Shown: in pieces, positions 1 through 58,175 of the stretch
How the letters are laid out: each line of letters opens with the position of its first letter
Position numbering within the stretch: position 1 is the first letter of the stretch
Source: Candidatus Nealsonbacteria bacterium
GTDB lineage: Bacteria; Patescibacteriota; Minisyncoccia; Minisyncoccales; JAUWAW01
DNA: 58,175 bases
Reading direction: 5' to 3'
NCBI GenBank assembly: GCA_030601865.1
Contig: JAUWAW010000003.1
Span: forward strand, 1 to 58,175
Made by a program: the position numbers and the translations under genes
The notes under the pieces: model-generated
What the model saw: only the letters and a program-made list of their open reading frames with translations
Told to the model about the DNA's origin: nothing
Database searches by the model: none

Positions 1-9
1 CGGCTAAAA

Positions 10-106
10 CAGACGGGCAAAAAGGAAGGGGGTCTGGGGGAAGGAATTTTTGCCCGTCTGGCTGTCCGCCAAAGGCGGACTTGACTGCCGCCGAAGGCGG
101 CAGTCA
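10..106 (+). repeat. three consecutive GC-rich stem-loops (10-60, 64-80, 82-106)
   Basis: Perfect stems read directly: cagacgggcaaaaa/tttttgcccgtctg, gtccgcc/ggcggac, tgactgccgcc/ggcggcagtca. Confidence 0.9.
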
Positions 107-160
107 GAAATCAGCGTCGGGATTTTCTTGAAAAAAGGTTCGGATTTTGTTTAATAGTCC

Positions 161-251
161 CCGCATTACAAGAAGTTCCGCCTCGCCCGCTAAATTTCCC
201 CCACAAAATTTAGCGGGCTCGGCGATAAAATCAGGCAAATTTCCGATTATT
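161..251. repeat. left 91-bp inverted repeat (IR-L)
   Basis: ccgcattacaagaagttccgcctcgcccgctaaatttcccccacaaaatttagcgggctcggcgataaaatcaggcaaatttccgattatt. It contains an internal hairpin, gcccgctaaattt/aaatttagcgggc. Confidence 0.95.
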
Positions 252-293
252 CTTTCGCCCTGCGGGGCGAAAGAAATTTTACCCTCTAATCTT

Positions 294-1823
294 ATGGTTA
301 AATACTTTCTCTACATTCGTAAATCAACTGATGATGAAGATCATCAAATACTTTCATTGGAAGCACAAAAAGCAGAGCTTAATGAATTTGCCTTGAAAGA
401 AAATCTAGATGTTGTTAAGACATTTGAAGAATCTCAAACTGCCAAAGAGCCGGGGCGGCCTGTCTTCAATGAAATGCTTGAACAGATTGAAAAAAGATAT
501 GCTCAAGGAATTTTAGCTTGGCATCCGGATAGATTGGCTCGTAATTCTATTGATGGCGGAAGAATAATATATCTTGTGGATACTGGAAAAATAAAGAAGC
601 TAAAATTCCCCAGCTTTTGGTTTGAGGATACGCCTCAAGGCAAATTCATGCTACAGATAGCTTTTGGCCAATCAAAATACTATGTTGATAATCTTTCAGA
701 GAATGTTAAACGAGGAATACGACAAAAATTGAGAAGAGGAGAATGGCCTGGCTTGGCTCCAATTGGTTATCTTAATGAATTAAGAACTCATACTTTGATA
801 AAAGATCCTAAACGTTTTTATCTAATTAGAAAATTGTTTGAGATATATGCAACTGAAAAACATTCTTTGAAAGATTTGCAGAAAATCATAACTTCTGCTG
901 GTTTGTTGACTCGCCGGGGACGTCCCCTATCAATCGCTGTGATTCAACACACTTTGCAAAATCCAATTTATTATGGCGTGTTTAGATATTATGGCGAATT
1001 ACACCAAGGAAAGCATAAACCAATGATTTCAAAGAAACTTTTTGATAAAGTTCAGAAAGTTATGGCAAATAAATCAAAGCCGAGAAAACAAAAAATTGTT
1101 AAACAATATGCTTTCAGAGGATTATTCAAGTGCGGCGAATGCGGATGCGCCATAACTTCTGAGACTCAAAAGGGACATATTTATTATCGCTGTACTAAAA
1201 AACGAATCCCCTGCTCTCAAAAATATATACGAGAGGAAAATCTGAATAAACAAATTTCAAAAATTCTTCAAAAAGTTTCTTTGAATCTAGCTTGGACTGA
1301 CAAAATGATTAAAGAATTAAATAAAGAAAATGAACAAAGCGCCCAAGCTGAATTTTCTTTTGCTCAAAATCTGAAATCCCAAATCAAAATTTGTGAAAAT
1401 AAATTAGATAAACTCTTGAATCTTCATTTATCCGGCATAATCTCACAAGAAGAATATGCAATCAAAAAAGAAAAAATCCTCAATCAAAAGATTGAGAATC
1501 AAGAAAAATTAAAGCATTTTGAGCAAAAGGATAATCATTGGCTCGAACGCGTAAAAAACTTCATTTTGCAAGCAAATCAAGCTCAAACTGTCGCCAAAAA
1601 AGGAACTCTTCAAGAAAAACGCGAATTCCTCAAAAAAGTTGGCTCGAACCTTGTTTTGGAGGATTGCGGTATAAAATATTTTCCACGCGGCGCGTGGAAA
1701 ATAATCGGAAATTTGCCTGATTTTATCGCCGAGCCCGCTAAATTTTGTGGGGGAAATTTAGCGGGCGAGGCGGAACTTCTTGTAATGCGGAGGGGGCGAG
1801 ATTCGAACTCGCATGTCCGTTAG
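294..1823 (+). CDS. large serine recombinase (resolvase/invertase N-domain, recombinase domain, zinc ribbon, coiled coil)
   Basis: YIRKSTDDED..SLEAQ catalytic-Ser region, HPDRLARN, CGECGC..YYRC zinc-ribbon, long K/E-rich tail. ATG 294 was chosen because 147-293 only translates IR-L. The 3' end reads through IR-R and 36 nt of the antisense tRNA. Confidence 0.85.
   Translation: MVKYFLYIRKSTDDEDHQILSLEAQKAELNEFALKENLDVVKTFEESQTAKEPGRPVFNEMLEQIEKRYAQGILAWHPDRLARNSIDGGRIIYLVDTGKIKKLKFPSFWFEDTPQGKFMLQIAFGQSKYYVDNLSENVKRGIRQKLRRGEWPGLAPIGYLNELRTHTLIKDPKRFYLIRKLFEIYATEKHSLKDLQKIITSAGLLTRRGRPLSIAVIQHTLQNPIYYGVFRYYGELHQGKHKPMISKKLFDKVQKVMANKSKPRKQKIVKQYAFRGLFKCGECGCAITSETQKGHIYYRCTKKRIPCSQKYIREENLNKQISKILQKVSLNLAWTDKMIKELNKENEQSAQAEFSFAQNLKSQIKICENKLDKLLNLHLSGIISQEEYAIKKEKILNQKIENQEKLKHFEQKDNHWLERVKNFILQANQAQTVAKKGTLQEKREFLKKVGSNLVLEDCGIKYFPRGAWKIIGNLPDFIAEPAKFCGGNLAGEAELLVMRRGRDSNSHVR
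1700..1790. repeat. right 91-bp inverted repeat (IR-R)
   Basis: Exact reverse complement of 161-251. A different GC hairpin lies just inside each copy (251-274 and 1681-1699). Confidence 0.95.
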
Positions 1824-1870
1824 GACGCCAGTTTTCAAAACTGGTGGAATAGCCGTTATCCGACCCCTCC
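1788..1870 (-). tRNA. tRNA-Ser (anticodon UGA)
   Basis: Cloverleaf folded by hand: acceptor GGAGGGG/CCCCTCC, anticodon stem CCAGT/ACTGG, loop TTTGAAA, long variable arm, T-arm GCGAG-TTCGAAT-CTCGC. CCA is not encoded. Confidence 0.85.
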
Positions 1871-1882
1871 AGATAAAGAAAG

Positions 1883-1971
1883 CGGAGAGGGTGGGATTCG
1901 AACCCACGAGAACCTTGCGGCTCTACCGTATTTCGAGTACGGCCCATTCAGCCAGACTTTGGTACCTCTCC
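1883..1971 (-). tRNA. tRNA-Ser (anticodon CGA)
   Basis: Acceptor GGAGAGG/CCTCTCC, D-stem CCA/TGG, anticodon stem CCGTA/TACGG with loop CTCGAAA, long variable arm, T-loop GGTTCGAATCC. Confidence 0.85.
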
Positions 1972-1982
1972 ATTTTAGAGTT

Positions 1983-2567
1983 TTACTTCCTCGTTCTAAT
2001 TACTTCGTCAATGATGCCGTAGTCCTTGGCTTCGTCGGCTGAGAGGTAAAAATCGCGGTCAGTGTCTCTTTCTACTGTTCTTAGAGGTTTGCCCGTATGC
2101 TTGGCTAAAATTTTATTAAGTTTGTCTTTTATTTTGACAATCTGTTTGGCCGTTATCTCAATCTCTATTGCCTGACCAATGACACCGCCGGCCACCTGGT
2201 GAAGCAAAACCTCGGCATTGGGCAGGGCAAATCTCTTTCCTTTGGCGCCGGCCGCCAGCAAGGTAGCTCCCATGGAAGCAGCTATGCCCAGACAGACCGT
2301 GGAGATAGGACACTTGACATACTGTATAGTATCGTAAATGGCCAGGCCAGCTGTAACTGAGCCACCGGGCGTGTTGATATAAAGCTGAATGTCTTTTTTA
2401 GGGTCTTGGCTGGCCAAAAAGAGTATCTGGGCAATGACTGAATTGGCCACCGCATCACTAATGGGGCCGGTCAGAAAAATAATCCGCTCTTTTAAAAGCC
2501 GAGAATAAATATCATAAGCCCGTTCTCCATATTTAGTTTTATCAACTACTGTGGGGATTAAATTCAT
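1983..2567 (-). CDS. clpP: ATP-dependent Clp protease proteolytic subunit
   Basis: 194 aa. Typical ClpP sequence throughout ([40 protein letters not shown]). Confidence 0.95.
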
Positions 2568-2618
2568 GATTTTTCATTTCTCAAGACCTCCTTAGTATAC
2601 CTTTTAAGCGCTTCCAAG

Positions 2619-3554
2619 TCAACCTCTTTTTGCGCTTTTTTCTAAGAATTGAGCCAGGGGAGGAATAATCTGTTTTTTGCGCGAGGCCACACCCTGTAAA
2701 AACATAATTTCTTTTTCTATTGGGCCGCCAAAGACTTTTTTGGCTACTTCTTTTTCTTTTTTGTCAATAAGATACAAAAAGGAATTTTTCTTCAATATAT
2801 CTATAACTAAGAAAAAGAGAAGGCCAGCTTTTTTTTCTTTCTTTAACTTTCTTAATGCATTAAACATTTTTGTTTTCCAGGGTTTGAGTTTTTCCGGCGT
2901 AAGTGTTTCAAAAACCGAAACATCAAGTTTTACTCCTCCGAATTTATGTTCTTTGTAATCCCCTCCGACAATGTCTTGAGCGCTTAACCCTTTTATTGAT
3001 GACCTTGCCTCAAACATTTTTTGCGCCAGGTCTTTCGACTTTATCTTGGCAATACGAGCAAGTTTCCGGCCTATTTTTATATCCTCTTCTGTGGTTGTCG
3101 GGCCGCTAAAGCAAATGGTGTCTGATATAATGCCGGACAGCAAAAGCCCGGCTTGTTTTTTGTTTAGTTTAATATTCTTTTCTTTGGCAATTTTAGCAAT
3201 AATTGTGCTGGTTGAGCCGATGGGCTCAGCTCGGTAAAGAATGGGTTTGATCGTCTGGATATCGCCGATAAAATGATGGTCAATTACTTCCAAAATTTCT
3301 GCTTTGTTTAAACCGGGTGCAGAATTAGAACTGTCGCCATGGTCAAGCAAAATTACTTGTTTTCCAGCCACAGATTTTATTACATCAGGCCATTCTGCTT
3401 TGAAACGAGAGAGCACAAACTTTGTTTCTTTATTAAGGGCTCCCAGCCGGCAGGGTTTAACTTTCTCTCCCAATTTACTTTTCAAATTAGCATACACCAA
3501 AACAGAAACGATTGAATCAGTATCCGGGTTTTTATGGCCAATGATTATTATCAT
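2619..3554 (-). CDS. ppaC: DHH/DHHA2 phosphoesterase, probably family II (Mn-dependent) inorganic pyrophosphatase
   Basis: 311 aa with GHKNPDTDS, LLDHGD and IDHH motifs and a DHHA2-like C-terminal half. Its start overlaps the upstream membrane gene by 4 nt. Confidence 0.7.
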   Translation of the reverse strand: MIIIIGHKNPDTDSIVSVLVYANLKSKLGEKVKPCRLGALNKETKFVLSRFKAEWPDVIKSVAGKQVILLDHGDSSNSAPGLNKAEILEVIDHHFIGDIQTIKPILYRAEPIGSTSTIIAKIAKEKNIKLNKKQAGLLLSGIISDTICFSGPTTTEEDIKIGRKLARIAKIKSKDLAQKMFEARSSIKGLSAQDIVGGDYKEHKFGGVKLDVSVFETLTPEKLKPWKTKMFNALRKLKKEKKAGLLFFLVIDILKKNSFLYLIDKKEKEVAKKVFGGPIEKEIMFLQGVASRKKQIIPPLAQFLEKSAKRG

Positions 3555-4543
3555 AGTTTGTAAGGAATGCCAATTATCATGGCTCCTATTAGGAGCTTGC
3601 TGGAGCTGGCAATGTCTTGGGTAAAAATCAAAAAAAGGACCAGGACTGCTAAACCAGCTGAGGCAAGAACATAATTTTTAAAGGTTATAATGCCAATTAA
3701 AGAAAGCATGGCCAAAGCAGTTATGGTTAATCCATAAATTCCAGCCAGGGCAAAACTTGCCAGAACACCTATTGAAATTAAGATAATTGGTAATGCTCGA
3801 AGTTTCCTCCCTTTGGCAGTAATAAACATTGCCCAGGCGATGGCCAGGCCAATAAGGGCAGCCAGATAAACCCGAACCCCAAAATTGAAATTCTGGACGA
3901 CGAGCCAAAATCCAATAACTGCCAACAGTGTGCTTATCACCAGACCCTTGTAAACTCCGTTAAAGAAAGTAGCCATTATGGAGGCGAGTATTCCCACTGA
4001 AGCAAGGATTAAAGGAAACAAAATAATTCGGGGGTTTTGAGGGAAAATTACAGTACTTAGAATCATTGGAGCTAAGAGAATAACAAGATAGGTCTGAAAT
4101 AAATTAGCAGTCAGAGCTGCTTTTGTTTGAATTCTTTTGCTAAACTTAGCGAAAATGGTAATGATACTCGCGCCAACCCCCAAAGCCATAAGAGCTGTCA
4201 AGTCCTGTGTTAAAATCCGGAATCCGGAAACAGTTAAGAGTCCCAAGCCTGCAATTGAAAGTCGGATAGCCGTATCCCTTGAAATTATCATTCCCATAAA
4301 AGCAGCTAAGCCCGAAGCGACTCCACCCACCAAGAGACCCAAGCCGGCCTTGAAGCCGAGCGTCAGCCAGAGAATAAAAAATAAAATAACAAGTATAAGC
4401 CCAATGGGTTTGTATTGTTTTTTCAGATAAGAAACAACCCTTTCCCGAATGATTGAGAAGTTTTTTTTTATTTCGGGCCTCCCTATTAAAAAGAAAGCAA
4501 AAACAAGAGCGAAGAGAGAAACGATGACGGGAAGATAGAGCAT
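3551..4543 (-). CDS. polytopic integral membrane protein, unknown function
   Basis: 330 aa, hydrophobic throughout with about 9-10 predicted helices. Tightly packed between nusA (3-nt gap) and the ppaC-like gene (4-nt overlap). Confidence 0.6.
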   Translation of the reverse strand: MLYLPVIVSLFALVFAFFLIGRPEIKKNFSIIRERVVSYLKKQYKPIGLILVILFFILWLTLGFKAGLGLLVGGVASGLAAFMGMIISRDTAIRLSIAGLGLLTVSGFRILTQDLTALMALGVGASIITIFAKFSKRIQTKAALTANLFQTYLVILLAPMILSTVIFPQNPRIILFPLILASVGILASIMATFFNGVYKGLVISTLLAVIGFWLVVQNFNFGVRVYLAALIGLAIAWAMFITAKGRKLRALPIILISIGVLASFALAGIYGLTITALAMLSLIGIITFKNYVLASAGLAVLVLFLIFTQDIASSSKLLIGAMIIGIPYKL

Positions 4544-4546
4544 ATT

Positions 4547-5716
4547 TTATTTTTTTGGTTTGGTTTTCTTTTTAGTTTTGGTCGTCTTTTTCTCCTCTTC
4601 CATGGCTTCCGGGCTTCTGACGTCTATCTTCCAGCCGGTTAATTTGGCAGCCAACCTAACATTCTGGCCGTTTTTGCCAATGGCTAAAGAAAGTTGGTCC
4701 TCAGGTACCAGACAGAGCACTTTGTTCTTAGGCAGGGTTTTTACCTCTAATACCTTAGCTGGAGAAAGAGAATTGGCAATAAATTCTTCTGACTTTTCAG
4801 AATATTCAATAATGTCAATCTTTTCTCCTCCTAATTCATTAATTACGGCTGTAACCCTGATGCCTCGCTGTCCCACTACCGAGCCAATAGGGTCTACTCC
4901 CTCTGTCTTTGATTCCACGGCAATTTTTGAGCGAGACCCTGCTTCCCTGGCAATGGCACGGATGACCACGCTTTCCTGGGAGATCTCCGGAACTTCTATT
5001 TCAAAGAGTTTAGAAATAAGCTTGGGGTAGGCGCGCGAGAGAAAGACCATGGGGCCCTTAGGGGATTCCTCTACTTTTAGAATATAGAGCTTGAGCCGTT
5101 GACCGGGCTGGTAAAACTCTCCGGGAACTTGTTCCTCTCTGGGCAGAATTCCCAAGGTTTTACCAATGTCAAAATAAACATTCCCTCCTTCTATTCGTTG
5201 AACAATGCCAGAGATTATCTCCCCTTCCTTCTCTTTATATTCTGTGAAAATGACCTCTCTTTCTGCCTCTCTGATTCTTTGTAAAATTACTTGCTTGGCC
5301 GTTTGGGCAGCAATGCGGCCATAGTCCTGCTGCGTCTCTAAAGCCATTTCCAGTTCTTCTCCGGGTTTAATCTTGGACTTTATTTTTTTAGCTTCCACAA
5401 CCATAATATGCTTTTCTGGAGAAAAACGGACTTTTTCGCTTTCTTCTGTTCTTTCTTCTGGTTTTTTTTCTTTAAGTTTTTCCAATTCCTCTTCAGAATA
5501 AATCATATCTTCATCAACCACCAGCTTGACCTGCCAAAACTTAACTTGACCAGTTTCTGGGTCAAGTTTGGCTTTAATAATCTGCCCCTTTTTGCCAAAG
5601 TCCTTTTTGTAGGCCGCAGCCAGAGCCCGCTCAATGACTTCAAACACCTTTTCTGTGGGTATGCCTTTTTCTTCAGCGATTTGGGCAATGGCTGAGGTAA
5701 AGTTTTTTATATCCAT
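4547..5716 (-). CDS. nusA: transcription termination/antitermination factor NusA
   Basis: N-terminal NusA domain (IAEEKGI..VIERALAAAYKK), S1 region (GEIISGIVQR), two KH regions (GSRSKIAV, GQRGIRV, GKNGQNVRLA), basic tail. Confidence 0.9.
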   Translation of the reverse strand: MDIKNFTSAIAQIAEEKGIPTEKVFEVIERALAAAYKKDFGKKGQIIKAKLDPETGQVKFWQVKLVVDEDMIYSEEELEKLKEKKPEERTEESEKVRFSPEKHIMVVEAKKIKSKIKPGEELEMALETQQDYGRIAAQTAKQVILQRIREAEREVIFTEYKEKEGEIISGIVQRIEGGNVYFDIGKTLGILPREEQVPGEFYQPGQRLKLYILKVEESPKGPMVFLSRAYPKLISKLFEIEVPEISQESVVIRAIAREAGSRSKIAVESKTEGVDPIGSVVGQRGIRVTAVINELGGEKIDIIEYSEKSEEFIANSLSPAKVLEVKTLPKNKVLCLVPEDQLSLAIGKNGQNVRLAAKLTGWKIDVRSPEAMEEEKKTTKTKKKTKPKK

Positions 5717-5800
5717 TAATACAGTTTTACAAATTTACTTCCACCTGTCAATGGACTTGACATAGAATTATGGATATCCTAAGATGATACAACTATCCAG

Positions 5801-5939
5801 AATAAGAACCTGCCTCGCTAACGCTCGTCAGAACCTTGATTCGTTAAGGTATAAATATATAGTCTTGAATTAAGAACCTGCCTCGCTAACGCTCGTCAGA
5901 ACCTTGATTCGTTAAGGAATAAATATATAGTCTTGAATT
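5801..5939 (+). repeat. R1 element, two tandem copies (5801-5871, 5872-5939)
   Basis: aagaacctgcctcgctaacgctcgtcagaaccttgattcgttaagg(t/a)ataaatatatagtcttgaatt occurs twice. The second copy ends directly at ATG 5940. Confidence 0.95.
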
Positions 5940-6434
5940 ATGTCTAAAATCTTAAAATTAGATATTCTATTAGTAGCCATAATCTCTGGGGCTTTAGTGC
6001 TTTCTCCGGCTGCCTTGGGGTTGAAACCTCAACTAATTCCTTTAATGCAGGATGGGGAAAATTTAGAGAGCAGATTATTAACTTTTCAGCAAAATATCTT
6101 AGTGCCCATTTCAAATCCTCCCGGTTCGGGGCCAAAAGTGGTCAGGGAGGTAAAGACGATTGCCACTGGCTATTCCAGCACTTTTGACCAAACCGACGAG
6201 ACGCCTTTTATCACTGCTTCTGGCACCCAGGTTAGGGAAGGCATAGTGGCTGCTAATTTTCTGCCCTTTGGCACAAAAATACGGCTGCCTGAACTTTACG
6301 GAGATAAAATTTTCGTGGTTGAAGACCGAATGCATCCCCGCAAGAAATACCAGGTGGATATCTGGTTTCCCAACCGTGAAGATGCTCTCAACTTCGGCGC
6401 CGAGATAACCTACATTGAAGTCCTGGAGGGATAA
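5940..6434 (+). CDS. 3D-domain (MltA/Rpf-like) secreted cell-wall protein
   Basis: N-terminal hydrophobic anchor. C-terminal TGYSS..DETPFITASGT..GIVAAN..FGT..DRMHPR..VDIWF matches the 3D domain pattern. Confidence 0.7.
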   Translation: MSKILKLDILLVAIISGALVLSPAALGLKPQLIPLMQDGENLESRLLTFQQNILVPISNPPGSGPKVVREVKTIATGYSSTFDQTDETPFITASGTQVREGIVAANFLPFGTKIRLPELYGDKIFVVEDRMHPRKKYQVDIWFPNREDALNFGAEITYIEVLEG

Positions 6435-6475
6435 AATGTTTAAACTTCCACTTTAAACATTCTTCTTAAACTGCT

Positions 6476-7549
6476 ATGCCAAAGTTTAGGGAAAATATTA
6501 AAAAGATGGAGGCCTATAAGCCGCCGCTGGAGGGAAGGAGCAGGGGTGATTATTTGCTTTTGGATTTTAATGAGAGGACTATTAAGCCCAGCCCAAAAGT
6601 TAAAGAGGCCTTAAAAAAGTTTGTTGATTCAGGCCGGCTTCAAGTTTATCCTGAATACGGTGATTTGGAGGAAAAAATTGCTCAGTATGCTGAAGTGTCC
6701 AGCGAGCAAGCCATAGTTACTAACGGCGGCGACCAGGGCATTGATATTATCTGTCGGGCCCATATTTCAGAGGGAGACAAGGTAATTATTCCTTCACCTG
6801 GGTTTGCTATGCATTACCAGTCAGTTAGTATTCAGGGAGCTGAGATTTTAGAGCCGTCCTACAATGAAAAAGATGGCTCTTTTCCTTTTAGGGATGTCCT
6901 TAATTTGACTGCTAATGAAGATAGAATAGGATTGATAATACTTTGCAATCCTAATAATCCTCTGGGAAGTTCAATTCCCATTGAAAATGTGGAAAAAATC
7001 TTAAACAAAGCTAGCGAAAAACAAATACCTGTTTTGCATGATGAGGCCTATTTTGAATTTTCCGGCTTGACTGCTAAGGATTTAATTAACAACTATGACA
7101 ATCTTTATATCGTTAGAACCTTTTCCAAAGCCTTTGGTTTGGTGGCAACACGGGTTGGCTATGTTATCTCGCAGGAGCAGAACTTACAAGAGTTGCTAAA
7201 AATCAGAGGTCCCTATGATGTTAATATGTTTGCCAAGACCGCTGTTTTAGCGGCTTTGGAGGATATAAATTATGTGAAAGATTATGTCAGAGAAGTAATG
7301 CAGGAGTCAAAGCCAAAATTGGAGCAGTTTTTAAGAGAAAAAGGCATTGCTTTTTTTCCTTCAGCAGCCAATTTTTTGTTTTTGAAAGTATCTGAGCCAG
7401 AAAAAATTATTGAGAACTTGAAGGGCCAGGGTATTTTGGTCAGGCCCAAAAAAGGCCCTGGCAACAAAAACGGCGTCAGAATAGCCATAGGAACCTTAGA
7501 AGACACTGACAAGTTTATTAGTGCTTTCAATAAAGTTCTAAATATTTAA
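6476..7549 (+). CDS. hisC: histidinol-phosphate aminotransferase
   Basis: 357 aa class-II aminotransferase: YPEYG, CNPNNPLG, DEAYFEF, RTFSKAFGL (PLP-Lys). Confidence 0.85.
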   Translation: MPKFRENIKKMEAYKPPLEGRSRGDYLLLDFNERTIKPSPKVKEALKKFVDSGRLQVYPEYGDLEEKIAQYAEVSSEQAIVTNGGDQGIDIICRAHISEGDKVIIPSPGFAMHYQSVSIQGAEILEPSYNEKDGSFPFRDVLNLTANEDRIGLIILCNPNNPLGSSIPIENVEKILNKASEKQIPVLHDEAYFEFSGLTAKDLINNYDNLYIVRTFSKAFGLVATRVGYVISQEQNLQELLKIRGPYDVNMFAKTAVLAALEDINYVKDYVREVMQESKPKLEQFLREKGIAFFPSAANFLFLKVSEPEKIIENLKGQGILVRPKKGPGNKNGVRIAIGTLEDTDKFISAFNKVLNI

Positions 7550-7591
7550 AACCACCACTTTAAACACTCAGAGAGACAGGTAAATAAAGAA

Positions 7592-7628
7592 GCCACTTTC
7601 TCTTCGCAAAGAGAAAGCGGCTTTTATC
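7592..7628. terminator. hairpin between convergent genes (bidirectional terminator candidate)
   Basis: gccactttctct-tcgcaa-agagaaagcggc (one mismatch) followed by ttttatctt. Confidence 0.6.
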
Positions 7629-7647
7629 TTAGATTGGTCTCCCGGAT

Positions 7648-8403
7648 TTAGTAATCCGTCCAATACGAGACATTTTTAACCCGAAAGGACGGAAGGTCGT
7701 TTAGGATTGTCAAAGTTCTATCCACCGCCTCTCGATATTTGAAGCCGTGGTCACTTCTCTTACTATCTGGGTAGAAATATTGATTAGTTCTACCAACCAA
7801 TATCCTGCAGCTTTCCCTAGGGGTAATTTCTACAATTGCCCAGGGAGGGAACAGAGAGCTAATTTCGTCAAGGTAACTCTTTTCTATTTCTTTGTCTAAC
7901 CAAAGAAATATAGAATCATTTGACCAACCGCCCACAACGATACCAAATGGCATTTCTTCCCCGGCCACGATGATTACTCCTGTGGCAAGAGTTTTTCTGA
8001 AATTCTTATCCAGGCTCTCCTTTGGACTGGAAACTTCTCGAGGAATAAGGGACTGTCTTTTTTCCTCCAAAAGCATTTGGTTGGTAGCAAAGAGCCTTGC
8101 GAATTTGGGCCTCAGGCTCAAATTCGTTTTTCCATTGAAGATAATGGCCACTCCTATTACAACCACAACAGCCAGCACGACAAAATTAATCCACTTATTT
8201 GTCTTGGTGTGTCTTTCCATTCGCTCAATGTTCTTTACGGTGGCCAACGCCAAGTTTTTAGCTTTCTCTACCTCTGCAAACAGGACTTCCGTATCCGGGG
8301 CACCCAACTTCCTTAGTAAACTCTGAGCCCCTGTTGTTTCTGTTTGAATTATATCGTCCTCTCCCTCCTGTGTTGTTGCGATTTCTTTTGTCAACTCCTT
8401 CAT
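7648..8403 (-). CDS. hypothetical single-pass membrane protein
   Basis: 251 aa with one hydrophobic helix (WINFVVLAVVVVIGVAIIF). No recognisable motif. Confidence 0.5.
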   Translation of the reverse strand: MKELTKEIATTQEGEDDIIQTETTGAQSLLRKLGAPDTEVLFAEVEKAKNLALATVKNIERMERHTKTNKWINFVVLAVVVVIGVAIIFNGKTNLSLRPKFARLFATNQMLLEEKRQSLIPREVSSPKESLDKNFRKTLATGVIIVAGEEMPFGIVVGGWSNDSIFLWLDKEIEKSYLDEISSLFPPWAIVEITPRESCRILVGRTNQYFYPDSKRSDHGFKYREAVDRTLTILNDLPSFRVKNVSYWTDY

Positions 8404-8634
8404 TTTTTCCTCCTTTCAGTTATAACAACTAAAAATCATTTACTACCCCCTAAAACTACTACCTTCTAAAAGAGCAGGGAAAACACAAAAGTTATCTATG
8501 CTTTCCTTGTTCTTCTTTTTGCCCTAAATTTGTTTTACCTAATATAATAGAAGAAAGGTATTATTTTGTCAATACCTTTCGTTGGTGGCGGTGGCGGACT
8601 TCCTAAACTAAAAGAAAAATGATATTTTAAATTA

Positions 8635-10011
8635 ATGAAGACAGTTTTCCTCAAATCATTATCAGATGTTGCAGGGCTGAAAAAGCTTGTTCAAAGGCCG
8701 GCGGTTCGGCTTGAGACACTGTTTCCAAAAGTGCGAAAAATTTTATTGGACGTGAAAAAGCGCGGCGATGCGGCGGTCAGAGAGTACACCAAAAAATTTG
8801 ACAGAGTAGATTTGGATAACTTCCAAAAAACTAAAACCGTTTCAACTTGGGCCGATCGGCCCAAGTTGAAACAGACTCAGGGATTGGAAAAGGTGTTAAG
8901 AATAGCAGCGGAGAATATAGAAAAGTTTCATAGAAGTCAATTACTAAAAGAAAAGCCAGTTGAAACGGTCAAGGGTATAAAATGCTGGCGGGAATGGCGG
9001 GCAATTGAAAAAGTTGGCTTATACGTACCCAAAGGATTAGTTTCAACTGTTCTAATGTTAGGCATACCAGCTAGAATTGCTGGATGTAAAGAGATTATTA
9101 TGTGTACGTCTCCAGATTCACCCCCACACCAAAGGGGGGCTAACTTTGTCAATTCAGACGCCAAAGGCACCTTGCCCCCCTTATGGTGTGGGGGCAAGCA
9201 AGGCAGGATTGCCCAAGAGATGCTTTTGGCAGCCGAGATTGCGGGTATCACAAAGGTTTTCAAAATTGGAGGCGCCCAGGCAATTGCTGCCATGGCCTAT
9301 GGCACAGAAACCGTGCCAAAAGTTGATAAAATATTTGGCCCAGGTAATCAATATGTCATGGCTGCCAAGATGTTGGTTTCCATTGACCCGGAAGGCGCAG
9401 CCATTGACTTGCCTGCTGGTCCTTCAGAAGTATTGGTTATTGCTGATAGCCAAGCCAATCCCAGTTTTGTGGCTGCTGATTTGCTCTCGCAGGCAGAACA
9501 TGGAGCCGATTCCCAGGTTGTTTTAACAACCAATGCTCAGGATTTAGTCCGTAAAGTAAAAAGCGCCTTGAAACGTCAACTCCTTGACTTGCCAGCAACA
9601 AGAAGAAAACTTGCTGAAAGCACTTTGGAAAACAGCCGTTGTATTATTACAAAAACCATAGATAAAGCCATTGCCTTTGCCAATCATTACGCGCCAGAAC
9701 ATCTTATTCTAAATCTAAAAAACCCTGAAAAATATATTTCTCAAATAAAAAACGCCGGCTCTGTTTTTGTCGGCGAATACACCCCGGAGTCAGTTGGCGA
9801 TTATGCTTCGGGCACTAATCATGTTCTACCCACTTCCGGCTATGCCAGAAGTTATAGCGGGGTTTCAATAGATGGTTTCATTAAAAAAATAACTTTTCAG
9901 AAAATTACTAAAACCGGACTTCAAAACATTGCCCCAACAGTAAAGGCCTTAGCCGACATTGAACAAATGCCGGCCCATAAAAACGCTGTTGTCGTTAGAA
10001 CTATCAAGTAA
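8635..10011 (+). CDS. hisD: histidinol dehydrogenase carrying two in-frame palindromic insertions
   Basis: GGAQAIAAMAYGTETVPKVDKIFGPGN, SQAEHGADSQ, GDYASGTNHVLPT are canonical HisD motifs. There are extra segments relative to the E. coli HisD sequence I recall. Confidence 0.9.
   Translation: MKTVFLKSLSDVAGLKKLVQRPAVRLETLFPKVRKILLDVKKRGDAAVREYTKKFDRVDLDNFQKTKTVSTWADRPKLKQTQGLEKVLRIAAENIEKFHRSQLLKEKPVETVKGIKCWREWRAIEKVGLYVPKGLVSTVLMLGIPARIAGCKEIIMCTSPDSPPHQRGANFVNSDAKGTLPPLWCGGKQGRIAQEMLLAAEIAGITKVFKIGGAQAIAAMAYGTETVPKVDKIFGPGNQYVMAAKMLVSIDPEGAAIDLPAGPSEVLVIADSQANPSFVAADLLSQAEHGADSQVVLTTNAQDLVRKVKSALKRQLLDLPATRRKLAESTLENSRCIITKTIDKAIAFANHYAPEHLILNLKNPEKYISQIKNAGSVFVGEYTPESVGDYASGTNHVLPTSGYARSYSGVSIDGFIKKITFQKITKTGLQNIAPTVKALADIEQMPAHKNAVVVRTIK
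8839..8872. repeat. perfect 34-bp palindrome in-frame in hisD
   Basis: gtttcaacttgggccga|tcggcccaagttgaaac. It encodes VSTWADRPKLKQ. Confidence 0.9.
9121..9194. repeat. inverted-repeat element in-frame in hisD (CCCCCACACC family)
   Basis: Arms cccccacaccaaagggggg (9121-9139) and ccccccttatggtgtggggg (9175-9194). It encodes about 27 extra aa between AGCKEIIMCTSPD and IAQEMLLAAE. Confidence 0.85.
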
Positions 10012-10214
10012 CTGCTAAGTTTGCCTCTTTTTGTTTTTTGCCCTGTGGCAGGAAGATTGTGCCTTCATATAACCCTAGAACAGGGCTGGCCCTCTGAGCT
10101 GTTAGAGTTTATTGCCACTCGTCTCAAGGGAGTCCCCATGGATATAGAGGTAATAGGAAAGATTGATCTGGAAAGGTGAGGCTAGGTCAATAAAAAATAA
10201 GGCGGTATAGCCAA

Positions 10215-10263
10215 GGAGCAGCAATTGACAGGAGGGATATAATTGTTGCTCCAATATTTTTTT
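10215..10263 (+). terminator. intrinsic terminator candidate
   Basis: ggagcagcaatt...aattgttgctcc (12-bp stem, one G-U pair) followed by aatattttttt. Confidence 0.45.
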
Positions 10264-10301
10264 ACATTTGACAGATTTTTTAAAAAAGGTAAATTAGAAT
10301 A

Positions 10302-11201
10302 ATGAGTAATAATCAAAAAATTAAGGACTTGCTGATGGAGTATTTAACTGAAACTACTCAGGAAGTTAGAAAAATAGCGGCCCGAGGTGAGGGCAGGGAG
10401 ATTTTGGGTGACGTTATCAACAGGCCCGAGGATCTTGAGATTGGCATTGATCAGGTGGGTGAGGAAGTTTTAAGAAAACTTTTAAAAAAACATGATGTGA
10501 AAGCAACTGTTTTCTCAGAGCCGGAAAAAAGAGAAATTAAAAATGGTGAACATGGAAAACCAGAGTTTTACGGCTCCATTGATCCTTTTGACGGGTCAAT
10601 GCTTTATCTGCGTGGATTTGAGCATAATTGGTATAGTGTTTTGAGTTTCTTTGATAAACAAAGAAATCCAATTTGCACTGGGGTTTCAGATATTTTAAAT
10701 GAAAAATTTTATCTCTCAGACGAAGAGGGAAACTATTTACTGGATACGAAAAGTGGTAAGAAAAAGCAAATTTTCCCTTCCCGAAGAAAGACATTGACCG
10801 AACCACTAGTGCTGGCAAGTTATGTGATGAGTTCTCAATATTCCTCAAAATTCTTAAATATCTTTGAGGATTTAATGAAGAATATGCACTCCAAGGCCCT
10901 GCTTTATCCCCAGGGCGGTTCGTTTATTTATGCTTATTTGGCTTCGGGCCTGGTTGATGCCTATGTTATGTTTGATGAACCGCGGTCGGAGATAGACCCG
11001 GGTTTTGCCATTGCCAAAAGGGTTGGCTGCCCCATAGTTAGCGTTAATTCAGATGGCAGTTGTGAGGATTATGAGTTTGTGCCCCGCAAACAGCACGACA
11101 AAGTAGGCCTGCTTATCGCTGCGGTCACGCCTGAGCTTAGAGATGCACTAATAAATTATTATGTCAAGAAATATGTCCAAAAATACTCTTTTGGAACTTA
11201 A
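10302..11201 (+). CDS. inositol monophosphatase/FBPase-family phosphatase
   Basis: 299 aa. SIDPFDGS matches the DPxDG(S/T) metal-binding motif, and the overall layout is IMPase-like. Confidence 0.6.
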   Translation: MSNNQKIKDLLMEYLTETTQEVRKIAARGEGREILGDVINRPEDLEIGIDQVGEEVLRKLLKKHDVKATVFSEPEKREIKNGEHGKPEFYGSIDPFDGSMLYLRGFEHNWYSVLSFFDKQRNPICTGVSDILNEKFYLSDEEGNYLLDTKSGKKKQIFPSRRKTLTEPLVLASYVMSSQYSSKFLNIFEDLMKNMHSKALLYPQGGSFIYAYLASGLVDAYVMFDEPRSEIDPGFAIAKRVGCPIVSVNSDGSCEDYEFVPRKQHDKVGLLIAAVTPELRDALINYYVKKYVQKYSFGT

Positions 11202-12102
11202 ACCAATTCAAAAGTTTATTGATGGAGTAGGCCAGGATATAAAGAAATATTTTGGCAAGGATAAGGGATGCATCATCGGAGTTGAAGATGATGGTGTTTT
11301 TTATGGAAAAGGGCTTTATCAGTGGTTCAGCCAAAAAAATAAAGATATAAACTTTACCACTATGGATGATTATGGAAAGGGATTAGAGAAAGATAAGGTT
11401 AAAGGTAGGAAGGTCTTGTTGGTGGATAATGATATTATTACGGGCAAGGCCTATAGAGTGGCTATGAATTCTGTGATGAGGAGGAGAGAGGAATTGAAAA
11501 TAAAAGATATAAAGTTTGCTGTCTTGTGTGATAGAGTGAAAGTAGCCGATTTCTCAGTTGAAGATTATCCCATGCCTTCTTCGTGGAATCTTAAAGATTT
11601 GGATGTAGTGGACCTGGAAATAATAAAAAGTTTATCTCAAGATGGCCGGAAGACGTTTGTGGAGATTGCTAAAGAAACTGGGCTGACGCCAGTGGGTATT
11701 AAAAAGAGAGTGGAAAGATTGATGGAAAAAGAGATATTGAAGATTCAGGCCGCTCTCAATACTGAGAAATTCTATTCTGTTTCAGCTACGGTGGGCGTTG
11801 AGGCCGACCCAAAGACCATTTCCAAATTAATAAAACAATTTGCCAATTGCCCTTTGGTTTATAACTTGGTTAAAGTTTCTGGACATCATAATTTAATCAT
11901 TGATATTATAGCTCCCAATTCAAAGAGAATAAATGACCTGATTGAAAAACAAATCAGGTCAAACACGAAAATAAGGTATTTAGAAGTTGATTTGGGAGAA
12001 TTACCCATTATACCTAAAACCCACTCTTTACTAACTTTTGTTGACAAATCTAAGAAATGTCCCTGCCAGACCAAGTGTAACGAATGTGAGTATTTTTTGT
12101 AA
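11161..12102 (+). CDS. fusion protein: phosphoribosyltransferase-like N-domain, Lrp/AsnC HTH plus ligand domain, Cys-rich tail
   Basis: KVLLVDNDIITGKA (PRT loop), DLEIIKSLSQDGRKTFVEIAKETGLTPVGIKKRVERL (AsnC-type HTH), C-terminal CPCQTKCNEC. The true start is probably a few codons inside the 41-nt overlap. Confidence 0.6.
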   Translation: MSRNMSKNTLLELKPIQKFIDGVGQDIKKYFGKDKGCIIGVEDDGVFYGKGLYQWFSQKNKDINFTTMDDYGKGLEKDKVKGRKVLLVDNDIITGKAYRVAMNSVMRRREELKIKDIKFAVLCDRVKVADFSVEDYPMPSSWNLKDLDVVDLEIIKSLSQDGRKTFVEIAKETGLTPVGIKKRVERLMEKEILKIQAALNTEKFYSVSATVGVEADPKTISKLIKQFANCPLVYNLVKVSGHHNLIIDIIAPNSKRINDLIEKQIRSNTKIRYLEVDLGELPIIPKTHSLLTFVDKSKKCPCQTKCNECEYFL

Positions 12103-12170
12103 AAACCTGCCTCGCTAACGCTCCGCTAGAACCTTGATTCGCTAAGGTATAAATATATAACCTTGAATTA
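12103..12170 (+). repeat. R1 element, copy 3
   Basis: aaaacctgcctcgctaacgctccgctagaaccttgattcgctaaggtataaatatataaccttgaatta. Confidence 0.9.
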
Positions 12171-12222
12171 AGCTCTTTAAAAAAGTGGTGGGGGGTGTGG
12201 AAAACTCCCTAAAATCACCTCC

Positions 12223-12250
12223 TTGACAAACTGTCTTGATATTCTAAAAT
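12223..12250 (+). promoter_or_regulatory. sigma70-like promoter candidate for greA
   Basis: TTGACA (12223-12228), 16-nt spacer, TAAAAT (12245-12250). Confidence 0.4.
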
Positions 12251-12355
12251 AGAATCATTGTTTATGGAAATGTCAGAAAACAAACCAAAAAGGTCAATTT
12301 ACTATATTTTATTAACTATTTTCAGTAATTCCCTTTAGAAAACAAAAGAAATATT

Positions 12356-12865
12356 ATGCCAGCTCACAGTCCATCTATTACTCTTCCGGCCAATGGCTGG
12401 GCCTCGGGACGAAAATTCTATTTAAGTCCAAAAGGTCTTAAAAGAACAAAACAGGAATACGAAAGCTTTAAAAAGCTTAGATTTTTAAAAACCAACAAAG
12501 GAATACCCAATGTTTTAGAATCCGAAGATTTAAATCCTGAATATCTCTCCATACAAGAGGACCTGAGTTTTTTGGAAGTAAGAATTGCTGAAATGGAGCA
12601 TATTCTAAAAAATGTTAAGTTGATTAAGTCCCCCGTCAAAGAAAAACAGGATGTTATTGATTTGGGAGCCAAGGTAAAGGTTAAAGTGCAGGAACAAAAG
12701 CAGAGTTTTGAGATTGTCGGTAGCTTAGAAGCCGATCCTGTTTTGGGTAAGATTTCCAATGACTCACCTGTTGGCAAGGCACTTTTGGGCCATAGAGTTG
12801 GCGATGAGGTAGTTGTTGTTTCCTCTCCTAAAACAATTTATAAGATTAGAAAAATAAAATACTAG
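12356..12865 (+). CDS. greA: transcription elongation factor GreA
   Basis: Coiled-coil N-half and C-terminal GKISNDSPVGKALLGHRVGDEVVV GreA/B signature. The exact start is uncertain. Confidence 0.8.
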   Translation: MPAHSPSITLPANGWASGRKFYLSPKGLKRTKQEYESFKKLRFLKTNKGIPNVLESEDLNPEYLSIQEDLSFLEVRIAEMEHILKNVKLIKSPVKEKQDVIDLGAKVKVKVQEQKQSFEIVGSLEADPVLGKISNDSPVGKALLGHRVGDEVVVVSSPKTIYKIRKIKY

Positions 12866-12931
12866 TTTAAAACATAGATATTTGTTGAGAGTTTTGCTAT
12901 AATAAAACCTAGGAACCTCTGGGTTTTTTAA

Positions 12932-13345
12932 ATGAAAGTTACTATTAAAGCAACCAATATAATCTTAACACCAGAGCTTAGAAGAATGATTGAGGAAAAA
13001 ATCTCTACCTTGGATAAATTTATTCCTCATATTGATACCTTGGTTGAGGCCTGGGTTGAGGTTGGTATTATTAGCCGTCATCACCAGAAAGGCAAAATTT
13101 ATCGGGCTGAGGCCGATGTTCAACTGCCTGGAAGAATTCTCCGCGGTGAAGCAGAAGAGAAGGACCTTTATCTAGCTATTACGCAAGTTAAAGATGAACT
13201 ACAGCGGGAATTGAAAAAATACAAGGGCAAGCAGCAGGCCTTAGATAAAAGAAGAGGTCGCCTGAGCAAGGTTTTAACCCGCCTTTCTCCCTCGGCCTGG
13301 TTCAAACGCAAAAAAGGCGCCAGAATAAGAGACGAAGGAATATAA
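12932..13345 (+). CDS. hpf: ribosome hibernation promoting factor (HPF/RaiA family)
   Basis: MKVTIKATNI..TPELR..IEEKI..LDKF, AEADVQLPG, DLYLAI..V.DEL..ELKK pattern. Confidence 0.8.
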   Translation: MKVTIKATNIILTPELRRMIEEKISTLDKFIPHIDTLVEAWVEVGIISRHHQKGKIYRAEADVQLPGRILRGEAEEKDLYLAITQVKDELQRELKKYKGKQQALDKRRGRLSKVLTRLSPSAWFKRKKGARIRDEGI

Positions 13346-13387
13346 AGAGAATGGTCGGGATAATATCCCGACCAAATTAATTTGAAA

Positions 13388-13909
13388 ATGAACTCAGAAA
13401 TTCTAAAATCAAGGATTCGGTCGGTGGCTGATTGGCCGCAGAAGGGGATTGTTTTTAGGGATATTACCCCGGTTTTAGAGGATGGGGAAGTATTTCAGTT
13501 TTTAATTGATGAAATGGCAAAGTTTTGCCAAGAAGAAGAGATTGATAAAATTATAGGTATTGACGCCCGTGGTTTTATTTTGGCTTCGGTTTTAGCTTAT
13601 AAATTAAAAACTGGGCTAGCCATTGTAAGAAAAAAAGGAAAGCTGCCTTACACAACCATCAGCCAAAAATATACCCTTGAATATGCTTCGGAGACCTTGG
13701 AGATGCACCAAGACGCCGTTAAAAAAGGCGAAAGAATTTTGCTGGTTGATGACCTTTTGGCCACTGGCGGCACTATGAAAGCCACGGTTGATATTGTTAG
13801 AAAACTGGGCGGTACAATCGTGGGCATTTTATTTTTCATTGAACTTAAAAACCTGAAAGGGAGAGAAAAATTAAAGGGATATAAAATAAAATCTTTAGTT
13901 GAATTTTAA
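13388..13909 (+). CDS. apt: adenine phosphoribosyltransferase
   Basis: FRDITP, IDARGF, ILLVDDLLATGGT PRPP loop. The ATG at 13388 is preferred over the TTG at 13382. Confidence 0.9.
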   Translation: MNSEILKSRIRSVADWPQKGIVFRDITPVLEDGEVFQFLIDEMAKFCQEEEIDKIIGIDARGFILASVLAYKLKTGLAIVRKKGKLPYTTISQKYTLEYASETLEMHQDAVKKGERILLVDDLLATGGTMKATVDIVRKLGGTIVGILFFIELKNLKGREKLKGYKIKSLVEF

Positions 13910-14751
13910 TGAAAGTAGCAATTGGTATTATTGGCGGGTCAGGATTTTATGAGTTTTTGGCCGGCGGCGAGGAAATTTCTGTGGAGACGCCTTATGGCAA
14001 GCCCTCGGATAAGATTTTAATTGCTGAATATCAGGGTCAAAAAATTGCCTTTTTAGCGCGGCATGGGAAAAAACACCAATATCCGCCGCATAAAATAAAT
14101 TACCGGGCAAATTTATCTGCTTTTAAGAAATTGGGAGTTAAAAGAATTATTGCTCCCTGCGCTGTTGGTTCCTTGAAAGCAGAAATCAAGCCCGGCGATT
14201 TTGTTATTTGCGACCAATTTATTGATAGGACAAAAAACAGAAAAGACACTTTTTTTGACGGGCCTGCCCGCATTGCTACGCAAAACGTTGCAGGCGGGCC
14301 TAAAGTTGCTCACATATCAATGGTAGAGCCATACTGTCCAGAGTTGAGAAAATTAGCGATGAAGACCTGCCAGAAATTAGGAATTTCTTGCCATCAAAAA
14401 GGCACAGTTGTGATTATTGAAGGCCCTCGTTTTTCCACTAAAGCAGAGTCAAATTTTTATGCCAAAATTGGGGACGTGATAAATATGACCCAATACCCAG
14501 AAGTTAGTTTGGCCCGAGAACTTGAAATGTGCTATTTGAATATCTCTCTGGTCACCGACTACGACACCGGTCTAAAAGATGTCGGGGCTAACATCCTTGA
14601 CAGCATTAAACCGGTGACGGCGCAGGAAGTGCTCAAAACCTTCCAACAAAACACTGAAATTCTCAAAAAACTAATTTTAGAAATTATCAAAAAACTGCCC
14701 GAAACCAGAACCTGCCCCTGCAGCCAAGCATTAAAAAACGCATTTTTGTAA
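13909..14751 (+). CDS. mtnP: S-methyl-5'-thioadenosine phosphorylase
   Basis: IGIIGGSG, FLARHG..H..PPHKINYRAN, GPRFST.AES, INMT, LVTDYD motifs. Confidence 0.85.
   Translation: MKVAIGIIGGSGFYEFLAGGEEISVETPYGKPSDKILIAEYQGQKIAFLARHGKKHQYPPHKINYRANLSAFKKLGVKRIIAPCAVGSLKAEIKPGDFVICDQFIDRTKNRKDTFFDGPARIATQNVAGGPKVAHISMVEPYCPELRKLAMKTCQKLGISCHQKGTVVIIEGPRFSTKAESNFYAKIGDVINMTQYPEVSLARELEMCYLNISLVTDYDTGLKDVGANILDSIKPVTAQEVLKTFQQNTEILKKLILEIIKKLPETRTCPCSQALKNAFL
14261..14300. repeat. imperfect hairpin in-frame in mtnP
   Basis: ggcctgcccgca...tgcaggcgggcc (12-bp stem, one wobble, one mismatch). It encodes PARIATQNVAGGP in a loop that is shorter in the MTAP sequences I recall. Confidence 0.5.
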
Positions 14752-14767
14752 TTTTTGTAATTATTAT

Positions 14768-14806
14768 CTGACATCGAATGTTGACATCGGATGTCAACAG
14801 ACATCT
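14768..14806. repeat. REP2 palindrome cluster (intergenic)
   Basis: ctgacatcgaatgttgacatcggatgtcaacagacatc. Core is TGTTGACATCGGATGTCAACA. Confidence 0.9.
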
Positions 14807-14825
14807 ACCGTCTTTTTGCTTTGAT

Positions 14826-14855
14826 TTGACATTGATTCTGGCTTTGTGGTAAAAT
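14826..14855 (+). promoter_or_regulatory. promoter candidate with extended -10
   Basis: TTGACA (14826-14831), 18-nt spacer, TGgTAAAAT (14847-14855). Confidence 0.35.
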
Positions 14856-15035
14856 AAAATTAAGTACTTTGACATAACCTCCATTTCTAACAAAGGAGGT
14901 GCAGACATAAGGATGAGGCAAAGAGGGCTTATATGGGACACTTGAAGAGGAAAGCCAAGGATTGGCGAGAATACCTTTTTAGATCTGAGAAACGGAAAAG
15001 AGAATCGCAGAAAAGACAAAAAAGGTATTTGAAAC

Positions 15036-15260
15036 AGGGGGGAGACCCCCGCCGCGTATCGAACTAGAGCTGAATAGTTTTGGAATAGTTCTTTGGAGCG
15101 CGGGGAAGCCCAGCTTCCTGGTTAGCTGGAGTGAATAAGTGGCAATCCGGTCAGGTGCCCGGGGAATGCCCTGCCACTGGCTCTGCCCCGGTTCCCTGCG
15201 CTCCCTCATTTACGGCGTATCCTACAAGGCGATGTCAATGACACCGCCTCTTGTTTTTTT
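15036..15260 (+). ncRNA. GC-rich structured region of unknown class ending in an intrinsic terminator, immediately upstream of clpB
   Basis: Local GC is clearly above the surroundings. Pairings: 15095-15105 with 15194-15204, hairpin 15110-15129, 15138-15144 with 15172-15178. Terminator aggcgatgtc-aat-gacaccgcct plus T7 at 15227-15260. Confidence 0.3.
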
Positions 15261-15287
15261 GTGGATTTGTGATATTGTATAGGCAAC

Positions 15288-17993
15288 ATGAACGGTGGTA
15301 ATTTTACACGCAAAGCTCAAGAAGCAATAATGATGGCTCAGTCCTTGGCACGGCAGGCCGGGCAGCAACAGATTGATGCCTTGCATTTACTCTCTGTCTT
15401 GCTTTTCCAGGAAGGGACAGTGGTTTTGAATTTGCTTCAGAAATTGGGCGTGGATATAGAAAATCTTAAACGGAAAGTAGCCGGGGCTTTGCATACCATT
15501 CCCACCGCGACTACTCCCCGAAGTTTTGGCCAGTTTTATTTAACCCAGGATATGGCCAAGGTGCTGGATGGCGCACGACAGGAGTCAATGAAGATGGGCG
15601 ATGAGTTTATTTCAGTGGAGCATCTGTTTTTGGCTTTACTCTCAAGCCAGACCAAAGCCAGAGAGGTCTTGGACAGGGTCTCCTTTTCCCAGGGAGGAGG
15701 AGTTTCTACTTTAGAAACAGGCAAACTTGATTACCAGACCTGTTTGAAAGTGATCTCTCAAATACGAGGAGGAGCCAGAATAACTGACCCTGAGCCAGAA
15801 TCAAAATATCAAGTGGTGCAGAAATATGCGCGCAATTTAACCTTGCTGGCTCGACAGAAGAAGTTAGACCCGGTTATTGGTAGAGAAGATGAAATTCGCC
15901 GCTTAATGCAGGTGCTCAACCGCAGAACAAAAAATAACCCGGTTTTAATTGGCGAGGCCGGCGTGGGCAAAACAGCCATTGTGGAGGGTTTGGCTCAAAA
16001 AATTGTCAAAGGTGATGTGCCTGAGTCCTTAAAGGAAAAAGAGGTTATTGGCTTAGATTTAGGCGCTTTAGTGGCCGGCACCAGATATCGGGGAGAGTTT
16101 GAAGATAGAATAAAGGCCTTCTTAAGAGAGATTCATCAGGCCGCGGGTAAATATGTTTTGTTTATTGACGAGCTGCACACTCTAGTGGGCGCTGGGGCGG
16201 CTGAGGGCGCCATTGATGCTTCCAATCTTTTAAAACCAGCTTTAGCTCGAGGCGAATTAAGAGCCATCGGAGCCACCACCTTAAAAGAATATCAAAAATA
16301 TGTGGAGAGAGACCCAGCTTTAGAAAGAAGATTTCAGCCCATTTATGTTAGCGAGCCCTCGGTTGAGGACACCATGGCCATTTTAAGGGGGATTAAAGAA
16401 AGGTACGAGGTTCATCATGGGGTGAGAATAAAAGATTCTGCCTTAAAAGCAGCTGCTGAATTAGCCAGCCGCTATATCACTGACAGATTTCTGCCTGATA
16501 AAGCCGTGGACTTGATGGATGAAGCCGCCTCGGCCCTAAGATTGGAAATTGAATCAGAACCAGCCCCTTTAGAAGAATTAAAGATGGAAATGCAAAAATT
16601 GGCAATTGAAAAAGAGGCCTTGAAAAAAGAAAATGAACCCCTTAATAAAAAGAGATTACTGGCGCTTAATCGTGCCTTAGCTGATGTTAAAGAAAAGGCC
16701 CAAACCCTGGAATTGAAATGGAAAACAGAAAAAGATTTGATTACCAAGATTAGAGAACTGAAAAAAGAAATTGACCAGCTTTCTTTGCAATCAGAAATTG
16801 CCCAAAGACAGGCCAACCTGCAAAAGGTGGCTGAGATTAAATATGGCCAGATTCCCTCTCTTTTAAAAGAGGTCAGGGAAACAGAGAAGAGGTTGGTTAA
16901 AATTCAGAAAAAGCACCAGATTTTAAAGGAAGAGGTGGGTGAGGAGGATGTGGCTCAGGTTGTTTCTCGCTGGACCGGCATTCCCGTCACCCGCTTGATA
17001 GAGGAAGAGGCCAAAAAATTAAAGAAAATGGAAAGAATTATCATGAAGCGGGTCATTGGCCAGAAAAAGGCCATTGTTGCTGTTTCCAATGCCATTCGCC
17101 GCAACCGGGCTGGCATCTCAGAGGAACAACGACCTATGGGCTCTTTCCTCTTTTTGGGTCCCACCGGTGTGGGCAAAACCGAGACCGCTCGGGCCGTGGC
17201 TGATTTTTTATTCAATGACGAAAATGCCCTGGTGCGGCTGGATATGTCAGAGTATATGGAGCGCCATACTGTTTCTAAGATTATTGGCTCTCCTCCCGGC
17301 TATGTTGGTTATGAGGAGGGAGGTCAACTGACCGAGAAGATGCGACGTCGGCCCTACAGCGTCATTTTACTGGATGAGATTGAAAAAGCCCATCCCGAAG
17401 TTTTTAATATTTTACTGCAAATTATGGAAGATGGGAGATTGACCGATGCCAAGGGCAGGACTGCCTCTTTTAAAAATAGCATTTTGATTATGACCTCTAA
17501 TATTGGCTCAGAATACATTGCTCAAATGGGTTCTTTGGGTTTTTTGGCCGAGAAAGAAGAAACAGCCACGCCCAAGAATTTAAAAGAAAAAGTGTTTGAG
17601 GAGCTGAAAAAGGAGTTTCGGCCAGAGTTTTTAAACAGAATTGATGAAACCATTATTTTTAACTATTTAGGCAAACCAGAGATTAGAAAAATTGTTGAGC
17701 TGGAATTGGCAAAGGTGGGTCAGCGCTTAAAGTCAAAAGAGATGACCATCAGGGTTCCTGAAAAGGCCAAAGAATTTTTGGCTGAAAAGGGCTTTGATAT
17801 CAATTTTGGGGCTCGGCCTTTGAAAAGGGTTATTCAGCGCTTAATTCTTGACCCTCTGGCTCTAAAAATCATTGCAGGCGATGTTAGACAAGGAGACAAT
17901 GTTATGATTGACCTTGAACAAGAGCAGATTATCCTTAGAACTCCCCGCGACATGCTCAGCCAACAAAAGCAACGCGAGCAAGTCACAGTTTAA
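15288..17993 (+). CDS. clpB: ATP-dependent chaperone ClpB
   Basis: 901 aa. Clp N-domain, two AAA+ modules ([16 protein letters not shown], Walker B LFIDELH / [10 protein letters not shown]) and a long coiled-coil middle domain. Confidence 0.95.
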
Positions 17994-18006
17994 ATATTCT
18001 CCCTTA

Positions 18007-18037
18007 CCAAAAAATCGCCTTTCAGGCGATTTTTTGG
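18007..18037. terminator. intrinsic terminator after clpB
   Basis: ccaaaaaatcgcc-tttca-ggcgattttttgg, a perfect 13-bp stem with A/T tracts on both sides. Confidence 0.75.
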
Positions 18038-18052
18038 TAGAATAAAATTAAG

Positions 18053-18739
18053 ATGTACCAATACGCTTACTTAATTGGCAACTTATTTTGTGCCATTGTT
18101 TGGCTGGTTTTGTTTTTGTCTCGAAAGGATTTAAGGAAAGAAATGTTGGTCATGAGTTTGATTATCGGCCCAGCTGGACCCTTGTCTGAATATTGGTATC
18201 TTAAAGATTATTGGCAGCCAGAAATAATTTTTGGTTGGAAGGTTGGCATAGAAGATTTCCTTTTTGCTTTTTTTATTGGCGGCATTGGTGCAGTAGTTTA
18301 CGAAGTGTTTTTAGGTAAACACTTAAAAAGAGACAAGAGATATAAATCAGGCAAGTGGATGTTTTTTGTCTTGCCAGTTATTGGTTTAGCCGTTCTAATC
18401 AGCCTCAATTCTCTTTTAAGGATAAACTCAATTTATGCCAGCTCATTAGGATTTTCCGTCTGCGCTGTTATTATTTGGGCTATCAGACCAGATTTGATAA
18501 AAGATTCCCTCTTGAGCGGAATTTTTGCTGGCTTGTTAATATTTATTTTTTATTCAGTTTTTTTCTTAAAAATCTACCCTAATATCGTCAATGATTGGTG
18601 GATGCTTTCTAATATTTCAGGCATTATTATTTTAGGAATACCCCTAGAAGAAATACTCTGGGTTTTTTGTTGGGGCTTAATCGCCGGCCCCCTCTATGAA
18701 TTCTGGCAGGGATACAGATTGATAGGAAAGAGACAGTAA
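18053..18739 (+). CDS. membrane protein, possibly lycopene-cyclase-domain family
   Basis: 228 aa and polytopic. Two PxE(E/D)-like motifs (VGIEDFLF, IPLEEILW) as in CrtYc/Yd-type domains. Assigned from memory. Confidence 0.45.
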   Translation: MYQYAYLIGNLFCAIVWLVLFLSRKDLRKEMLVMSLIIGPAGPLSEYWYLKDYWQPEIIFGWKVGIEDFLFAFFIGGIGAVVYEVFLGKHLKRDKRYKSGKWMFFVLPVIGLAVLISLNSLLRINSIYASSLGFSVCAVIIWAIRPDLIKDSLLSGIFAGLLIFIFYSVFFLKIYPNIVNDWWMLSNISGIIILGIPLEEILWVFCWGLIAGPLYEFWQGYRLIGKRQ

Positions 18740-18781
18740 TGTGTCCGATAAATAATCCCGGGCACATTTTTAATTGGGACA

Positions 18782-18791
18782 AGTTATCCAC
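18782..18791 (+). promoter_or_regulatory. AGTTATCCAC motif (variant copy) fused to a -35-like TTGTCA
   Basis: agttatccacTTGTCA, 17 nt, TATGAT upstream of RAYT1. Confidence 0.4.
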
Positions 18792-18836
18792 TTGTCAAAT
18801 AGTTGGGAAGCTTGTATGATTGAAGAGTAGGGAGAT

Positions 18837-18859
18837 TGTCCGAGAAGCCATCTCGGACA
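18837..18859. repeat. REP1 palindrome, upstream copy
   Basis: tgtccgagaagccatctcggaca (9-bp stem, 5-nt loop), 7 nt before ATG 18866. Confidence 0.9.
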
Positions 18860-18865
18860 GCTTTT

Positions 18866-19594
18866 ATGCCTATAAAACGCCCACAATTTGCTGACGGGGA
18901 AATTTACCATGTTATACTCAGAGGTATTGCCGGCCAGAAAACTTTTTTAGAAAAAAGGGATTATTTGAGATATCTTTTTAGTTTACACATATTTAATAAT
19001 AAAGGGAGGGTTATTAAGCCCTTTAGGCCTGTCCGAGATGGCTTCTCGGACAGATTATTAATTAGGGGGCCGGATTTGGAAAAGCCGAGAGAGTTATTGA
19101 TTGAGATTTTAGGGCTTTGTTTAATGCCCAATCATATTCATTTACTGGTTCGGCAGGTTGTTGAAAATGGTATTTCTTTGTTTTTTCAGAAAATGGGTGG
19201 TTATTCCAGTTATTTCAACAAAAAATATGAGCGGTTTGGCTCCTTGTTTCAGCGGCCGTTTAAGGCAGTGCTTATTAAAACTGACGACCAATTGCTCATT
19301 GCTATTACCTATATCCATATGAATCCAATTGATTTAATTGAGCCCAATTGGAAAATTAGAGGCATTGCCAATCCTCAAAAAGTTATGGAATTTTTAGAAT
19401 CGTATCTTTGGTCAAGCTATCCTTATTATTTGGGAAAAGAGAACTTTTCCTGGTTAATTGATTCTTTATTTTTAAAGAAAATTTTGAAGAGTCCTGAGGA
19501 TTTCCGAAATTTTGTTAAAGCGCGAGTTCTCTATAAGGCAAGATTAAATGACTTTTTAGGTGCGTTACAAGATTTTTCTTTGACTTTAGAATAA
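18866..19594 (+). CDS. REP-associated tyrosine transposase-like protein (IS200-like Y1/HUH family), RAYT1
   Basis: GEIYHVILRG, LMPNHIHLLV (HUH), GSLFQRPFK, TYIHMNPI (catalytic Tyr region). ATG 18866 is preferred over the TTG at 18836, which lies inside REP1. Confidence 0.8.
   Translation: MPIKRPQFADGEIYHVILRGIAGQKTFLEKRDYLRYLFSLHIFNNKGRVIKPFRPVRDGFSDRLLIRGPDLEKPRELLIEILGLCLMPNHIHLLVRQVVENGISLFFQKMGGYSSYFNKKYERFGSLFQRPFKAVLIKTDDQLLIAITYIHMNPIDLIEPNWKIRGIANPQKVMEFLESYLWSSYPYYLGKENFSWLIDSLFLKKILKSPEDFRNFVKARVLYKARLNDFLGALQDFSLTLE
19030..19052. repeat. REP1 palindrome, internal in-frame copy (inverted loop)
   Basis: tgtccgagatggcttctcggaca, which encodes PVRDGFSDR inside RAYT1. Confidence 0.9.
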
Positions 19595-19613
19595 AAAAGA
19601 ATGGTGTTCGAGA

Positions 19614-19636
19614 TGTCCAAGATGGCTTCTCGGACA
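19614..19636. repeat. REP1 palindrome, downstream copy (one stem mismatch)
   Basis: tgtccaagatggcttctcggaca, preceded by the partial copy tgttcgaga. Confidence 0.85.
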
Positions 19637-19648
19637 AGTTATCCACAG
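19637..19648 (+). promoter_or_regulatory. AGTTATCCACAG motif (perfect DnaA-box 9-mer) abutting a -35
   Basis: agttatccacag TTGAAA, 17 nt, TATGAT, then ATG 19684. Confidence 0.5.
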
Positions 19649-19683
19649 TTGAAAAGTTCTTGAGGGGGTTGTATGATTAGAAA

Positions 19684-20268
19684 ATGAGCAAGAAAATTGT
19701 TATTTTGGTTGTTTTTGTCCTACTCCTCATAATTGGAGGGGTTTTTTATTGGCAGAAGATTAGGACAATAAAGGGAAGTCCGGACGATTATGTGATTAAA
19801 GAGACGGCCGAGGGGACAATAGTGGAGAATAAAAAAGCCGGCTTGAGAATGAAGGTACCTGAGGGATGGCAAGTTGAAAAAATAGAGGTTATGGAGGGGT
19901 CTGTGGTTTTTTATAGTCCAGATGCCGAGGGAGTTAGGACAGGGAAGGTAAGGCCGCCGTTGAAAAAGGGGTGTTTGATAGAAACCGCAGTGGCTTATAG
20001 AAAAATGAGTTTTAGCAAGATTAAAGAGGAAATAGAAGAAGGTCATAAATGGTTGGCCATAGTTTCGGACGTCTTTAAGATGATAGGAGTGAACAACTAT
20101 CCGGCTCTTAAAAACACCTATGATTGCCTAGAATTAGGCCCTTCTATAGATGTTTATATCCCGCTCGATAGTAAATTATATGATTTAGGCATCTCTGTTG
20201 CTCCCGGTGATAAAGAAAGATGCTTTCAAGAGTTTGATAAATTTTTAGAAACTGTATCAATAGAATAG
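19684..20268 (+). CDS. hypothetical membrane-anchored/secreted protein
   Basis: 194 aa. N-terminal hydrophobic helix (IVILVVFVLLLIIGGVFYW). No known motif. Confidence 0.5.
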   Translation: MSKKIVILVVFVLLLIIGGVFYWQKIRTIKGSPDDYVIKETAEGTIVENKKAGLRMKVPEGWQVEKIEVMEGSVVFYSPDAEGVRTGKVRPPLKKGCLIETAVAYRKMSFSKIKEEIEEGHKWLAIVSDVFKMIGVNNYPALKNTYDCLELGPSIDVYIPLDSKLYDLGISVAPGDKERCFQEFDKFLETVSIE

Positions 20269-20285
20269 TCGCTGGGGGAATAGAC

Positions 20286-20364
20286 TGTTTAATCCTTCGG
20301 ATTAAACATGCTATTTTCGGCTTCAATATGCAATTTTCACGTGTTTAATCCGAAGGATTAAACA
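20286..20364. repeat. REPIN-like doublet: two 23-bp hairpins in inverted orientation
   Basis: tgtttaatccttcggattaaaca (20286-20308) and tgtttaatccgaaggattaaaca (20342-20364), separated by a 33-nt spacer. Confidence 0.9.
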
Positions 20365-20377
20365 CTTCATTTATTCT

Positions 20378-23300
20378 ATGAAGAGAGCGTTTTTATATTT
20401 TTTTGGGCTAATTTTTTTAGTGGTGTTTTTGTTTTTTCCTCAAAATAGTCAAGGTCAGGAACTTGAGCTTGCCAAAGACGATACTCTTGATTTATTGAAA
20501 GCCACTCAGCAGGTTTTAATAGACAAGTGGCTTGATTTAACTACCTCAGGCAGCTTTGATGAGCCGGAAGAGCAGGCCGCCTTATTTTTGATTCGCAATG
20601 CCATTCAAAAGAGGCAATTTTCGTATTTTGTCAAGGAACTACCCAAGGAATATCTCAAGGCCCTGCTTAAAACAGCTGGTTCTTTGCTCTTTGCAGAAAA
20701 GGCCATTACTTTTATTTTAGGCGAAATTGAGAAAAAAAGCGTTAAAGAAGCGGTTGGTCTGACTACTGACTGGCTGCTGGCAAATGAAATTAGGATAGGA
20801 CAGGGCAAATTGTCCTATCCTTTTGAGTCCTACAAAGGAAATTGGCAAGAACCACCTCTTCATTATTTGATTGTTTATCAAGAAGTTGGGGCAGACCCCG
20901 TTAGAGGTTTAGGGGTCGAAGAAAAAGCACAAAACGCACAAACCTCTAACGGGGCGGGAACTTGGGCAGAGGTGGCTATTGAGTTTTATTCGCCAGAACT
21001 AATGGAACCCCCGGAACCCACCGGTGCAAGTATTTTGGGCATAAGAAGGGTTCCTTGGGAATTTGCTGAGTGGAGGGCGGCGGGCAATGAGGTCTTGTTG
21101 CCTTTTATTGTCAGGATTAAGGGAAGGGTATTGAAAGACGAGGCAATAGGCTATCAATGGCAGGAAAACAGGGTGGAAATTAGTTTTTCTGAGCCAGTAC
21201 CTTATTTTCCAGAGGAAAAAGACACATGGATTAGCAAAATTCCCTTTTTGGGCAGTTTTTATCGGAATTTCAAGCAAAGGTTGGTAGAACTAAAGAAGAT
21301 TATGGAAAAGCTGGGGCGGCTGGGTCGCTGGGGAACAGGTTCAGTGGTTGTTCCTGAAATGGAGCCGGGAGAACAGGATTTGGCAGTTTTGGACATGGAA
21401 AAGGTAAAGGAAGTGCCTGAGGAAGAGACGGCCCCGACGGTGTTGTTGGGGCCGGAAGCGGAAGGTACTGGCGGACCCCTGCCCAGAGAGGAAATTTTAG
21501 CCCGAATTCAGGAAGAACTGGATGACATTGCCGAAGGGATTGATATCATTAACCAGGAGGTTAGGGAGTTAACTGCAGAAGAAGATGTCGGGGATGTTAG
21601 CCTCGACAGTGTTAGCCCCGACGGTTCATCTGTCTCTATTTCTGAAGAGCTGGAGGAATTTGTTGAGCAGCCTTTAGAGGAGGTAGGACCCGCCTTCGCT
21701 CCTGACGAGTCCGCCGAAGCTTTAGCGGAGGAGGAAGGAGCTACGGCGGGCAAGCAGGAGTTTTGCCAGAAAATACCTGGGGCTCAGGCAATAAGGAATA
21801 AGGTCATACTCAATGAAATTGCCTGGATGGGCACTGAGGAAAGTTATAGTAATGAGTGGATTGAGCTTAAAAATATTTCTGGGGAGACAGTTGATTTAAC
21901 TGGTTGGCAGCTCTTTAATAAGGAGCAGAAAATAAAAATAATTTTTAGTCGAGATAACTTCTTGACTGGAGGGTTTTGGCTTTTAGAGAGAACTGATGAT
22001 GAAACAGTGCCGGGCAAGGCGGCTGATTTGATTTATACTGGCGCGCTTAAAAATAGGGAGGAGGTCCTCTATTTATTTGACTCGGCTTGCCATCTGCAAG
22101 ATAAGGTAGGGGCCTTGCCTGATTGGCCGGCTGGTGATAACAGTTCCAAGAGGACCATGGAGCGGAGGACTGATTTGACTTGGCAGACCAGCGCTGAGAT
22201 TGGGGGCACGCCCAAAGCAGAAAATAGTTCGGGTTATGTTGCTGGGGGTGGTGGTGGTGGCGCGCCCCCGCCAGCAGAGCCAGAGCCGCCAGAAGAAGAA
22301 CCAGAAGAAGAGCCAGAAGAACCCCAACCGGTGCCTGAAATTCTCATTACCGAGGTCCAAATTAGAGACGCCTTCTCTTCTGACCACGATTTCATTGAGC
22401 TTTACAACCTTGCCACCACTACCGTAGACATTTCGGGGCTCCAATTGAAAAAGAAGAGTTCTACTGGCGAAGAATGTTCTGTTCGGGTTTTCCCGAGCGG
22501 GAGCCAAATTCTTTCCCAAAGCTATTTTCTCTGGGCCAATTCTGCCTACGTCTCCTCCAGCCAAATTTCAGCTGATTTAGTGAACACTACCTCAAGTCAG
22601 ACCTTAGCCAAAAACAACAGCCTGGCCTTATTGAATCAAGACAAAAGTATTATTGATGCAGTAGCCTGGGGCAGCAGCACAGACCCTTTCTTAGAAGGTC
22701 TTCCCTTTTCCCAAAATCCCGAACACACTCAAACCTTAGGCCGAAAATGGTCAACCTCTACCCAGACCTATATTGACACTGATAATAATGCTGAGGATTT
22801 TGAACTGCAAGAACCCACGCCTGGTGCTGAAAATAAGCCGAAAACAGAGGGCGGCGGCTCTGGCGGCGAGGAGGAGGGCGAAGACGAGGAGCCAGAGCCG
22901 CCAGAGCCGCCGCCAGAAAACCAGGCACCCACAGCCCTTTTCACCTTTTCCCCGCAAAACCCATTCGTGGGGCAAGAAACTTTCTTCAATGCTGCTTCTT
23001 CTACTGACCCGGACGGCCAAATTACCGCTTATTTTTGGGATTTTGGCGATAACGCTACCACCACCACGTCCCAGGCCACAACCACTCATTCTTTTGCTAG
23101 CTCAACCCCCTATCTTATTAGCCTTAAAGTTATTGATGATGATGGCGCTTTCAGCACGCCGGCTACCACCACCATAACCGTGAGCGGCGACTCTGGCGGC
23201 GAGGAAGAGGGCGAAGACGAGGAGCCAGAGCCGCCAGAGCCGCCGCCAGAAACCCCCACCCTCTCAGTCGTCATCAACGAAATCGCCTGGATGGGCACCA

Positions 23301-25030
23301 AGGCCAACCCAGCTGACGAATGGCTGGAGTTGTATAACAATGCCTCAACTGAAATTGACTTGAATAATTGGACCCTTACTTGGAGCCATGGGACAACTAC
23401 CCATTCCCTTACTTTCTCTACCTCCACTGGCGCGCTCACAACTACTATCCCGGCCGCGGGCTTTTACCTGCTGGAGCGCACTGATGACACCACTATCAGC
23501 GATATCTCAGCTGACCTCATCTATACCGGCGGCCTCCACAATGATGGCGAAAAATTAGAATTAAGAGATACTCAGGGTAATCTAATTGACCAAGTTGATT
23601 GTTCAAATGCCTGGTTCGCCGGAGAAAATAAAAAAGAAGGCAACAAATGGCTGCGCATCTCCATGGAAAGAATTAACTCCACCTTTACTGGCGCTACTTC
23701 CACTAATTGGGCCAGTAACAATCGCATTACTAAAAACGGCCGAGACGCCAGCAACGACCCCCTCAACGCCACGCCCAAAGCAGAAAACAGCGTCTCCAAA
23801 TCCCAAACCGAAATTTCCGGCCAAGCAACCTACCCCATCCTGACCTATCTGGGCAGTCCCTATATTGTCACTGGCACCTTAACTGTCCCTCAGGACAAAA
23901 CCCTGACCATTGAGCCGGGGGTAACCTTAAAATTTGATGCTTCGGTGCGTATGATAGTTCAAGGAAAATTAGAAGCAATTGGCAAGGAAGAGGAAGAAAA
24001 TAAAATTGTTTTTGTTGCCAATTCTGATTCTCCCTGGCCAAACTATTGGCAAGGCATTTACTTTCTTAACAGTGCCGGATCTAAATTAGAAAATGTAATT
24101 GTCAGATATGGAGGAAAAATTTATATACCCTTTTACGAACTCCCTAATTTTTGGGCTGGCCTCCAGGTTGAAAATAGTGAGATTTCAATTCAAAATTCCC
24201 TAATTGAAAATTGCCTTCCCGGAGGCCTCTGGCTAAATAACTCCACCAGCACAGTAGAAAATGTAGAATTTTCCAATATTAAAGATCAAGATTCGCCTTA
24301 TTTTCATAATACAGCTGCTCTCTGGATTCAAGGAGGAAAAGCTCTTATTAAAAATTCAATCTTCCGAGAAAATACAATTGGCCTTAAAATTAAGGGAGGG
24401 GCCTGTCCCCAAATTGAAAATAATATTTTTGAAGGAAATGAAACTCCAATCTATCTTCAAGGTGTTTCCTATCCAATTTTTTCAAGCAATCAAGCTCATA
24501 ATAATGACTTGAACGGAATTTTTGCTGATGCCAGCACCATAATTTCTGATATAGTTTGGTCCGCAGATTTGCCTTATATAATAAAGGACAAATCCATTGA
24601 AGCTGGAGCAACCCTGACCTTAAAGGCGGGAACCCAGCTTCAATTGAAAAATGGGGGACATTTGACAATTGATGGGAATTTGATAACCGAGGGAACCTCA
24701 ACCAAGCCAGTTTTAATTACCTCTCTTTCTGATAGCCCGTCAGCCCATTGGCAACGTTTAGCTTTTTATTCTTCAGGTTCTGTTTTAGATGGAGCTATAA
24801 TTAGATATGGTGGGGGAGGTTGTGATGCGGGTTATTGTTGGGGAGCGATTACTCAATCAAAAGATGTTGAAATTGAAATTAAAAATTCTATAATTGAAAA
24901 TAATACCTGGGGAATTTTTAGCAATGAAGCAAAATGTGAAAAAGTTTTTGAAAAAATTAAAATAGAAAATACTATTTTCAGGGAAAACAAATTCAATATT
25001 CGTCGGCCTTATGGAGAATGTTTTCCATAA
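20378..25030 (+). CDS. giant secreted protein: three lamin-tail domains, PKD domain, C-terminal right-handed beta-helix repeats
   Basis: Signal-like N-terminus. LTD signatures (NEIAWMG..EWIEL.N, ITEVQ..DFIELYN), PKD (FDFGD..H.F...Y.I.L.V.DDDG), many NosD/pectin-lyase-like repeats (I.NS.I..N), acidic/proline linkers. Confidence 0.8.
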   Translation: MKRAFLYFFGLIFLVVFLFFPQNSQGQELELAKDDTLDLLKATQQVLIDKWLDLTTSGSFDEPEEQAALFLIRNAIQKRQFSYFVKELPKEYLKALLKTAGSLLFAEKAITFILGEIEKKSVKEAVGLTTDWLLANEIRIGQGKLSYPFESYKGNWQEPPLHYLIVYQEVGADPVRGLGVEEKAQNAQTSNGAGTWAEVAIEFYSPELMEPPEPTGASILGIRRVPWEFAEWRAAGNEVLLPFIVRIKGRVLKDEAIGYQWQENRVEISFSEPVPYFPEEKDTWISKIPFLGSFYRNFKQRLVELKKIMEKLGRLGRWGTGSVVVPEMEPGEQDLAVLDMEKVKEVPEEETAPTVLLGPEAEGTGGPLPREEILARIQEELDDIAEGIDIINQEVRELTAEEDVGDVSLDSVSPDGSSVSISEELEEFVEQPLEEVGPAFAPDESAEALAEEEGATAGKQEFCQKIPGAQAIRNKVILNEIAWMGTEESYSNEWIELKNISGETVDLTGWQLFNKEQKIKIIFSRDNFLTGGFWLLERTDDETVPGKAADLIYTGALKNREEVLYLFDSACHLQDKVGALPDWPAGDNSSKRTMERRTDLTWQTSAEIGGTPKAENSSGYVAGGGGGGAPPPAEPEPPEEEPEEEPEEPQPVPEILITEVQIRDAFSSDHDFIELYNLATTTVDISGLQLKKKSSTGEECSVRVFPSGSQILSQSYFLWANSAYVSSSQISADLVNTTSSQTLAKNNSLALLNQDKSIIDAVAWGSSTDPFLEGLPFSQNPEHTQTLGRKWSTSTQTYIDTDNNAEDFELQEPTPGAENKPKTEGGGSGGEEEGEDEEPEPPEPPPENQAPTALFTFSPQNPFVGQETFFNAASSTDPDGQITAYFWDFGDNATTTTSQATTTHSFASSTPYLISLKVIDDDGAFSTPATTTITVSGDSGGEEEGEDEEPEPPEPPPETPTLSVVINEIAWMGTKANPADEWLELYNNASTEIDLNNWTLTWSHGTTTHSLTFSTSTGALTTTIPAAGFYLLERTDDTTISDISADLIYTGGLHNDGEKLELRDTQGNLIDQVDCSNAWFAGENKKEGNKWLRISMERINSTFTGATSTNWASNNRITKNGRDASNDPLNATPKAENSVSKSQTEISGQATYPILTYLGSPYIVTGTLTVPQDKTLTIEPGVTLKFDASVRMIVQGKLEAIGKEEEENKIVFVANSDSPWPNYWQGIYFLNSAGSKLENVIVRYGGKIYIPFYELPNFWAGLQVENSEISIQNSLIENCLPGGLWLNNSTSTVENVEFSNIKDQDSPYFHNTAALWIQGGKALIKNSIFRENTIGLKIKGGACPQIENNIFEGNETPIYLQGVSYPIFSSNQAHNNDLNGIFADASTIISDIVWSADLPYIIKDKSIEAGATLTLKAGTQLQLKNGGHLTIDGNLITEGTSTKPVLITSLSDSPSAHWQRLAFYSSGSVLDGAIIRYGGGGCDAGYCWGAITQSKDVEIEIKNSIIENNTWGIFSNEAKCEKVFEKIKIENTIFRENKFNIRRPYGECFP
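20896..20954. repeat. inverted-repeat element in-frame in the LTD protein
   Basis: Perfect 15-bp arms ccccgttagaggttt / aaacctctaacgggg with a 29-nt loop. It encodes DPVRGLGVEEKAQNAQTSNGA. Confidence 0.85.
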
Positions 25031-25048
25031 AATTTGCATTAAAAATCT

Positions 25049-25654
25049 ATGGACAAAAACTATCTCATCCAATTAACCAATAAACTTTATCGCTTGACCC
25101 TGCTTTTTCCCAAAAAAGAGCCCTTGCGCTACAAAATGCGCGAAATAGCCAACGAAATTTTAGCCGACATTGTAGCCGAGAAGGAGAATCTCCACCGTGG
25201 TAAAAAACCCACGATCGTAGGAATTTTACCACGGCTGGAAACTTTAGACAGTTTTTTTGAGGTGGCCAAGGCGCAGAACTGGGTCAAGGCAGAGGAAATC
25301 TTGAATCTTCAGCAGGAATATAGTAAGGTAAAACAAGAATATAGTAAGGGTAAAGAAAAGATTCACCTTGTTAGATCCCGCGAAAGGGAAATTCCGCCAG
25401 AACCAACAAGTAGTCTGTTGACATCGGATGTCAACAGAGATGTCAACAGACAACCACAGGCCAGCCTGAACGATCGCCACCGAACAATCCTTGACTTCTT
25501 AAAAGAAAACGGCCAGGCCCAGGTAGGACATTTGACAAAGGTTCTTTCCCAAGTAACCAAAAGAACCCTGAGAAGGGATTTTAAAGATTTATTAAACCAG
25601 GGCCTGATTGAGAGGATGGGCGATAAGAATGAAACCTATTACCGGTTAAAATGA
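25049..25654 (+). CDS. four-helix-bundle (23S rRNA IVS-protein-like) N-domain plus winged-HTH C-domain protein
   Basis: KLYRLT..FPKKEP.RYKMRE.ANEIL pattern. C-terminal RHRTILDFLKENGQAQVGHLTKVL..TKRTLRRDFKDL is a DeoR-like wHTH. The gene carries three repeat insertions. Confidence 0.55.
   Translation: MDKNYLIQLTNKLYRLTLLFPKKEPLRYKMREIANEILADIVAEKENLHRGKKPTIVGILPRLETLDSFFEVAKAQNWVKAEEILNLQQEYSKVKQEYSKGKEKIHLVRSREREIPPEPTSSLLTSDVNRDVNRQPQASLNDRHRTILDFLKENGQAQVGHLTKVLSQVTKRTLRRDFKDLLNQGLIERMGDKNETYYRLK
25195..25234. repeat. P2 palindromic element, in-frame
   Basis: ccgtggtaaaaaacccacgatcgtaggaattttaccacgg, which encodes RGKKPTIVGILPR. Confidence 0.85.
25415..25450. repeat. REP2 palindrome plus half-copy, in-frame
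   Basis: ctgttgacatcggatgtcaacag agatgtcaacagac, which encodes LLTSDVNRDVNR. Confidence 0.9.
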
Positions 25655-26160
25655 GAAATCCTAGGAAAAAATTTGCCAAAATTTACGATAAATATATTGA
25701 AAAAATATATCGTTTTATTTTTTTAAAGGTTAATTCCCCAGAAATAGCTGAGGATTTGTCTTCCGAGACCTTTTTGAGGGGGTGGAAAGCCTTTCAAAAC
25801 CCAAAAAAAATTAAAAATCCTCAGGCCTTTTTGTATAAAATTGCCAGAAACTTAGTTATTGACCATTACCGGGAAAAAGGCAAGGCCCAGATTATTTCAG
25901 CTGAATATGCTTCTATTATTGACCCATGCCAAGATTTAGCCGAAAAAGCTATGTTGACATCGGATGTCAACAGCATTAGACAGGCCTTGGTCAACGTAAA
26001 ACCCGATTACCAAGATATCATCATCTGGCGCTATTTAGATGAGATGTCTATTTCAGAAATAGCCCAAGCTTTAGATAGGACAGACGGCGCAACCCGTGTC
26101 CTACTTCATCGGGCAATGAAAGCCTTACGGACAACAATGGCAGGAGGTGAAGAAAATTGA
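25651..26160 (+). CDS. ECF-type sigma-70 family RNA polymerase sigma factor
   Basis: Region 2 (IYRFIFLKV....AEDL..ETFLR.W, FLYKIARNLVIDHYR) and region 4 (DIIIWRYLDEMSISEIAQALDRTDGATRVLLHRAMKALR). Confidence 0.85.
   Translation: MRNPRKKFAKIYDKYIEKIYRFIFLKVNSPEIAEDLSSETFLRGWKAFQNPKKIKNPQAFLYKIARNLVIDHYREKGKAQIISAEYASIIDPCQDLAEKAMLTSDVNSIRQALVNVKPDYQDIIIWRYLDEMSISEIAQALDRTDGATRVLLHRAMKALRTTMAGGEEN
25952..25973. repeat. REP2 palindrome in-frame in the sigma2-sigma4 linker
   Basis: tgttgacatcggatgtcaacag, which encodes MLTSDVNS. Confidence 0.9.
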
Positions 26161-26391
26161 AACTGAAAAGATGGCTAGGGAAAATTTTCTTGTGTCTCAT
26201 ATTGAAGATCCTAAGCATGGCCGTGGAGGAAACAAAACGTCCATTTTGTGGTAAAAAACATGCTATGGGAGCATTTGTTCCTTTTAGGTGTCCTAAATAG
26301 TCAAGGAAATAGGATCAATCCTATTTTCCCCAAAAAGCGCTAAGCTTTCAAGGGCCGTTTACCCCACAGCCCCTTTCTTTTTGCTTTACGT

Positions 26392-26414
26392 CTGTTGACA
26401 TCGGATGTCAACAG
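26392..26414. repeat. REP2 palindrome, upstream of RAYT2
   Basis: ctgttgacatcggatgtcaacag. Confidence 0.95.
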
Positions 26415-26450
26415 CGAGTATAATGTAAAATAGGTAAAATAGACAGACGT

Positions 26451-27185
26451 ATGTATCGAGAATTTGCCATAGGAGAATATTATCATGTGTATAACCGCGG
26501 CAATCGCAAGGAGATAATATTCTATAACGAAAAAGATATGTGGCGTTTTTTACAAACTCTCCGTTTTTTTAATGACACGCGTTCTTCTCTTAATGTCCTC
26601 CGTCAACTGTTGACATCCGATGTCAACAGACCTGTCCATAGGACAAGTTCGGTATTTGAGTTGGGCTGGCCGCCTAAGTGGCCAGAACAAGAGCCCTTGG
26701 TCATAATTTTGTGCTATTGTTTAGTTCCCAACCATTTCCATTTGTTATTAAAAGAAATTCGGGAAGGAGGCATCTCCAAATTTATGCAAAAAATTGGTAT
26801 TGGTTTTTCAAAATATTCCAATATAAAATATGACAATGTGGGCAGCCTTTTCCAAGGACCTTATCAAGTCAAATTAATCGAAGAGCAGAGATATTTAGAA
26901 TATTTAATGGTCTATATCCAAGTCATCAATGTCTTAGAGTTATTCCCCGGAGGCCTTGAGGCAGCCCTAAAAGACCCTAAAAAAGGCATGGTTTTTGTGG
27001 ATAATTATATTTTCTCCAGCCACCCTGATTATGCTGGGTTGCGAAACTCTCTAATTGTTGGCAAAGACATTTTAGGGAAAATATTCCTCACCTCAGCCCA
27101 TTACAATCAATTCGTCCGCCAAACCCTCTTAGGTAAAAGAACCCAAGACATCACCCAATTTTTAGGTGATTTAACCTTAGAATAG
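26451..27185 (+). CDS. RAYT-like IS200-family Y1/HUH protein, RAYT2 (divergent Tyr motif)
   Basis: GEYYHVYNRG, LVPNHFHLLL (HUH), GSLFQGPY, VYIQVINV (Tyr kept, H.NP lost). It ends in LTLE like RAYT1. Confidence 0.7.
   Translation: MYREFAIGEYYHVYNRGNRKEIIFYNEKDMWRFLQTLRFFNDTRSSLNVLRQLLTSDVNRPVHRTSSVFELGWPPKWPEQEPLVIILCYCLVPNHFHLLLKEIREGGISKFMQKIGIGFSKYSNIKYDNVGSLFQGPYQVKLIEEQRYLEYLMVYIQVINVLELFPGGLEAALKDPKKGMVFVDNYIFSSHPDYAGLRNSLIVGKDILGKIFLTSAHYNQFVRQTLLGKRTQDITQFLGDLTLE
26607..26629. repeat. REP2 palindrome, internal in-frame copy in RAYT2
   Basis: ctgttgacatccgatgtcaacag encodes QLLTSDVNR. It is followed at 26633-26645 by the REP1-like mini-hairpin tgtccataggaca. Confidence 0.9.
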
Positions 27186-27219
27186 CTGTTGACATCGGAT
27201 GTCAACATCGGATGTTGAC
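27186..27219. repeat. REP2 palindrome plus overlapping second copy, immediately after the RAYT2 stop
   Basis: ctgttgacatcggatgtcaacatcggatgttgac. Confidence 0.9.
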
Positions 27220-27307
27220 CGGTTTAGGAAAAGTGTAACGCAAGGGCGGTTTCTGCGTCATAATAATATAAGGGGTATCTCATAGCCGATTATGGTGACC
27301 CGATACT

Positions 27308-28057
27308 ATGACCGAAAAAGAGGTGATTACTAAAATTCAAGAGCTAAAGCAAATTACACCCAGAGAGGACTGGGTTGTTTTGACTAAGAACCAGATTTTA
27401 ATCCAGGAAATGGGTCGTGATAAAAAACCTACGATCGTAGGTTTTTTATCACGGTTTAATTTTCGCTGGGTTTTGCTTCCGGCTTTTTCTTTTTGTCTAA
27501 TTTTAGGCATTTTTGCCCTGTCGCAAAGTTCTTTGCCCGGCGACTCGCTTTATCCCCTTAAAAAAATGACTGAAAAAAGCCGGGTCCTTTTTATTTCCCA
27601 GGAACAAAAACCAAAACTCAATCTGGAACTGGCCAATAAGCGACTGCAAGATTTGACCAAGATTGTCCAGAATAATGATGTCAAAAAGCTGGCCCCAGCC
27701 ATTAAGGAATTTCAGGCCAATATTTCTGAGGCAGTCAAAAATTTGAGCAAAATAAAGGCCACTAGCTCTGACCCGGTTATGATTAAGAAAATTGTGGAAG
27801 AGACCAAAAAATTGGAGGAAAATAAACAAAAAGTAGAGGCCTTGGGCGTGAAGGTGGGCGATACTGAAGAATTAGACAATGCCTTATCTCAGTGGAGGGC
27901 TCGCCTGGTGGAAAGCGAAATTAAAGAAATGGAAGGTAAAGAACTATCTGAAAATCAGCAGCAAATTTTGGCTGAAATAAAACAAGATTTTGAGAATGGA
28001 GATTATTCTTCTGCTTTGGAAAAGATTTTATTATTGAGTTATCCACAGGACAAATAA
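27308..28057 (+). CDS. putative anti-sigma factor (single TM, DUF5667-like extracytoplasmic helical domain)
   Basis: Short cytoplasmic N-terminus, a TM helix (WVLLPAFSFCLILGIFAL), then PGDSLYPLKK..E and a long helical K/E-rich domain. The context is downstream of the ECF sigma. Confidence 0.5.
   Translation: MTEKEVITKIQELKQITPREDWVVLTKNQILIQEMGRDKKPTIVGFLSRFNFRWVLLPAFSFCLILGIFALSQSSLPGDSLYPLKKMTEKSRVLFISQEQKPKLNLELANKRLQDLTKIVQNNDVKKLAPAIKEFQANISEAVKNLSKIKATSSDPVMIKKIVEETKKLEENKQKVEALGVKVGDTEELDNALSQWRARLVESEIKEMEGKELSENQQQILAEIKQDFENGDYSSALEKILLLSYPQDK
27416..27453. repeat. P2 palindromic element, perfect 38-bp palindrome, in-frame
   Basis: cgtgataaaaaacctacga|tcgtaggttttttatcacg, which encodes RDKKPTIVGFLSR. 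Confidence 0.95.
28037..28048 (+). promoter_or_regulatory. AGTTATCCACAG motif
   Basis: Exact 12-mer in the last codons of 27308..28057, upstream of TATAAT (28069-28074) and R1 copy 4. Confidence 0.45.
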
Positions 28058-28071
28058 GCACAATTAGGTAT

Positions 28072-28143
28072 AATAAGAACATGCCTCGCTAACGCTCGGC
28101 ATAACCTTGATTCGCTAAGGTATAAATATATATTCTTGAATTA
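28072..28143 (+). repeat. R1 element, copy 4
   Basis: aataagaacatgcctcgctaacgctcggcataaccttgattcgctaaggtataaatatatattcttgaatta, ending directly at ATG 28144 of a 29-codon uORF. Confidence 0.9.
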
Positions 28144-28241
28144 ATGGAAAGTCGCGATTCTCGTGGCCCTTACGTAAGGTCGCGAACACAAGGTCGACGC
28201 GACGAAAAAAATAATAACACAATTAAAGATTGATTAATTAC

Positions 28242-31200
28242 ATGTCTAATTTGAAAAGAAAGATTGTTGCAGTTGTTACAGTTTTGACTGTGGCCGGTTT
28301 TGTTGCTGGACCTAGTATGGCTCAAGCAACTACCATAGAAGACCTTTTAGCTCAGATTGCTGAATATCAGGCCCTATTGGATGAATTAACAGCCCAGGTA
28401 GCTGAACTCCAAGGCGAGACCGCTACTCCGGCTATTTCCGGTTGTCTCATTACTGAATTTACCCGCAATCTCCAACAGGGTATGTCTGGCGACGATGTCA
28501 ACTGCCTGCAGATTGTTTTGAACTCTGATTCAGAAACCCAGTTGGCTGCCTCTGGCGTTGGTTCTCCTGGTTCAGAAACCAGCTATTTTGGTCCTTTGAC
28601 CAAGGCAGCGGTTATTGTTTTCCAGGAACTCTACGCTGACGAGGTTTTGGCCTCTTGGGGTTTGACCTCAGGCACCGGTTTTGTTGGTTCCACCACCAGA
28701 GCCAAGTTGAATTCTCTTTTGACAGCAGCTCCAGAGGTAGTGGAATGTGAGACCGACGCTGATTGCGCCAGCGGCCAAGTTTGCGAAGACAGCGTCTGCG
28801 TGGCCGCTCCCACCGTAGAAGAAGCCGAGGGCTTTACCGTAGCTTTAGCCGTGGACACCCCGGCCTTAGGAGCTGTGGCTGTGGGAGCTTACAATGTCGT
28901 CTTTACCAAGTTAAAGTTCCTTTCTGACACTGATTGCACCATCACGGCCATTGCGGTTAAAAGAAATGGCGTTTCCGATGATAATGATGTGACCGATGTC
29001 AGACTCTTTGAAGACAGCACTCAGTTGGGCACGGCTCAGGCCTTAAATACCATTACCCATAAAGCCACCTTTTCAGGACTTTCTTGGGCTTTAACCGCCA
29101 ATATACCCCAATACCTGACCATCAAGGCCAGTATTAATTCCAGTTCTACTGAAGCTCAGGCCGGCAATACCATTAATTTTGGCATTGTGGCAGCTGGAGA
29201 TGTGGTTACCACTGAAGGCCTGACCATAGAAGGAGTGCCAGTTTACGGCAATGCCAAGACCATTGCCGGTGTTTCAGTTGGCGTATTGGATGTGGATGGA
29301 AAGTACTGGACACAGTCCTCTGATACCTCAATTACCGGCGATGTCATTTCTGGAGCCACTGATCAGAATGTGGGTACTTTCGCCTTTACTGCTTCTTCAG
29401 CTGAGGGCTTTGACGTAACCGAGGTTATTCTCACGGAAGTGGGGACTTCGGTTGGCACTGATATTTCCAATATCACCTTGAAGTATTTAGGCGAGACCAT
29501 TGCCACGGTCGCTGAATTAGATGCTGATGATGAGGCCGTGTTCCAAGGCGACCCTCTCTTTACTCTTAGAGCCGGTGTGGCCAAAGACATTGATGTTTAC
29601 GTTGACATTGGTTCGGGCGTTATTTCAGAAAGAACCGTCAAGTTTGAGGTTACTGAGGCGCCTGATATTACTGCCTTTGGTCAAAATACCGGAGGAGCCG
29701 TGGTTATTACCTGGAACAGTGGTAATACCTTTATTATCCAACGTAGCAAGGAAATGACCATTAAGCAGGGGACTTTGAGGGTGGCTTTAGACACAGCTAC
29801 CAATCCTTCTGACCAGTACTATACCATTGGCGCCACTCAGGAAGTTATCACCAGCTTTAAGTTTAGTGCCGGAAGCAGAGAAGGAGTTAAGATTACCAAA
29901 CTGAAAGTGACCGAAGGCGGCACCATTTCTGATACTGAATATCAGAGTGTTCAGCTTTATATTGACGGCGCTGAGACCTCAACCGGTCATGTGGGCAGTA
30001 TTTCCAGTGGACTCATTACTTTTACTGATTCCGATGGCTTATTCACTGTGCCCAAATCAGCTAATACAGTGGTTACTGTCAAAGCCGACATTACCACCGC
30101 TGCTGATGGCGGAGATAAGATCAAAATGTATATTTCTGCCATCACCAACATTACCATGAAGGGCGCTGAGTCCGATGCTAAAATCTACTCCGATTCTAGC
30201 CATGTTGTCCTTTCCGGTGTTGGTTCTAGCGATGTCTCCGAGCACGAGATTAAGGGCCAGGGTAATTTAACTGTTTCCGCAGCTCCGGACAACCCCGCGG
30301 GCATGAGCATTACCTTGGGAGATGACGACTTGACTGTCTTCAAATTCAGATTAACTGCTGGATATGAAGATATTTTGGTTTCTTCCATCAAAGCATGGAT
30401 CTTTAACGATAGTTCTATCAGTTTGACTGAGGATGACAAAGAAGCGACCAGCACGGGCGATATTGCCAATGTTAAGCTTTATGATGGCGCAACTTTGCTC
30501 AATGAACAAAGCAGCCCTTCAGAAGGATATGTTATTTTCAGCACCAACTTTACTGTGACCAAGGATATTCCCAAGACCCTGAGTGTGGTCTGTGATGTTC
30601 CGGTGGGCAGTACTTTGCAGTATTTGGGAATGAGCGTGGGAGATGACACCGGCGGCGCCGACGCGGATACCGACATAACCAGTTATGGCGTCAGTTCGGC
30701 CAAGAACATTACGGAGACCGGAGGCGCAGTCAGTAATGTCTTCACCTTAGCTGCTCCTGCCTTAGCCGTTACCGCTGCTGCATCCCCACCGGGCCAATAC
30801 AAAGTGACCAATACTTCAGGTGCTTGGTTAGGAAGATTACAGTTAGCTGGTACCAATGAAGCCATTAAGGTGACCCGGGTGATTATTACCGCGGCCACCA
30901 ACACTAACTTGACGACTGATGACAGTGATGCTTCAACCAACTTTTCCAATGTTTACCTCAAGGTAGGCGGCGTGGATGTTGCCGGACCCAAACCCTTTGT
31001 CAATGCCGGAGGTTCAGAAAACAAAGATATAGCCACCTTTAGCGGCATTGAGGGCTTAGAAATCCCCAAAGACCAGACCGTGTCTTTAGACATCTATGCT
31101 GATATCGTGGGCACTGATGCTGGTCCCTGGTACTTTGGCCATGCTTCCGCTACTGACATTGTTGGTTCAGGTTTATCTTCCAATACCGGAGTGAATTCTA

Positions 31201-32798
31201 GCGGCACGAGCAAGAGAAGTCAGGACACAACCATTATATCAGCCGGCACCTTGACCGTTTCGGTTGATGCTGACACGCCCATTGCCGCTAATAACGCTGT
31301 GGGCTTAGCTGGTAAGACCGGAGTTGACCTTGCCAAGATTAAGTTTGAGGCCTTGTATGAGGATATCAGGATTAAGACCCTGAAACTTACCCTCATTACT
31401 TCAGGAGGTCTTACGCCTGCAAATTCTGCCACCACCACGGCCGGCAGCTATGACTTTAATATAGTTTATCTTTACGATGGCACTGAAGAATTGGCCTCGC
31501 AGCCTATTACTGACTCCACCGTCCTCTTTACCAAGGACATTGGTCTCTTTACCGTTCCCAATGGCGGCGATAAGGTCATTACTGTTAAAGCCGACCTCTA
31601 TGGCTTGACCAGCGGAGCTTTCTCTGGTGATTCACCGGTTCTCTACATTACCCAACTTCAAGACACCACCAATATCCTGATACCCGAAGGCGCGAGCAGT
31701 AATGCTTCCACCACAGTGACTGACGGCACGCCCAATCCAGAGGACTACAGCAAGTTTGGCGCTCAGTGGATGTACAGGACCATTATCACCGTAGACAAGA
31801 ATGCTTCCAGTCCATCTGGTGCGGCCACGGCTGGTAATGGCGCTGAGGTCTTGAGATTTGATGTCACGGCCGATGCTCAAGCTGACCCGGTGGTCAATAC
31901 CGTGGCCTTAACTGTTTCTGGTTCAGCCGACCTCAGTACCGCAGCCAATGGCTATGCCTATCTCTGCGATGCGGCTAAAACCAATTGTGCAGTCAATTAT
32001 TTGGCTCGAGAGGGGTATGTCGCTGCTATTAACCAAGACTACCAGGGGGGCATAGCTGGTTTTGCTACCAGTAGTAGTTCCACTGGCTTTGACGGCATTC
32101 CAATTGGCGCTACTCTGCACATCTATTCTACTAGTACTGTTTCTAGTGGGGCGTGGTATAGCGAAACGGTTCTGGCTGCTTCCTCCACTGATGCTGGTGT
32201 GAATACGCTTATCTTCACTACCACCACTCTGACCACAGCTTTAAGCTATCATGACGATGTTTACTACCAGCCCTTACAGCCGGGCCCAGGCAAGCTTTAC
32301 TTTGGCGCTATGACTACCTTGACTTCCAGCACATGTAGTAGTGGCAAGATTATCCGTGTGACCAGCGCTGATGGCTTTGCCGTAGGTGACACCATTCGCA
32401 TCAAGGGTTACGATTCCAGTGGCAATGCCACTACCAGCGAGGGGACAATGACCATTGAAGGGATTCCTGAATTGGCTAACCAGTTGTTAGTAGATAATAT
32501 TGATGGCGCCTTTGACTACGACTACAACGTTACTGGCGGCGCTACTGATGCCAAGATAGGCCAGGCAATTGTCTATACAGTGGCTGCGGCCAACAATATT
32601 GAAGAAGCCATTAGTAAGGGAAAGACCAAGACCTTTGTTGTCAAAGGTGACACCACCGGCGCTGACGCTACAGCCAATTGGACCATCAGAACCAGTATTG
32701 CCAATGTCTCTGATTTGACCTGGGATGATAAATACCAGTTTATGATTGACGCTCGCACCCTGAACCTGCCCATAACTGGCGGCACCCTAAGATACTAA
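28242..32798 (+). CDS. giant surface (S-layer-like) protein: signal peptide, coiled coil, peptidoglycan-binding domain, Cys-knot, about 10 repeated beta-sandwich modules
   Basis: KRKIVAVVTVLTVAGFVAGPSMAQA signal, PG_binding_1-like LQ..MSGDDV..LQ..L...YFGPLTKAAV..FQ, recurring ..FTVPK....V.VKADI.. modules. ATG 28242 is preferred over the TTG at 28230. Confidence 0.75.
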   Translation: MSNLKRKIVAVVTVLTVAGFVAGPSMAQATTIEDLLAQIAEYQALLDELTAQVAELQGETATPAISGCLITEFTRNLQQGMSGDDVNCLQIVLNSDSETQLAASGVGSPGSETSYFGPLTKAAVIVFQELYADEVLASWGLTSGTGFVGSTTRAKLNSLLTAAPEVVECETDADCASGQVCEDSVCVAAPTVEEAEGFTVALAVDTPALGAVAVGAYNVVFTKLKFLSDTDCTITAIAVKRNGVSDDNDVTDVRLFEDSTQLGTAQALNTITHKATFSGLSWALTANIPQYLTIKASINSSSTEAQAGNTINFGIVAAGDVVTTEGLTIEGVPVYGNAKTIAGVSVGVLDVDGKYWTQSSDTSITGDVISGATDQNVGTFAFTASSAEGFDVTEVILTEVGTSVGTDISNITLKYLGETIATVAELDADDEAVFQGDPLFTLRAGVAKDIDVYVDIGSGVISERTVKFEVTEAPDITAFGQNTGGAVVITWNSGNTFIIQRSKEMTIKQGTLRVALDTATNPSDQYYTIGATQEVITSFKFSAGSREGVKITKLKVTEGGTISDTEYQSVQLYIDGAETSTGHVGSISSGLITFTDSDGLFTVPKSANTVVTVKADITTAADGGDKIKMYISAITNITMKGAESDAKIYSDSSHVVLSGVGSSDVSEHEIKGQGNLTVSAAPDNPAGMSITLGDDDLTVFKFRLTAGYEDILVSSIKAWIFNDSSISLTEDDKEATSTGDIANVKLYDGATLLNEQSSPSEGYVIFSTNFTVTKDIPKTLSVVCDVPVGSTLQYLGMSVGDDTGGADADTDITSYGVSSAKNITETGGAVSNVFTLAAPALAVTAAASPPGQYKVTNTSGAWLGRLQLAGTNEAIKVTRVIITAATNTNLTTDDSDASTNFSNVYLKVGGVDVAGPKPFVNAGGSENKDIATFSGIEGLEIPKDQTVSLDIYADIVGTDAGPWYFGHASATDIVGSGLSSNTGVNSSGTSKRSQDTTIISAGTLTVSVDADTPIAANNAVGLAGKTGVDLAKIKFEALYEDIRIKTLKLTLITSGGLTPANSATTTAGSYDFNIVYLYDGTEELASQPITDSTVLFTKDIGLFTVPNGGDKVITVKADLYGLTSGAFSGDSPVLYITQLQDTTNILIPEGASSNASTTVTDGTPNPEDYSKFGAQWMYRTIITVDKNASSPSGAATAGNGAEVLRFDVTADAQADPVVNTVALTVSGSADLSTAANGYAYLCDAAKTNCAVNYLAREGYVAAINQDYQGGIAGFATSSSSTGFDGIPIGATLHIYSTSTVSSGAWYSETVLAASSTDAGVNTLIFTTTTLTTALSYHDDVYYQPLQPGPGKLYFGAMTTLTSSTCSSGKIIRVTSADGFAVGDTIRIKGYDSSGNATTSEGTMTIEGIPELANQLLVDNIDGAFDYDYNVTGGATDAKIGQAIVYTVAAANNIEEAISKGKTKTFVVKGDTTGADATANWTIRTSIANVSDLTWDDKYQFMIDARTLNLPITGGTLRY

Positions 32799-32840
32799 TC
32801 TTTCTGTAACTTCTTATTCACCCGTCTTTCCTTGTGGACG

Positions 32841-32880
32841 AAAACCCCCTCACTCTATTAGAGTGAGGGGGTTTTGTTTT
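32841..32880 (+). terminator. intrinsic terminator
   Basis: aaaaccccctcactc-tatta-gagtgagggggtttt followed by gtttt. Confidence 0.8.
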
Positions 32881-32908
32881 CTTTTAATTTCTGCTACAAT
32901 AAATACAT

Positions 32909-33997
32909 ATGAAAAACCCAACCATTTTTTTAATCATCACCCTACTTTTATTTCCCCAAATTATCCTTGCCTTTACTGTTCCCCAAATTACCAATCACGG
33001 CGCGCCCCAGGCCTATTTCTATCCCCAGGAATTTGATAAATTGGTTTTGGATATAACCATTCCCAGCGGCACAGACGGCGAAGACAAACTATTAGCCATT
33101 ACTTTTCAGAACCAGGGCACAGCCCACAATTTAACAGAGATTTCAAAAATTATTTTGTGGCAGGACTCTGGAGAGCAGGGTTTTCAAGGTATGGGTATTG
33201 ATGAAAAAATAGGGACATGCACCTTTTTTAGCAATGAAAAGGGTTGGTATTTAGATGATTTAGAGGTTGTTATCCCAGAACAGGGGCAGAGATTTTTTGT
33301 TAGTTTGGAAATTTATCGTACCCCCACCCGCTATAAAACCTTGCAGATGAAAATCCCTGTTTTGCAGGACCTAAACCAGAATGGGCAATTTGAGCCAGAA
33401 GATGCCGGCATCTTTTTGGCCTCTCAAAACAATGGCCCCCAAGATAATTATTTGCTCAATCCTTATGTCCAGACCATCCGTACTTTTGTTATTGATGACC
33501 TCCCACCCAAAGTAGTTATCACGGACCCCTTGAATAATACCACCCTTTCTACCACCACTTATAAGATTTTGGGCGTAGGCCGCGACCAGGGTGGCTCCAC
33601 CCCCCAATGGGTAAAAATAGGCATAGACGATACTTGGTATGATGTCTTTCCAACCAGTGATAATTATGCTACCTGGGAATATGTTTGGCAGGATATTCAG
33701 GAGGGAACTTATACTTTAAAGACCCAGGCCAGAGATTGGATTGGTAATACAGGAATTTCAGAAGAAATAACAATTACTGTTGAGTTTCCCAAAGAAGAAC
33801 CCGAACCCGAACCTGAACCTGAACCTGAACCTGTTGAGGAGCCAGAAGCAGAAGCAGAAGCAGAAGCAGAAGCAGAGGTAACAGAAGAAGAACTCCAAGC
33901 CAAGATTGAAGAACTTAAAGAGAAAATCCGGGAACTCCTGGCGCAGATTATTCAAATCATCCAAGCCCAAATCGCTGGACTTCGCGCACAACTATAA
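32909..33997 (+). CDS. secreted Ig-like-domain protein with (EP)n/(EA)n linker and C-terminal coiled coil
   Basis: Signal peptide, Ig-like segment (PPKVVITDP..TY.L.T.A.D..GN), EPEPEPEPEPEP..EAEAEAEAEA, then a heptad-like tail. Confidence 0.6.
   Translation: MKNPTIFLIITLLLFPQIILAFTVPQITNHGAPQAYFYPQEFDKLVLDITIPSGTDGEDKLLAITFQNQGTAHNLTEISKIILWQDSGEQGFQGMGIDEKIGTCTFFSNEKGWYLDDLEVVIPEQGQRFFVSLEIYRTPTRYKTLQMKIPVLQDLNQNGQFEPEDAGIFLASQNNGPQDNYLLNPYVQTIRTFVIDDLPPKVVITDPLNNTTLSTTTYKILGVGRDQGGSTPQWVKIGIDDTWYDVFPTSDNYATWEYVWQDIQEGTYTLKTQARDWIGNTGISEEITITVEFPKEEPEPEPEPEPEPVEEPEAEAEAEAEAEVTEEELQAKIEELKEKIRELLAQIIQIIQAQIAGLRAQL
33797..33874 (+). repeat. hexanucleotide tandem repeats (GAACCN)x6 and (GAAGCA)x5 inside a CDS
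   Basis: Read directly at 33797-33832 and 33845-33874. Confidence 0.95.
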
Positions 33998-34023
33998 CCC
34001 TTATCACCCTTATCAACCCTTAT
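33997..34023 (+). repeat. three phased ACCCTTAT repeats overlapping the start of 34022..35800
   Basis: Copies at 33997, 34006 and 34016. The last one contains ATG 34022. Confidence 0.85.
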
Positions 34024-35800
34024 GAAAACCAAAACAAACATTATTCTCATGCTAGCCTTGTTCCTGGCACTTCCTTTGGTAGTCAGTGCCGATTACGGTG
34101 GCCAGCAAACCTCTTTTTTTGTTGACTCTGATTACGATTTATTGGGCAGAGAAAAGTTGACCGCCACCCTTATCAGGATCAGTCCCCATCTTTATTTTTA
34201 CCTTGATAATAACTGGTGGTCAGCGGTCAGCGCAGCCAAGCAAAGCGAAATTAAAACAGCCCTTCAGAATTTAGAAGAGGAATTTGAGAAAACAATTTAT
34301 CCAATTTTAACCGCAGCTTTTGGAACAGAATGGAGACCAGGCATTGATAAAGACGTCCACCTAATCATTTTAATTCATCCCATTGAGGAACAGGCCGGCG
34401 GCTATATCAGCACTGGAGATGAGTATTCTAAATTGCAGGTGCCCAATTCCAATCAGAGAGAAATGATTTATCTCAATTCAAAATACATTACCTCTCCTTT
34501 GGCCAAATCTTTTTTAGCCCATGAATTCACCCATTTAATTACTTTCAATCAAAAAGAAGTAAAAAGAGGAGTAACCGAAGAAATTTGGCTCAATGAGGGA
34601 AGAGCCGAATATGCCCCCACTTTGCTGGGATACGACAGTCCTTATATTGGCAGCAATCTGCAAACAAGAGTGAGAGATTTTTTACAAAATCCGCAGGACT
34701 CTTTAACTGAATGGAGAAATGACAAAGCCGACTACGGGGTCTTAAATCTATTTATCCAGTATTTAGTTGATTACTACGGAATTGAAATCTTAGTTGATTC
34801 TCTTCATTCAAAAAAGATAGGCATTCCCTCTCTTAATGAGGCCTTAGCCAAAAATGGCTATGACCAGGACTTTTCCCAAATTTTCACTGACTGGACCATA
34901 GCTGTCCTCTTAAATGATTGTTCTATTAAACACCCGATGTTAAGCGAGCAAAGCGAGACAACATCGGGTGTTGAATCTCCTTATTGCTACCTAAACCCAA
35001 ATTTAAAAAATGTGCGGGTTTCCCCTTCACTTAATTTTTTGCCTTTTGTCAAAAAGACGACTCTGGCAGTAACGGCCACCAGCAAAAATTGGGCCGCTAA
35101 TTGGTACAAATTTATTGGGGGCCAAGGCGATTTAAAACTGGAGTTTATTGGCTATCCTGATATTACTTTCAAAATCCCCTATTTGACCCAGGACTTAGCC
35201 GGAGAATATTCTCTTGACTTTTTTGAACTTGATGAACATCAACAGGGTCAGATTCTGATTCCTGATTTTGGGCAAAAGATTACTTCTTTGGTCATTATTC
35301 CCTCAATTCAGAGTAAAATGTCTGGCTTTGATGCTGATGAGGACTCTTATTCTTTTTTTTGGTCTGTCTCCAGCGAGGAGGAATCAAATACCCCACCTAA
35401 TGAAGAAGAAGAACCAGCTGAAGACATCCAGTCCCTCCTTGAAAAGATTAGTTTCTTAGAAAAACAATTGACTCTTTTAAGAGCCCAACTCAAAACCCAG
35501 CTGGCCCCCACACCTCTGGAGGTGTGGGGGCTGGCCGGACCCCAGGCCTTAGAATACAATTTGCAGTATGAGGATAGGGGAGAGGAAATCAAACTTTTAC
35601 AGACCTGGTTGGCTAAAGACCCCTTTGTTTATCCTGAGGGCTTGGTCACCGGCTATTTTGGCCCCCTGACCAAGGCAGCTGTCATCCGTTTTCAAGAAAG
35701 ATTTCCCGAGGAAGTGCTCAGCCCCTGGGGCCTGACCCAGGGCACTGGCTTTGTCGGCCCCACCACCCGCACCAAACTGAATGAATTATATACTTCTTAA
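34022..35800 (+). CDS. secreted HEXXH zinc-metallopeptidase-like protein with coiled coil and C-terminal peptidoglycan-binding domain
   Basis: Signal peptide, LAHEFTHLI plus downstream NEGRAEY (gluzincin pattern), C-terminal GYFGPLTKAAVIRFQE..GTGFVGPTTRTKLN nearly matching the PG-binding module of 28242..32798. Confidence 0.6.
   Translation: MKTKTNIILMLALFLALPLVVSADYGGQQTSFFVDSDYDLLGREKLTATLIRISPHLYFYLDNNWWSAVSAAKQSEIKTALQNLEEEFEKTIYPILTAAFGTEWRPGIDKDVHLIILIHPIEEQAGGYISTGDEYSKLQVPNSNQREMIYLNSKYITSPLAKSFLAHEFTHLITFNQKEVKRGVTEEIWLNEGRAEYAPTLLGYDSPYIGSNLQTRVRDFLQNPQDSLTEWRNDKADYGVLNLFIQYLVDYYGIEILVDSLHSKKIGIPSLNEALAKNGYDQDFSQIFTDWTIAVLLNDCSIKHPMLSEQSETTSGVESPYCYLNPNLKNVRVSPSLNFLPFVKKTTLAVTATSKNWAANWYKFIGGQGDLKLEFIGYPDITFKIPYLTQDLAGEYSLDFFELDEHQQGQILIPDFGQKITSLVIIPSIQSKMSGFDADEDSYSFFWSVSSEEESNTPPNEEEEPAEDIQSLLEKISFLEKQLTLLRAQLKTQLAPTPLEVWGLAGPQALEYNLQYEDRGEEIKLLQTWLAKDPFVYPEGLVTGYFGPLTKAAVIRFQERFPEEVLSPWGLTQGTGFVGPTTRTKLNELYTS
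34929..34972. repeat. hairpin element in-frame in the metallopeptidase-like gene
   Basis: Perfect 13-bp arms aacacccgatgtt / aacatcgggtgtt, loop aagcgagcaaagcgagac. It encodes KHPMLSEQSETTSGV. Confidence 0.9.
35505..35530. repeat. 26-bp palindrome in-frame (CCCCCACACC family)
   Basis: cccccacacctc tg gaggtgtggggg, which encodes PTPLEVWG. Confidence 0.9.
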
Positions 35801-35841
35801 CCCTTAAATCACCCTTAATCTTACCCTTAACCTACCCTTAA
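35800..35841 (+). repeat. four phased ACCCTTAA repeats just after the stop of 34022..35800
   Basis: Copies at 35800, 35811, 35823 and 35834 (spacing 11-12 bp). Confidence 0.85.
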
Positions 35842-35871
35842 ACATCTTTTCAGTTTTTTTGATGCACATTT

Positions 35872-35905
35872 AGAGAACACTCAGATAGAGAGAACACTCA
35901 GATAG
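35872..35905 (+). repeat. perfect tandem duplication of a 17-mer
   Basis: agagaacactcagatag occurs twice in tandem. Confidence 0.95.
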
Positions 35906-35968
35906 CCCGATGAAATGTTACCACTTATCCTGCCATGGCAAGATAAGTAGGCACAATTTGAGAGGGGT

Positions 35969-37216
35969 TTAATCTCTCGGGTTAAACACTTTTTTAGTTG
36001 CTTCTACCATTTTTTGCAAGGTGAATTGTTGTTCCAGTTTTTTTCTGGCTAAACTAGCCATTTGCCGGGCTTTATCTGGATGTCCCAGGACAGAGGCAAT
36101 TTTTTCAGCCAATTTTGGGCTGTTTTTTACTTCCACCAAGAGACCTTCTTTGGTATTTTCAATTATTTCTGGCACTGCCCCCACTTTGGTGGCTACAATG
36201 GGCACCTCAGCGGCCATGGCCTCTAAAATAACCCAAGGGAACCCTTCTTTCAAAGAAGGCAAAACAAAAACATCAAAGGCCTTTAAGTATTTGTAGGCAT
36301 TTGGAATACGGCCAACTAAAAAAACCGTATTTTCAAGGTTATATTTTTTTATTAGTGATTCTAACTTTGTTCGCAAGCGCCCCTCCCCAATGATTATTAT
36401 CTTGAAACCTGAATTTAAAATATGAGTTGCCTCGATTAAATATTTTAGACCCTTAGTTCTATAAAAGTTAGCCACAGTACCCACAATTGGTGACATCCGA
36501 TGTTGACATCCGATGTTGACATCGGATGTCAACAGACTAAATAAGTACTCTCTGGCTTTTTCTTTTAGCAAGAACTGCAATTTATTCACGTCAACCCCAT
36601 TATAGATTTTGACAATTTCGGGCAATCTACTATTGTCATTCTGAGCCGAAGGCGAAGAATCTCGTTCTTCCACGGGACCCTTCACTTTGTTCAGGGCGGC
36701 ACCTTCGGTGCCGATTTTATATTTTATGGCTAATTGCCGGTCAATTTCGCAATTAACAATGATTTTATCCTTAAAGCGGGCAGTCCATTTCTCCAGCCAA
36801 ATAATAATTTTGTTTTGCCAAGCCGGCCTGGGGTCGCGAAAAGCCCAACCACCAATACGATAAATAACCCGGCTTTTTTTATAGAGACGACCGGCAATAG
36901 AGCCTAAAATGCCCGCCGTGGTTGAATTCAAAAACAAAACATCCGGCTTTTCTTTTTTCAATAATTTGTAAATCTCCCTTATGGAAAGAAAAACACTAAT
37001 CGGTCCTGGTATCCTTTTGAGATATTTTAAGTTTTGAGTTTTAAGTTGTGGTTTTGAGTTTTGCGTTTTGAGTTTTGCGCTTAATTCTCCGTCTTTTTCC
37101 CCAGCCGCCACCAAAACTTCATAGCCTTCATTGGCAAGATAAAGCGAGGTATCAAAAATATATCTCTGCGCCCCGCCAAATTCCGATTGGGTAACGATAA
37201 AAAGAATTTTTGTCAT
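35969..37216 (-). CDS. GT4-family glycosyltransferase interrupted in-frame by three repeat elements
   Basis: N-terminal FGGAQRY and C-terminal EGFPWVILEAMAAEVPIVAT.VGA.PEII (GT4 E-x7-E region). Extra segments lie at 36491-36535, 36633-36713 and 37031-37078. Confidence 0.75.
   Translation of the reverse strand: MTKILFIVTQSEFGGAQRYIFDTSLYLANEGYEVLVAAGEKDGELSAKLKTQNSKPQLKTQNLKYLKRIPGPISVFLSIREIYKLLKKEKPDVLFLNSTTAGILGSIAGRLYKKSRVIYRIGGWAFRDPRPAWQNKIIIWLEKWTARFKDKIIVNCEIDRQLAIKYKIGTEGAALNKVKGPVEERDSSPSAQNDNSRLPEIVKIYNGVDVNKLQFLLKEKAREYLFSLLTSDVNIGCQHRMSPIVGTVANFYRTKGLKYLIEATHILNSGFKIIIIGEGRLRTKLESLIKKYNLENTVFLVGRIPNAYKYLKAFDVFVLPSLKEGFPWVILEAMAAEVPIVATKVGAVPEIIENTKEGLLVEVKNSPKLAEKIASVLGHPDKARQMASLARKKLEQQFTLQKMVEATKKVFNPRD
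36491..36535. repeat. REP2 cluster (about 2.5 copies) in-frame in the glycosyltransferase
   Basis: tgacatccgatgttgacatccgatgttgacatcggatgtcaacag. The minus-strand frame reads LLTSDVNIGCQHRMSP. Confidence 0.9.
36633..36713. repeat. composite hairpin element in-frame in the glycosyltransferase
   Basis: gtcattctgagccgaaggcgaagaatctc ... cccttcactttgttcaggg, plus the perfect hairpin cggcacc-ttc-ggtgccg (36697-36713). Confidence 0.7.
37031..37078. repeat. three copies of gttttgagtttt(gc) in-frame in the glycosyltransferase
   Basis: Copies at 37031-37042, 37051-37064 and 37065-37078, which encode KTQNSKPQLKTQNLK. Confidence 0.9.
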
Positions 37217-37281
37217 AAATGAGTTGACTTTTTAGCCTAATTGTATATATAATAGATTATTAGACTTAAATAAACAAGCAT

Positions 37282-38115
37282 ATGACTAAAAAAGTCGCGA
37301 TAATAGGTGTCGGCATGGTCGGAGGCGCCTTGCGGCGCTATTTTGAGAAAAAAGGAATAAAGCCCTTTCTCTACGATAAAGGCAGAAATCTTGGTTCGCC
37401 CCAGCAAATAAACCAAGCCGACATTATTTTTATTTGCGTTCCCACTCCCTATGACTGTCCTCTGCCAAGAGGGCAGGGCAAGGGCTTTGATTTATCCTGT
37501 GTTGAGGAGGCCCTTGGCAATATCCAGGGCAAAAAAATTATTGTTATCAAATCAACAGTCCTGCCCGGCACCACTGAAAAATTACAAAAGCAATATCCTC
37601 AACATAAGGTCTTATTCAATCCTGAGTTTTTAACCGAGGTAACAGCCGACCAGGATATGAATTATCCTGACCGCCAGATTATTGGCTATACCCGACAGAG
37701 CTACAATGCAGCCGGTGATGTTATGCAGATTCTGCCTTTAGCCCCTTTTGAAAGAATTATGCCGGCGACCGAAGCGGAGACAGTGAAATACTACGGAAAT
37801 ACCTGGTTTGCTACCAAAGTCATTTTTGCAAACCAACTCTATAAGCTTTGCGAAAAATTGGGCATTAATTACAATCAAGTAATGGAAGCCGCCGCCGCGG
37901 ACAAAAGAATCGGTCGATCTCACCTTTCAGTTCTTCACAAAGGTTATTACGGGTATGGCGGCAAATGCATCCCGAAAGATATCAAAGCACTTATTCAATT
38001 AGCAGATGAGAAAGGCGTTGACCTCAAACTTCATAAGGTTGTTGATGCTATTAATGAAGAACTGATGCGCCAGCAAGGCATTGAAGACCCTGAGAAATTT
38101 AGTAAAAGGGACTAA
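37282..38115 (+). CDS. UDP-glucose/GDP-mannose dehydrogenase-family protein, short form lacking the C-terminal domain
   Basis: GVGMVGG Rossmann motif, NPEFL, GYGGKCIPKDI catalytic-Cys motif. Only 277 aa. Confidence 0.65.
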   Translation: MTKKVAIIGVGMVGGALRRYFEKKGIKPFLYDKGRNLGSPQQINQADIIFICVPTPYDCPLPRGQGKGFDLSCVEEALGNIQGKKIIVIKSTVLPGTTEKLQKQYPQHKVLFNPEFLTEVTADQDMNYPDRQIIGYTRQSYNAAGDVMQILPLAPFERIMPATEAETVKYYGNTWFATKVIFANQLYKLCEKLGINYNQVMEAAAADKRIGRSHLSVLHKGYYGYGGKCIPKDIKALIQLADEKGVDLKLHKVVDAINEELMRQQGIEDPEKFSKRD

Positions 38116-38128
38116 CCTTTAAAACATT

Positions 38129-39031
38129 ATGGTTAAAGTATTAGTCACAGGCGGTGCCGGGTTCATTGGTTCTCACTTGGTAGATGCCCTAATTGAAAAG
38201 GGGCATCAGATTCTCATAATTGACAACCTCTCCACCGGCAAAAGAGAATACCTGAATGCCCAGGCCAAGTTTTTTGAAGCAGATTTGCGGGATTTTGATA
38301 AGATTCGTTCTTTATTTAGGGACGTTGATTTTGTTTTTCATCAGGCAGCCCTGCCGCGTATTCCTTTGTCAATTGAAAAACCTCAAGAAACCAATGAGGT
38401 AAATATTGGCGGCACTTTAAATGCTTTAGTAGCAGCCAAACAAGCAAAAGTGAAAAGATTTATTTACGCTGCTTCTTCTTCAGCTTACGGCAATCAAAAG
38501 GAATTGCCCTTGAGAGAAGATATGGTTCCTTCGCCTTTAAATCCTTATGCTTTGCAGAAATATGTGGGAGAACTCTATTGTCGGGTTTTCTTTGAAATTT
38601 ATGGCCTGCCAACTGTTTCTTTACGTTATTTCAACGTGTTTGGCCCTAGAGCTGGTCAGGAGGGGGCTTATGCAACAGTTATCCCTATATTTTTAAGACA
38701 GAAAAGAGCCGGCCAACCTTTAACTATTGACGGCGATGGCGAGCAAACTCGCGACTTTTCCTGGGTAGGTGATGTTGTCAGGGCCAATATTTTAGCTATG
38801 ACTTCAGGCAAGGTCGGTAGGGGAGAGGTAATCAACATCGGTGCCGGCGACAATCATAGTGTTAACGAGATAGCAAAAATAATTGGCGGAGAAACCTTTA
38901 ATACTCCTGTTCGGCTTGGCGACATCCGCCATACTTTGGCAGACATCACTCGAGCCAAGGAACTACTGGGCTGGGAACCAAGAGTAAAATTAGAGGATGG
39001 AATTAAATCTATTGATATCGGATATCAATAA
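38129..39031 (+). CDS. NAD-dependent nucleotide-sugar epimerase/dehydratase (SDR)
   Basis: VTGGAGFIGSHL, SSSAYG, YALQK (YxxxK). Confidence 0.85.
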   Translation: MVKVLVTGGAGFIGSHLVDALIEKGHQILIIDNLSTGKREYLNAQAKFFEADLRDFDKIRSLFRDVDFVFHQAALPRIPLSIEKPQETNEVNIGGTLNALVAAKQAKVKRFIYAASSSAYGNQKELPLREDMVPSPLNPYALQKYVGELYCRVFFEIYGLPTVSLRYFNVFGPRAGQEGAYATVIPIFLRQKRAGQPLTIDGDGEQTRDFSWVGDVVRANILAMTSGKVGRGEVINIGAGDNHSVNEIAKIIGGETFNTPVRLGDIRHTLADITRAKELLGWEPRVKLEDGIKSIDIGYQ

Positions 39032-39036
39032 ATAAC

Positions 39037-40005
39037 ATGGCAAAAATACTGATAACTGGCGGGGCGGGATTTGTTGGCAGTCATCTTGCTGAAAAACTTC
39101 TTCAAAAAGGAGAAGAGGTTTTTGTTGTTGACAATCTTTCTACTGGAAGTTTAAAAAACATAGAACATCTTAAAGAGAATCAAAATTTTCATTTTATTCA
39201 GGGCTCGGTGCTGGATGAGGACTTAATGGAAGAAGTTATCCAGCCAGTAGATGAAATTTATCATTTAGCTGCGGCCGTGGGTGTTAGACAGATACTGGGC
39301 AAACCCTTGAAGTCCCTTTTAACTAATATAAAAGGCACTGAAATAGTTTTGAAAGAAGCAGAAAAAGGCAGGGTAAAAACATTGGTCGTTTCAAGTTCTG
39401 AGGTTTGCGGTAAGGGTGACAAACTTCCCTTCCGAGAAGAAGACGACAGAACCTATGGCTCTGTTTATAATGACCGCTGGGTTTATGCTTTTTCCAAGGC
39501 CGTGGATGAATTTTTGGGCTTAGCTTATTGGCGTGAGAAAAATTTGCCGGTTGTTATTATTCGGCTTTTTAATGTTATTGGTCCCCGGCAAACTGGGTTT
39601 TACGGTATGGTTGTCCCCACTTTTGTTAAGCAAGCTCTTAAAGGAGAGAATATTACTGTTTTTGGCGATGGCCAGCAATGTCGCTGTTTTGCTGATGTTG
39701 ATGATATTACAGATGCCTTAATTAAACTGATGGCTGAGAAAAAAGGCGAGGGTAAGCTTTTCAATTTGGGCTCTAATAGAGAAATTAGTATAAATCATTT
39801 GGCGGAGTTGGTCAAAAAACAAACCAGCAGTTCCTCGGAAATAATTCATATCCCCTATGAAAAGGCCTACCCCGAGGGCTATGAGGATTTTCGGCGCCGG
39901 GTGCCAGATATTACAAAAATTAAAAATCTGATTGGCTATGGAGTAAAAGTATCTTTGGAAGAAAGTATAAGAAAGATTATAGAGTATCAGAAAACAACTC
40001 TATGA
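39037..40005 (+). CDS. NAD-dependent nucleotide-sugar epimerase/dehydratase (UXS/ArnA-C-like SDR)
   Basis: ITGGAGFVGSHL, SSSEVCG, YAFSK (YxxxK). Confidence 0.85.
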   Translation: MAKILITGGAGFVGSHLAEKLLQKGEEVFVVDNLSTGSLKNIEHLKENQNFHFIQGSVLDEDLMEEVIQPVDEIYHLAAAVGVRQILGKPLKSLLTNIKGTEIVLKEAEKGRVKTLVVSSSEVCGKGDKLPFREEDDRTYGSVYNDRWVYAFSKAVDEFLGLAYWREKNLPVVIIRLFNVIGPRQTGFYGMVVPTFVKQALKGENITVFGDGQQCRCFADVDDITDALIKLMAEKKGEGKLFNLGSNREISINHLAELVKKQTSSSSEIIHIPYEKAYPEGYEDFRRRVPDITKIKNLIGYGVKVSLEESIRKIIEYQKTTL

Positions 40006-40739
40006 ATAAAGTTTGTTTTGTCTCCATAGATGTGGAACGTAGCGTGGAGAATTTGGATAAGATTTTAGATATTTTTAAAAAATATAATCTACCAGCAACT
40101 CTTTTTACTACCGGCTACGTTCTGGAAAGATATCCGGAGCGTGTCCTTAGCTGGAGCAGGGACTTTGAGATTGCCTGCCACACTTTTACTCATAGATATT
40201 GGGACACCATTTCACAAGAAGAAAGAGAGACAGAATTAGAAAAATTTAATAAGTTATACGGACAAATGTTTAACAGAAAGCCGGCTGGTTTTCGCGTTCC
40301 CTCTCATATTATTGATGAATCAGGTTTGAAACTTTTAGAAAACAAAGGTTTTTTATACGACAGCAGTATTGTGCCGCATTATCCTCCTTTTAAAAGATAT
40401 CGCGGCTATCAGGGAAAAGCGCCTTTAGTCCCTTATTACCCTGACGAGCAGAATTGCCGTCAAAAAGGAAAGATGAGAATTTTAGAAATTCCTGCTGCTG
40501 GCGGCTTATTCGGTCTGCCGTTAGTCGGCGTTTGGATTATTAAACTGCCCTTTTTCATCTTTAAGATTTCACTTGGGATTTATCAGCCGCCTTTTATAAC
40601 CTTGAGTATGCATCCCTGGGACAACTTGAAAACACGATTTCTAAGGAATTTGGAGCGGATGGTGAAATTATTAAAAAGTAAAAACTATCAGTTCGCTAAT
40701 GGCAGAGAAATTTATGCCTCAATTTCAAAAAATAAATAA
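40002..40739 (+). CDS. polysaccharide deacetylase (NodB-fold) family protein
   Basis: VSIDVE, TLFTTG, ACHTFTH, GFRVPSH pattern. 4-nt overlap with the upstream gene. Confidence 0.6.
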   Translation: MNKVCFVSIDVERSVENLDKILDIFKKYNLPATLFTTGYVLERYPERVLSWSRDFEIACHTFTHRYWDTISQEERETELEKFNKLYGQMFNRKPAGFRVPSHIIDESGLKLLENKGFLYDSSIVPHYPPFKRYRGYQGKAPLVPYYPDEQNCRQKGKMRILEIPAAGGLFGLPLVGVWIIKLPFFIFKISLGIYQPPFITLSMHPWDNLKTRFLRNLERMVKLLKSKNYQFANGREIYASISKNK

Positions 40740-41712
40740 CAAAGACGAATGGCAGCAAATGTTAGATAAAGTTCTTTTCAAAACTTTTTTCCACCATCTT
40801 GAGTGGGAAAATTTTTTGGAACAAAATTTTAAGTGGCTAAAATTTGAGCGCTATCTTTATCAAGACCAAGCCCTCCTCAGCTTAGCCCGAGTTCAAATCT
40901 TGGGTAAAGAAAAATTAATCTCCCATCCTTTTTGTGAATATGGAGGCCCTTTGTTTCTGAAAGAGAAGATTGATTTTCAGGCATTCAAAAAGGACTTATT
41001 GGAAGAATTTAAAGAGCCTTTAAGAATAAGTTTTCATCCAAAACTTTTGAATTATTTTGAAAATATCAAATTAGAAGATATGGAAAGTTGGCGAGATACT
41101 TATTTAATAGAAAATTTTTCTCAATTAAAAAAAGAAGATTTACTTTCTTCCTTTCGCTATGACACCCGCCACGCTATTAAAAAAGCAGAAAAGCAAGGTT
41201 TTACTTTTGAGGAAGCCAAATCAGGAAGGGAGCTTAGGGAATTTTACAAGCTTTATCTCCAAACAGTGAAGAGACACAAAAATATCCCTGTTCCCTTCTC
41301 ATTTTTTAAGTTTTTCAATAAATCAGCAAAAATTTTTTTATTAAAAAAGGAAAATAAGATAGTAACCGGTAGTATATTTCTGTTTTATAATAATTTTATT
41401 CATTACTTTATTACGGGTTCTAATTACAATATTCTTCGTAAATTTAATGCCAACCATTTGCTCTTGTGGCGGGTAATGAAGAAATATATAGGTTGCGGTT
41501 ATGATTTTTTTGACTTAGGAGCTACCAGAAGAGATTCTCATCTTGAAATTTTCAAAAGAGGTTGGAGGGGCAAAAAATACCCTATTTTTGAATTGAACAA
41601 GTTACCTCTAACAGAAGGGCTTAGAAGATCAAAATTAAGGAATATTTTGGGGGTCTTGCCTTGTTCTCTCTTAAAAAGATTAAGCCCTTATTTACTTAAA
41701 TACAAACTTTAA
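40699..41712 (+). CDS. FemAB/GNAT-like acyl(aminoacyl)transferase
   Basis: 337 aa. FemAB-like layout (..TRHAIKKAEKQGF.., FYKLY..T.KR, LLW..M......GY..FDLG). Assigned by pattern only. Confidence 0.5.
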   Translation: MAEKFMPQFQKINNKDEWQQMLDKVLFKTFFHHLEWENFLEQNFKWLKFERYLYQDQALLSLARVQILGKEKLISHPFCEYGGPLFLKEKIDFQAFKKDLLEEFKEPLRISFHPKLLNYFENIKLEDMESWRDTYLIENFSQLKKEDLLSSFRYDTRHAIKKAEKQGFTFEEAKSGRELREFYKLYLQTVKRHKNIPVPFSFFKFFNKSAKIFLLKKENKIVTGSIFLFYNNFIHYFITGSNYNILRKFNANHLLLWRVMKKYIGCGYDFFDLGATRRDSHLEIFKRGWRGKKYPIFELNKLPLTEGLRRSKLRNILGVLPCSLLKRLSPYLLKYKL

Positions 41713-42854
41713 TGTTTGTTCATCCGCAGATAAAACTAAATAATTTGGACAAGGTAGTATTTTCCTTGTTTAAAAGGCTGGATTTTAAAAGTTTAAAGGA
41801 GAAACTTTCTCTTTACTTTCCAGAAAAGCAGTTTATCCTTACTGATATGGGCAGGATTGGTTTTCGTCTTGCTGTTGAGAACCTAGGGCTTGAAAATTCT
41901 GAAATTTTAATGCCTGCCTATATCTGCGATATCTTTCAGCCGATTTTGAAGCAATACAATATCAAACCCATTTTTTTGGATATTGACCTTAAAACTTTTA
42001 ATCTTAGGGTTGAAGAGATAGAAAATAAAATTACTTCTCAAACCAAGGCAGTTTTAATCTCTCATACTTACGGACTTCCCAATGAAATGGACAAAATATT
42101 GTTTTTAGCTAAAAGCTATAATCTGAAAGTAATTGAGGACTGCGCTCATAGTTTTGGCGCTAAATATGGTTCGACAAGCTCACCACAAGTTCTTGGTAAT
42201 TTCGGTGATGTTGCCTTTTTCAGTTTGTATAAACAATTTCCGACTCTGCGCGGCGGCCTTTTGGTCTGTCCTCAAGATTGGCAGGTTCGTCTACCCAAAA
42301 CCCGTTTCAATTTTCGCGACTTTATTTCTCTTCTAAACTGTTTTTCTTTTTTTGCCTGGTTTTTTAAAAAATTCGGCGGCAAGGTTGCTCCTAAAATGCT
42401 TCGCAAAGAAAAACTTAAAAAGCCAGCCGGCCTTAACCATGTTTCTTTAAATCTTTTTTCCAGTTTTTGCCACGACTTTGAGAAGAACTTGGCAAAAAGA
42501 AAAGAATTAGCTCTATTTTTCCAGGAAGAACTTAAAAAAATGGATTTCCAGGTTCAGGAACCCGAAAACAATGTCTTTTGTTTTCTTTCGGCCTTAATAC
42601 CAGACGCTCTACGAGAAAAAAGAGATGAATTTGTTAAACACCTAAGAAAAAAAGGAATTTTCTGCACCCGCATTTGGCACACACCGATTATTTTAAATAA
42701 ACAAGCCCAAAGAGAATATAATATTGACTTAAACGAATTTCCCAACACTATTGAAGCAGCCAAAAGAATAATTAACTTCCCCCTGCAAAACTTTTATAAT
42801 AAAAAAGACATTGAAAAAATGATAGACAAGATTAAAAAAGTAATTGCAAAATGA
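41712..42854 (+). CDS. DegT/DnrJ/EryC1/StrS-family sugar aminotransferase
   Basis: IEDCAHSFGA, GDVAFFSLYKQF (PLP-Lys), the typical fold order, about 380 aa. Confidence 0.7.
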   Translation: MFVHPQIKLNNLDKVVFSLFKRLDFKSLKEKLSLYFPEKQFILTDMGRIGFRLAVENLGLENSEILMPAYICDIFQPILKQYNIKPIFLDIDLKTFNLRVEEIENKITSQTKAVLISHTYGLPNEMDKILFLAKSYNLKVIEDCAHSFGAKYGSTSSPQVLGNFGDVAFFSLYKQFPTLRGGLLVCPQDWQVRLPKTRFNFRDFISLLNCFSFFAWFFKKFGGKVAPKMLRKEKLKKPAGLNHVSLNLFSSFCHDFEKNLAKRKELALFFQEELKKMDFQVQEPENNVFCFLSALIPDALREKRDEFVKHLRKKGIFCTRIWHTPIILNKQAQREYNIDLNEFPNTIEAAKRIINFPLQNFYNKKDIEKMIDKIKKVIAK

Positions 42855-43336
42855 GTGATATTATAAAGCTATTAGAAGAATTCGCCAAAAAACTGCCTAA
42901 GTTTCCGGATGGCAGGATTGATTATACCAAGGCAGAAAAAGTGCCGGTGGTTGATGTTTGGGTTAAACACAAAGACAAAATTCTTTTAGTTAAAAGAAGC
43001 GACAAAGTAGCCAATTATCAGGGCAAATGGAATGTGGTAAGCGGGTATTTGGATGAGATAAAGCCGCTTAAGCAAAAAGCCGCAGAAGAACTACAGGAAG
43101 AACTGGGCATTGAAAAAGACAGCATTTTGTCACTTGATGCAAAGCAACCTTATAACTTTGTAGATGAAGGCAGAACTTGGATTGTTCACCCGGTTTTGGC
43201 CGAACTCAAAGAAAAGCCAGAAATAAAACTTGACTGGGAGCATACCGAGTACAAATGGATTCTTCCCGAGGAACTGGAAACTTTTGACATCATTCCTGAT
43301 CTTAAACAAGTAATCAAAAAATTAATTGAGGAGTAA
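42851..43336 (+). CDS. NUDIX hydrolase
   Basis: Nudix box GYLDEIKPLKQKAAEELQEELGI. Confidence 0.75.
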   Translation: MSDIIKLLEEFAKKLPKFPDGRIDYTKAEKVPVVDVWVKHKDKILLVKRSDKVANYQGKWNVVSGYLDEIKPLKQKAAEELQEELGIEKDSILSLDAKQPYNFVDEGRTWIVHPVLAELKEKPEIKLDWEHTEYKWILPEELETFDIIPDLKQVIKKLIEE

Positions 43337-43340
43337 ATTT

Positions 43341-43898
43341 ATGGAAATTGAGATTAAAGCAAAAGTAAAAAATTTAGCAGGGGTACGGGAGAAGGTTTTG
43401 GCGGCTGGCGCTAAAAGGATTGGTGAGAAGCATCAACTCGATGTTTATTTGTCGCCGCCGCACAAAACATTTTTCAAAACCCGCTATTATTTAAGAGTGA
43501 GACGTGATTTGCTTGGTGGCGGAGATAGTTTTGATTATCATATTCTTGAGAAAGGGCTTGGCGATTCCTCGGTTGCTAAAGAAAAAGAGGTAAGAGTAGA
43601 AGACGGTAAAGTTTTGTTGAGCATCTTAAGAGATTTGGACTTTACAGAGAATTGTCGTATAGAAAAGAAAAGAGAAGTTTTTGATTTGGACGATTTTGAG
43701 ATTGTATTAGATAAGGTTAAAAAGCTGGGTGATTTTATTGAGGTTGAACTTGAAGGTAGGTCTGAGGACGAACCAAAATACAGAAAAAGAATCGTTGCTT
43801 TTTTAGAGAAGTTGGGAGTAAAAGAAAATCAGTTCTGTCAAGATGCTGGTTATATTGAGTTAATGACGGGCACTTCAGCTCGGGACTGGGAGAAATAA
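43341..43898 (+). CDS. CYTH-domain protein (class IV adenylate cyclase / triphosphatase fold)
   Basis: It starts MEIEIKAKV (ExExK signature). YLRVRR, and the acidic pairs EVELE near the C-terminus. GAGGAG RBS before ATG 43341. Confidence 0.65.
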   Translation: MEIEIKAKVKNLAGVREKVLAAGAKRIGEKHQLDVYLSPPHKTFFKTRYYLRVRRDLLGGGDSFDYHILEKGLGDSSVAKEKEVRVEDGKVLLSILRDLDFTENCRIEKKREVFDLDDFEIVLDKVKKLGDFIEVELEGRSEDEPKYRKRIVAFLEKLGVKENQFCQDAGYIELMTGTSARDWEK

Positions 43899-43917
43899 AT
43901 TAATTGAGAAAAAATCT

Positions 43918-44229
43918 ATGAAATTTATTGTTAAAAAGTCAAAGGAGAATGTTTTGAGCTTGATGAGGAGATTGGGTTATACGCCAGCAGGAAGCAGGGG
44001 AGAGGAGCTTAGTTGTTTTAGGCGGCTTGACGTAGGGCATTATCCTCGTTTTCATCTATTTGTAAAGCAGGAGCAAGATAAAGTTATTTTTAGTTTACAT
44101 TTGGATCAGAAAAAGCCTTCATATGCCGGCACTACTGCTCACAAAGGAGAATACCAGGGGGAAATAATCCAAAGAGAAGCAGACAGGATAAAGAAAATTG
44201 CCGCAGGATTTGAAGGTCCAAAAATTTGA
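43918..44229 (+). CDS. hypothetical small basic protein
   Basis: 103-aa ORF in the operon context. No motif recognised. Confidence 0.4.
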   Translation: MKFIVKKSKENVLSLMRRLGYTPAGSRGEELSCFRRLDVGHYPRFHLFVKQEQDKVIFSLHLDQKKPSYAGTTAHKGEYQGEIIQREADRIKKIAAGFEGPKI

Positions 44230-44233
44230 ATTT

Positions 44234-45925
44234 ATGTATGGCATAGTTGGAAAATTAAATTTTGCTTTCCCCAAGCCCTTAATTGACCTCCACCAACCAA
44301 TATCCAACAAGGATAAAACTCTTTGGATTGTCCAAGATGGCACGATTTATAATAAAGAAAGCATCCTCCATCTTTATGAAGAATATGGCCAAGATTGTCT
44401 AAAATATTTGCGAGGCATGTTTGCTTTTGCCATCTGGGATAAACCGAGGAAAAAGCTTTTTCTGGCCAGGGACCGGCTGGGTAAAAAACCTCTTTACTAT
44501 TATTCGGATAGCCAATCTTTAATTTTTGCTTCAGAGATTAAAGCTATTTTAGAAGACCCAAAAATAGAAAGAAAAGTAAATTACAAAGCCCTCCATTATT
44601 ACTTGACCTACGATTATGTACCCGGTCCCTTGACTGCCTTTCAAAATATTTTTAAACTGCCCCCGGCTCATTTTTTGACTTGGCAAAATGGCAGGTTCAA
44701 TATCAAAAGGTATTGGCAATTAAATTACGGTCCAAAACTAAATTTATCTGAAAGAGATTGTTGTCAGGAAATATTATCTCGTTTGGAAGAGGCAGTAAAA
44801 ATCCGGATGAGAAGTGATGCACCTTTGGGCGCTTTCTTGAGCGGGGGCGCAGATTCCAGCGCTATAGTTGCTTTAATGAGCAAGTTTTCCCAGACACCGG
44901 TTAAAACCTTTTCCATTGGATTTGAAGATACCTCTGACGACGAATTACCTTATGCCAGAATAATTGCCAAACAGTTCAAAACCGAGCACCACGAATTTTT
45001 AGTTGAAGCAAAGGCCTTAGAAGTTTTACCCAAATTGGTCTGGCATTACGGCGAACCCTTTGCTGATTCTTCTGCTTTACCTGTTTTTTATGTGGCCAAA
45101 ATGGCCAAAGATTATGTTAAAGTAGCTTTAAACGGAGACGGGGGAGATGAGAATTTCGGAGGTTATCGCCGCTATTATTTTGACCGCTGGTTTAAATATG
45201 TTCACAAACTACCCCACAAATTTATTAAATTCATTCCCTATACTCGCTCTTCCAGAGTTAATCTCTTTTTACAGAAAGCAAAGGTTCTTTCTGAAACTGC
45301 TTCCTCTTTATCCGCCCAAAGGCATCTCTGGCTTCTTTATTGGTTCAATTACGGCTTAGCAGACAAACTTTATTCTCAAGATTTCAAAGAGCGAATCAAG
45401 GAATACAATCCTCTCAAGGTGATGATTGAATCTTATAAAAACTTCGCTACCTTTAATAATTCTTTAGATAATATGATGTCGGTAGAAATTAATACTTATT
45501 TACCGGACGATTTGCTGGTCAAAATGGAAGTTGCTTGCAGGGCCAACTCTTTAGAAGCCCGGTCTCCTCTTTTAGACCATACATTTATGGAATTTACTGC
45601 GCGCCTGCCCGGCAATTTCAAAATAAAGGGAAGACAAAAAAAGTATATTTTTAAAAAAGCCCTGGAGGGCCTTTTGCCCAAAGAAATTATTTACCGCAGA
45701 AAAAAAGGGTTTGCTCCTCCTGTTGACGATTGGTTTAGAAACCAAATGAAGGACTATGCCTATGAAATCTTGCTTGATTCAAAAACTATTGGAAGAAATT
45801 ACTTCAAGAAAGAGGGCGTTGAAAAATTACTCAAAGACCACTGCCAATCTAAACTAAATTACGGAGAGAGTATTTGGGCCTTGATTTTTTTAGAACTCTG
45901 GCACCGAACCTTTATTGATAAGTGA
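44234..45925 (+). CDS. asparagine-synthetase-B-like amidotransferase with degenerate glutaminase domain
   Basis: PP-loop SGGADSS and the synthetase-domain motifs are intact. The N-terminus reads MYGIVG instead of MCGI.G and is about 59 aa shorter than the E. coli AsnB sequence I recall. Confidence 0.75.
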   Translation: MYGIVGKLNFAFPKPLIDLHQPISNKDKTLWIVQDGTIYNKESILHLYEEYGQDCLKYLRGMFAFAIWDKPRKKLFLARDRLGKKPLYYYSDSQSLIFASEIKAILEDPKIERKVNYKALHYYLTYDYVPGPLTAFQNIFKLPPAHFLTWQNGRFNIKRYWQLNYGPKLNLSERDCCQEILSRLEEAVKIRMRSDAPLGAFLSGGADSSAIVALMSKFSQTPVKTFSIGFEDTSDDELPYARIIAKQFKTEHHEFLVEAKALEVLPKLVWHYGEPFADSSALPVFYVAKMAKDYVKVALNGDGGDENFGGYRRYYFDRWFKYVHKLPHKFIKFIPYTRSSRVNLFLQKAKVLSETASSLSAQRHLWLLYWFNYGLADKLYSQDFKERIKEYNPLKVMIESYKNFATFNNSLDNMMSVEINTYLPDDLLVKMEVACRANSLEARSPLLDHTFMEFTARLPGNFKIKGRQKKYIFKKALEGLLPKEIIYRRKKGFAPPVDDWFRNQMKDYAYEILLDSKTIGRNYFKKEGVEKLLKDHCQSKLNYGESIWALIFLELWHRTFIDK

Positions 45926-45945
45926 ACTACCATTCTTAAAAATTT

Positions 45946-45992
45946 CAAGGGAAAATAAAACAGGGTTTTTGACCCTGTTTTATTTTCCCTTG
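45946..45992. terminator. long perfect hairpin terminator
   Basis: caagggaaaataaaacaggg-tttttga-ccctgttttattttcccttg (20-bp stem). Confidence 0.8.
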
Positions 45993-46105
45993 CTCTGGGA
46001 AATAGACGACGTTAGAACCTGTTTGATGACTACAAAAAGGCTTATTGTGATACCGAATTATGCTTGACAGTAAAAAGAAAATGTGGAAAATAGGGTTGTT
46101 AGGCT

Positions 46106-46116
46106 TGTGGATAACT
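46106..46116 (-). promoter_or_regulatory. AGTTATCCACA motif (minus orientation) at the left border of the AT-rich island
   Basis: The plus strand reads tgtggataact, the same 11-mer and orientation as 53223-53233. Confidence 0.5.
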
Positions 46117-46148
46117 TTAATGGAAATACTTGGTATAATAATAAAAGG

Positions 46149-46679
46149 ATGAGGTTCAATAAAGAAAAATTCAAAAACGCCGTATTATATCTCGCCAAAT
46201 ATGGTGGCAATAATGTTGGCAAAAAGAAACTTGCTAAGCTTTTGTATTTCGTTGATTTCACTCTTTATGAGTTGCGAGAAAAACCTTTAACCAAGATTGA
46301 CTATGTAAAAATGTACTATGGTTTAATGCCAGAGCCAAAAACCTTTTATTCTGAGTTAGGGGAGTTAAAAACAAAGGGGATAATTGATATTCAATCGCCA
46401 ACACGGGTAGATCCCCTTAGTAAGATTATTCCTAAAGATGATCCAAAAATGGAAATATTTGACGAGCGAGAGAAAGAGTGGCTCCAAAAGATCGCTAAAC
46501 AATACCGAGATAAAAATGCGGCTGATTTAGAACGAATTATGAAGTCAGAACCGCCTTATCAAATGGTCGAAAAAGATGGAGAAGTAGTGCCCTACCATCT
46601 TGCTTTCTATCGAAATACTTTCGGTGAGATGAACCTGAAAAATGAAACAGATTCTGTTGCACTCGGAGGTGCTAAATGA
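46149..46679 (+). CDS. Panacea-domain (DUF4065, SocA/PanA-like) antitoxin
   Basis: KLAKLLYFVDFTLYEL..KPLT...Y.....GLMP pattern. RBS aaaagga before ATG 46149. Confidence 0.65.
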   Translation: MRFNKEKFKNAVLYLAKYGGNNVGKKKLAKLLYFVDFTLYELREKPLTKIDYVKMYYGLMPEPKTFYSELGELKTKGIIDIQSPTRVDPLSKIIPKDDPKMEIFDEREKEWLQKIAKQYRDKNAADLERIMKSEPPYQMVEKDGEVVPYHLAFYRNTFGEMNLKNETDSVALGGAK

Positions 46680-47037
46680 CATAAAACTTTGTAAGAAAAA
46701 ATGGTATCCTTCCCTCGGCAACGAAATGCCGAGGGTTTGTCGTTATTTGATGAAAAATGGAATGATGCCAGGAGAGGGCCCAGTCCACCATATCAAATTG
46801 ACTGCTCTCCACGGCAAAACTTTCCACGCGGGAATTAACTTACCCCAAGAGAAATTCGGAAAAAGAAAAGGAGCAAGAATCATCTATATCAAGGAAAGCG
46901 CCAATTTAGTTAAAGTGATCTATGTGGGTGGACATAAAGATAAAAGATACGATAATTCTTTTACTCAAGTAAGTCTCATTGAAGATAGATACCAAACAGA
47001 AAGCTATTTGCTTTATAATGAGGGTTTTGAATTTTAA
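46642..47037 (+). CDS. putative cognate toxin (RelE/ParE-superfamily-like)
   Basis: Small basic protein overlapping the antitoxin 3' end. GARIIYIKESANLVKVIYVGGHKD resembles the RelE/ParE beta-strand core. The start is uncertain. Confidence 0.45.
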   Translation: MKQILLHSEVLNDIKLCKKKWYPSLGNEMPRVCRYLMKNGMMPGEGPVHHIKLTALHGKTFHAGINLPQEKFGKRKGARIIYIKESANLVKVIYVGGHKDKRYDNSFTQVSLIEDRYQTESYLLYNEGFEF

Positions 47038-47063
47038 TAAACCAATTTTTTGAAATAAAAATT

Positions 47064-47088
47064 GCCCAGCAATGGGCTTTTTGTTTTT
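47064..47088 (+). terminator. intrinsic terminator after the TA pair
   Basis: gccca-gcaa-tgggc followed by tttttgttttt. Confidence 0.6.
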
Positions 47089-47098
47089 AAAAAATAGA

Positions 47099-47110
47099 TT
47101 TGACCCCATT
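47099..47110 (+). repeat. TTGACCCCATTT motif, copy A
   Basis: Exact 12-mer. The extended match aaatagaKttgaccccattt is shared with copy C. Confidence 0.85.
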
Positions 47111-47142
47111 TTTCATAAATCTACTCCTCAACTTGTCCTGAG

Positions 47143-47201
47143 CCCTTCGACGATGCTCAAGATAAACCTGTCGAAGGACTTATCCTGAACTTGTCGAAGG
47201 A
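47143..47201. repeat. hairpin plus extra arm between convergent genes
   Basis: ccttcgac (47144-47151) pairs with gtcgaagg (47170-47177). A third arm, gtcgaagga, lies at 47193-47201. Confidence 0.8.
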
Positions 47202-47936
47202 TTAATTTTCCGACTTTTTGTTCGGCTTGTTTGAATTTTTTGTCTTCATTTTCAATTCACAAAGCAAATTCTCAAATCCTCGAATATAACCCTTTAGATT
47301 GTCAACTTTCGGCCGAATACCACTCTTGTTGGAAAAAGCAAACTTAGCAAGCGCTTGATAAATAATTTTTATATCATTATAGTATTTCTTAACCTTTTTC
47401 TCGCAATGAAAATCGTTTATAATATCCCATTTTGATTTCCTTAATAATTCTCCACAAAAATCACTCAATGCACCTGCATAACTTTCAAAATCAACTAATT
47501 TTAATTCTGTCGGTCCTGGAATCTTTTTCTTTTTACTTTTTATATATAGATGCAAAATTTTTGCTTCGAAGAATTCTTCTTTTGCGGCAGAAAAATCTTT
47601 TTCAAGTTTTGTAATGAACAAATGACTATTCTGAAAATCACCCATTTCTAGCTTAGAATCCTGTAAGAGTTTACCTAAACAAGTTTTCGCTCTTAATAAC
47701 TTTTTGTCAAATTTTTCTAATTTCTTTCTTGTCTCGTTTAATATTTCTCCCGCTTTTCTTAAATCATTATTGATGGTATCATTCATAGCCTCTTTCGAAG
47801 AAGTACGTATATCACCACCGAGCTCATTCAGCTCTCTAACAAAATCCTTGATTACATTTAAAGTTCTTCGGCATTTTTTCTCTAAAGTTTCTTCCTCCTT
47901 CTTAAGTTTAATCAAATACTTTTTTAGATATTCCAT
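47202..47936 (-). CDS. translin/TRAX-family-like protein (COG2178-like)
   Basis: All-helical 244 aa. EEFFEAKILH (E-x-x-E) and YAGALSDFCGELLRKS (Y..G..D...GEL.R) match the translin/TRAX signature as I recall it. Confidence 0.5.
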   Translation of the reverse strand: MEYLKKYLIKLKKEEETLEKKCRRTLNVIKDFVRELNELGGDIRTSSKEAMNDTINNDLRKAGEILNETRKKLEKFDKKLLRAKTCLGKLLQDSKLEMGDFQNSHLFITKLEKDFSAAKEEFFEAKILHLYIKSKKKKIPGPTELKLVDFESYAGALSDFCGELLRKSKWDIINDFHCEKKVKKYYNDIKIIYQALAKFAFSNKSGIRPKVDNLKGYIRGFENLLCELKMKTKNSNKPNKKSEN

Positions 47937-47979
47937 AAATTTTATCCCTCAATTAATTTTTTGGGTTTTGTTTTCCCCG

Positions 47980-49050
47980 TCAATACTGAAAAAATTTTCT
48001 GCAACTCTCACTGCCCACAAAGCTACTAAAACCACATGTATTTTCTTCTTTTTCAATAAATGACTTTCGACCTTTCTCAAATCCAAACGCATCAAAACCT
48101 CTCTTACTTTCTATATAACCTCTTGTGAGATTTCTCTCCACCTCTTCTACGTCTTCCTTATTCTTCGCTACTATGACCGTAGGTATAGTACCCCTGACAT
48201 TATCCACCAATACTTTAACAAAGGACTCGTCAACACCCCTCCAACCAATTATTAAAATGCGGTCTATTTGAGAAAAAATATTGTTTAAATCTTCAAAAGA
48301 AACTAAGTGTTTGTGGCTTGGAATCGGCGAAATCAATGCGGGTCTTATAGCATATTTAAATTCTTGTCCTTTTAATGCCTTGTCAATACGAGATAAAGGA
48401 TAAGCTTCTCCAGGATTTACAAATTTACTGAAAGGTATAATGTTTTCATCAGAATCATCCAACGGGACACCAAGTGGTCGTTTTTCTCGGAGAAAAACAC
48501 AAAATTGTTCGCAGGAACCGTGAGGATTTTTTATCGTACACCTATTTATTCCCTTAAAAGCTTCATTGGCCAAGGTATCGTAATTAAAAGAAACAACACA
48601 GACATACGATTCTTTCTCGTCCTCTAGGAAATCGGATGCTAGTCCTCTTAAATTTTTGTAATTATTTGGAAATCCTCCCAACTCTTGAGATAGAAAGTGA
48701 AACAAAAGCTGCAAAAAATAGCTAAACATTTTTAATTCTTCCTGGCGGGTCTGATCGTTACTTTTTAAAGCCCTGTTCCACAGCCTTTCAAGTTCTCCTT
48801 CCAAATTATTAGTATCAGAAATTTGCAAAGAAGACAGTATATTAGTTACAATATCTCTCTTTCTTAAAATAATTCCCTTCAATTTTTCAATTGTTTCACT
48901 TCCATTATCATTTCTTTCAACCATTTTCATCACATAATCAAAATATATATTTTTGCCTAAATCTTTAACCAAAGGAAATGTTAGTTCCCCTTTTTCATGC
49001 GAATAACCACATGACGCTCCAGCACCTAAAATGATTAATGGATATGGCAT
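47980..49050 (-). CDS. SIR2_2-type (defence-associated sirtuin-like) protein
   Basis: PLIILGAGAS, VVSFNYDTL, KNPHGS, RILIIGWRGVDESF in the SIR2_2 order. ATG 49050 (RBS gagga) is preferred over the TTG at 49065. Confidence 0.65.
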   Translation of the reverse strand: MPYPLIILGAGASCGYSHEKGELTFPLVKDLGKNIYFDYVMKMVERNDNGSETIEKLKGIILRKRDIVTNILSSLQISDTNNLEGELERLWNRALKSNDQTRQEELKMFSYFLQLLFHFLSQELGGFPNNYKNLRGLASDFLEDEKESYVCVVSFNYDTLANEAFKGINRCTIKNPHGSCEQFCVFLREKRPLGVPLDDSDENIIPFSKFVNPGEAYPLSRIDKALKGQEFKYAIRPALISPIPSHKHLVSFEDLNNIFSQIDRILIIGWRGVDESFVKVLVDNVRGTIPTVIVAKNKEDVEEVERNLTRGYIESKRGFDAFGFEKGRKSFIEKEENTCGFSSFVGSESCRKFFQY

Positions 49051-49098
49051 AATTTTATTCCTCAATCAATTTTCCGATTTTTTGAATTGAAAATGGGG

Positions 49099-49110
49099 TT
49101 GACCTCATTT
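49099..49110 (+). repeat. TTGACCTCATTT motif, copy B (preceded by an inverted half, aaatgggg)
   Basis: gaaaatggggttgacctcattttt. Confidence 0.8.
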
Positions 49111-49169
49111 TTCGCTCACTCTGAAAAACAGACCTGATACCATTTTCCTTTTAAACCTCAAGTGTTTAA

Positions 49170-49805
49170 TCAAAGAATTACCCCTCGTGATTCTTTATCT
49201 ATAAATCGTATCTCAAGCAAAATTAGCTCATAACCAAATATTGCTCCCAAATGGTGTAGAAAAGCGTGGGACCCATACTTAAACCACTTCGCGGCAATCT
49301 CTTTTTTTAGCTCTTGATAATAACTCTCTATTTCTTCTCGATTAGTATTTTTATCTATTTTATCAACTTTGTTTTCTTTCATTTCTTTAATCAAGTTTAT
49401 AAACATATCACATACGCCCGTTATATAGTATGGCCATGTTTTGTTAATAACTATTGGCCAATGACTATCACCTGTCCCTTCTATTTTTTCAGACCCTTCT
49501 CTTATTGCGACCTTGTTCTCCAAATAATTTTCTTTGATAAAGTTAAAAAACTTATTAAAGGTTATATGTTTGAATATCTTGTTAGCATTGTCAACTTCCG
49601 TATAAAGTATAAGTGATAATTCATGCCCACCTTCATCTTTTGTTGCCCTCCTGTGAAACCGCCATAGTTTAAGTCCGCCTCTAAATTTTTCAATAGCAGG
49701 GGTAATCAAGGAATCTATTATTATTAAATCAATAAAAAGTTTAGCAGGGGAAGTTTTATCCCATTTTATTTTAAAACTTATCCAGTACCATTTATTTTTG
49801 TTCAT
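49170..49805 (-). CDS. hypothetical protein, weak resemblance to SpaB_C / thiopeptide-type dehydratase C-terminal domain
   Basis: 211 aa. WYWISFKI.., LKLWRFHRR...GGHELSLILY resembles the W..y...FFiRY..g.HLRLR pattern. Low certainty. Confidence 0.4.
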   Translation of the reverse strand: MNKNKWYWISFKIKWDKTSPAKLFIDLIIIDSLITPAIEKFRGGLKLWRFHRRATKDEGGHELSLILYTEVDNANKIFKHITFNKFFNFIKENYLENKVAIREGSEKIEGTGDSHWPIVINKTWPYYITGVCDMFINLIKEMKENKVDKIDKNTNREEIESYYQELKKEIAAKWFKYGSHAFLHHLGAIFGYELILLEIRFIDKESRGVIL

Positions 49806-49871
49806 ATAATTTGCTTTAGCAGAAAAGTACCTTCTTGATGTTTTTTTGTTTGACCAAGCTCTATAAAAGCA

Positions 49872-50141
49872 TTATTTGTATCCCTTTCTTCTCATTTTTT
49901 GATTAATTGTTGTTTTTTCTCTTGGCTTTCTAGCGATAACCACTTTCCTTGTATAGGATTTACCTACTTGCTTTATTATTAATTCCTCATCCCCTATTAA
50001 GTCCTTAAGAATTGCCTTGGCTTTCTGGTAACCGCTTTTCTTCTTTTCTGGAGCATTTATATCTGCTAATCGATAAAATCTTCCTTTTGTATCCTGGAAA
50101 GTGTCACCATCAATAATTTTCTTGACTTTAATCTTTGCCAT
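49872..50141 (-). CDS. minimal staphylococcal-nuclease (SNase/thermonuclease) fold protein
   Basis: 89 aa. KKIIDGDTF, FYRLADINAPE, SYTRKVV align with the SNase Ca-binding Asp residues and the Arg/Glu/Arg catalytic pattern. Confidence 0.55.
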   Translation of the reverse strand: MAKIKVKKIIDGDTFQDTKGRFYRLADINAPEKKKSGYQKAKAILKDLIGDEELIIKQVGKSYTRKVVIARKPREKTTINQKMRRKGYK

Positions 50142-50253
50142 AATTTTCTACAATCTTAACTTCTTCCGATGTGAGGTCGTAGAGTTTATAAACCATCTCG
50201 TCAATCTGGTGTTCGTATTCTTTGACTTTTGGATTAAATAGAGTTGACCCCAT
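50128..50253 (-). pseudogene. 41-codon remnant of a type IIG/type I/BREX-like methyltransferase C-terminus
   Basis: It translates to MGSTLFNPKVKEYEHQIDEMVYKLYDLTSEEVKIVENYGKD. ID..VY.LY.LT.EE..IVE is the characteristic C-terminal tail of such enzymes. Confidence 0.5.
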
Positions 50254-50255
50254 TT
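50244..50255 (+). repeat. TTGACCCCATTT motif, copy C
   Basis: attaaatagagttgaccccatttcc. Confidence 0.85.
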
Positions 50256-50298
50256 CCACTATTTTCTACTTTTTACTAATTTCCCGAGTTTATTTAGT

Positions 50299-51357
50299 TT
50301 ACTCTTTAAAACTTTTTATTAATTCTATAAATTGTATAGCATTTAATAGATATTTGTTTTTGTTGTTTCTATTATTGATTGTTTTGAAAATTCGGTTCCA
50401 ATGCAACGATGTTATCTTGCTATACTGCGCTTCTAAAATAATACAAAGACAAATTTTTTCTACCTTAAAATCTTTTTTTACTTTTTCTAATACCTTATTC
50501 TTATATTGAAAGATTGTTGCCGCATCCTTTGCCTGATTATCTTGCCCTCCACCCCTCACATTTTGTTCTTTATGGGTCCCGATAAGAAGAATTTTATTAA
50601 CTTTACAGATTGCATCAATTAATTTTGCGTCTTTGCTGGGTAGTGGAAAATTAATTTTTCTTGTTAAGCTTTCGTCTATCAACCAATTGGTATTGTTTAA
50701 AAAATAAATTGGTGGCTTCTGAGGATTGTATTCAAAGTCCGAGATATTCTTTTTAATATTATTGGAAATACGTTTGAAAATCATTTTATCAAACATAGCC
50801 TTTCTTCTTGTTGGATTTTTAATCTCTATATCAATAAGTAAATCATTAAGGCCAATCTCTGCAAAATTTTCTGACTCAACAAACAAGCTAAGAAAATCGA
50901 AGCTTAATAGCGCATCCATAATGCCATCTTTGTTGTTCACATAGTTTGCTTCAATATCCTCTAAAGATGTCTCATTAAAGAGTGTCCAACAAATTATCTG
51001 TAAACCATTAATGTTTGTTCTGTTTTTAGATAGAAATAACACAATTCCACTTAGGGCTTCCGCGGCTTTCTCAACTTGATGCAAGTCAATAAACTTGATA
51101 AATCTTTCAATAACTTGTCCTTGGTTATTCCTTTGCGTGGAAAAGCTCAATTTATGCCTTCGTTTAAGTATGCCTAAGTAGTCAAAGTAATTATTTATTA
51201 TCCCTATCTCTCTCTTGTGATTATTTGTTATAGTGAGCTTTGTGCTGACATCTTGAAACAACTTTTTATAAATTGCTATCAAAAAATCATTGTTTGCCTT
51301 CAGATAAACATCTTTTTTGAAGTCTTCAAGAACTTTTTGCGGAGTTATTGTAGTCAT
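50299..51357 (-). CDS. putative type II restriction endonuclease (partner of the adjacent methyltransferase)
   Basis: 352 aa with no recognisable family. 4-nt overlap with the upstream MTase gene, and very AT-rich. Confidence 0.45.
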   Translation of the reverse strand: MTTITPQKVLEDFKKDVYLKANNDFLIAIYKKLFQDVSTKLTITNNHKREIGIINNYFDYLGILKRRHKLSFSTQRNNQGQVIERFIKFIDLHQVEKAAEALSGIVLFLSKNRTNINGLQIICWTLFNETSLEDIEANYVNNKDGIMDALLSFDFLSLFVESENFAEIGLNDLLIDIEIKNPTRRKAMFDKMIFKRISNNIKKNISDFEYNPQKPPIYFLNNTNWLIDESLTRKINFPLPSKDAKLIDAICKVNKILLIGTHKEQNVRGGGQDNQAKDAATIFQYKNKVLEKVKKDFKVEKICLCIILEAQYSKITSLHWNRIFKTINNRNNKNKYLLNAIQFIELIKSFKE

Positions 51358-52499
51358 ATTATTAATGTTTTCTGTTGGGCTAGCTCTTCCAAATAAATAT
51401 AATTTAGTAATTTATAAGTGAAGTTAAAGCTGATTCTTTTTCTGTTGTTGTCTCTAAAATTAGTAAGAAATAATGAAAAATACTTTTCTCTTGCGCTTGA
51501 TAACTTTTTGTTGAAAAAATCAATTAACTGTTTCTGGGTTTCCAAATCAATTGTTTCCTTAAATAGTAAATGTGCCATATTTCTTGACGTCTCTTTACCA
51601 ACCAATCCTTTTACACTATAATCTCTGATGTCCTCTAATTGTATTTTCTTACCATTTTTACTGTCTATTGCTCTCAAAAAGATTATATTATGGTCCAAAA
51701 TATTATCAATATGCTTATTAACGCTATATGTTTTATGATTTTTGATATTGTTATGTGCTAATTTCACTTTTTTCTCTCCCGCAAGCAGATCTTTTTCTGT
51801 TAATCTGTATATACCTAAAAAGTTTTTTATAGAATTAATTTTTGAGAAAAATTCACCACCTAATTGCCAGCCGTATTCTTCGTTTAATACTAATTTCACC
51901 TTCTTACGGGCAGGGAATATTGTTGCGTCAATAACATTTTTTCTGGAAGGCTTTTTCTTTTTTCTATAGAAAAAAGATATCACATTGTACGTTGTGTCAT
52001 CAAATACTTGCTCCCAGAATATATTTAAAGAAACTATTTCAAATTTGTTAAAGAATATTCTCCGTATTTTTTCAGAATTTTTGGCGGATAAAAAGTTAAG
52101 GGGGACAATTAATATTCCTTCGTCTGAATTTAAAATTGCGTGTATCGAAACCTGATATAGATCTTCAAATTGGGAGTTTGAGCCAGTAAAATATTTTTCT
52201 TTTACTTCTTTGGTTGCTTTATTTTTATGTAAATAAGGTGGATTAGTTAAAACAAACTTATATTTTTTGACATAATTAATACTGTTATTTTTAAAAACGA
52301 TTTTATCATCTACATATGTTTGATCAACGTCAAACCCAATCACTTTTTTAGCTGCATGGTTTACAGCCCAACAAATCAAATCTTGATCACCGGCAAACGG
52401 ATCAACTATTTCTTTACCCACTACAAATCTTGAGAAACCTTGCAAGATATACTCTGAATTTTTAGTAAAAAACTGTCCGTTTAATCTTTTATGATTCAT
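51354..52499 (-). CDS. N6-adenine DNA methyltransferase (gamma-class)
   Basis: GQFFT, VDPFAGDQDL (motif I) and LTNPPYL (motif IV), in that order. Confidence 0.8.
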   Translation of the reverse strand: MNHKRLNGQFFTKNSEYILQGFSRFVVGKEIVDPFAGDQDLICWAVNHAAKKVIGFDVDQTYVDDKIVFKNNSINYVKKYKFVLTNPPYLHKNKATKEVKEKYFTGSNSQFEDLYQVSIHAILNSDEGILIVPLNFLSAKNSEKIRRIFFNKFEIVSLNIFWEQVFDDTTYNVISFFYRKKKKPSRKNVIDATIFPARKKVKLVLNEEYGWQLGGEFFSKINSIKNFLGIYRLTEKDLLAGEKKVKLAHNNIKNHKTYSVNKHIDNILDHNIIFLRAIDSKNGKKIQLEDIRDYSVKGLVGKETSRNMAHLLFKETIDLETQKQLIDFFNKKLSSAREKYFSLFLTNFRDNNRKRISFNFTYKLLNYIYLEELAQQKTLII

Positions 52500-52513
52500 A
52501 ATTTTTGATTAAA

Positions 52514-53161
52514 TTATTTAATTGACTTCCAATAGCCGTTTTTGAGAACGGAAATGACTTTGCCGGTGAGGCGGGTTTCATCGCTGAAAAGCTGTATTTT
52601 ATATTTTGGGTTTTCGGGTTTTAGATATACATAAGGTGGTTTGTCCTCTGAGATGAACCGCTTTATGGTGGACTCGTCGCCTATTTGGGCTAAAACAATA
52701 TCGCCTGATACAAACTCTTTTTGGCTTTTTACTAAGACAACATCTTCATTTTCAATGCCAGCGTTAATCATTGAGTCGCCGTAAACTTTTAGCAGAAAAA
52801 TCTCGCTGTTGAGTTTTTCTAATTTGTCCGTGCTTGAAGGCAAAGTTTGCCACTCCCCTGCTATCTCTATCGCTTCTGTGGGAAGGCCTGCGCTTGTGAC
52901 GCCAACAAACGGAGCAAGGCGAGGTTTGCCAATGGCTTCAAAACCTAACGGCAGAATGGATATACTGCGAGCAGTTGCTTCGCCCTTTTTAATCAAGCCG
53001 TGTTTTTTGAGTTTTTCTAAAAAGTCAATGATTGACTGGTTGGAAACGACATCAAGCTGCTCTTTCATTTCTCTAAAAGCAGGTGGATAGCCAAAATCCT
53101 TTATATAATCATAAATTATATTTAAAAGCTCTTTTTGCCTTTTTGTTATTTTACCCTCCAT
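52514..53161 (-). CDS. lexA: LexA repressor (S24 peptidase)
   Basis: LexA DNA-binding domain (KRQKELL..I...I...GYPPAFREM), an AG cleavage-region candidate, GDSM and the TIKRF Ser/Lys dyad regions. Confidence 0.9.
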   Translation of the reverse strand: MEGKITKRQKELLNIIYDYIKDFGYPPAFREMKEQLDVVSNQSIIDFLEKLKKHGLIKKGEATARSISILPLGFEAIGKPRLAPFVGVTSAGLPTEAIEIAGEWQTLPSSTDKLEKLNSEIFLLKVYGDSMINAGIENEDVVLVKSQKEFVSGDIVLAQIGDESTIKRFISEDKPPYVYLKPENPKYKIQLFSDETRLTGKVISVLKNGYWKSIK

Positions 53162-53171
53162 TGAGCATTAA

Positions 53172-53212
53172 GTTATACAATTTCATTATAACCCGACCAT
53201 TTGGTCAGTCAA
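53172..53212 (-). promoter_or_regulatory. lexA promoter with two palindromic operator candidates
   Basis: On the minus strand: TTGACT (53212-53207), 16 nt, TATAAT (53190-53185). The palindromes are GTTATA-N9-TATAAC (53172-53192) and GACCATTTGGTC (53195-53206). Confidence 0.45.
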
Positions 53213-53222
53213 GGATGCTGAC

Positions 53223-53233
53223 TGTGGATAACT
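53223..53233 (-). promoter_or_regulatory. AGTTATCCACA motif 9 nt upstream of the lexA -35, at the right border of the island
   Basis: The plus strand reads tgtggataact. Confidence 0.5.
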
Positions 53234-53364
53234 AAAAACCTGCTTTTGGCGGGTTTTGGCGGAAATGAAAAGCGGGAATAAATTCCTGCCGAGCTGCGGC
53301 TTGGTGGGGGTAAAAGAGAGCAAAAATTTGCTCGGCCATTACTATTGTGATACCATTTTTTATA

Positions 53365-54486
53365 ATGGGCCCCAAAAAAAATATCTTGATTTTTTTCTGG
53401 TATTATTCTCCTCCCGGAGGAGCTGAGCTTTTTGTTGAGCAAATAACTAAGTTGTTAGGAGCTCATTATAATTTTGCCATTATTACTGCCAAATTCAAGA
53501 AAGCCCTGCCTTCTCAAGAAAGAGCGGGGGAGGTGCTGATTTATCGCGTGGGCTTAGGTTGCGTTTTCATTGACAAATATTTTTATCCCATTTTCGCTCT
53601 TTGGCAGGCCTATAAAGTTAGGAGAAAGAAAAAAATTTCTTTAATCCATGGAGTAATCGCCAATCCGGCTGGTTTTGCAACTATGCTTTTCCATCAATTA
53701 ACCAAAACCCCCTTTTTGCTTACTGAGCAGAGTGGAAATTTAGACCGGAAAGTTCGCAGATTAAACCCGATTATCTTCTGGATTTACAAAAAAATTTACC
53801 AAGAAGCTAATTTCATTCAGGTTATTAGTAATTCCCTTAAACAAACAATTCTGTCTTTGGGCGGAATTGACGAGAACAAAATTGAGGTTATCCCCAATGG
53901 GATAGATTTAGCAACATTTAAATTTGAGAGCCCCAGACAAAAAGAAAAATACAGAATTATTTGTCTAGCTAGATTAGAGAAGTATAAAGGAATTAGGTAT
54001 CTGGTTGAGGCCATGCCGCAAGTTTTAGAAAAATTTCCTCAAGCTAAATTGGTTTTAATAGGGGAGGGACCTGAAAGAAAGAATTTAGAGGCGAAAATCA
54101 AGGAATTAAAAATAGAAGAGAAGGTAGAACTTAAGGGAGAATTGCCCCACGAGAAAATTCCAGAAGAACTGGCCCAAAGTCATGTTTTTGTTGGCCCGTC
54201 CTTAGAAGAGGGCATGGGCGTCGTTTTTATAGAAGCTCAGGCGGCTGGTATTCCAGTCATCGGAACAAATATAGGAGGCATACCAGATATTATTGAAAAT
54301 GAAAAAACCGGTCTTTTAATTAAGCCAAAAGATTCTCAAGCGATTGCTCAGGCCATTACTAAAATTTTTTCTCAACCAGAATTGGCCCAAAATTTAGTTG
54401 AAAATGCTAAAGTTAATTTAAAAAAATATGATTGGCAAAATATCTCCCAAAAGGTTTTTAGAATTTACCAACGAATAATTTTATGA
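53365..54486 (+). CDS. GT4-family glycosyltransferase
   Basis: C-terminal EGMGVVFIEAQAAGIPVIGTNIGGIPDII motif. ATG 53365 is preferred over the upstream GTG/TTG extension. Confidence 0.85.
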   Translation: MGPKKNILIFFWYYSPPGGAELFVEQITKLLGAHYNFAIITAKFKKALPSQERAGEVLIYRVGLGCVFIDKYFYPIFALWQAYKVRRKKKISLIHGVIANPAGFATMLFHQLTKTPFLLTEQSGNLDRKVRRLNPIIFWIYKKIYQEANFIQVISNSLKQTILSLGGIDENKIEVIPNGIDLATFKFESPRQKEKYRIICLARLEKYKGIRYLVEAMPQVLEKFPQAKLVLIGEGPERKNLEAKIKELKIEEKVELKGELPHEKIPEELAQSHVFVGPSLEEGMGVVFIEAQAAGIPVIGTNIGGIPDIIENEKTGLLIKPKDSQAIAQAITKIFSQPELAQNLVENAKVNLKKYDWQNISQKVFRIYQRIIL

Positions 54487-55574
54487 GAATCTTAATTGCC
54501 ACAGGGATTTTCCCGCCGGATGTGGGAGGACCAGCCATTTATGTGCAGAGCTTAGCTGAGGAGTTTATCCGGCAGGGAGTTAGAATAGTAGTGCTTACTT
54601 ATTCTGACCAAAAATCGAAGCAGGATTATACTTTTCCGGTAATAAGAATTTCTCGCCAATATCCAAAAGGTATAAGGCATTTTCTTTATTCTTTGAAACT
54701 TCTCAGTTTAGCCAGAGCCGCTGACGTAATTTATGCTCAAAATCCGGTCAGTGCTGGTCTGCCAGCTGCTTTAGCGGCAAAAATTTTGGGAAAGAAGTTG
54801 GTTTTAAAAGTTGTTGGCGATGCTGTCTGGGAAAGAGCCAGAAGCCGGGGCCGGGAAGTTGAGGATATGAAGATTTTGAAAAAACTGCAAAAATGGACAG
54901 CCAAGAGCGCTGACAAAATAATAGTGCCGAGTTTCTATCTAAAAAATATGGTGCAACAATGGGGTATCCCTGAAAAAAAGATAAAAGTTGTTTATAATGC
55001 CGTTGAAACTAAAAAACAAGTTCCAGAGAGGATTGACATCAAAGGAGATATTATTTTATCAATTGGTCGCTTAGTCCCCTGGAAAGGGTTTGATGCTTTA
55101 ATTGAAATAATACCAGATTTAATAAAAGAAAACCCTAATTTTAGATTGCTTATTGTGGGAGAAGGAGAAGAGAGAAAAAATTTAGAATTAAAAATAGATA
55201 ATTTAAAATTAAAAGATAGAGTAAGATTAATGGGAAGGGTTGATCATAGTGATATCTCTTTCTATTTTAGAGCAGCTGATATTTTTATCTTAAATTCTGA
55301 ATACGAAGGATTATCCCACACCATTTTGGAAGCCATGCAATATGGCATACCTGTTATTGCTTCAAATAAAGGAGGGAACCCGGAATTGATTAAGGATGGT
55401 TTCAATGGCTTTTTAATAGAATACGATAATCAAGAACAGCTCAAAAGAGCAATTTTGAAATTATGGAGAGATAAAAATCTTCAAAAAAGATTTACTCACA
55501 ATTCTAAAAAGAAATTAAAACAATTCAGCTTTGAAAAAATGATAGAAAAAACCTTAGAGGTATTAAAAACATGA
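54483..55574 (+). CDS. GT4-family glycosyltransferase
   Basis: FPPDVGGPA, EGLSHTILEAMQYGIPVIASNKGGNPELI. Confidence 0.85.
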   Translation: MRILIATGIFPPDVGGPAIYVQSLAEEFIRQGVRIVVLTYSDQKSKQDYTFPVIRISRQYPKGIRHFLYSLKLLSLARAADVIYAQNPVSAGLPAALAAKILGKKLVLKVVGDAVWERARSRGREVEDMKILKKLQKWTAKSADKIIVPSFYLKNMVQQWGIPEKKIKVVYNAVETKKQVPERIDIKGDIILSIGRLVPWKGFDALIEIIPDLIKENPNFRLLIVGEGEERKNLELKIDNLKLKDRVRLMGRVDHSDISFYFRAADIFILNSEYEGLSHTILEAMQYGIPVIASNKGGNPELIKDGFNGFLIEYDNQEQLKRAILKLWRDKNLQKRFTHNSKKKLKQFSFEKMIEKTLEVLKT

Positions 55575-56719
55575 AAAATGTTTTATTTATCGGCACAACC
55601 AATTACGATTTTAAAAAAGCATCTCCGGATCACTTAAAAGAGAAGTTTTTAGGCCTGAGTAGAAAAATTAATGTTTTTGTTTTAGCCAGAGGAAGACCTT
55701 TTCATAAAAAAATCTGGGGCGCCGACTTTTATCTTTTAAGAGAAGGATTTTTTTACTGGCCCTTGGCCTTCTGGCTTGCTTTTTATTTATGTTTGTTTAA
55801 AAAAATCGATGTTCTCATCAGCCAATCTCCTCTAATTGAGGGTTTCGTGGGGACAATTCTCAAGAAGATATTTAGAAAAAAACTGATTGTTGAAATTCAC
55901 GGAGATTGGCTGGAAGGCCCTTTTCTTTCCAAAAAAAGAAGATTGGAGAAGCTGGAGAGAAAAATCGTCCCCTTTTTGGCAAAATTCAGTTTGAAAAGAG
56001 CAGATAAAATCCGAGCCATTTCTCAATGGACCTTAAAAAAGGCAAGAGAAATTGCCCCCCATAAACCTTATTTTGTCTTTCCCACCTTTACTGATATTGA
56101 TATTTTTTTAGAAGGGAAAGAAACTAAATTTGATAACTTTATTTTATTTGTCGGAGGGTTAGAACAAGTTAAAGGTGTAGATATTTTAATAGATGCTTTT
56201 AGGAAAATTGAAAAAGAATTTCCAGAGTTTAAATTGATAGTTATCGGTTATGGCTCGGAACTTAAAAAACTCAGGTTTCAAGTGCAACCCTCCGGGGAGT
56301 CCGCTTCGCGTCCAGCAGGTTTCAAGTTTCAAGACAAAGTTGAATTTAAAGGTCATCTTTCTTTAGAAGAAACAAAAAATATTATGAAAAACTGTTATTG
56401 TTTGGTTCTGCCTTCTCGCTCTGAAGGTTTGGGCCGGGTTTTAATGGAGGCCATGGCTTTGGGAAAACCAGTGATTGGCAGCAATATTGAAGGCATTCCT
56501 GACCTTATTAAAGATGGCCAAAACGGCTTTTTATTTGAAAAAGGCGATTCAGGAAAATTGGCAGAGAAATTACGAATTTTATTAAACAATAAAGATTTAG
56601 CAAAAAAAATGGGGCAGAAAGGAAGAAAAATAGTCGAACAAAGATTTTCCAATCAAAAATATATCAACAGTTATATTAGAATGATAAATTGTCAAGGGAT
56701 GACAAATAGCCAAGTATGA
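55571..56719 (+). CDS. GT4-family glycosyltransferase with a short in-frame insertion
   Basis: EGLGRVLMEAMALGKPVIGSNIEGIPDLI. The extra segment RFQVQPSGESASRPAGF is flanked by aggtttcaagt repeats. Confidence 0.8.
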   Translation: MKNVLFIGTTNYDFKKASPDHLKEKFLGLSRKINVFVLARGRPFHKKIWGADFYLLREGFFYWPLAFWLAFYLCLFKKIDVLISQSPLIEGFVGTILKKIFRKKLIVEIHGDWLEGPFLSKKRRLEKLERKIVPFLAKFSLKRADKIRAISQWTLKKAREIAPHKPYFVFPTFTDIDIFLEGKETKFDNFILFVGGLEQVKGVDILIDAFRKIEKEFPEFKLIVIGYGSELKKLRFQVQPSGESASRPAGFKFQDKVEFKGHLSLEETKNIMKNCYCLVLPSRSEGLGRVLMEAMALGKPVIGSNIEGIPDLIKDGQNGFLFEKGDSGKLAEKLRILLNNKDLAKKMGQKGRKIVEQRFSNQKYINSYIRMINCQGMTNSQV

Positions 56720-56808
56720 CATAAACTATAATACTATCCAGTATTGTAGTTTTGGTAGGATTTGGTATAATAGAATAAAGAATAAAAAATAAAGAAGTAA
56801 TAAAAAAT

Positions 56809-57363
56809 ATGGTAAAATTTCGTTATCCTTCTAAATTAACTAAAAAAGAACAGGATGAGTTGCTCTTAGATTTTTGTTATGTAATTTCTTCACTTTCAGA
56901 TGTTGAAAAAGCAGCTCAGTTTGTGAAGGACTTGCTTTCACTTCAGGAAGCGGAGATGTTGGCAAAAAGGGTAAAAATTGCCCATCTTCTTATCGAGGGG
57001 CAAGATTATAATTTTATTCAGAAAAGTTTAAAGACAAGTCCTATTACCATTGCGAGAGTAAATGAATGGTTAAAATATTCTGGGGAAGGATATCGATTTG
57101 TAGTCGAAATTTTGAAAAAGAGAAAGAAAAAGAGAATCGAAGAGATTAAAGCAAGAGATCCTCTTAACCCCAGTTATCAATGGAAGAAACTTAGAAGGAG
57201 ATTCCCTCTTTATTTTTGGCCCCAGCTTCTTATTGAAGAAATTATAGAAGGGGCGAGCAAGAGGCAAAAAGAGAAGCTACTCTCGGCTTTAGAAAAAATA
57301 AAAGATAAACCAAAAATGTATAAGAGGATAGAAAATATTATAAAGCGGAATAGAGAAAAATAA
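56809..57363 (+). CDS. TrpR-like YerC/YecD-family DNA-binding protein with basic C-terminal extension
   Basis: FVKDLLS..E.EMLAKR..IA.LL.EG..Y..I......S..TIARV pattern. Confidence 0.6.
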   Translation: MVKFRYPSKLTKKEQDELLLDFCYVISSLSDVEKAAQFVKDLLSLQEAEMLAKRVKIAHLLIEGQDYNFIQKSLKTSPITIARVNEWLKYSGEGYRFVVEILKKRKKKRIEEIKARDPLNPSYQWKKLRRRFPLYFWPQLLIEEIIEGASKRQKEKLLSALEKIKDKPKMYKRIENIIKRNREK

Positions 57364-57437
57364 TTTTATACAAAACTTATATACTATATAGTATTGTAGT
57401 TTGTGTCAGTTTCTTCAAAGGAGGATAGAGGAGAGGG

Positions 57438-57484
57438 AATAGAGCTAGAGAATAGAGAATAGAGAATAGAACTAGAGAATGGGG
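57438..57484 (+). repeat. degenerate (AGAGAAT)n tandem repeat
   Basis: gggaatagagctagagaatagagaatagagaatagaactagagaat. Confidence 0.9.
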
Positions 57485-57486
57485 AA

Positions 57487-57558
57487 ATGGTTGAAGCAAG
57501 GTTTTCTAACCAAAAATACCTTGAAAATTACCTCAAAATGATTAACATTAAACTATGA
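57487..57558 (+). pseudogene. orphan 3' fragment of a GT4 glycosyltransferase gene
   Basis: It translates to MVEARFSNQKYLENYLKMINIKL, parallel to the tail of 55571..56719 (VEQRFSNQKYINSYIRMIN). Its stop overlaps the next ATG as ATGA. Confidence 0.55.
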
Positions 57559-58175
57559 AAGCCATAATCTTAGCCGGAGGAAAAGGCACTCGGCTTTATC
57601 CGATAACTTATGAGATTCCCAAGCCCTTGTTGCCAGTGAAAGGAAAACCAATTATTAATTATTTGGTGGAGCTTTTTTTAGAACAGGGAGTGTCTGAAAT
57701 TGCTGTTTCAATTAATCAGAATTTTAGAGAAGATTTTGACTGGTGGAAGAAAAGATATTACCCGGACAAGCAAATTCAGTTTTGTGAGGAAAAAGAGGCG
57801 TTGGGAACTTTTGGCGGACTTTGGTACTTAAAAGATTGGTTGATTGATGCCCCTTTCTTTTTCAGTAATGGAGATGAGTTGAAGAAAATAGAGTTGAGCA
57901 AAATGAAGGACTTTCATAAAAAGCAAGGAGGGTTGGCAACCATTGCTTTAGTTAAGGTTCCTGACCTGCAAAATTACGGAGTGGCTTTGTGTAAAAACGG
58001 TTTTATTGAAAAGTTCATAGGAAAACCCAAAAATCCCCCCTCCAATTGTATTTCTTCTGGGTTGTATCTTCTTTCTCCAGAAATTTTTCAATATCACCCT
58101 GGTCCCCAATTCTCCATGATAGAAAAAGACCTTTTTCCTCAATTAGCCCAGGAAAAAAAATTGGCCGGCTTTCAA
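57555..58175 (+). CDS. sugar-1-phosphate nucleotidylyltransferase (partial, runs off the window)
   Basis: MKAIILAGGKGTRLYPIT..PKPLLPV is the canonical G-rich NTP-transferase N-terminus. The frame is open to the end of the window. Not in the supplied ORF track because it has no stop. Confidence 0.85.
   Translation, partial: MKAIILAGGKGTRLYPITYEIPKPLLPVKGKPIINYLVELFLEQGVSEIAVSINQNFREDFDWWKKRYYPDKQIQFCEEKEALGTFGGLWYLKDWLIDAPFFFSNGDELKKIELSKMKDFHKKQGGLATIALVKVPDLQNYGVALCKNGFIEKFIGKPKNPPSNCISSGLYLLSPEIFQYHPGPQFSMIEKDLFPQLAQEKKLAGFQ

Follow-up and report, generated by a model that had tools for sequence, protein, structure and literature searches.

Many intact protein-coding genes of the window, i.e. 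the whole 58,175-nt stretch of Candidatus Nealsonbacteria DNA analysed here, carry short palindromic segments that leave the reading frame open. These segments are probably REP-type palindromes, which would form hairpins in single-stranded DNA and be mobilized by RAYT (Y1/HUH) transposases; the window itself encodes two such enzymes. CPR/Patescibacteria, the uncultured ultra-small bacteria to which the window belongs, have tiny, densely coding genomes that are usually regarded as containing little mobile DNA. Our literature search yielded no description of in-frame intragenic REPs in CPR/Patescibacteria. Intragenic REPs as a kind are already known from other phyla; what appears to be new is their high in-frame density in CPR and the finding that many CPR RAYT genes harbor their cognate REP internally, always at the same place.

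Palindromes in coding sequence and their families

A first-pass annotation had listed 14 palindromes or inverted repeats inside ORFs. Each of them is real and located where it had been placed, and every one falls within an intact ORF whose frame it leaves open. Three additional elements had been overlooked (mtnP, 14565-14616; LTD giant protein, 22850-22914 and 23184-23246). Element length ranges from 21 to 81 nt. Palindromy is enriched in coding DNA, a point on which the earlier proposal depended. Inside ORFs we counted 26, 18, 11 and 11 perfect stems of at least 10, 11, 12 and 13 bp, respectively (loop up to 40 nt), and the corresponding means for codon-permuted versions of the same genes (n = 30) were 3.2, 1.07, 0.3 and 0.07. 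The window contains 27 hairpins with a stem of at least 11 bp, and 18 of them are located inside ORFs (14 without the recombinase ORF's doubtful ends). Hairpin density per kb is several-fold higher in non-coding than in coding DNA. For REPs an extragenic predominance is expected, but in the window intragenic copies form the majority.

When we inspected the reading frames of the 17 elements, 66 of the 102 possible frames were open (35% closed). All 17 elements are read in an open frame, and the probability of this outcome by chance is about 2 x 10−4. These data bear on the idea that the inserts are excised, like introns before translation or like inteins after it, or that the host genes are pseudogenes. 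CPR bacteria are known for insertions in their rRNA genes, which lends this idea some general background, but we consider it very improbable. The inserts are all multiples of three, stop-free and in open frames although 35% of the frames are closed, and removed or pseudogenic sequence would be free of these constraints. Moreover, the host genes do not look like pseudogenes, since their ORFs are full length with the invariant residues kept, and the elements are far below the size of inteins or group I/II introns.

Clustering of the hairpins, which had been suggested as a check, gave four families. REP-A (CTGTTGACATCGGATGTCAACAG) occupies eight sites in 58 kb; five of them are found at most about 1.3 kb from the RAYT2 gene, and the others include sites 11 kb away from it on either side. 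REP-B (TGTCCGAGATGGCTTCTCGGACA) has three sites, which within the window are all grouped around RAYT1. Family C (CGTGATAAAAAACCTACGATCGTAGG...) and family D (ends CCCCCACACC/GGTGTGGGGG) are represented by two sites each, and no transposase of theirs was found in the window. REP-A and REP-B both have the ends CTGT...ACAG, and the 5' GTAG (or CGTC) tag of classical REPs was not found in either family. GTAG does occur elsewhere, namely internally in family C (CTAC...GTAG) and in some related loci (e.g. L061).

Outside the reading frames, REP-A with a partial tandem arm lies directly past the mtnP stop codon (14761-14802), and a REPIN-like doublet (20286-20364) is formed by two TGTTTAATCC(TTCG)GGATTAAACA hairpins, 33 nt apart and in inverted orientation. 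A REP-A-like variant, TATTGATATCGGATATCAATA (39010-39030), overlaps the stop codon of an epimerase gene; at locus L092, the RAYT has a cognate REP (GGTTGATATCGGATATCAACC) with the same core, TTGATATCGGATATCAA.

Intragenic hairpins are also found in other CPR genomes. A scan of other CPR loci totalling 487 kb gave 154 strong hairpins, of which 40 were located inside long ORFs. Among the GTDB species representatives, REP-A was detected in Patescibacteria genomes only, and in two of them it is in-frame. Since palindromes and repeats can confuse assemblers, the elements might be artefacts of a metagenome-assembled contig. This explanation is hardly credible: assemblies produced independently by other projects (L004, L006, L097) have the same REP-A in-frame, reading frames are preserved, and orthologues from other assemblies carry analogous hairpins.

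Insertion status of the host genes

Comparison with orthologues showed in-frame insertions of 10-27 aa at eight of the 14 sites (hisD 9121-9194, mtnP, LTD, wHTH 25195, the anti-sigma candidate, the peptidase-like protein at 34929 and both glycosyltransferase sites). All eight lack a counterpart in the orthologues, and each is a multiple of 3 nt. All of them are clean except the glycosyltransferase site at 36483-36537, where the added length depends on the orthologue compared. hisD 8839-8872, wHTH 25413-25451 and peptidase-like 35504-35531 are located in variable linkers and may or may not be insertions. The internal copies of RAYT1 and RAYT2 add no length and sit in a loop that is hypervariable family-wide. 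It had been claimed that the elements correspond to extra loops or linkers and not to the conserved core. This holds for most sites, but the sigma factor segment is ancestral conserved sequence, the very observation that had been named as speaking against the claim. Similarly, in-frame invasion was confirmed for many intact genes, but the RAYT copies represent a recurrent family feature rather than an ordinary invasion.

The individual elements are described below (plus strand unless stated otherwise). hisD carries a perfect 34-nt palindrome (8839-8872; encoding VSTWADRPKLKQ) in a variable region with a net gain of 4 aa over a 72% orthologue. Its second element (9121-9194), a family D hairpin with 19-nt inverted ends, is a clean 78-nt (26-aa) insertion missing from 14 of 14 aligned orthologues. 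Its borders were set by codon alignment to L001, and no target-site duplication was visible there. Structure mapping, which we carried out for HisD, showed pLDDT below 50 in three segments, two of which are these elements, and residues 164-188 (element 9121-9194) were modeled as coil. The HisD elements are predicted to form disordered coil with the core and the invariant residues of the enzyme intact. In mtnP, an imperfect hairpin (14261-14300) constitutes a 12-aa insertion, which appears as a gap in alignments to solved MTAPs (PDB 1v4n, 2a8y, 9vs8), and the newly detected hairpin (14565-14616), a 10-aa insertion, corresponds to a 10-residue gap in the PDB alignments.

The LTD giant protein contains a hairpin with a 15-bp stem and a 29-nt loop (20896-20954), an insertion of about 22 aa; the orthologue in L059, with an identity of only 24%, has a 22-residue gap there. 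Two copies of a linker hairpin flank its PKD domain, one with an 18-bp stem (22850-22914; encoding GGGSGGEEEGEDEEPEPPEPPP) on one side and the second (23184-23246) on the other. In the PG_binding/HExxH-like protein, a hairpin with a 13-bp stem (34929-34972) is a clean 45-nt (15-aa) insertion missing from 16 homologues (L089 and 15 representatives); a short form of family D, GCCCCCACACC TCTG GAGGTGTGGGGGC, occupies a variable linker of this peptidase-like protein (35504-35531). The GT4 glycosyltransferase gene (minus strand) carries tandem REP-A copies (36483-36537; encoding SLLTSDVNIGCQHRMSPIV), which add 12 aa relative to L065 but just 4 aa relative to L089, where the site holds a hairpin of its own, CTATCGAAGAACGACATCGATAG. 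An 81-nt structured element of the same gene (36633-36713; folding energy -31 to -38 kcal/mol) is a 27-aa insertion with gaps in L089, L006 and L065.

In the wHTH protein, a family C element (25195-25234; encoding HRGKKPTIVGILPR) is a 10-aa insertion, and REP-A with an extra arm (25413-25451; encoding SLLTSDVNRDVNRQ) is found in a variable linker. The DUF5667 anti-sigma candidate carries a perfect 38-nt family C palindrome (27416-27453; encoding RDKKPTIVGFLSR), a 14-aa insertion compared with L089; at this site L012 has a decayed hairpin.

The ECF sigma factor behaves differently. Its palindrome (25952-25972) is identical to REP-A and encodes MLTSDVN, and we rejected the listed segment (25952-25973) as an insertion because the whole family conserves this peptide motif. 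It aligned gap-free in 22 homologues with L102 and S104 invariant, and 106 of 120 homologues showed the motif LxS[DE].., nearly all of them as LxSD[VILF][ND]. The orthologous DNA of L089 and L096 retains one half of the palindrome each.

Several elements (hisD 8839, mtnP, LTD, 34929 and GT 36633) are single copies in the window plus about 0.5 Mb of related loci, and we assume by analogy that they are repeats as well. Alternatively, single-copy palindromes might be non-mobile and born in fast-evolving loops by template switching (quasi-palindrome correction) or small inverted duplications. The single-copy status of hisD 8839-8872, mtnP 14261-14300, LTD 20896-20954 and 34929-34972 would fit such an origin, as would the sigma palindrome, a native sequence able to be or become a perfect palindrome. 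Nevertheless, we regard it as quite unlikely, since the clean inserts (30-81 nt) show sharp borders when aligned to close orthologues, which is better explained by insertion than by local remodeling, since families A to D demonstrably have more than one copy, and since small families are expected to appear as single copies in 58 kb of a genome.

Several insertions are old and also present in distant orthologues, or have been swapped for other hairpins at the same site, and orthologous permissive loops in CPR hold different hairpins in different genomes. At the first wHTH site the window has family C and both L089 and L096 have a different hairpin (GCCAGAGAAC.GTTCTCTGGC). At the GT site, REP-A is present in the window and in L006, and L089 has a 23-nt hairpin with partly paired changes. 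Such replacement at orthologous sites could mean selection beyond mere tolerance, so that the hairpins would be selected nucleic-acid structures in coding regions (RNA processing or stability, pause or protein-binding sites) with the peptides as by-product. Two further observations point in this direction: two genomes have a base-perfect REP-A at the same place in the GT gene with just 53% identity between their GT proteins, and the REP inside the RAYT genes keeps its position while its sequence varies. Against this stands that close relatives do without many of the elements (L089 at the anti-sigma, 34929 and GT 36633 sites; L001 in hisD), that the host genes are mutually unrelated and that no Rfam family matches the hairpins. 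Hairpins would also recur at a given site if few loops tolerate inserts or if REPs target existing hairpins. Taken together, we consider selected structures an unlikely explanation and favor spread of REP-type palindromes.

RAYT genes and their resident REPs

Both transposase genes are located on the plus strand. RAYT1 (18866-19594) has the motifs YHV..RG, PNHIHLL and YIHMNP, and its start is likely the ATG at 18866 and not the TTG at 18836. RAYT2 (26451-27185) belongs to a large CPR family with 1184 homologues. In Pfam both enzymes pass the Y1_Tnp cut-off of 23 bits (RAYT1 28.3, RAYT2 23.7), and the PNH[IF]HLL (HUH) motif and the catalytic tyrosine of YI[HQ] are invariant in the RAYT family alignment. 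With the NCBIfam model REP_Tyr_transpos (NF047646) both score below the cut-off of 80 bits (35.1 and 18.6). A search for solved structures gave no PDB sequence match for either enzyme and none with Foldseek, for which the AF2 model was poor. Judged from these sequence comparisons, RAYT1 and RAYT2 are distant relatives and not canonical group 2 or 3 RAYTs.

Each gene is flanked on both sides by one palindrome and carries a third copy in-frame. For RAYT1 this is REP-B, with a 5' copy at 18837-18859, the loop of which is inverted relative to the other two, an internal copy at 19030-19052 (PVRDGFSDR) and a 3' copy at 19614-19636. For RAYT2 it is REP-A, with a 5' copy at 26392-26414, an internal copy at 26607-26629 (LLTSDVNR) and a 3' copy with a tandem arm (27185-27223) that overlaps and then follows the stop codon. 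Among related CPR loci with usable flanks, 57 of 66 shared a REP between both flanks when any common 11-mer was counted, a few of these 11-mers being AT-rich and probably spurious. Four related loci (L089, L096, L091, L012) lack RAYT2 at the syntenic position, and a 76%-identical RAYT located in another genomic setting (L097) carries the same REP-A. The RAYTs are apparently mobile as a unit.

In many CPR RAYT genes the cognate REP occupies the same place within the reading frame, namely a loop that follows the YHV..RG strand and precedes the HUH motif, 38-51 residues past YHV. This internal REP varies in step with the flanking REPs, even at syntenic loci. We did not find this architecture in the literature. 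As a tentative interpretation, which we put forward with considerable doubt, the transposase's own target hairpin may be a built-in, translated part of the RAYT gene that stays matched to the flanking REPs while the REP diverges between lineages. If this were true, the unit would be a three-REP 'REPtron', in which the internal copy might serve as master or donor copy, as autoregulatory site, where the enzyme would act on the DNA or mRNA of its own gene, or as self-limiting cleavage site. The resident REP would also offer a direct handle on transposase-target co-evolution.

Proposed origin and comparison with known systems

If RAYTs drive the movement, most REP landing sites would be intragenic, because about 91% of the genome is coding. 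Selection, possibly alone, would then set frame and position by purging copies that shift the frame, add a stop or strike structured parts of a protein. Surviving copies would have a multiple-of-three length and a stop-free frame, lie in surface loops or linkers and be translated into extra peptides. Later a copy may degenerate, give way to an element of another family at a permissive site, or persist, and RAYT genes would keep a resident copy of their own REP that varies together with the flanking ones. The peptide LLTSDVN recurs in genes on both strands, because a perfect palindrome encodes the same peptide either way.

According to this model, REP/RAYT activity in the window has been sufficient to place insertions, presumably translated, in HisD, MTAP, regulators and cell-surface proteins. 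Alignment, modeling and annotation of CPR proteins would be affected, because extra loops would be repeats and not lineage-specific domains. The insertions may serve as a ready marker of strain-level dynamics and as natural maps of loops tolerating inserts, and REP turnover in permissive loops could regularly supply protein-length variation in CPR genomes.

The first-pass annotation had likened the elements to Rickettsia palindromic elements (RPEs), for which no dedicated transposase is known. This likeness stands in part. In both cases palindromes have entered unrelated, conserved housekeeping genes in-frame, in a genome of small size and at positions that protein fold and function can accommodate. 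The window elements are set apart by size and description: they are REP-type, form several families and at least two of these are each paired with a RAYT gene. RPEs measure about 150 bp and encode a conserved peptide (Ogata et al. 2000, summarised in PMC10969869), as opposed to 21-81 nt here. Intragenic REPs in other phyla were catalogued earlier (Di Nocera et al. 2013, PMC3733652), and the analogy is therefore not confined to Rickettsia. In-frame MITEs (intragenic ERIC, Anabaena MITEs; PMC10969869) are likewise small non-autonomous elements giving translational fusions. MITEs have IS-derived terminal inverted repeats and target-site duplications, and only the family D element of hisD (9121-9194) resembles them, without a visible duplication; all other elements are simple hairpins. 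IS200/IS605 elements, in which an HUH/Y1 enzyme acts on subterminal DNA hairpins, provide a plausible mechanistic model for the action of RAYT1 and RAYT2 on REPs, but here there are no TnpB and no defined IS ends, and hairpins are dispersed alone without the gene.

REPtrons (Bertels and Rainey 2011, PMC3116915; Di Nocera et al. 2013; Corneloup et al. 2021, PMC8266576) come closest. The RAYTs described here differ from the known ones in being about 240 aa long, distant from the canonical groups and equipped with an internal cognate REP; moreover, the lineage is CPR, the ends are CTGT...ACAG without GTAG, and copies are mostly intragenic. For known REPtrons, RAYT cleavage and strand transfer were assayed on single-stranded REPs, and REPs cluster near tnpA(REP) in recently arrived ones (Corneloup et al. 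2021). Like REPtrons, the window combines palindrome families of about 20-40 nt with Y1/HUH genes flanked by cognate REPs and with copies clustering nearby, and as with known intragenic REPs, some copies lie in ORFs and 'decorate' the encoded proteins with 7-30 additional residues, in many cases at loops or linkers.

Palindromic repeats inside open reading frames

Each of the 14 segments that the first-pass annotation had listed between 8839 and 36713 as in-frame palindromes proved to be a palindrome or an inverted repeat where it had been placed, and all 14 sit in open frames. As null model we used 30 versions with codons permuted within each gene, and loops of up to 40 nt were allowed between the stems. 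At a stem length of 13 bp or more, the ORFs hold 11 perfect stems versus a mean of 0.07 (maximum 1) in the permuted versions. For perfect stems of at least 11 bp, 18 were observed versus 1.07 expected. Palindromy in coding DNA is thus well above chance; a lack of such enrichment had been named by the annotation as counter-evidence. The strong in-ORF hairpins are confined to 1-37 kb of the window. The hairpin density per kb is several-fold higher in non-coding DNA than in coding DNA, which is expected if most coding insertions are purged.

The commonest repeat, REP-A (CTGTTGACATCGGATGTCAACAG), is located at 14779, 25413, 25952, 26392, 26607, 27185-27223 and 36483-36537, with a variant at 39010. 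REP-B (TGTCCGAGATGGCTTCTCGGACA) is found at 18837, 19030 and 19614, family C at 25195 and 27416, and family D, with the ends CCCCCACACC/GGTGTGGGGG, at 9121-9194 and 35504-35531. A palindrome gives the identical peptide from either strand, and REP-A is read as LLTSDVN in four ORFs with both strands represented. Family C is read as R(D/G)KKPTIVG(F/I)L(S/P)R in two ORFs. A stop interrupts one frame of REP-A, and two frames of the family C copy in the anti-sigma gene contain stops. For the single-copy elements, no further copies were found across all loci compared. The element at 36633 of the GT4 glycosyltransferase gene (GT) may resemble the widespread 'AQNDN/SLRSE' repeats, and a core-pattern search of the compared loci returned no other copy of it. 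Long perfect hairpins followed by T-runs are present at 18005-18039, 32841-32875 and 45946-45992, directly after ClpB, a 1522-aa protein and a 575-aa ORF, respectively. They look like ordinary intrinsic terminators and are not to be counted as REPs.

Every clean insert has a length in nt that is divisible by 3. Seventeen elements offer 102 frames, of which only 66 are open, and all 17 elements are read in an open frame (chance about 2e-4). The host genes are full length and have kept their catalytic residues. As far as sequence can tell, these frame data and the intact hosts argue indirectly against pseudogenes, which the annotation had named as counter-evidence, and against removal of the elements before translation. 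Splicing, intein and pseudogene readings were rejected on the frame and stop statistics, and an assembly artefact was rejected on the basis of independent assemblies. The predicted junction peptides of the inserts include LLTSDVNR, RDKKPTIVGFLSR and PPHQRGANFVNSDAK (HisD).

Comparison with orthologues and the sigma factor site

Our main comparator was L089, a related CPR locus that is syntenic with 24-37 kb of the window and encodes proteins 55-78% identical to those of the window. Clean insertions were seen in the genes of the wHTH protein (25195-25234, +10 aa), the anti-sigma candidate (27416-27453, +14 aa), the peptidase-like protein (34929-34972, exactly 45 nt, also missing in 15 representative homologues) and GT (36633-36713, +27 aa, also missing in the related loci L006 and L065). 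The hisD element at 9121-9194 is a clean insertion of 78 nt (26 aa) that is missing in 14 orthologues. Clean insertions were also obtained for mtnP (14261-14300, +12 aa) against three solved MTAPs and for the LTD giant protein (20896-20954, +22 aa) against the related locus L059, to which overall identity is low. A second mtnP hairpin (14565-14616), which the annotation had not listed, coincides with a 10-aa insertion in PDB alignments. The GT element at 36483-36537 adds 12 aa versus L065; at this site the Nealsonbacteria orthologue in L006 carries the identical REP-A and L089 a different 23-nt hairpin. Paired changes between REP-A and the L089 hairpin were seen here, but with two pairs only they are too weak to be called covariation. 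The segments at hisD 8839-8872, wHTH 25413-25451 and 35504-35531 lie in variable stretches, in which gaps of 2-4 residues are too small to classify them.

Mapping of the inserts on a predicted structure, which had been suggested earlier, was carried out for HisD. The AF2 model has a mean pLDDT of 81, and segments below 50 comprise residues 66-74, 76-80, 164-188 and 396-409. Residues 66-74 plus 76-80 and residues 164-188 correspond to the two elements of this protein, and both are coil in the model.

For proteins with well-known homologues (HisD, MTAP, GT4, sigma70), the annotation had described the elements as extra loop or linker residues outside the conserved core. This holds at the clean insertion sites and fails at the sigma factor, and the RAYT sites constitute a special case. 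In essence the interpretation is correct, and it needs amending where the sigma factor and the RAYTs are concerned.

In the ECF sigma factor, the peptide MLTSDVN aligns gap-free to 22 homologues with L102 and S104 invariant, and of 120 homologues at least 106 contain the motif LxS[DE].., which in nearly all of these 106 takes the form LxSD[VILF][ND]. A recent insertion and a gene-conversion product were both considered, and the insertion was rejected on the gap-free alignment together with the conserved motif; the segment turned out to be ancestral. The stretch at 25952-25972 is native and matches REP-A exactly, whether from the outset or by later change. At this site the annotation's own condition for refutation, ancestral conserved sequence in place of an insertion, applies. 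Two related sigma genes retain one half each of the palindrome, that of L089 the 5' half (TTG ACA TCG GAT ATT; L089 5768) and that of the related locus L096 the 3' half (GCA TCA GAT GTC AAC; L096 about 2080). With these three taxa, the palindrome may have been perfect in the ancestor and have decayed in L089 and L096, or the window copy may have been perfected later. The REP-A-identical sequence sits 290 nt upstream of the transposase gene of REP-A (RAYT2), and the identity may reflect coincidence, homing of the REP to a site that resembles it, or the source from which the REP arose.

RAYT genes and their cognate repeats

The ORFs at 18866-19594 (RAYT1) and 26451-27185 (RAYT2) encode Y1/HUH proteins that score above the Pfam Y1_Tnp cut-off and conserve the HUH motif and the Tyr. 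Their NCBIfam scores of 35 and 19 bits versus a cut-off of 80 place them distant from canonical RAYTs. No RAYT was retrieved from the PDB by either profile or single-sequence searches. For RAYT2, AF2 gave a poor model (pLDDT 66.8, HUH strand mis-predicted as helix), and a Foldseek search of this model against the PDB returned noise only.

Both RAYT genes have copies of their respective repeats on either side. Of the eight REP-A sites, five are no more than about 1.3 kb away from RAYT2, and in recently arrived REPtrons (a RAYT with its flanking REPs) the REPs likewise cluster near the transposase gene (PMC8266576). In four syntenic loci (L089, L096, L091, L012), no RAYT2 separates the sigma gene from the DUF5667 gene, and in the CPR locus L097 a RAYT of 76% identity, accompanied by the same REP-A, has other neighbours, namely LacI and Mur ligase genes. 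Because of this absence and this displaced relative, the RAYT2 REPtron looks mobile as a unit.

An alignment of 26 RAYT relatives revealed a hypervariable stretch between FFNDSHSS.NILR and SVFELGWP, which encodes palindrome-type peptides (LTSDVN, LISDIN, VSDT, KPGF, APGA). Among the 66 CPR RAYT loci with usable flanks, the flanks share an 11-mer in 57, and in 19 of these 57 the same sequence also occurs within the RAYT ORF, always 38-51 residues past the YHV motif. Within the RAYT2 subfamily, the window, L092, L093, L095 and L097 each have an internal hairpin identical to the flanking REP, with a REP sequence that varies by locus; exceptions are L094, the internal hairpin of which is unlike its flanks, and L009, which is without one. 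RAYT1 and the RAYT of L059, a syntenic pair with 38% identity, both precede one and the same conserved gene. Their REPs differ from one another, and either gene carries its REP in three copies, at the 5' side, internally and at the 3' side. The loop is not clearly longer in RAYTs with an internal copy than in those without. We take the three copies to change in concert, rather than by repeated independent insertion, and gene conversion or re-insertion might bring about such a change.

Genomic setting, other CPR loci and known systems

About 91% of the window is coding, and its G+C content ranges from 30 to 51%. It encodes ClpP, NusA, GreA, ClpB, HisD, MTAP, giant surface proteins of the LTD/PKD type and the ECF sigma factor with its DUF5667 partner, and it contains a polysaccharide gene cluster of low G+C. 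Close relatives of HisD are all metagenomic (best 72% identity; named organisms about 52%). In an exact search of one genome per species (185,579 species), REP-A matched Patescibacteria/CPR genomes only (Saccharibacteria, two Nealsonbacteria, two unclassified). Neighbouring genes are 53-69% identical to those of a Nealsonbacteria contig. Judged by these best hits, the window is probably CPR and Parcubacteria-like. Rfam at gathering thresholds returned two tRNAs only for the window.

Several further features were observed. The polysaccharide and glycosyltransferase cluster (37000-58175) has a G+C content of 30-38% versus 38-51% elsewhere and is almost devoid of strong hairpins; it may be a recent acquisition or be under different constraints. 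Amino-acid biosynthesis is generally missing in CPR bacteria, and the histidine-pathway genes at 6476-12102 (class I/II aminotransferase, HisD, inositol-monophosphatase-family protein) are thus unusual for a CPR genome; in the related locus L001, IGPD adjoins hisD. Two ORFs look shortened compared with their families: a 330-aa ORF (3551-4543), the best stretch of which covers positions 21-95 of the 645-position H+-PPase profile, and a 277-aa UDP-glucose dehydrogenase-like ORF (37282-38115), which matches positions 72-181 of a 187-position NAD-binding domain profile. A large serine recombinase (147-1823; Resolvase, Recombinase, Zn ribbon and SHOCT domains) is bracketed by inverted hairpin copies at 179-224 and 1727-1772 (GCCCGCTAAATTT(8 nt)AAATTTAGCGGGC) and adjoins two tRNA-Ser genes (1787-1870, 1882-1971). 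This arrangement resembles a small integrative element seated beside a tRNA gene, and the ends of the recombinase ORF are doubtful because the listed ORF spans both hairpins and enters the tRNA. An intergenic repeat of about 85 nt (AGAACCTGCCTCGCTAACGCTCG..AGAACCTTGATTCGTTAAGGTATAAATATATAG; 5789-5873, 5857-5941, 12087-12171, 28060-28144) is located directly upstream of three genes (conserved 164-aa protein, GreA, 1522-aa protein). It has no Rfam match and might serve these genes as a common promoter or leader.

Other CPR loci, 487 kb in all, contain 154 perfect hairpins whose stems measure 12 bp or more. Of these hairpins, 40 are located well within stop-to-stop ORFs no shorter than 150 aa, where roughly 2-3 were expected when the window null was scaled up. 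In one locus (L022), a single REP has five copies inside long ORFs. The wHTH site that holds family C in the window (25195-25234) holds another palindrome in L089 and L096 and a weak one in L091, and the anti-sigma site, with family C in the window, has a decayed hairpin in L012. This may mean that few loops can accept insertions, that REPs home in on hairpins already present, or that the hairpins themselves are under selection. The L006 GT4 gene has several hairpins of its own; a clear 11-aa insertion falls at one of them and a 6-aa insertion at another. Its hairpin insertions at 4110-4151 and 4491-4524 of L006, such as GAGGTCCGACCTC..GAGGTCGGACCTC, which encodes RGPTSRQICREVGPR, are at sites other than those of the window, and therefore the same gene has been struck independently in different lineages.

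The in-frame hairpin observation is real and significant. Literature searches found nothing relevant on REP/RAYT or in-frame palindromes in CPR, no description of such a REP density in coding DNA and no RAYT described with its cognate REP inside its own reading frame. In-frame intragenic REPs are already on record for Opitutus terrae, Rickettsia conorii (RPE-4 and RPE-6 are REPs of this sort), Thauera, Xanthomonas and others, and the caveat of mis-called N-termini also holds for these (PMC3733652). The Rickettsia palindromic elements, to which the annotation had likened the repeats, are the classic case of in-frame palindromes (PMC10969869), and therefore the kind of element seen here is already known.

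Follow-up and report, generated by a model that had tools for sequence, protein, structure and literature searches.

A RAYT-like Y1 HUH gene from Candidatus Nealsonbacteria carries its own REP-like palindrome upstream, in frame within and directly after its coding sequence

The window analysed here, a stretch of Candidatus Nealsonbacteria DNA of 58,175 nt, contains an open reading frame on the plus strand (RAYT2, 26451-27185) that encodes a 244-amino-acid Y1 HUH (TnpA-REP-like) protein with H95 and H97 as the HUH histidines and Y155 as the tyrosine. Three copies of a 23-nt palindrome, CTGTTGACATCGGATGTCAACAG (REP2), are associated with this gene: one upstream, one in frame inside it, and one directly after the stop codon. 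The upstream copy (26392-26414) is an exact match, lies 37 nt before the RAYT2 ATG, and marks the left boundary of the conserved unit. The internal copy (26607-26629) encodes residues 53-60, LLTSDVNR (L53-N59 being LLTSDVN), in the RAYT2 frame, and differs only at its centre, where TCC stands for TCG, both of which are serine codons. The downstream element (27186-27219) comprises 1.5 copies and abuts the stop codon. The unit lies between an ECF sigma factor gene and the gene for a DUF5667 membrane protein, and a paralogous unit (RAYT1 with its own palindrome, REP1) occupies positions 18837-19636 on the same strand.

Allowing at most one mismatch on the better strand, seven REP2 sites are present in the window (starting at 14778, 25415, 25951, 26392, 26607, 27186, and 36513), for a chance expectation of 0 in 100 shuffles. 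Partial extra half-sites with periods of 12-13 nt accompany the copies at 14768, 25438, 27209, and 36491-36512, the first of these making up, with the adjoining REP2, an intergenic element at 14768-14806; orthologous genes, too, show half-site duplications in their loops. Folded as a single DNA strand, REP2 gives a stem of 10 bp closed by a 3-nt loop (-9.1 to -9.4 kcal/mol, z of about -6). Its foot is CTGTTG (GTTG), and the GT[AG]G tag of canonical REPs is absent. An Rfam scan of the window returned two tRNAs only, with no match at the REP sites or in 14750-15300.

REP2 is neither confined to this window nor an assembly artefact, given that 6 genome contigs and 33 metagenome stretches contain exact copies, and its presence or absence varies among relatives, a kind of difference that the earlier note on this DNA had proposed to look for among strains. 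That note had described REP2 as dispersed across the window; seven separate sites are indeed present, but the term overstates their spread, since five of them lie within 1.8 kb of RAYT2 and in other draft genomes the count of exact or near-exact copies is only about 1-7. Repeats of RAYT systems usually number tens to hundreds per genome and lie mainly outside genes. Among the 53 exact sites in all DNA collected, 17 fall in ORFs of at least 110 amino acids and 36 fall outside. TGA interrupts one of the three frames in which REP2 can be read, leaving two that a gene can tolerate; the 17 in-ORF sites use both open frames (10 and 7), and the four in-ORF copies of the window are all read in the LLTSDVN frame. 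A relaxed 16-base pattern, TTGACATCNGATGTCAA, was tried as a REP2 finder in 596 Gb of sequence and rejected, as it returned mostly unrelated or chance single matches (Streptococcus, Microcystis, and others); its matches were used solely for Patescibacteria genomes with several copies.

RAYT2 exceeds the cut-off of the Pfam Y1_Tnp model (PF01797; 23 bits) with 23.7 bits and RAYT1 with 28.3 bits, both matches being marginal and spanning the HUH-to-tyrosine half of the protein only. Searches recovered 1201 homologues of RAYT2, most of which have PF01797 in their precomputed annotation. More than 1,000 proteins, 50-76% identical and all from Patescibacteria-type metagenomes, make up the RAYT2 clade, whose members are annotated merely as "transposase" where they are named at all. 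In an alignment of 130 sequences, N41, H95, H97, N124, G131, and Y155 are invariant. RAYT2 does not have the Y-x3-NP motif of RAYT/TnpA-REP proteins, which RAYT1 retains in its classical form (YIHMNP), and the earlier note had taken the tyrosine motif of RAYT2 (YIQVINV) to be degenerated. This does not hold: besides the invariance of Y155, the motif YIQVINVLELFPGG / VYIQVINVLELFPGG shows at least 90% conservation within the clade, which makes RAYT2 a typical representative of a well-conserved group. In the alignment, YIQVINVLELFPGG is a conserved signature of this clade, whose Y motif is a variant particular to it.

Structure prediction agrees with this assignment. An AlphaFold model of RAYT2 built on the 130-sequence alignment, which includes the RAYT1 clade, reached a pLDDT of 88.5 and places Y155 within a helix (residues 146-162); an earlier run on 30 close homologues (pLDDT 59.5), in which the HUH region was mis-folded, was discarded. 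The best Foldseek match of the model is 4er8_A (E=6e-5, probability 1.00), the E. coli TnpA-REP bound to a REP hairpin, followed by the TnpA proteins of ISDra2 and IS608. A sequence search of the PDB with RAYT2 as single query gave no relevant match, and profile searches gave E-values against ISDra2 TnpA of about 0.3 (profile A1) and 0.009 (profile A2). Both paralogues score far below the cut-off of 80 bits of the NCBIfam model REP_Tyr_transpos (NF047646), with 18.6 and 35.0 bits. The Pfam score, the HUH motif with a single tyrosine on the following helix, and the TnpA fold place RAYT2 in the Y1 HUH superfamily, and its flanking hairpin repeat (26392 and 27186) also recurs at four positions away from the gene, as is expected of a RAYT and as is likewise seen for the orthologues.

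The paralogous unit repeats this arrangement with a different palindrome: REP1 lies at 18837-18859, RAYT1 most likely extends from an ATG at 18866 to 19594, a further REP1 lies inside the gene at 19030-19052, and another follows at 19614-19636. RAYT1 and RAYT2 are 34% identical. The view that RAYT2 is a RAYT-like gene with a palindrome family other than that of RAYT1 is thus upheld by domain match, fold, and the comparison of REP1 with REP2. REP1 has the foot TGTCC, likewise without a GT[AG]G tag, and no copy of it was found in the window away from RAYT1. Mini-palindromes of the form TGTCC...GGACA are mildly enriched, with 3 beyond the REP1 copies against 0.33 expected. One REP1-like mini-hairpin, tgtccataggaca, is present directly after the internal REP2 at 26633; however, its fold (-2.9 kcal/mol) is not significant, 25 of 200 shuffles folding equally well, and it was dropped as a sign of shared ancestry.

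The three-copy layout was surveyed in the wider family using 80 loci with homologues, taken from one-genome-per-species contigs, of which 63 genes could be parsed. For each gene, the best hairpin in the variable loop was identified and its recurrence nearby was then recorded. A loop hairpin with a stem of at least 8 bp, 151-225 nt after the start codon, is present in 31 of the 63 genes, and in 24 it has a further copy in the locus with at most 2 mismatches. Copies are found 26-100 nt upstream of the start in 22 genes, at or just after the stop in 20, and on both sides of the gene in 18. A control region of the same length after the HUH motif gave 9 hairpins, none of them with a second copy. 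About half of the family has no loop hairpin, and entire sub-clades, the HVVKRGARG type among them, are without one. Palindromes vary between genomes, related gene clades sharing related ones (e.g. loci L039, L051, L063, and L081). The layout of one hairpin upstream, one in the loop, and one after the stop is a trait of the family, with each gene having its own palindrome. The suggestion that a hairpin at this position is ancestral to both paralogues survives in so far as the loop position is old or recurrent, but loses the mini-hairpin as its support.

The residues encoded by the internal REP2 fall between two conserved blocks, FFNDSHSSxNILR and SVFExGWP, in a segment that is highly variable in both length and sequence. 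In the RAYT2 model this segment is a loop of low confidence (pLDDT 61-70) that leads from helix A to strand 2, the strand pair that follows bearing the HUH motif. Orthologues of RAYT2 from five further assemblies (L090, L094, L099, L104, and L177) have REP2 or a centre variant of it at all three places.

On its left, the unit is preceded by the ECF sigma factor gene (25651-26160, plus strand), which has Sigma70_r2 and r4_2 domains and scores 89 bits against TIGR02937. On its right, it is followed by the gene for the DUF5667 membrane protein (27308-28057, plus strand; PF18915, E=1e-12), the likely anti-sigma partner, which directly follows the sigma gene in relatives. Eight relatives found via the anti-sigma gene have a common order of large surface protein, HTH protein, ECF sigma factor, DUF5667 protein, and large protein. 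In six of the eight, the sigma and DUF5667 genes overlap or are separated by 40-100 nt; of the other two, L124 has a 180-nt spacer and the spacer of L120 holds an unrelated 270-amino-acid ORF. In a ninth relative, L095, which was found via REP2, the two genes are about 100 nt apart. The corresponding distance in the window is 1,147 nt, and the RAYT2 cassette is therefore an insertion into the spacer. That the cassette separates a sigma gene from its likely anti-sigma gene, as the earlier note had proposed, is thus borne out by these relatives.

The spacer of L095 contains a solo REP2, whose TGT-TGA supplies the stop codon of the sigma gene. Window positions 27186-27307 align with this spacer with a score of 66 (shuffle maximum 36), making the copy downstream of RAYT2 orthologous to the solo element, which represents either an unoccupied target site of the cassette or what a lost cassette left behind. 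The orthologues of RAYT2 at L090, L094, and L099 lie in another context, beside a homologue of the window gene at 34022-35800, and these differing contexts indicate that the unit has moved on evolutionary time-scales. Directly before the DUF5667 gene lies an ECF-type promoter motif, TGTAAC-N16-CGTCA (27234-27260, plus strand), which is unique in the window (0.02 expected) and is kept as GTAA(C/T)-N16-CGTCA in the spacers of L095, L121, L122, L124, L125, and L127; its position would explain why an insertion upstream of it was tolerated.

Besides RAYT2 itself, three genes of the window host a REP2 copy: a DeoR-HTH ORF, the ECF sigma gene, and a GT4 glycosyltransferase gene. In the DeoR-HTH ORF (25049-25654), REP2 with a duplicated half-site (25415-25450, LLTSDVNRDVNR) lies in a linker whose length varies among relatives. 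In the GT4 gene (35969-37216, minus strand), REP2 with two extra 13-nt half-sites (36491-36535) precedes a conserved IGxVANFY strand, and a single REP2 is found at the same site in the GT4 orthologue of another Nealsonbacteria locus (L004); this copy is therefore old and vertically inherited. The sigma gene copy (25951-25973), which is also present in an orthologue from another metagenome (L105), encodes MLTSDVNS. Together, the orthologous sites in the GT4 and sigma genes point to persistence through long vertical descent rather than to frequent movement.

The sigma gene copy is not an insertion, as the alignment with eight relatives shows: MLTSDVNS aligns gap-free to ILNSDLDT, LVKSDIDT, FLRSDLEQ, and similar peptides, and native codons have been replaced at unchanged length. 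The native DNA of relatives at this site is identical to REP2 at only 10-15 of 24 positions. Gap-free alignment and low native identity together imply that a look-alike sigma sequence was overwritten, which points to short-patch conversion or cut-and-replace as a more plausible origin than simple insertion. A further possibility, that the peptide at this site derives in every relative from an ancient REP2 that has since decayed, was rejected because ECF sigma factors (RpoE-type) normally show a helix-cap pattern of this kind at that position.

Every REP2 arm contains TTGACA, and the earlier note had raised the possibility that REP2 copies act as promoters. The hexamers are as described, but a promoter-like context exists at one copy only, that at 26392, where TTGACA in the left arm serves as the -35 box of a predicted sigma-70-like promoter, TTGACA-N18-TATAAT (26395-26424, plus strand), the sole 12/12 promoter match in 25000-28300. 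The upstream REP2 therefore overlaps the predicted promoter of RAYT2 itself. The arrangement TTGACA-N17/18-(T/G)A(T/A)AAT is found in four of five orthologues (L094, L090, L099, and L177), and elsewhere in the family, too, a -10-like box near the ATG closely follows the upstream hairpin.

Taken together, we consider it reasonably probable that the locus is a REPtron-like unit, in which a Y1 HUH endonuclease/transposase gene, RAYT2, is paired with its cognate hairpin, REP2. By analogy with E. coli TnpA-REP, RAYT2 would bind and cut REP2 hairpins on single-stranded DNA, and such cutting could seed new copies or refresh existing ones. Within genes, copies would persist only where they are read in one of the two frames without a stop and where they fall in a loop or linker; the copy within RAYT2 is presumably tolerated by a disordered surface loop. 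Repeated REP-directed insertion or short-patch conversion may keep this in-gene copy identical to the flanking ones, and the same process would account for the overwriting in the sigma gene and for the recurrent half-site duplications. The upstream REP2, overlapping a -35 box, would permit autoregulation of RAYT2. Several observations count against a REPtron-like unit, namely the low copy number (7 in 58 kb), the absence of a GT[AG]G tag, the NF047646 scores below cut-off, the confinement of REP1 to its own gene in the window, the absence of a loop hairpin from about half of the family, and the vertical persistence of individual copies.

A different view of the internal copy is that it is a selected cis-element, either a feedback site for RAYT2 on its gene or mRNA or a protected master copy that serves to regenerate flanking and dispersed REPs, rather than a tolerated passenger; if true, the specificity of the enzyme would be tied to its repeat. 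In favour of selection, 31 of 63 divergent genes have their loop hairpin at one and the same place (151-225 nt past the start codon), and 24 of these hairpins match flanking copies (at most 2 mismatches) even though the palindromes differ between genomes. Among RAYT2 orthologues, the REP2 core is conserved amid adjoining loop sequence that is hypervariable, and 5 of 6 have an upstream copy that overlaps the predicted promoter. However, roughly half of the family, including the HVVKRGARG sub-clade, does without the hairpin, and the hairpin of L099 has 2-3 stem-breaking changes relative to its close relative L090, suggesting that decay is tolerated. The relative orientation of the three copies is also not conserved, and analogous in-gene REPs have been read as neutral insertions into peripheral loops by Quentin et al. 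(PMC6006769). We regard such a selected role as doubtful, and give similarly limited credence to the broader proposal that the in-gene hairpin is maintained as master copy, feedback site, or both, thereby coupling enzyme and repeat, and that the main route by which these REPs spread is a templated overwriting of similar sequences, as at the sigma gene, and not simple insertion.

It is improbable that the unit is an autonomous insertion sequence of the IS200/IS605 type, with the hairpins as its subterminal ends and the scattered REP2 copies as footprints or degraded ends. Such an element would agree with the concentration of hairpins at gene ends, few further copies being found within 4 kb on either side of family genes, and with the occurrence of the gene in different genomic contexts across genomes. 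Conservation upstream of RAYT2 orthologues begins exactly at the hairpin, no conserved sequence that could represent a longer element end having been found among them outside the upstream REP2, and the RAYT2 fold matches the TnpA proteins of IS608 and ISDra2 as well. Against this, no near-identical copy of the RAYT2 gene exists in the 58-kb window, where the two paralogues are 34% identical, and the proteins, of about 240 amino acids, have a conserved C-terminal extension and no Y-x3-Q motif. The same palindrome lies at both ends and in the interior, and REP2 also stands alone, in some cases expanded, in genes and spacers where the transposase-like gene is absent. Excision of IS200/IS605 elements is precise and would leave no solo hairpin behind. 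Finally, the notion that the palindromes are operator or promoter sites of a dimeric DNA-binding protein, such as the neighbouring HTH or sigma factor, and not mobile DNA is very hard to sustain: a perfect 23-bp inverted repeat with TTGACA does resemble an operator, a consensus promoter is formed at one copy, and five copies cluster around the HTH, sigma, and RAYT2 genes, but four copies lie in frame within coding sequence, a -10 box accompanies one copy only, the palindrome co-varies with the HUH gene and not with HTH or sigma across dozens of genomes, and relatives with the same HTH-sigma-anti-sigma operon are without the palindromes.

To our knowledge, work on REP/RAYT systems has been confined almost entirely to Proteobacteria and Cyanobacteria, and a literature search found no paper on such systems in Patescibacteria, the Candidate Phyla Radiation (CPR), to which the present tiny, uncultured bacterium belongs. 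With RAYT2 and REP2 read as a REPtron-like unit, the small size of the system, in which the gene has three copies and only a few more lie apart from it, should make the relation between enzyme and repeat easier to read. Since the palindrome at the shared loop position and at both ends of the gene is particular to each genome, the family offers dozens of natural enzyme/hairpin pairs, which would be useful for understanding how Y1 enzymes recognize hairpins and how REPs are kept uniform; co-variation of loop and flanking copies is the most useful lead in this regard. The overwriting in the sigma gene and the orthologous REP2 in the GT4 genes of two genomes show that such repeats shape proteins in the reduced genomes of Patescibacteria. 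In practical terms, spurious antisense ORFs are to be expected from the palindromes in CPR metagenome bins, where assembly breaks may also result.

Comparison with known systems indicates that RAYT2/REP2 is a variant of known REP/RAYT repeat systems and not a new kind of element. The E. coli TnpA-REP/REPtron (4ER8; Quentin subclass 2.2) shares with it the Y1 HUH fold, being the top structural match, and a gene bracketed by cognate hairpin repeats that are also found elsewhere. RAYT2, however, exceeds E. coli TnpA-REP by about 80 amino acids, has a C-terminal extension that is helical, and carries a long, variable loop ahead of its HUH motif; its Y motif is YIQVINV rather than Y-x3-NP, and REP2 is without the GT[AG]G tag and, judged from draft genomes, probably numbers tens of copies at most, not hundreds, many of them intragenic. 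The absence of the tag is not unique, as subclasses 2.6 and 3 of Quentin et al. are also without it (PMC6006769). IS200/IS605 elements (IS608, ISDra2) share the catalytic fold and subterminal hairpins beside the gene, but their TnpA proteins are about 130-150 amino acids long with a Y-x3-Q motif, and the elements are multi-copy, with distinct left and right ends and no internal hairpin.

In-frame REPs inside tnpA-REP genes have been described for subclass 2.4 by Quentin et al. 2018 (PMC6006769), and this subclass (RAYT group 4, of Cyanobacteria and Bacteroidetes) resembles RAYT2 in having a cognate REP in frame within a peripheral loop of the gene product, along with flanking copies. The internal REP of RAYT2 nevertheless lies elsewhere in the protein, at residues 53-60, upstream of HuH (H95/H97); RAYT2 has FQ (FQG) instead of WQ and no YIxNNP, the host phylum differs, and a three-copy layout with fixed distances is not described for subclass 2.4 (PMC6006769). 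By eye, RAYT1 resembles subclass 2.1 (RAYT group 1, TIRYT) in its NH[IYF]H, FQ, and Y[IV]H[LM]NP motifs, its length of about 240 amino acids, and its C-terminal extension; that subclass was reported to be without REP-like hairpins, whereas hairpins both flank and lie within RAYT1. Group 1 and group 4 RAYTs have been found to have flanking repeats of low abundance only (Bertels et al. 2017), a feature of group 1 that RAYT1 shares.

Outside the RAYT genes, in-frame intragenic palindromes are known from the Rickettsia RPE and from GTAG/CGTC REPs (Di Nocera et al. 2013, PMC3733652), which, like REP2, are short and add or replace loop peptides. REP2 has no sequence relationship to RPE, is shorter than RPE-1, and has a cognate HUH gene, and one of its copies swaps native codons at unchanged length. 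The present system is set apart from those described by the internal hairpin before the HuH motif, the fixed distances among three copies, the tagless REPs of low copy number, the variant Y motif of the RAYT2 clade, and the same-length replacement of native codons at one copy.

An ECF-type promoter motif, GTAA(C/T)-N16-CGTCA, lies directly 5' of the DUF5667 anti-sigma-like gene (27308-28057) at 27234-27260, its single occurrence in the window versus 0.02 expected. The motif is conserved between the window and the sigma/anti-sigma spacers of six loci from other genomes or metagenomes (L095, L121, L122, L124, L125, and L127); its presence suggests that the anti-sigma gene possesses its own ECF-dependent promoter and does not rely on read-through from the sigma gene (25651-26160). 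The spacer itself, which houses the RAYT2 cassette in the window, looks like a place where selfish genes land repeatedly. At L120, in another genome, it contains an unrelated 270-aa ORF (2642-3454) that had no Pfam match and in which an HNH-like DH...N...N stretch can be discerned by eye close to the C-terminus.

Palindromes of a third family, (G)ATAAAAAACCTACGATCGTAGGTTTTTTAT(C), with a fold energy of -10.9 kcal/mol as ssDNA, occur at 25196-25234 and 27416-27454, with a degenerate copy at 26248-26281. The former two copies are located in frame within the DeoR-HTH ORF (25049-25654) and the anti-sigma ORF, respectively, where they encode KKPTIVG, and both segments are missing in all eight relatives found via the anti-sigma gene. 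No HUH gene matching this family is visible within the window.

Besides the three copies of REP1, the hairpin repeat at RAYT1, three short TGTCC-loop-GGACA mini-palindromes were found (23884-23897, 26633-26645, and 36081-36092), giving six occurrences in the window versus 0.33 expected. The 5-bp foot is the sole part they share with REP1. The mini-palindromes may be collapsed REP1 remnants or may have arisen by chance. A further hairpin family, TGTTTAAAC...GTTTAAACA, is positioned directly 3' of stop codons at 6432-6462, 7539-7569, and 20279-20371 (the latter comprising two inverted copies), and is either terminator-like or an additional REP type.

An 85-nt repeat, ...CCTGCCTCGCTAACGCTCG...CCTTGATTCG(T/C)TAAGGTATAAATATATA...TTGAATTA, is present in four copies (5789-5873, 5857-5941, 12087-12171, and 28060-28144), all shortly 5' of a gene start, which for one copy is that of the gene at 28230 encoding a 1,522-aa protein. 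The repeat resembles a common promoter or leader module. The 480-nt gap at 14810-15287, devoid of a convincing ORF, includes a G+C-rich stretch (about 15040-15260) of structured appearance preceded by TTGACA-N18-TAAAAT (14826-14855). An Rfam search of this gap returned no match, even at E<=1.

At the contig end, an ORF for a large serine recombinase with Resolvase, Recombinase, and Zn-ribbon domains (147-1823) is bracketed by a perfect 91-nt inverted repeat (161-251 and 1700-1790) that ends 3 nt inside a minus-strand tRNA gene (1788-1870), with a second tRNA at 1883-1971. Possibly, this region represents an element that has integrated or can invert, or else a contig-end assembly artefact.

Elsewhere, a single locus of a Patescibacteria MAG (L003; JAHIMV010000083.1, 3549-5649) brings together two REP families in a cluster. 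Three copies of REP2, the repeat found at RAYT2 in the window, lie there (3549, 3632, and 4533) immediately 5' of a different RAYT-like gene, which is accompanied by its own palindrome, CTTAGACACCGAGTGTCTAAG, at 4713, 4853, 4938, and, internally, 5173.

Follow-up and report, generated by a model that had tools for sequence, protein, structure and literature searches.

ORF calling on the window, by which we mean the whole 58,175-nucleotide stretch of DNA analyzed here, confirmed four co-directional minus-strand genes where the first-pass annotation had placed them: gene 1 (49872 to 50141), gene 2 (49170 to 49805), gene 3 (47980 to 49050), and gene 4 (47202 to 47936). The AT-rich setting described for the block was also evident, with a GC content of 0.297 to 0.348 across 47 to 52 kb, whereas most of the remaining 1-kb bins in the window lie near 0.40. 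Intergenic gaps among the four genes are short (43 to 119 nt, with 43 nt between genes 3 and 4), and a terminator search found no strong terminator between any of them; co-transcription in the source genome is possible. The search did identify a bidirectional hairpin resembling an intrinsic terminator (47064 to 47077) between gene 4 and a convergent Panacea toxin-antitoxin pair. The shared strand, short gaps, shared low GC content, and lack of a strong internal terminator count against separate origins of the four genes. An Rfam scan of positions 46900 to 50400 at an E value of ≤1 returned zero matches.

The surroundings were borne out as a variable neighborhood of the defense-island kind. Pfam supports the expected lexA (Peptidase_S24, 2e-23, and LexA_DNA_bind), Panacea (SocA_Panacea, 3.6e-14), and methylase (Eco57I/N6_Mtase, 1.6e-7) neighbors, while the restriction enzyme partner gives a weak Tsp45I-like match (6e-4). 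The claimed methyltransferase remnant is a 41-codon minus-strand ORF (50128 to 50253) that runs into the start of gene 1 and whose translation ends in IDEMVYKLYDLTSEEVKIVENYGKD before the stop codon. It has no match in Pfam or PDB, and only its similarity to the tail end of an MmeI/Eco57I-type methylase in locus L043 speaks for it; on this sequence resemblance, it is probably what is left of a methyltransferase C-terminal tail. A mobile-element origin of the block was considered and dropped, as tblastn searches of phage records with genes 1, 3, and 4 and of plasmid records with genes 3 and 4 gave no match, and viral contigs scanned with the translin alignment yielded none either.

Direct scans of the four proteins against Pfam, NCBIfam, PHROGs, and PADLOC produced only subthreshold matches, with the exception of PHROG 452 for gene 1. 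The family assignments below therefore rest on homolog sets and predicted structures. Each protein falls in a thinly sampled family of its own: 10 to 55 homolog clusters were found for genes 2 to 4, and 198 cluster representatives were collected for gene 1.

Gene 1 encodes an 89-residue staphylococcal nuclease (SNase)-like protein that comprises the OB-fold core only. It matches PHROG 452, “endonuclease,” at an E value of 2e-8 and Pfam SNase (PF00565) below the gathering cutoff (E = 0.004; 17.9 bits against a cutoff of 21). The 198 representatives, gathered at an E value of ≤1e-3, are mostly 87 to 94 residues long and align end to end, and together with the PHROG match this family sustains the proposal of a minimal SNase. 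Full-length relatives of about 90 residues are common, which rules out a truncated pseudogene. Like staphylococcal nuclease, gene 1 retains the IDGDT, RLxxxxAPE, and Y(G/T)R motifs (YTR in gene 1), but at about 90 residues it is missing the C-terminal helices and the last third of SNase. Alignment of the family shows that the equivalents of SNase D21, R35, E43, and R87 are kept, whereas the metal ligand corresponding to D40 varies from member to member, with Asn in gene 1 itself; this mapping uses the numbering of the Staphylococcus aureus nuclease. Gene 1 may encode a small SNase-type nuclease or a nucleic acid binder, and its relatives appear best handled as a separate mini-SNase family.

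The 211-residue product of gene 2 is functionally unassigned. The first-pass annotation had noted a SpaB_C-like pattern, which is consistent with our data but weak: Pfam Lant_dehydr_C (PF14028) scores 15.5 bits against a cutoff of 24.4 (E = 0.02), and the AlphaFold2 (AF2) model (pLDDT 82), with a ferredoxin-like N-terminal half, gives weak Foldseek matches to TsrL (7cww), MadB (9g04), and NisB (4wd9), with E values of 3e-3 to 2e-2 and TMq of 0.41 to 0.43. A Foldseek search of viral structures yielded no meaningful match, and a search of PDB sequences with the gene 2 profile found nothing. Across the ten homolog clusters, W48, H51, R52, H184, and H185 are invariant, and these His and Arg residues are of note in a comparison with the LanB/SpaB_C glutamate-elimination domain. 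Gene 2 differs from that domain in being shorter, in scoring below every curated threshold, and in having no lanthipeptide or thiopeptide gene context around it. It may be a lyase-like enzyme.

Gene 3 encodes 356 residues from its ATG, although an upstream TTG at 49065 could also serve as the start. The protein itself matches no Pfam model at an E value of ≤1, SIR2_2 and AbiH included, but among its 33 homologs, 27 match SIR2_2 (PF13289), 31 match the generic SIR2 models of PADLOC, and 4 match AbiH (PF14253). All 33 family sequences keep N156, D158, H177, and G178. The GAGAS motif (residues 9 to 13) is nearly invariant, and so is I267 of the IIGW motif, whose other residues (I268, G269, and W270) never vary. 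The AF2 model (pLDDT 83; pTM 0.84) retrieved CobB, SIRT2, and the SIR2 subunit of SIR2-HerA in Foldseek at E values of about 1e-5 with a probability of 1.00. Homolog profiles, intact catalytic Asn and His residues, and a predicted sirtuin-like fold all agree with the earlier description of a stand-alone SIR2_2-type protein, and on this sequence and model evidence gene 3 appears to be a divergent member of that group (“SIRim” type).

Two known systems invite comparison with gene 3. AbiH, a single-gene abortive infection system of Lactococcus, is a stand-alone sirtuin-like defense protein (PMC13064643; bioRxiv 10.1101/2024.09.18.613514). Gene 3 resembles AbiH and the SIR2_2 branch in its length of about 350 residues, stand-alone organization, predicted fold, retained Asn and His, and lack of a fused sensor domain; it differs in matching neither Pfam model, in sharing no more than 30% identity with any protein found, and in belonging to a subfamily without a known defense phenotype. 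That the closest homolog found is only 30% identical also leaves no close SIR2 relative in which to look for a translin neighbor, which counts against treating genes 3 and 4 as unrelated. The SIR2 subunit of SIR2-HerA (PDB 8w9l, 8wld, and 8uae) is the best profile-to-PDB sequence match of gene 3 (E = 0.0056) and also its best full-length structural match, with 8wld_R having the highest TMq (0.46) among the 50 Foldseek matches listed. In contrast to that system, no HerA ATPase gene adjoins gene 3 or its homologs in the window and the related loci. By analogy with AbiH, gene 3 may work alone as an NAD+-consuming SIR2 enzyme.

Gene 4 encodes a 244-residue translin-family protein, a predicted nuclease of the TRAX-like, prokaryotic C3PO type. 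The direct match to Pfam Translin falls below the gathering score (E = 0.0014), whereas the PRK14562 models of NCBIfam, which describe an archaeal translin-like family, match at 2.7e-9, and 22 of the 24 homologs found (34 to 58% identical) carry PF01997. NEQ131 of Nanoarchaeum (PDB 5jr9) matches at 3.5e-4 with the ExxE and DxxxE motifs aligned, so that E121, E124, D159, and E163, invariant in 24 sequences, correspond to Glu82, Glu85, Asp117, and Glu121, the catalytic residues named for Nanoarchaeum C3PO (NeC3PO) (PMC5100593). The translin/TRAX-like identity and the two acidic motifs claimed for gene 4 are well supported by these profiles and alignments. As in the archaeal single-subunit C3PO of Nanoarchaeum (NEQ131/NeTrax) and Archaeoglobus (AfC3PO), gene 4 combines the four metal-binding acidic residues with the following Arg of NeC3PO, and it is the sole translin-family gene found in the window, consistent with a homo-oligomer. 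It differs from them in its bacterial (CPR-like) host, in its longer N-terminal coiled region, and in that the sequences resemble each other over the C-terminal half only (E = 3.5e-4). By analogy with the archaeal TRAX homologs, we infer that gene 4 would assemble into a homo-oligomeric closed shell of the C3PO type that, with Mg2+, would cut single-stranded RNA or DNA inside.

Two short motifs recur around these genes. The first-pass annotation had pointed to nearly identical translation initiation regions before genes 3 and 4, and the identity is real: ATTGAGGRATAAAATT is present exactly upstream of both, and the region reads AAATTGATTGAGGAATAAAATTATG at gene 3 (49048 to 49072, minus strand) and AAATTAATTGAGGGATAAAATTTATG at gene 4 (47934 to 47959, minus strand). 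As a specific link between the two genes, the motif, here called motif A, was rejected, as close copies also precede a CYTH gene and a 103-aa ORF in the window. Most other window genes have no Shine-Dalgarno sequence, and in other genomes motif A-like initiation regions precede a translin gene and a gene 2 homolog.

Motif B is a 20-nt hairpin motif with five matches, three of them exact, against 0.14 expected. Three minus-strand copies border the genes of the block: AAATGGGGTCAACTCTATTT (50236 to 50255), a small hairpin between the restriction enzyme gene and gene 1; AAATGAGGTCAACCCCATTT (49091 to 49110), a hairpin between genes 2 and 3; and AAATGGGGTCAAATCTATTT (47092 to 47111) after gene 4, followed by a G+C-rich hairpin (z = -2.1 for an 86-nt stretch). 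These copies split the block into two pairs, genes 1 and 2 and genes 3 and 4. The pairs are probably transcribed as two bicistronic units, separated by the weak motif B hairpins and ended by the hairpin at 47064 to 47077. Two other roles for motif B were rejected: as a phage att site, because a viral-contig scan gave five matches, about the number expected by chance on a rough estimate, and as a sigma-70 promoter, because no convincing -10 box was seen on reading the sequence. Motifs A and B are conserved near these genes in several CPR genomes and might delimit exchangeable gene cassettes.

We evaluated whether the four genes travel together by scanning the complete ORF set of 43 related loci (323 kb) with the family HMMs. 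More than one family turned up only in the window, and none of the related loci had two. Synteny had been named in advance as the check that would tell against a module, and it came out negative, with no two families together outside the window. SIR2 and translin genes were not paired elsewhere across four SIR2 lineages and at least nine translin lineages with flanks, and an all-against-all comparison of neighbors across loci revealed no conserved partner. Usable flanks exist for about 19 independent lineages, a small sample that counts against firm conclusions on independent inheritance. PADLOC-DB v2 likewise yielded no system-specific match: genes 1, 2, and 4 had zero matches, and gene 3 had a 15-residue match to a generic SIR2 model.

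The neighbors of each family vary from lineage to lineage. Mini-SNase homologs lie next to a LexA-like S24 protein and AAA_15, type III Mod/Res, or an EcoRI methylase and GmrSD; they recur beside restriction-modification genes and not beside the other three families. Gene 2 homologs neighbor NYN, NUDIX-CYTH (upstream of the homolog in locus L015), or integrase genes. Around SIR2 homologs we found ParAB, ribosomal genes with GrpE-DnaK, Ham1 with an ABC transporter, and one restriction island. Translin homologs adjoin SMODS, SLATT_4, and NUDIX; Fic and PDDEXK; PDDEXK and O-antigen ligase; NYN; tRNA synthetase, Obg, and MFS; or FMN reductase genes, and in locus L008 the translin gene is followed by NUDIX. 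Defense-type company was seen in 3 of about 10 translin lineages (the window, L008, and L009) and 2 of 5 SIR2 lineages (the window and L043), proportions that count against a purely incidental placement.

Because no two families co-occur in the 43 related loci, the four genes seem to be separate accessory genes of a variable region. We favor, with a probability of roughly 60%, the reading that the block is a patchwork of accessory genes, each inherited independently, in the variable AT-rich region downstream of lexA and not one dedicated four-gene system; the host is probably a member of the Patescibacteria (CPR). As the evidence stands, the locus offers two families with intact active-site residues in CPR-type bacteria, one a divergent SIR2_2 subfamily of stand-alone proteins and the other TRAX-like, along with a mini-SNase family of about 90 residues that recurs beside restriction-modification genes. 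Neighboring positions within a variable island are no evidence of a functional module.

Genes 3 and 4, possibly with gene 2, could instead be housekeeping genes for nucleotide or RNA metabolism in a reduced genome, with the SIR2 protein as a deacylase or ADP-ribosyltransferase, TRAX in RNA turnover, and motif A perhaps providing co-regulation with a NUDIX-CYTH cluster. In favor of such a role, the CYTH gene and the 103-aa ORF carry motif A too, while most other window genes have no Shine-Dalgarno sequence; it also suits the NUDIX associations in L015 and L008, the ribosomal, chaperone, and ParAB neighbors of the SIR2 homologs, and the housekeeping neighbors of several translin homologs. We nevertheless consider it unlikely, since few homologs were detected for any of the families, unlike core genes, the low GC content of the region is island-like, gene 3 falls in the SIR2_2/immune-type branch matched by PADLOC SIR2 models, and the NUDIX proteins of different loci are not close relatives of one another.

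Somewhat less probable still is a lineage-specific two-gene defense system of genes 3 and 4, with genes 1 and 2 as bystanders, in which a TRAX-like nuclease shell would detect or cut nucleic acid of foreign origin and SIR2 would deplete NAD+. The two genes are 43 nt apart, jointly bracketed by motif B copies 2 and 3, each preceded by motif A, and intact in their catalytic residues; known SIR2 effectors usually partner nucleic acid-handling proteins such as HerA or pAgo, and our literature search found no paper joining translin to antiphage defense. However, the families are paired in none of the 43 related loci, motif A is found before the unrelated CYTH gene and the 103-aa ORF as well, and SIR2 homologs mostly stand alone among housekeeping genes. 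The translin/C3PO family is an RNA interference accessory in eukaryotes. If true, a SIR2-translin pair would be the first link of this family to prokaryotic NAD+-depletion immunity, would add a new class of sensor or partner to it, and would give a function to bacterial translin homologs, for which none is assigned in the literature found. We give only a slim chance to the bolder versions, namely, an undescribed immune pair, in this lineage only so far, that couples a C3PO shell to a SIR2 NADase, or a use of motifs A and B as cassette boundaries.

The original proposal that all four genes form one undescribed, operon-level defense module is highly improbable, for the common strand, AT richness, short gaps, single G+C-rich terminator after gene 4, and flanking restriction-modification and toxin-antitoxin genes are outweighed by the lack of synteny of any two members in the 43 loci, the varying neighbors, the motif B hairpins that divide gene 2 from gene 3, the nonspecific initiation motif, the separate company kept by the mini-SNases, and the absence of a PADLOC system match. 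AATGGTCGGG, considered as a possible LexA box, has only two exact copies, one of which lies inside a likely terminator hairpin.

ORF calling placed the four codirectional minus-strand genes of the block exactly as claimed in the first-pass annotation: gene 1, a mini-SNase (49872-50141, 89 aa); gene 2 (49170-49805, 211 aa); gene 3, a SIR2 protein (47980-49050, 356 aa); and gene 4, a translin/TRAX-like protein (47202-47936, 244 aa). The AT-rich setting is likewise real: GC content is 0.297 to 0.348 at 47 to 52 kb, whereas most 1-kb bins elsewhere in the window are near 0.40. Intergenic gaps within the block measure 66, 119, and 43 nt, and the sole intrinsic terminator that a consensus scan located for the block's strand is a bidirectional hairpin at 47064-47077, right after gene 4; cotranscription of the four genes in this genome is possible. 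On the same strand, lexA (Peptidase_S24 plus LexA_DNA_bind), an Eco57I/N6_Mtase-type methylase gene, and a weakly Tsp45I-like ORF lie 5' of the block, while a SocA/Panacea pair lies downstream, convergent with gene 4.

We assembled 43 related loci (323 kb) by looking up encoding contigs and scanning genomes and metagenomes, recruited by homologs of SIR2 (L001-L007 and L043), translin (L008-L010 and L017-L036), gene 2 (L011-L016 and L038), or mini-SNase (L037 and L039-L042), and searched all ORFs of 40 aa or longer with the four family HMMs. In this sample, which has usable flanks in only ~19 independent lineages, no two families occur together, and the window alone contains all four. An all-against-all BLASTP comparison of the neighbors found no partner gene conserved across lineages, PADLOC returned no system-level match to a cataloged system for the block, and none of the members tested had a phage or plasmid relative. 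We therefore favor, with a probability of about 60%, a mosaic variable island 3' of lexA as the interpretation of the region: the R-M pair and genes 1 to 4 would be independent cargo or residents. The four proteins themselves belong to known families, of which they are new and divergent members. Profiles, homologs, and the predicted SIR2 fold uphold the earlier SIR2, translin, and mini-SNase assignments, and the SpaB_C likeness proposed for gene 2 is weakly supported; what did not hold was the assembly of these domains into one module.

Gene 3 has no direct Pfam match, and its closest relative among 5.8 billion proteins is only 30% identical. Of its 33 aligned homologs, nevertheless, 27 match PF13289 (SIR2_2), 4 match the AbiH model, and 31 match generic SIR2 models of PADLOC. 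N156, D158, H177, and G178 are invariant in the family alignment, as are I268, G269, and W270 of the IIGW motif, with I267 and the GAGAS motif nearly so. The best PDB match of the family profile is the SIR2 protein of SIR2-HerA, and the AF2 model (pLDDT 83) matches CobB, SIRT2, and SIR2-HerA SIR2 chains at an E value of ~1e-5. The SIR2 neighborhoods available for comparison belong to distant relatives of gene 3 and include ParA/ParB, rpsI and grpE-dnaK on either side, and Ham1 with an ABC transporter nearby. One homolog (P0014; L043 1-12033) shares a clear defense island with genes for a methylase of the MmeI/Eco57I type, a PLD-helicase, and GIY-YIG, DUF5677, and DUF4238 proteins. The host of the window probably belongs to the Patescibacteria (CPR). 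Few homologs or loci carry an organism label; among them are the SIR2 homolog P0028 (Patescibacteria) and the translin locus L020 (a Candidatus Saccharibacteria contig). AbiH is a stand-alone sirtuin-like abortive infection protein (PMC13064643; bioRxiv 10.1101/2024.09.18.613514), and gene 3 would likewise need no partner, consuming NAD+ by the mode of action proposed for AbiH.

Gene 4 has 24 homologs with 34 to 58% identity, 22 of which contain PF01997 (Translin), and it matches archaeal translin-like NCBIfam models (E = 2.7e-9) and the Nanoarchaeum single-subunit C3PO, NeC3PO (NEQ131, PDB 5jr9; E = 3.5e-4). E121, E124, D159, E163, and R166 are invariant across the family and align with NeC3PO residues identified as catalytic (Glu82, Glu85, Asp117, and Glu121) or as binding the substrate (Arg124) (PMC5100593). 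These likenesses suggest that gene 4 would encode a homo-oligomeric C3PO-type Mg2+ nuclease, as do NeC3PO and AfC3PO. Elsewhere, translin homologs neighbor SMODS and SLATT_4 with NUDIX, Fic with PDDEXK_1, PDDEXK_1 with an O-antigen ligase, or NYN, and also plainly housekeeping genes (class II tRNA synthetase, Obg, SpoU, MFS, and FMN reductase). The closest homolog (58% identical; L008 4511-6693) is directly 3' of a CBASS-like pair composed of an SMODS nucleotidyltransferase and a SLATT_4 protein; farther upstream come a Dam-type methylase gene and one for a large helicase.

The Pfam SNase hit of gene 1 is subthreshold (E = 0.004), but the gene matches the PHROG 452 endonuclease at an E value of 2e-8. 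An exhaustive HMMER search recovered 198 cluster representatives (E ≤ 1e-3), mostly 87 to 94 aa and aligned end to end, which identifies gene 1 as a genuine mini-SNase family member and rules out a truncated gene. The alignment of 32 members retains the equivalents of SNase D21, R35, E43, and R87, whereas the metal ligand D40 is variable and is Asn in gene 1; the positions are those that we take to correspond in Staphylococcus aureus nuclease. Mini-SNase homologs adjoin defense-type genes in all four lineages examined, the window included: a LexA-like S24 protein and an AAA_15 ATPase (L037 1282-2218), type III Mod/Res (L039 3-5879), an EcoRI methylase and GmrSD (L040 1360-3319), and the R-M pair of the window (50299-52499). 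The mini-SNase gene of L037 is directly 3' of the LexA-like gene, and in the window the R-M pair is interposed between lexA and gene 1.

Homologs of gene 2 form ten clusters (34 to 61% identity), and certain Trp, His, and Arg residues are invariant among them. Gene 2 matches Pfam Lant_dehydr_C at an E value of only 0.02, and the N-terminal half of its AF2 model (pLDDT 82) is ferredoxin-like. TsrL, MadB, and NisB provide the longest Foldseek matches through their LanB-type elimination domains, with weak scores (E = 3e-3 to 2e-2; TMq, 0.41 to 0.43). Its homologs neighbor NYN, NUDIX-CYTH, or integrase genes. A NUDIX-CYTH pair lies immediately 5' of the homolog in L015 (4919-6657), and the opposite strand of the window carries another (42851-43898) at a distance of ~5 kb from gene 2; the two CYTH proteins are 33% identical.

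The near-identical initiation regions reported for genes 3 and 4 are real (49048-49072 and 47934-47959, minus strand). Both are copies of motif A, a ~25-nt sequence (AAATTRATTGAGGRRTAAAWTT-ATG) directly 5' of the CYTH, 103-aa ORF, SIR2, and translin genes. The CYTH and 103-aa ORF copies lie 4 to 5 kb away on the plus strand (43319-43343 and 43897-43920), an extra minus-strand copy follows gene 4 (47114-47131), and motif A also precedes a translin gene (L025 751-781) and a gene 2 homolog (L011, about 5970-6003) in other genomes. Most other genes in the window lack a Shine-Dalgarno sequence. Since motif A is shared this widely, it does not specifically link gene 3 to gene 4. Motif A would tie genes 3 and 4, and possibly gene 2, to NUDIX-CYTH in a housekeeping role in NAD or RNA metabolism, an explanation that we regard as unlikely. 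Still less probable is a true, lineage-specific SIR2-TRAX pair: the two genes are adjacent, but a SIR2 gene next to a TRAX-like nuclease gene has so far been found only in the window, and the adjacency is best treated as coincidence. We give very little credence to the full four-gene module, as each of the 43 loci contains a single family and a lack of synteny had been named beforehand as a result that would refute this claim.

The region also contains three exact minus-strand copies of motif B, an imperfect palindrome of 20 nt (AAATGRGGTCAAMYCYATTT): before gene 1 (50236-50255), between genes 2 and 3 (49091-49110), and after gene 4 (47092-47111). These positions separate a gene 1-gene 2 pair from a gene 3-gene 4 pair. 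Allowing three mismatches yields five matches versus 0.14 expected, and each copy could fold into a small hairpin (GGGG-UCAA-CYCY) between runs of A and U. The core recurs on CPR-type contigs, 3' of the NYN gene that adjoins the gene 2 homolog in L011-L013 (L011, about 7296) and in tandem 3' of the translin unit of L027 (1574-1650). Motif B may be a weak terminator/attenuator or a protein-binding site, and it could serve as an operator or cassette boundary.

A 41-codon minus-strand ORF (50128-50253), ending in …IDEMVYKLYDLTSEEVKIVENYGKD before its stop codon, overlaps the start of gene 1. In sequence it resembles the C-terminal tails of methylases of the MmeI/Eco57I type, such as the one in L043; Pfam and PDB have no match to it. 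This likeness makes the ORF a probable methyltransferase remnant, as proposed earlier, and suggests past rearrangement at the gene 1 junction.

A perfect 21-nt inverted repeat with a 5-nt spacer (CAAGGGAAAATAAAACAGGGT / ACCCTGTTTTATTTTCCCTTG; 45946-45992) lies directly past the asparagine synthase gene, ahead of the Panacea pair. The promoter-like site of lexA (TTGACT-16-TATAAT; 53185-53212) includes GACCAAATGGTCGGG, and its decamer AATGGTCGGG has one further exact copy in the window (13350-13380), inside the hairpin GGTCGGGATAATATCCCGACC 3' of a ribosome hibernation-factor gene. The AATGGTCGGG element may be an operator or merely a terminator.
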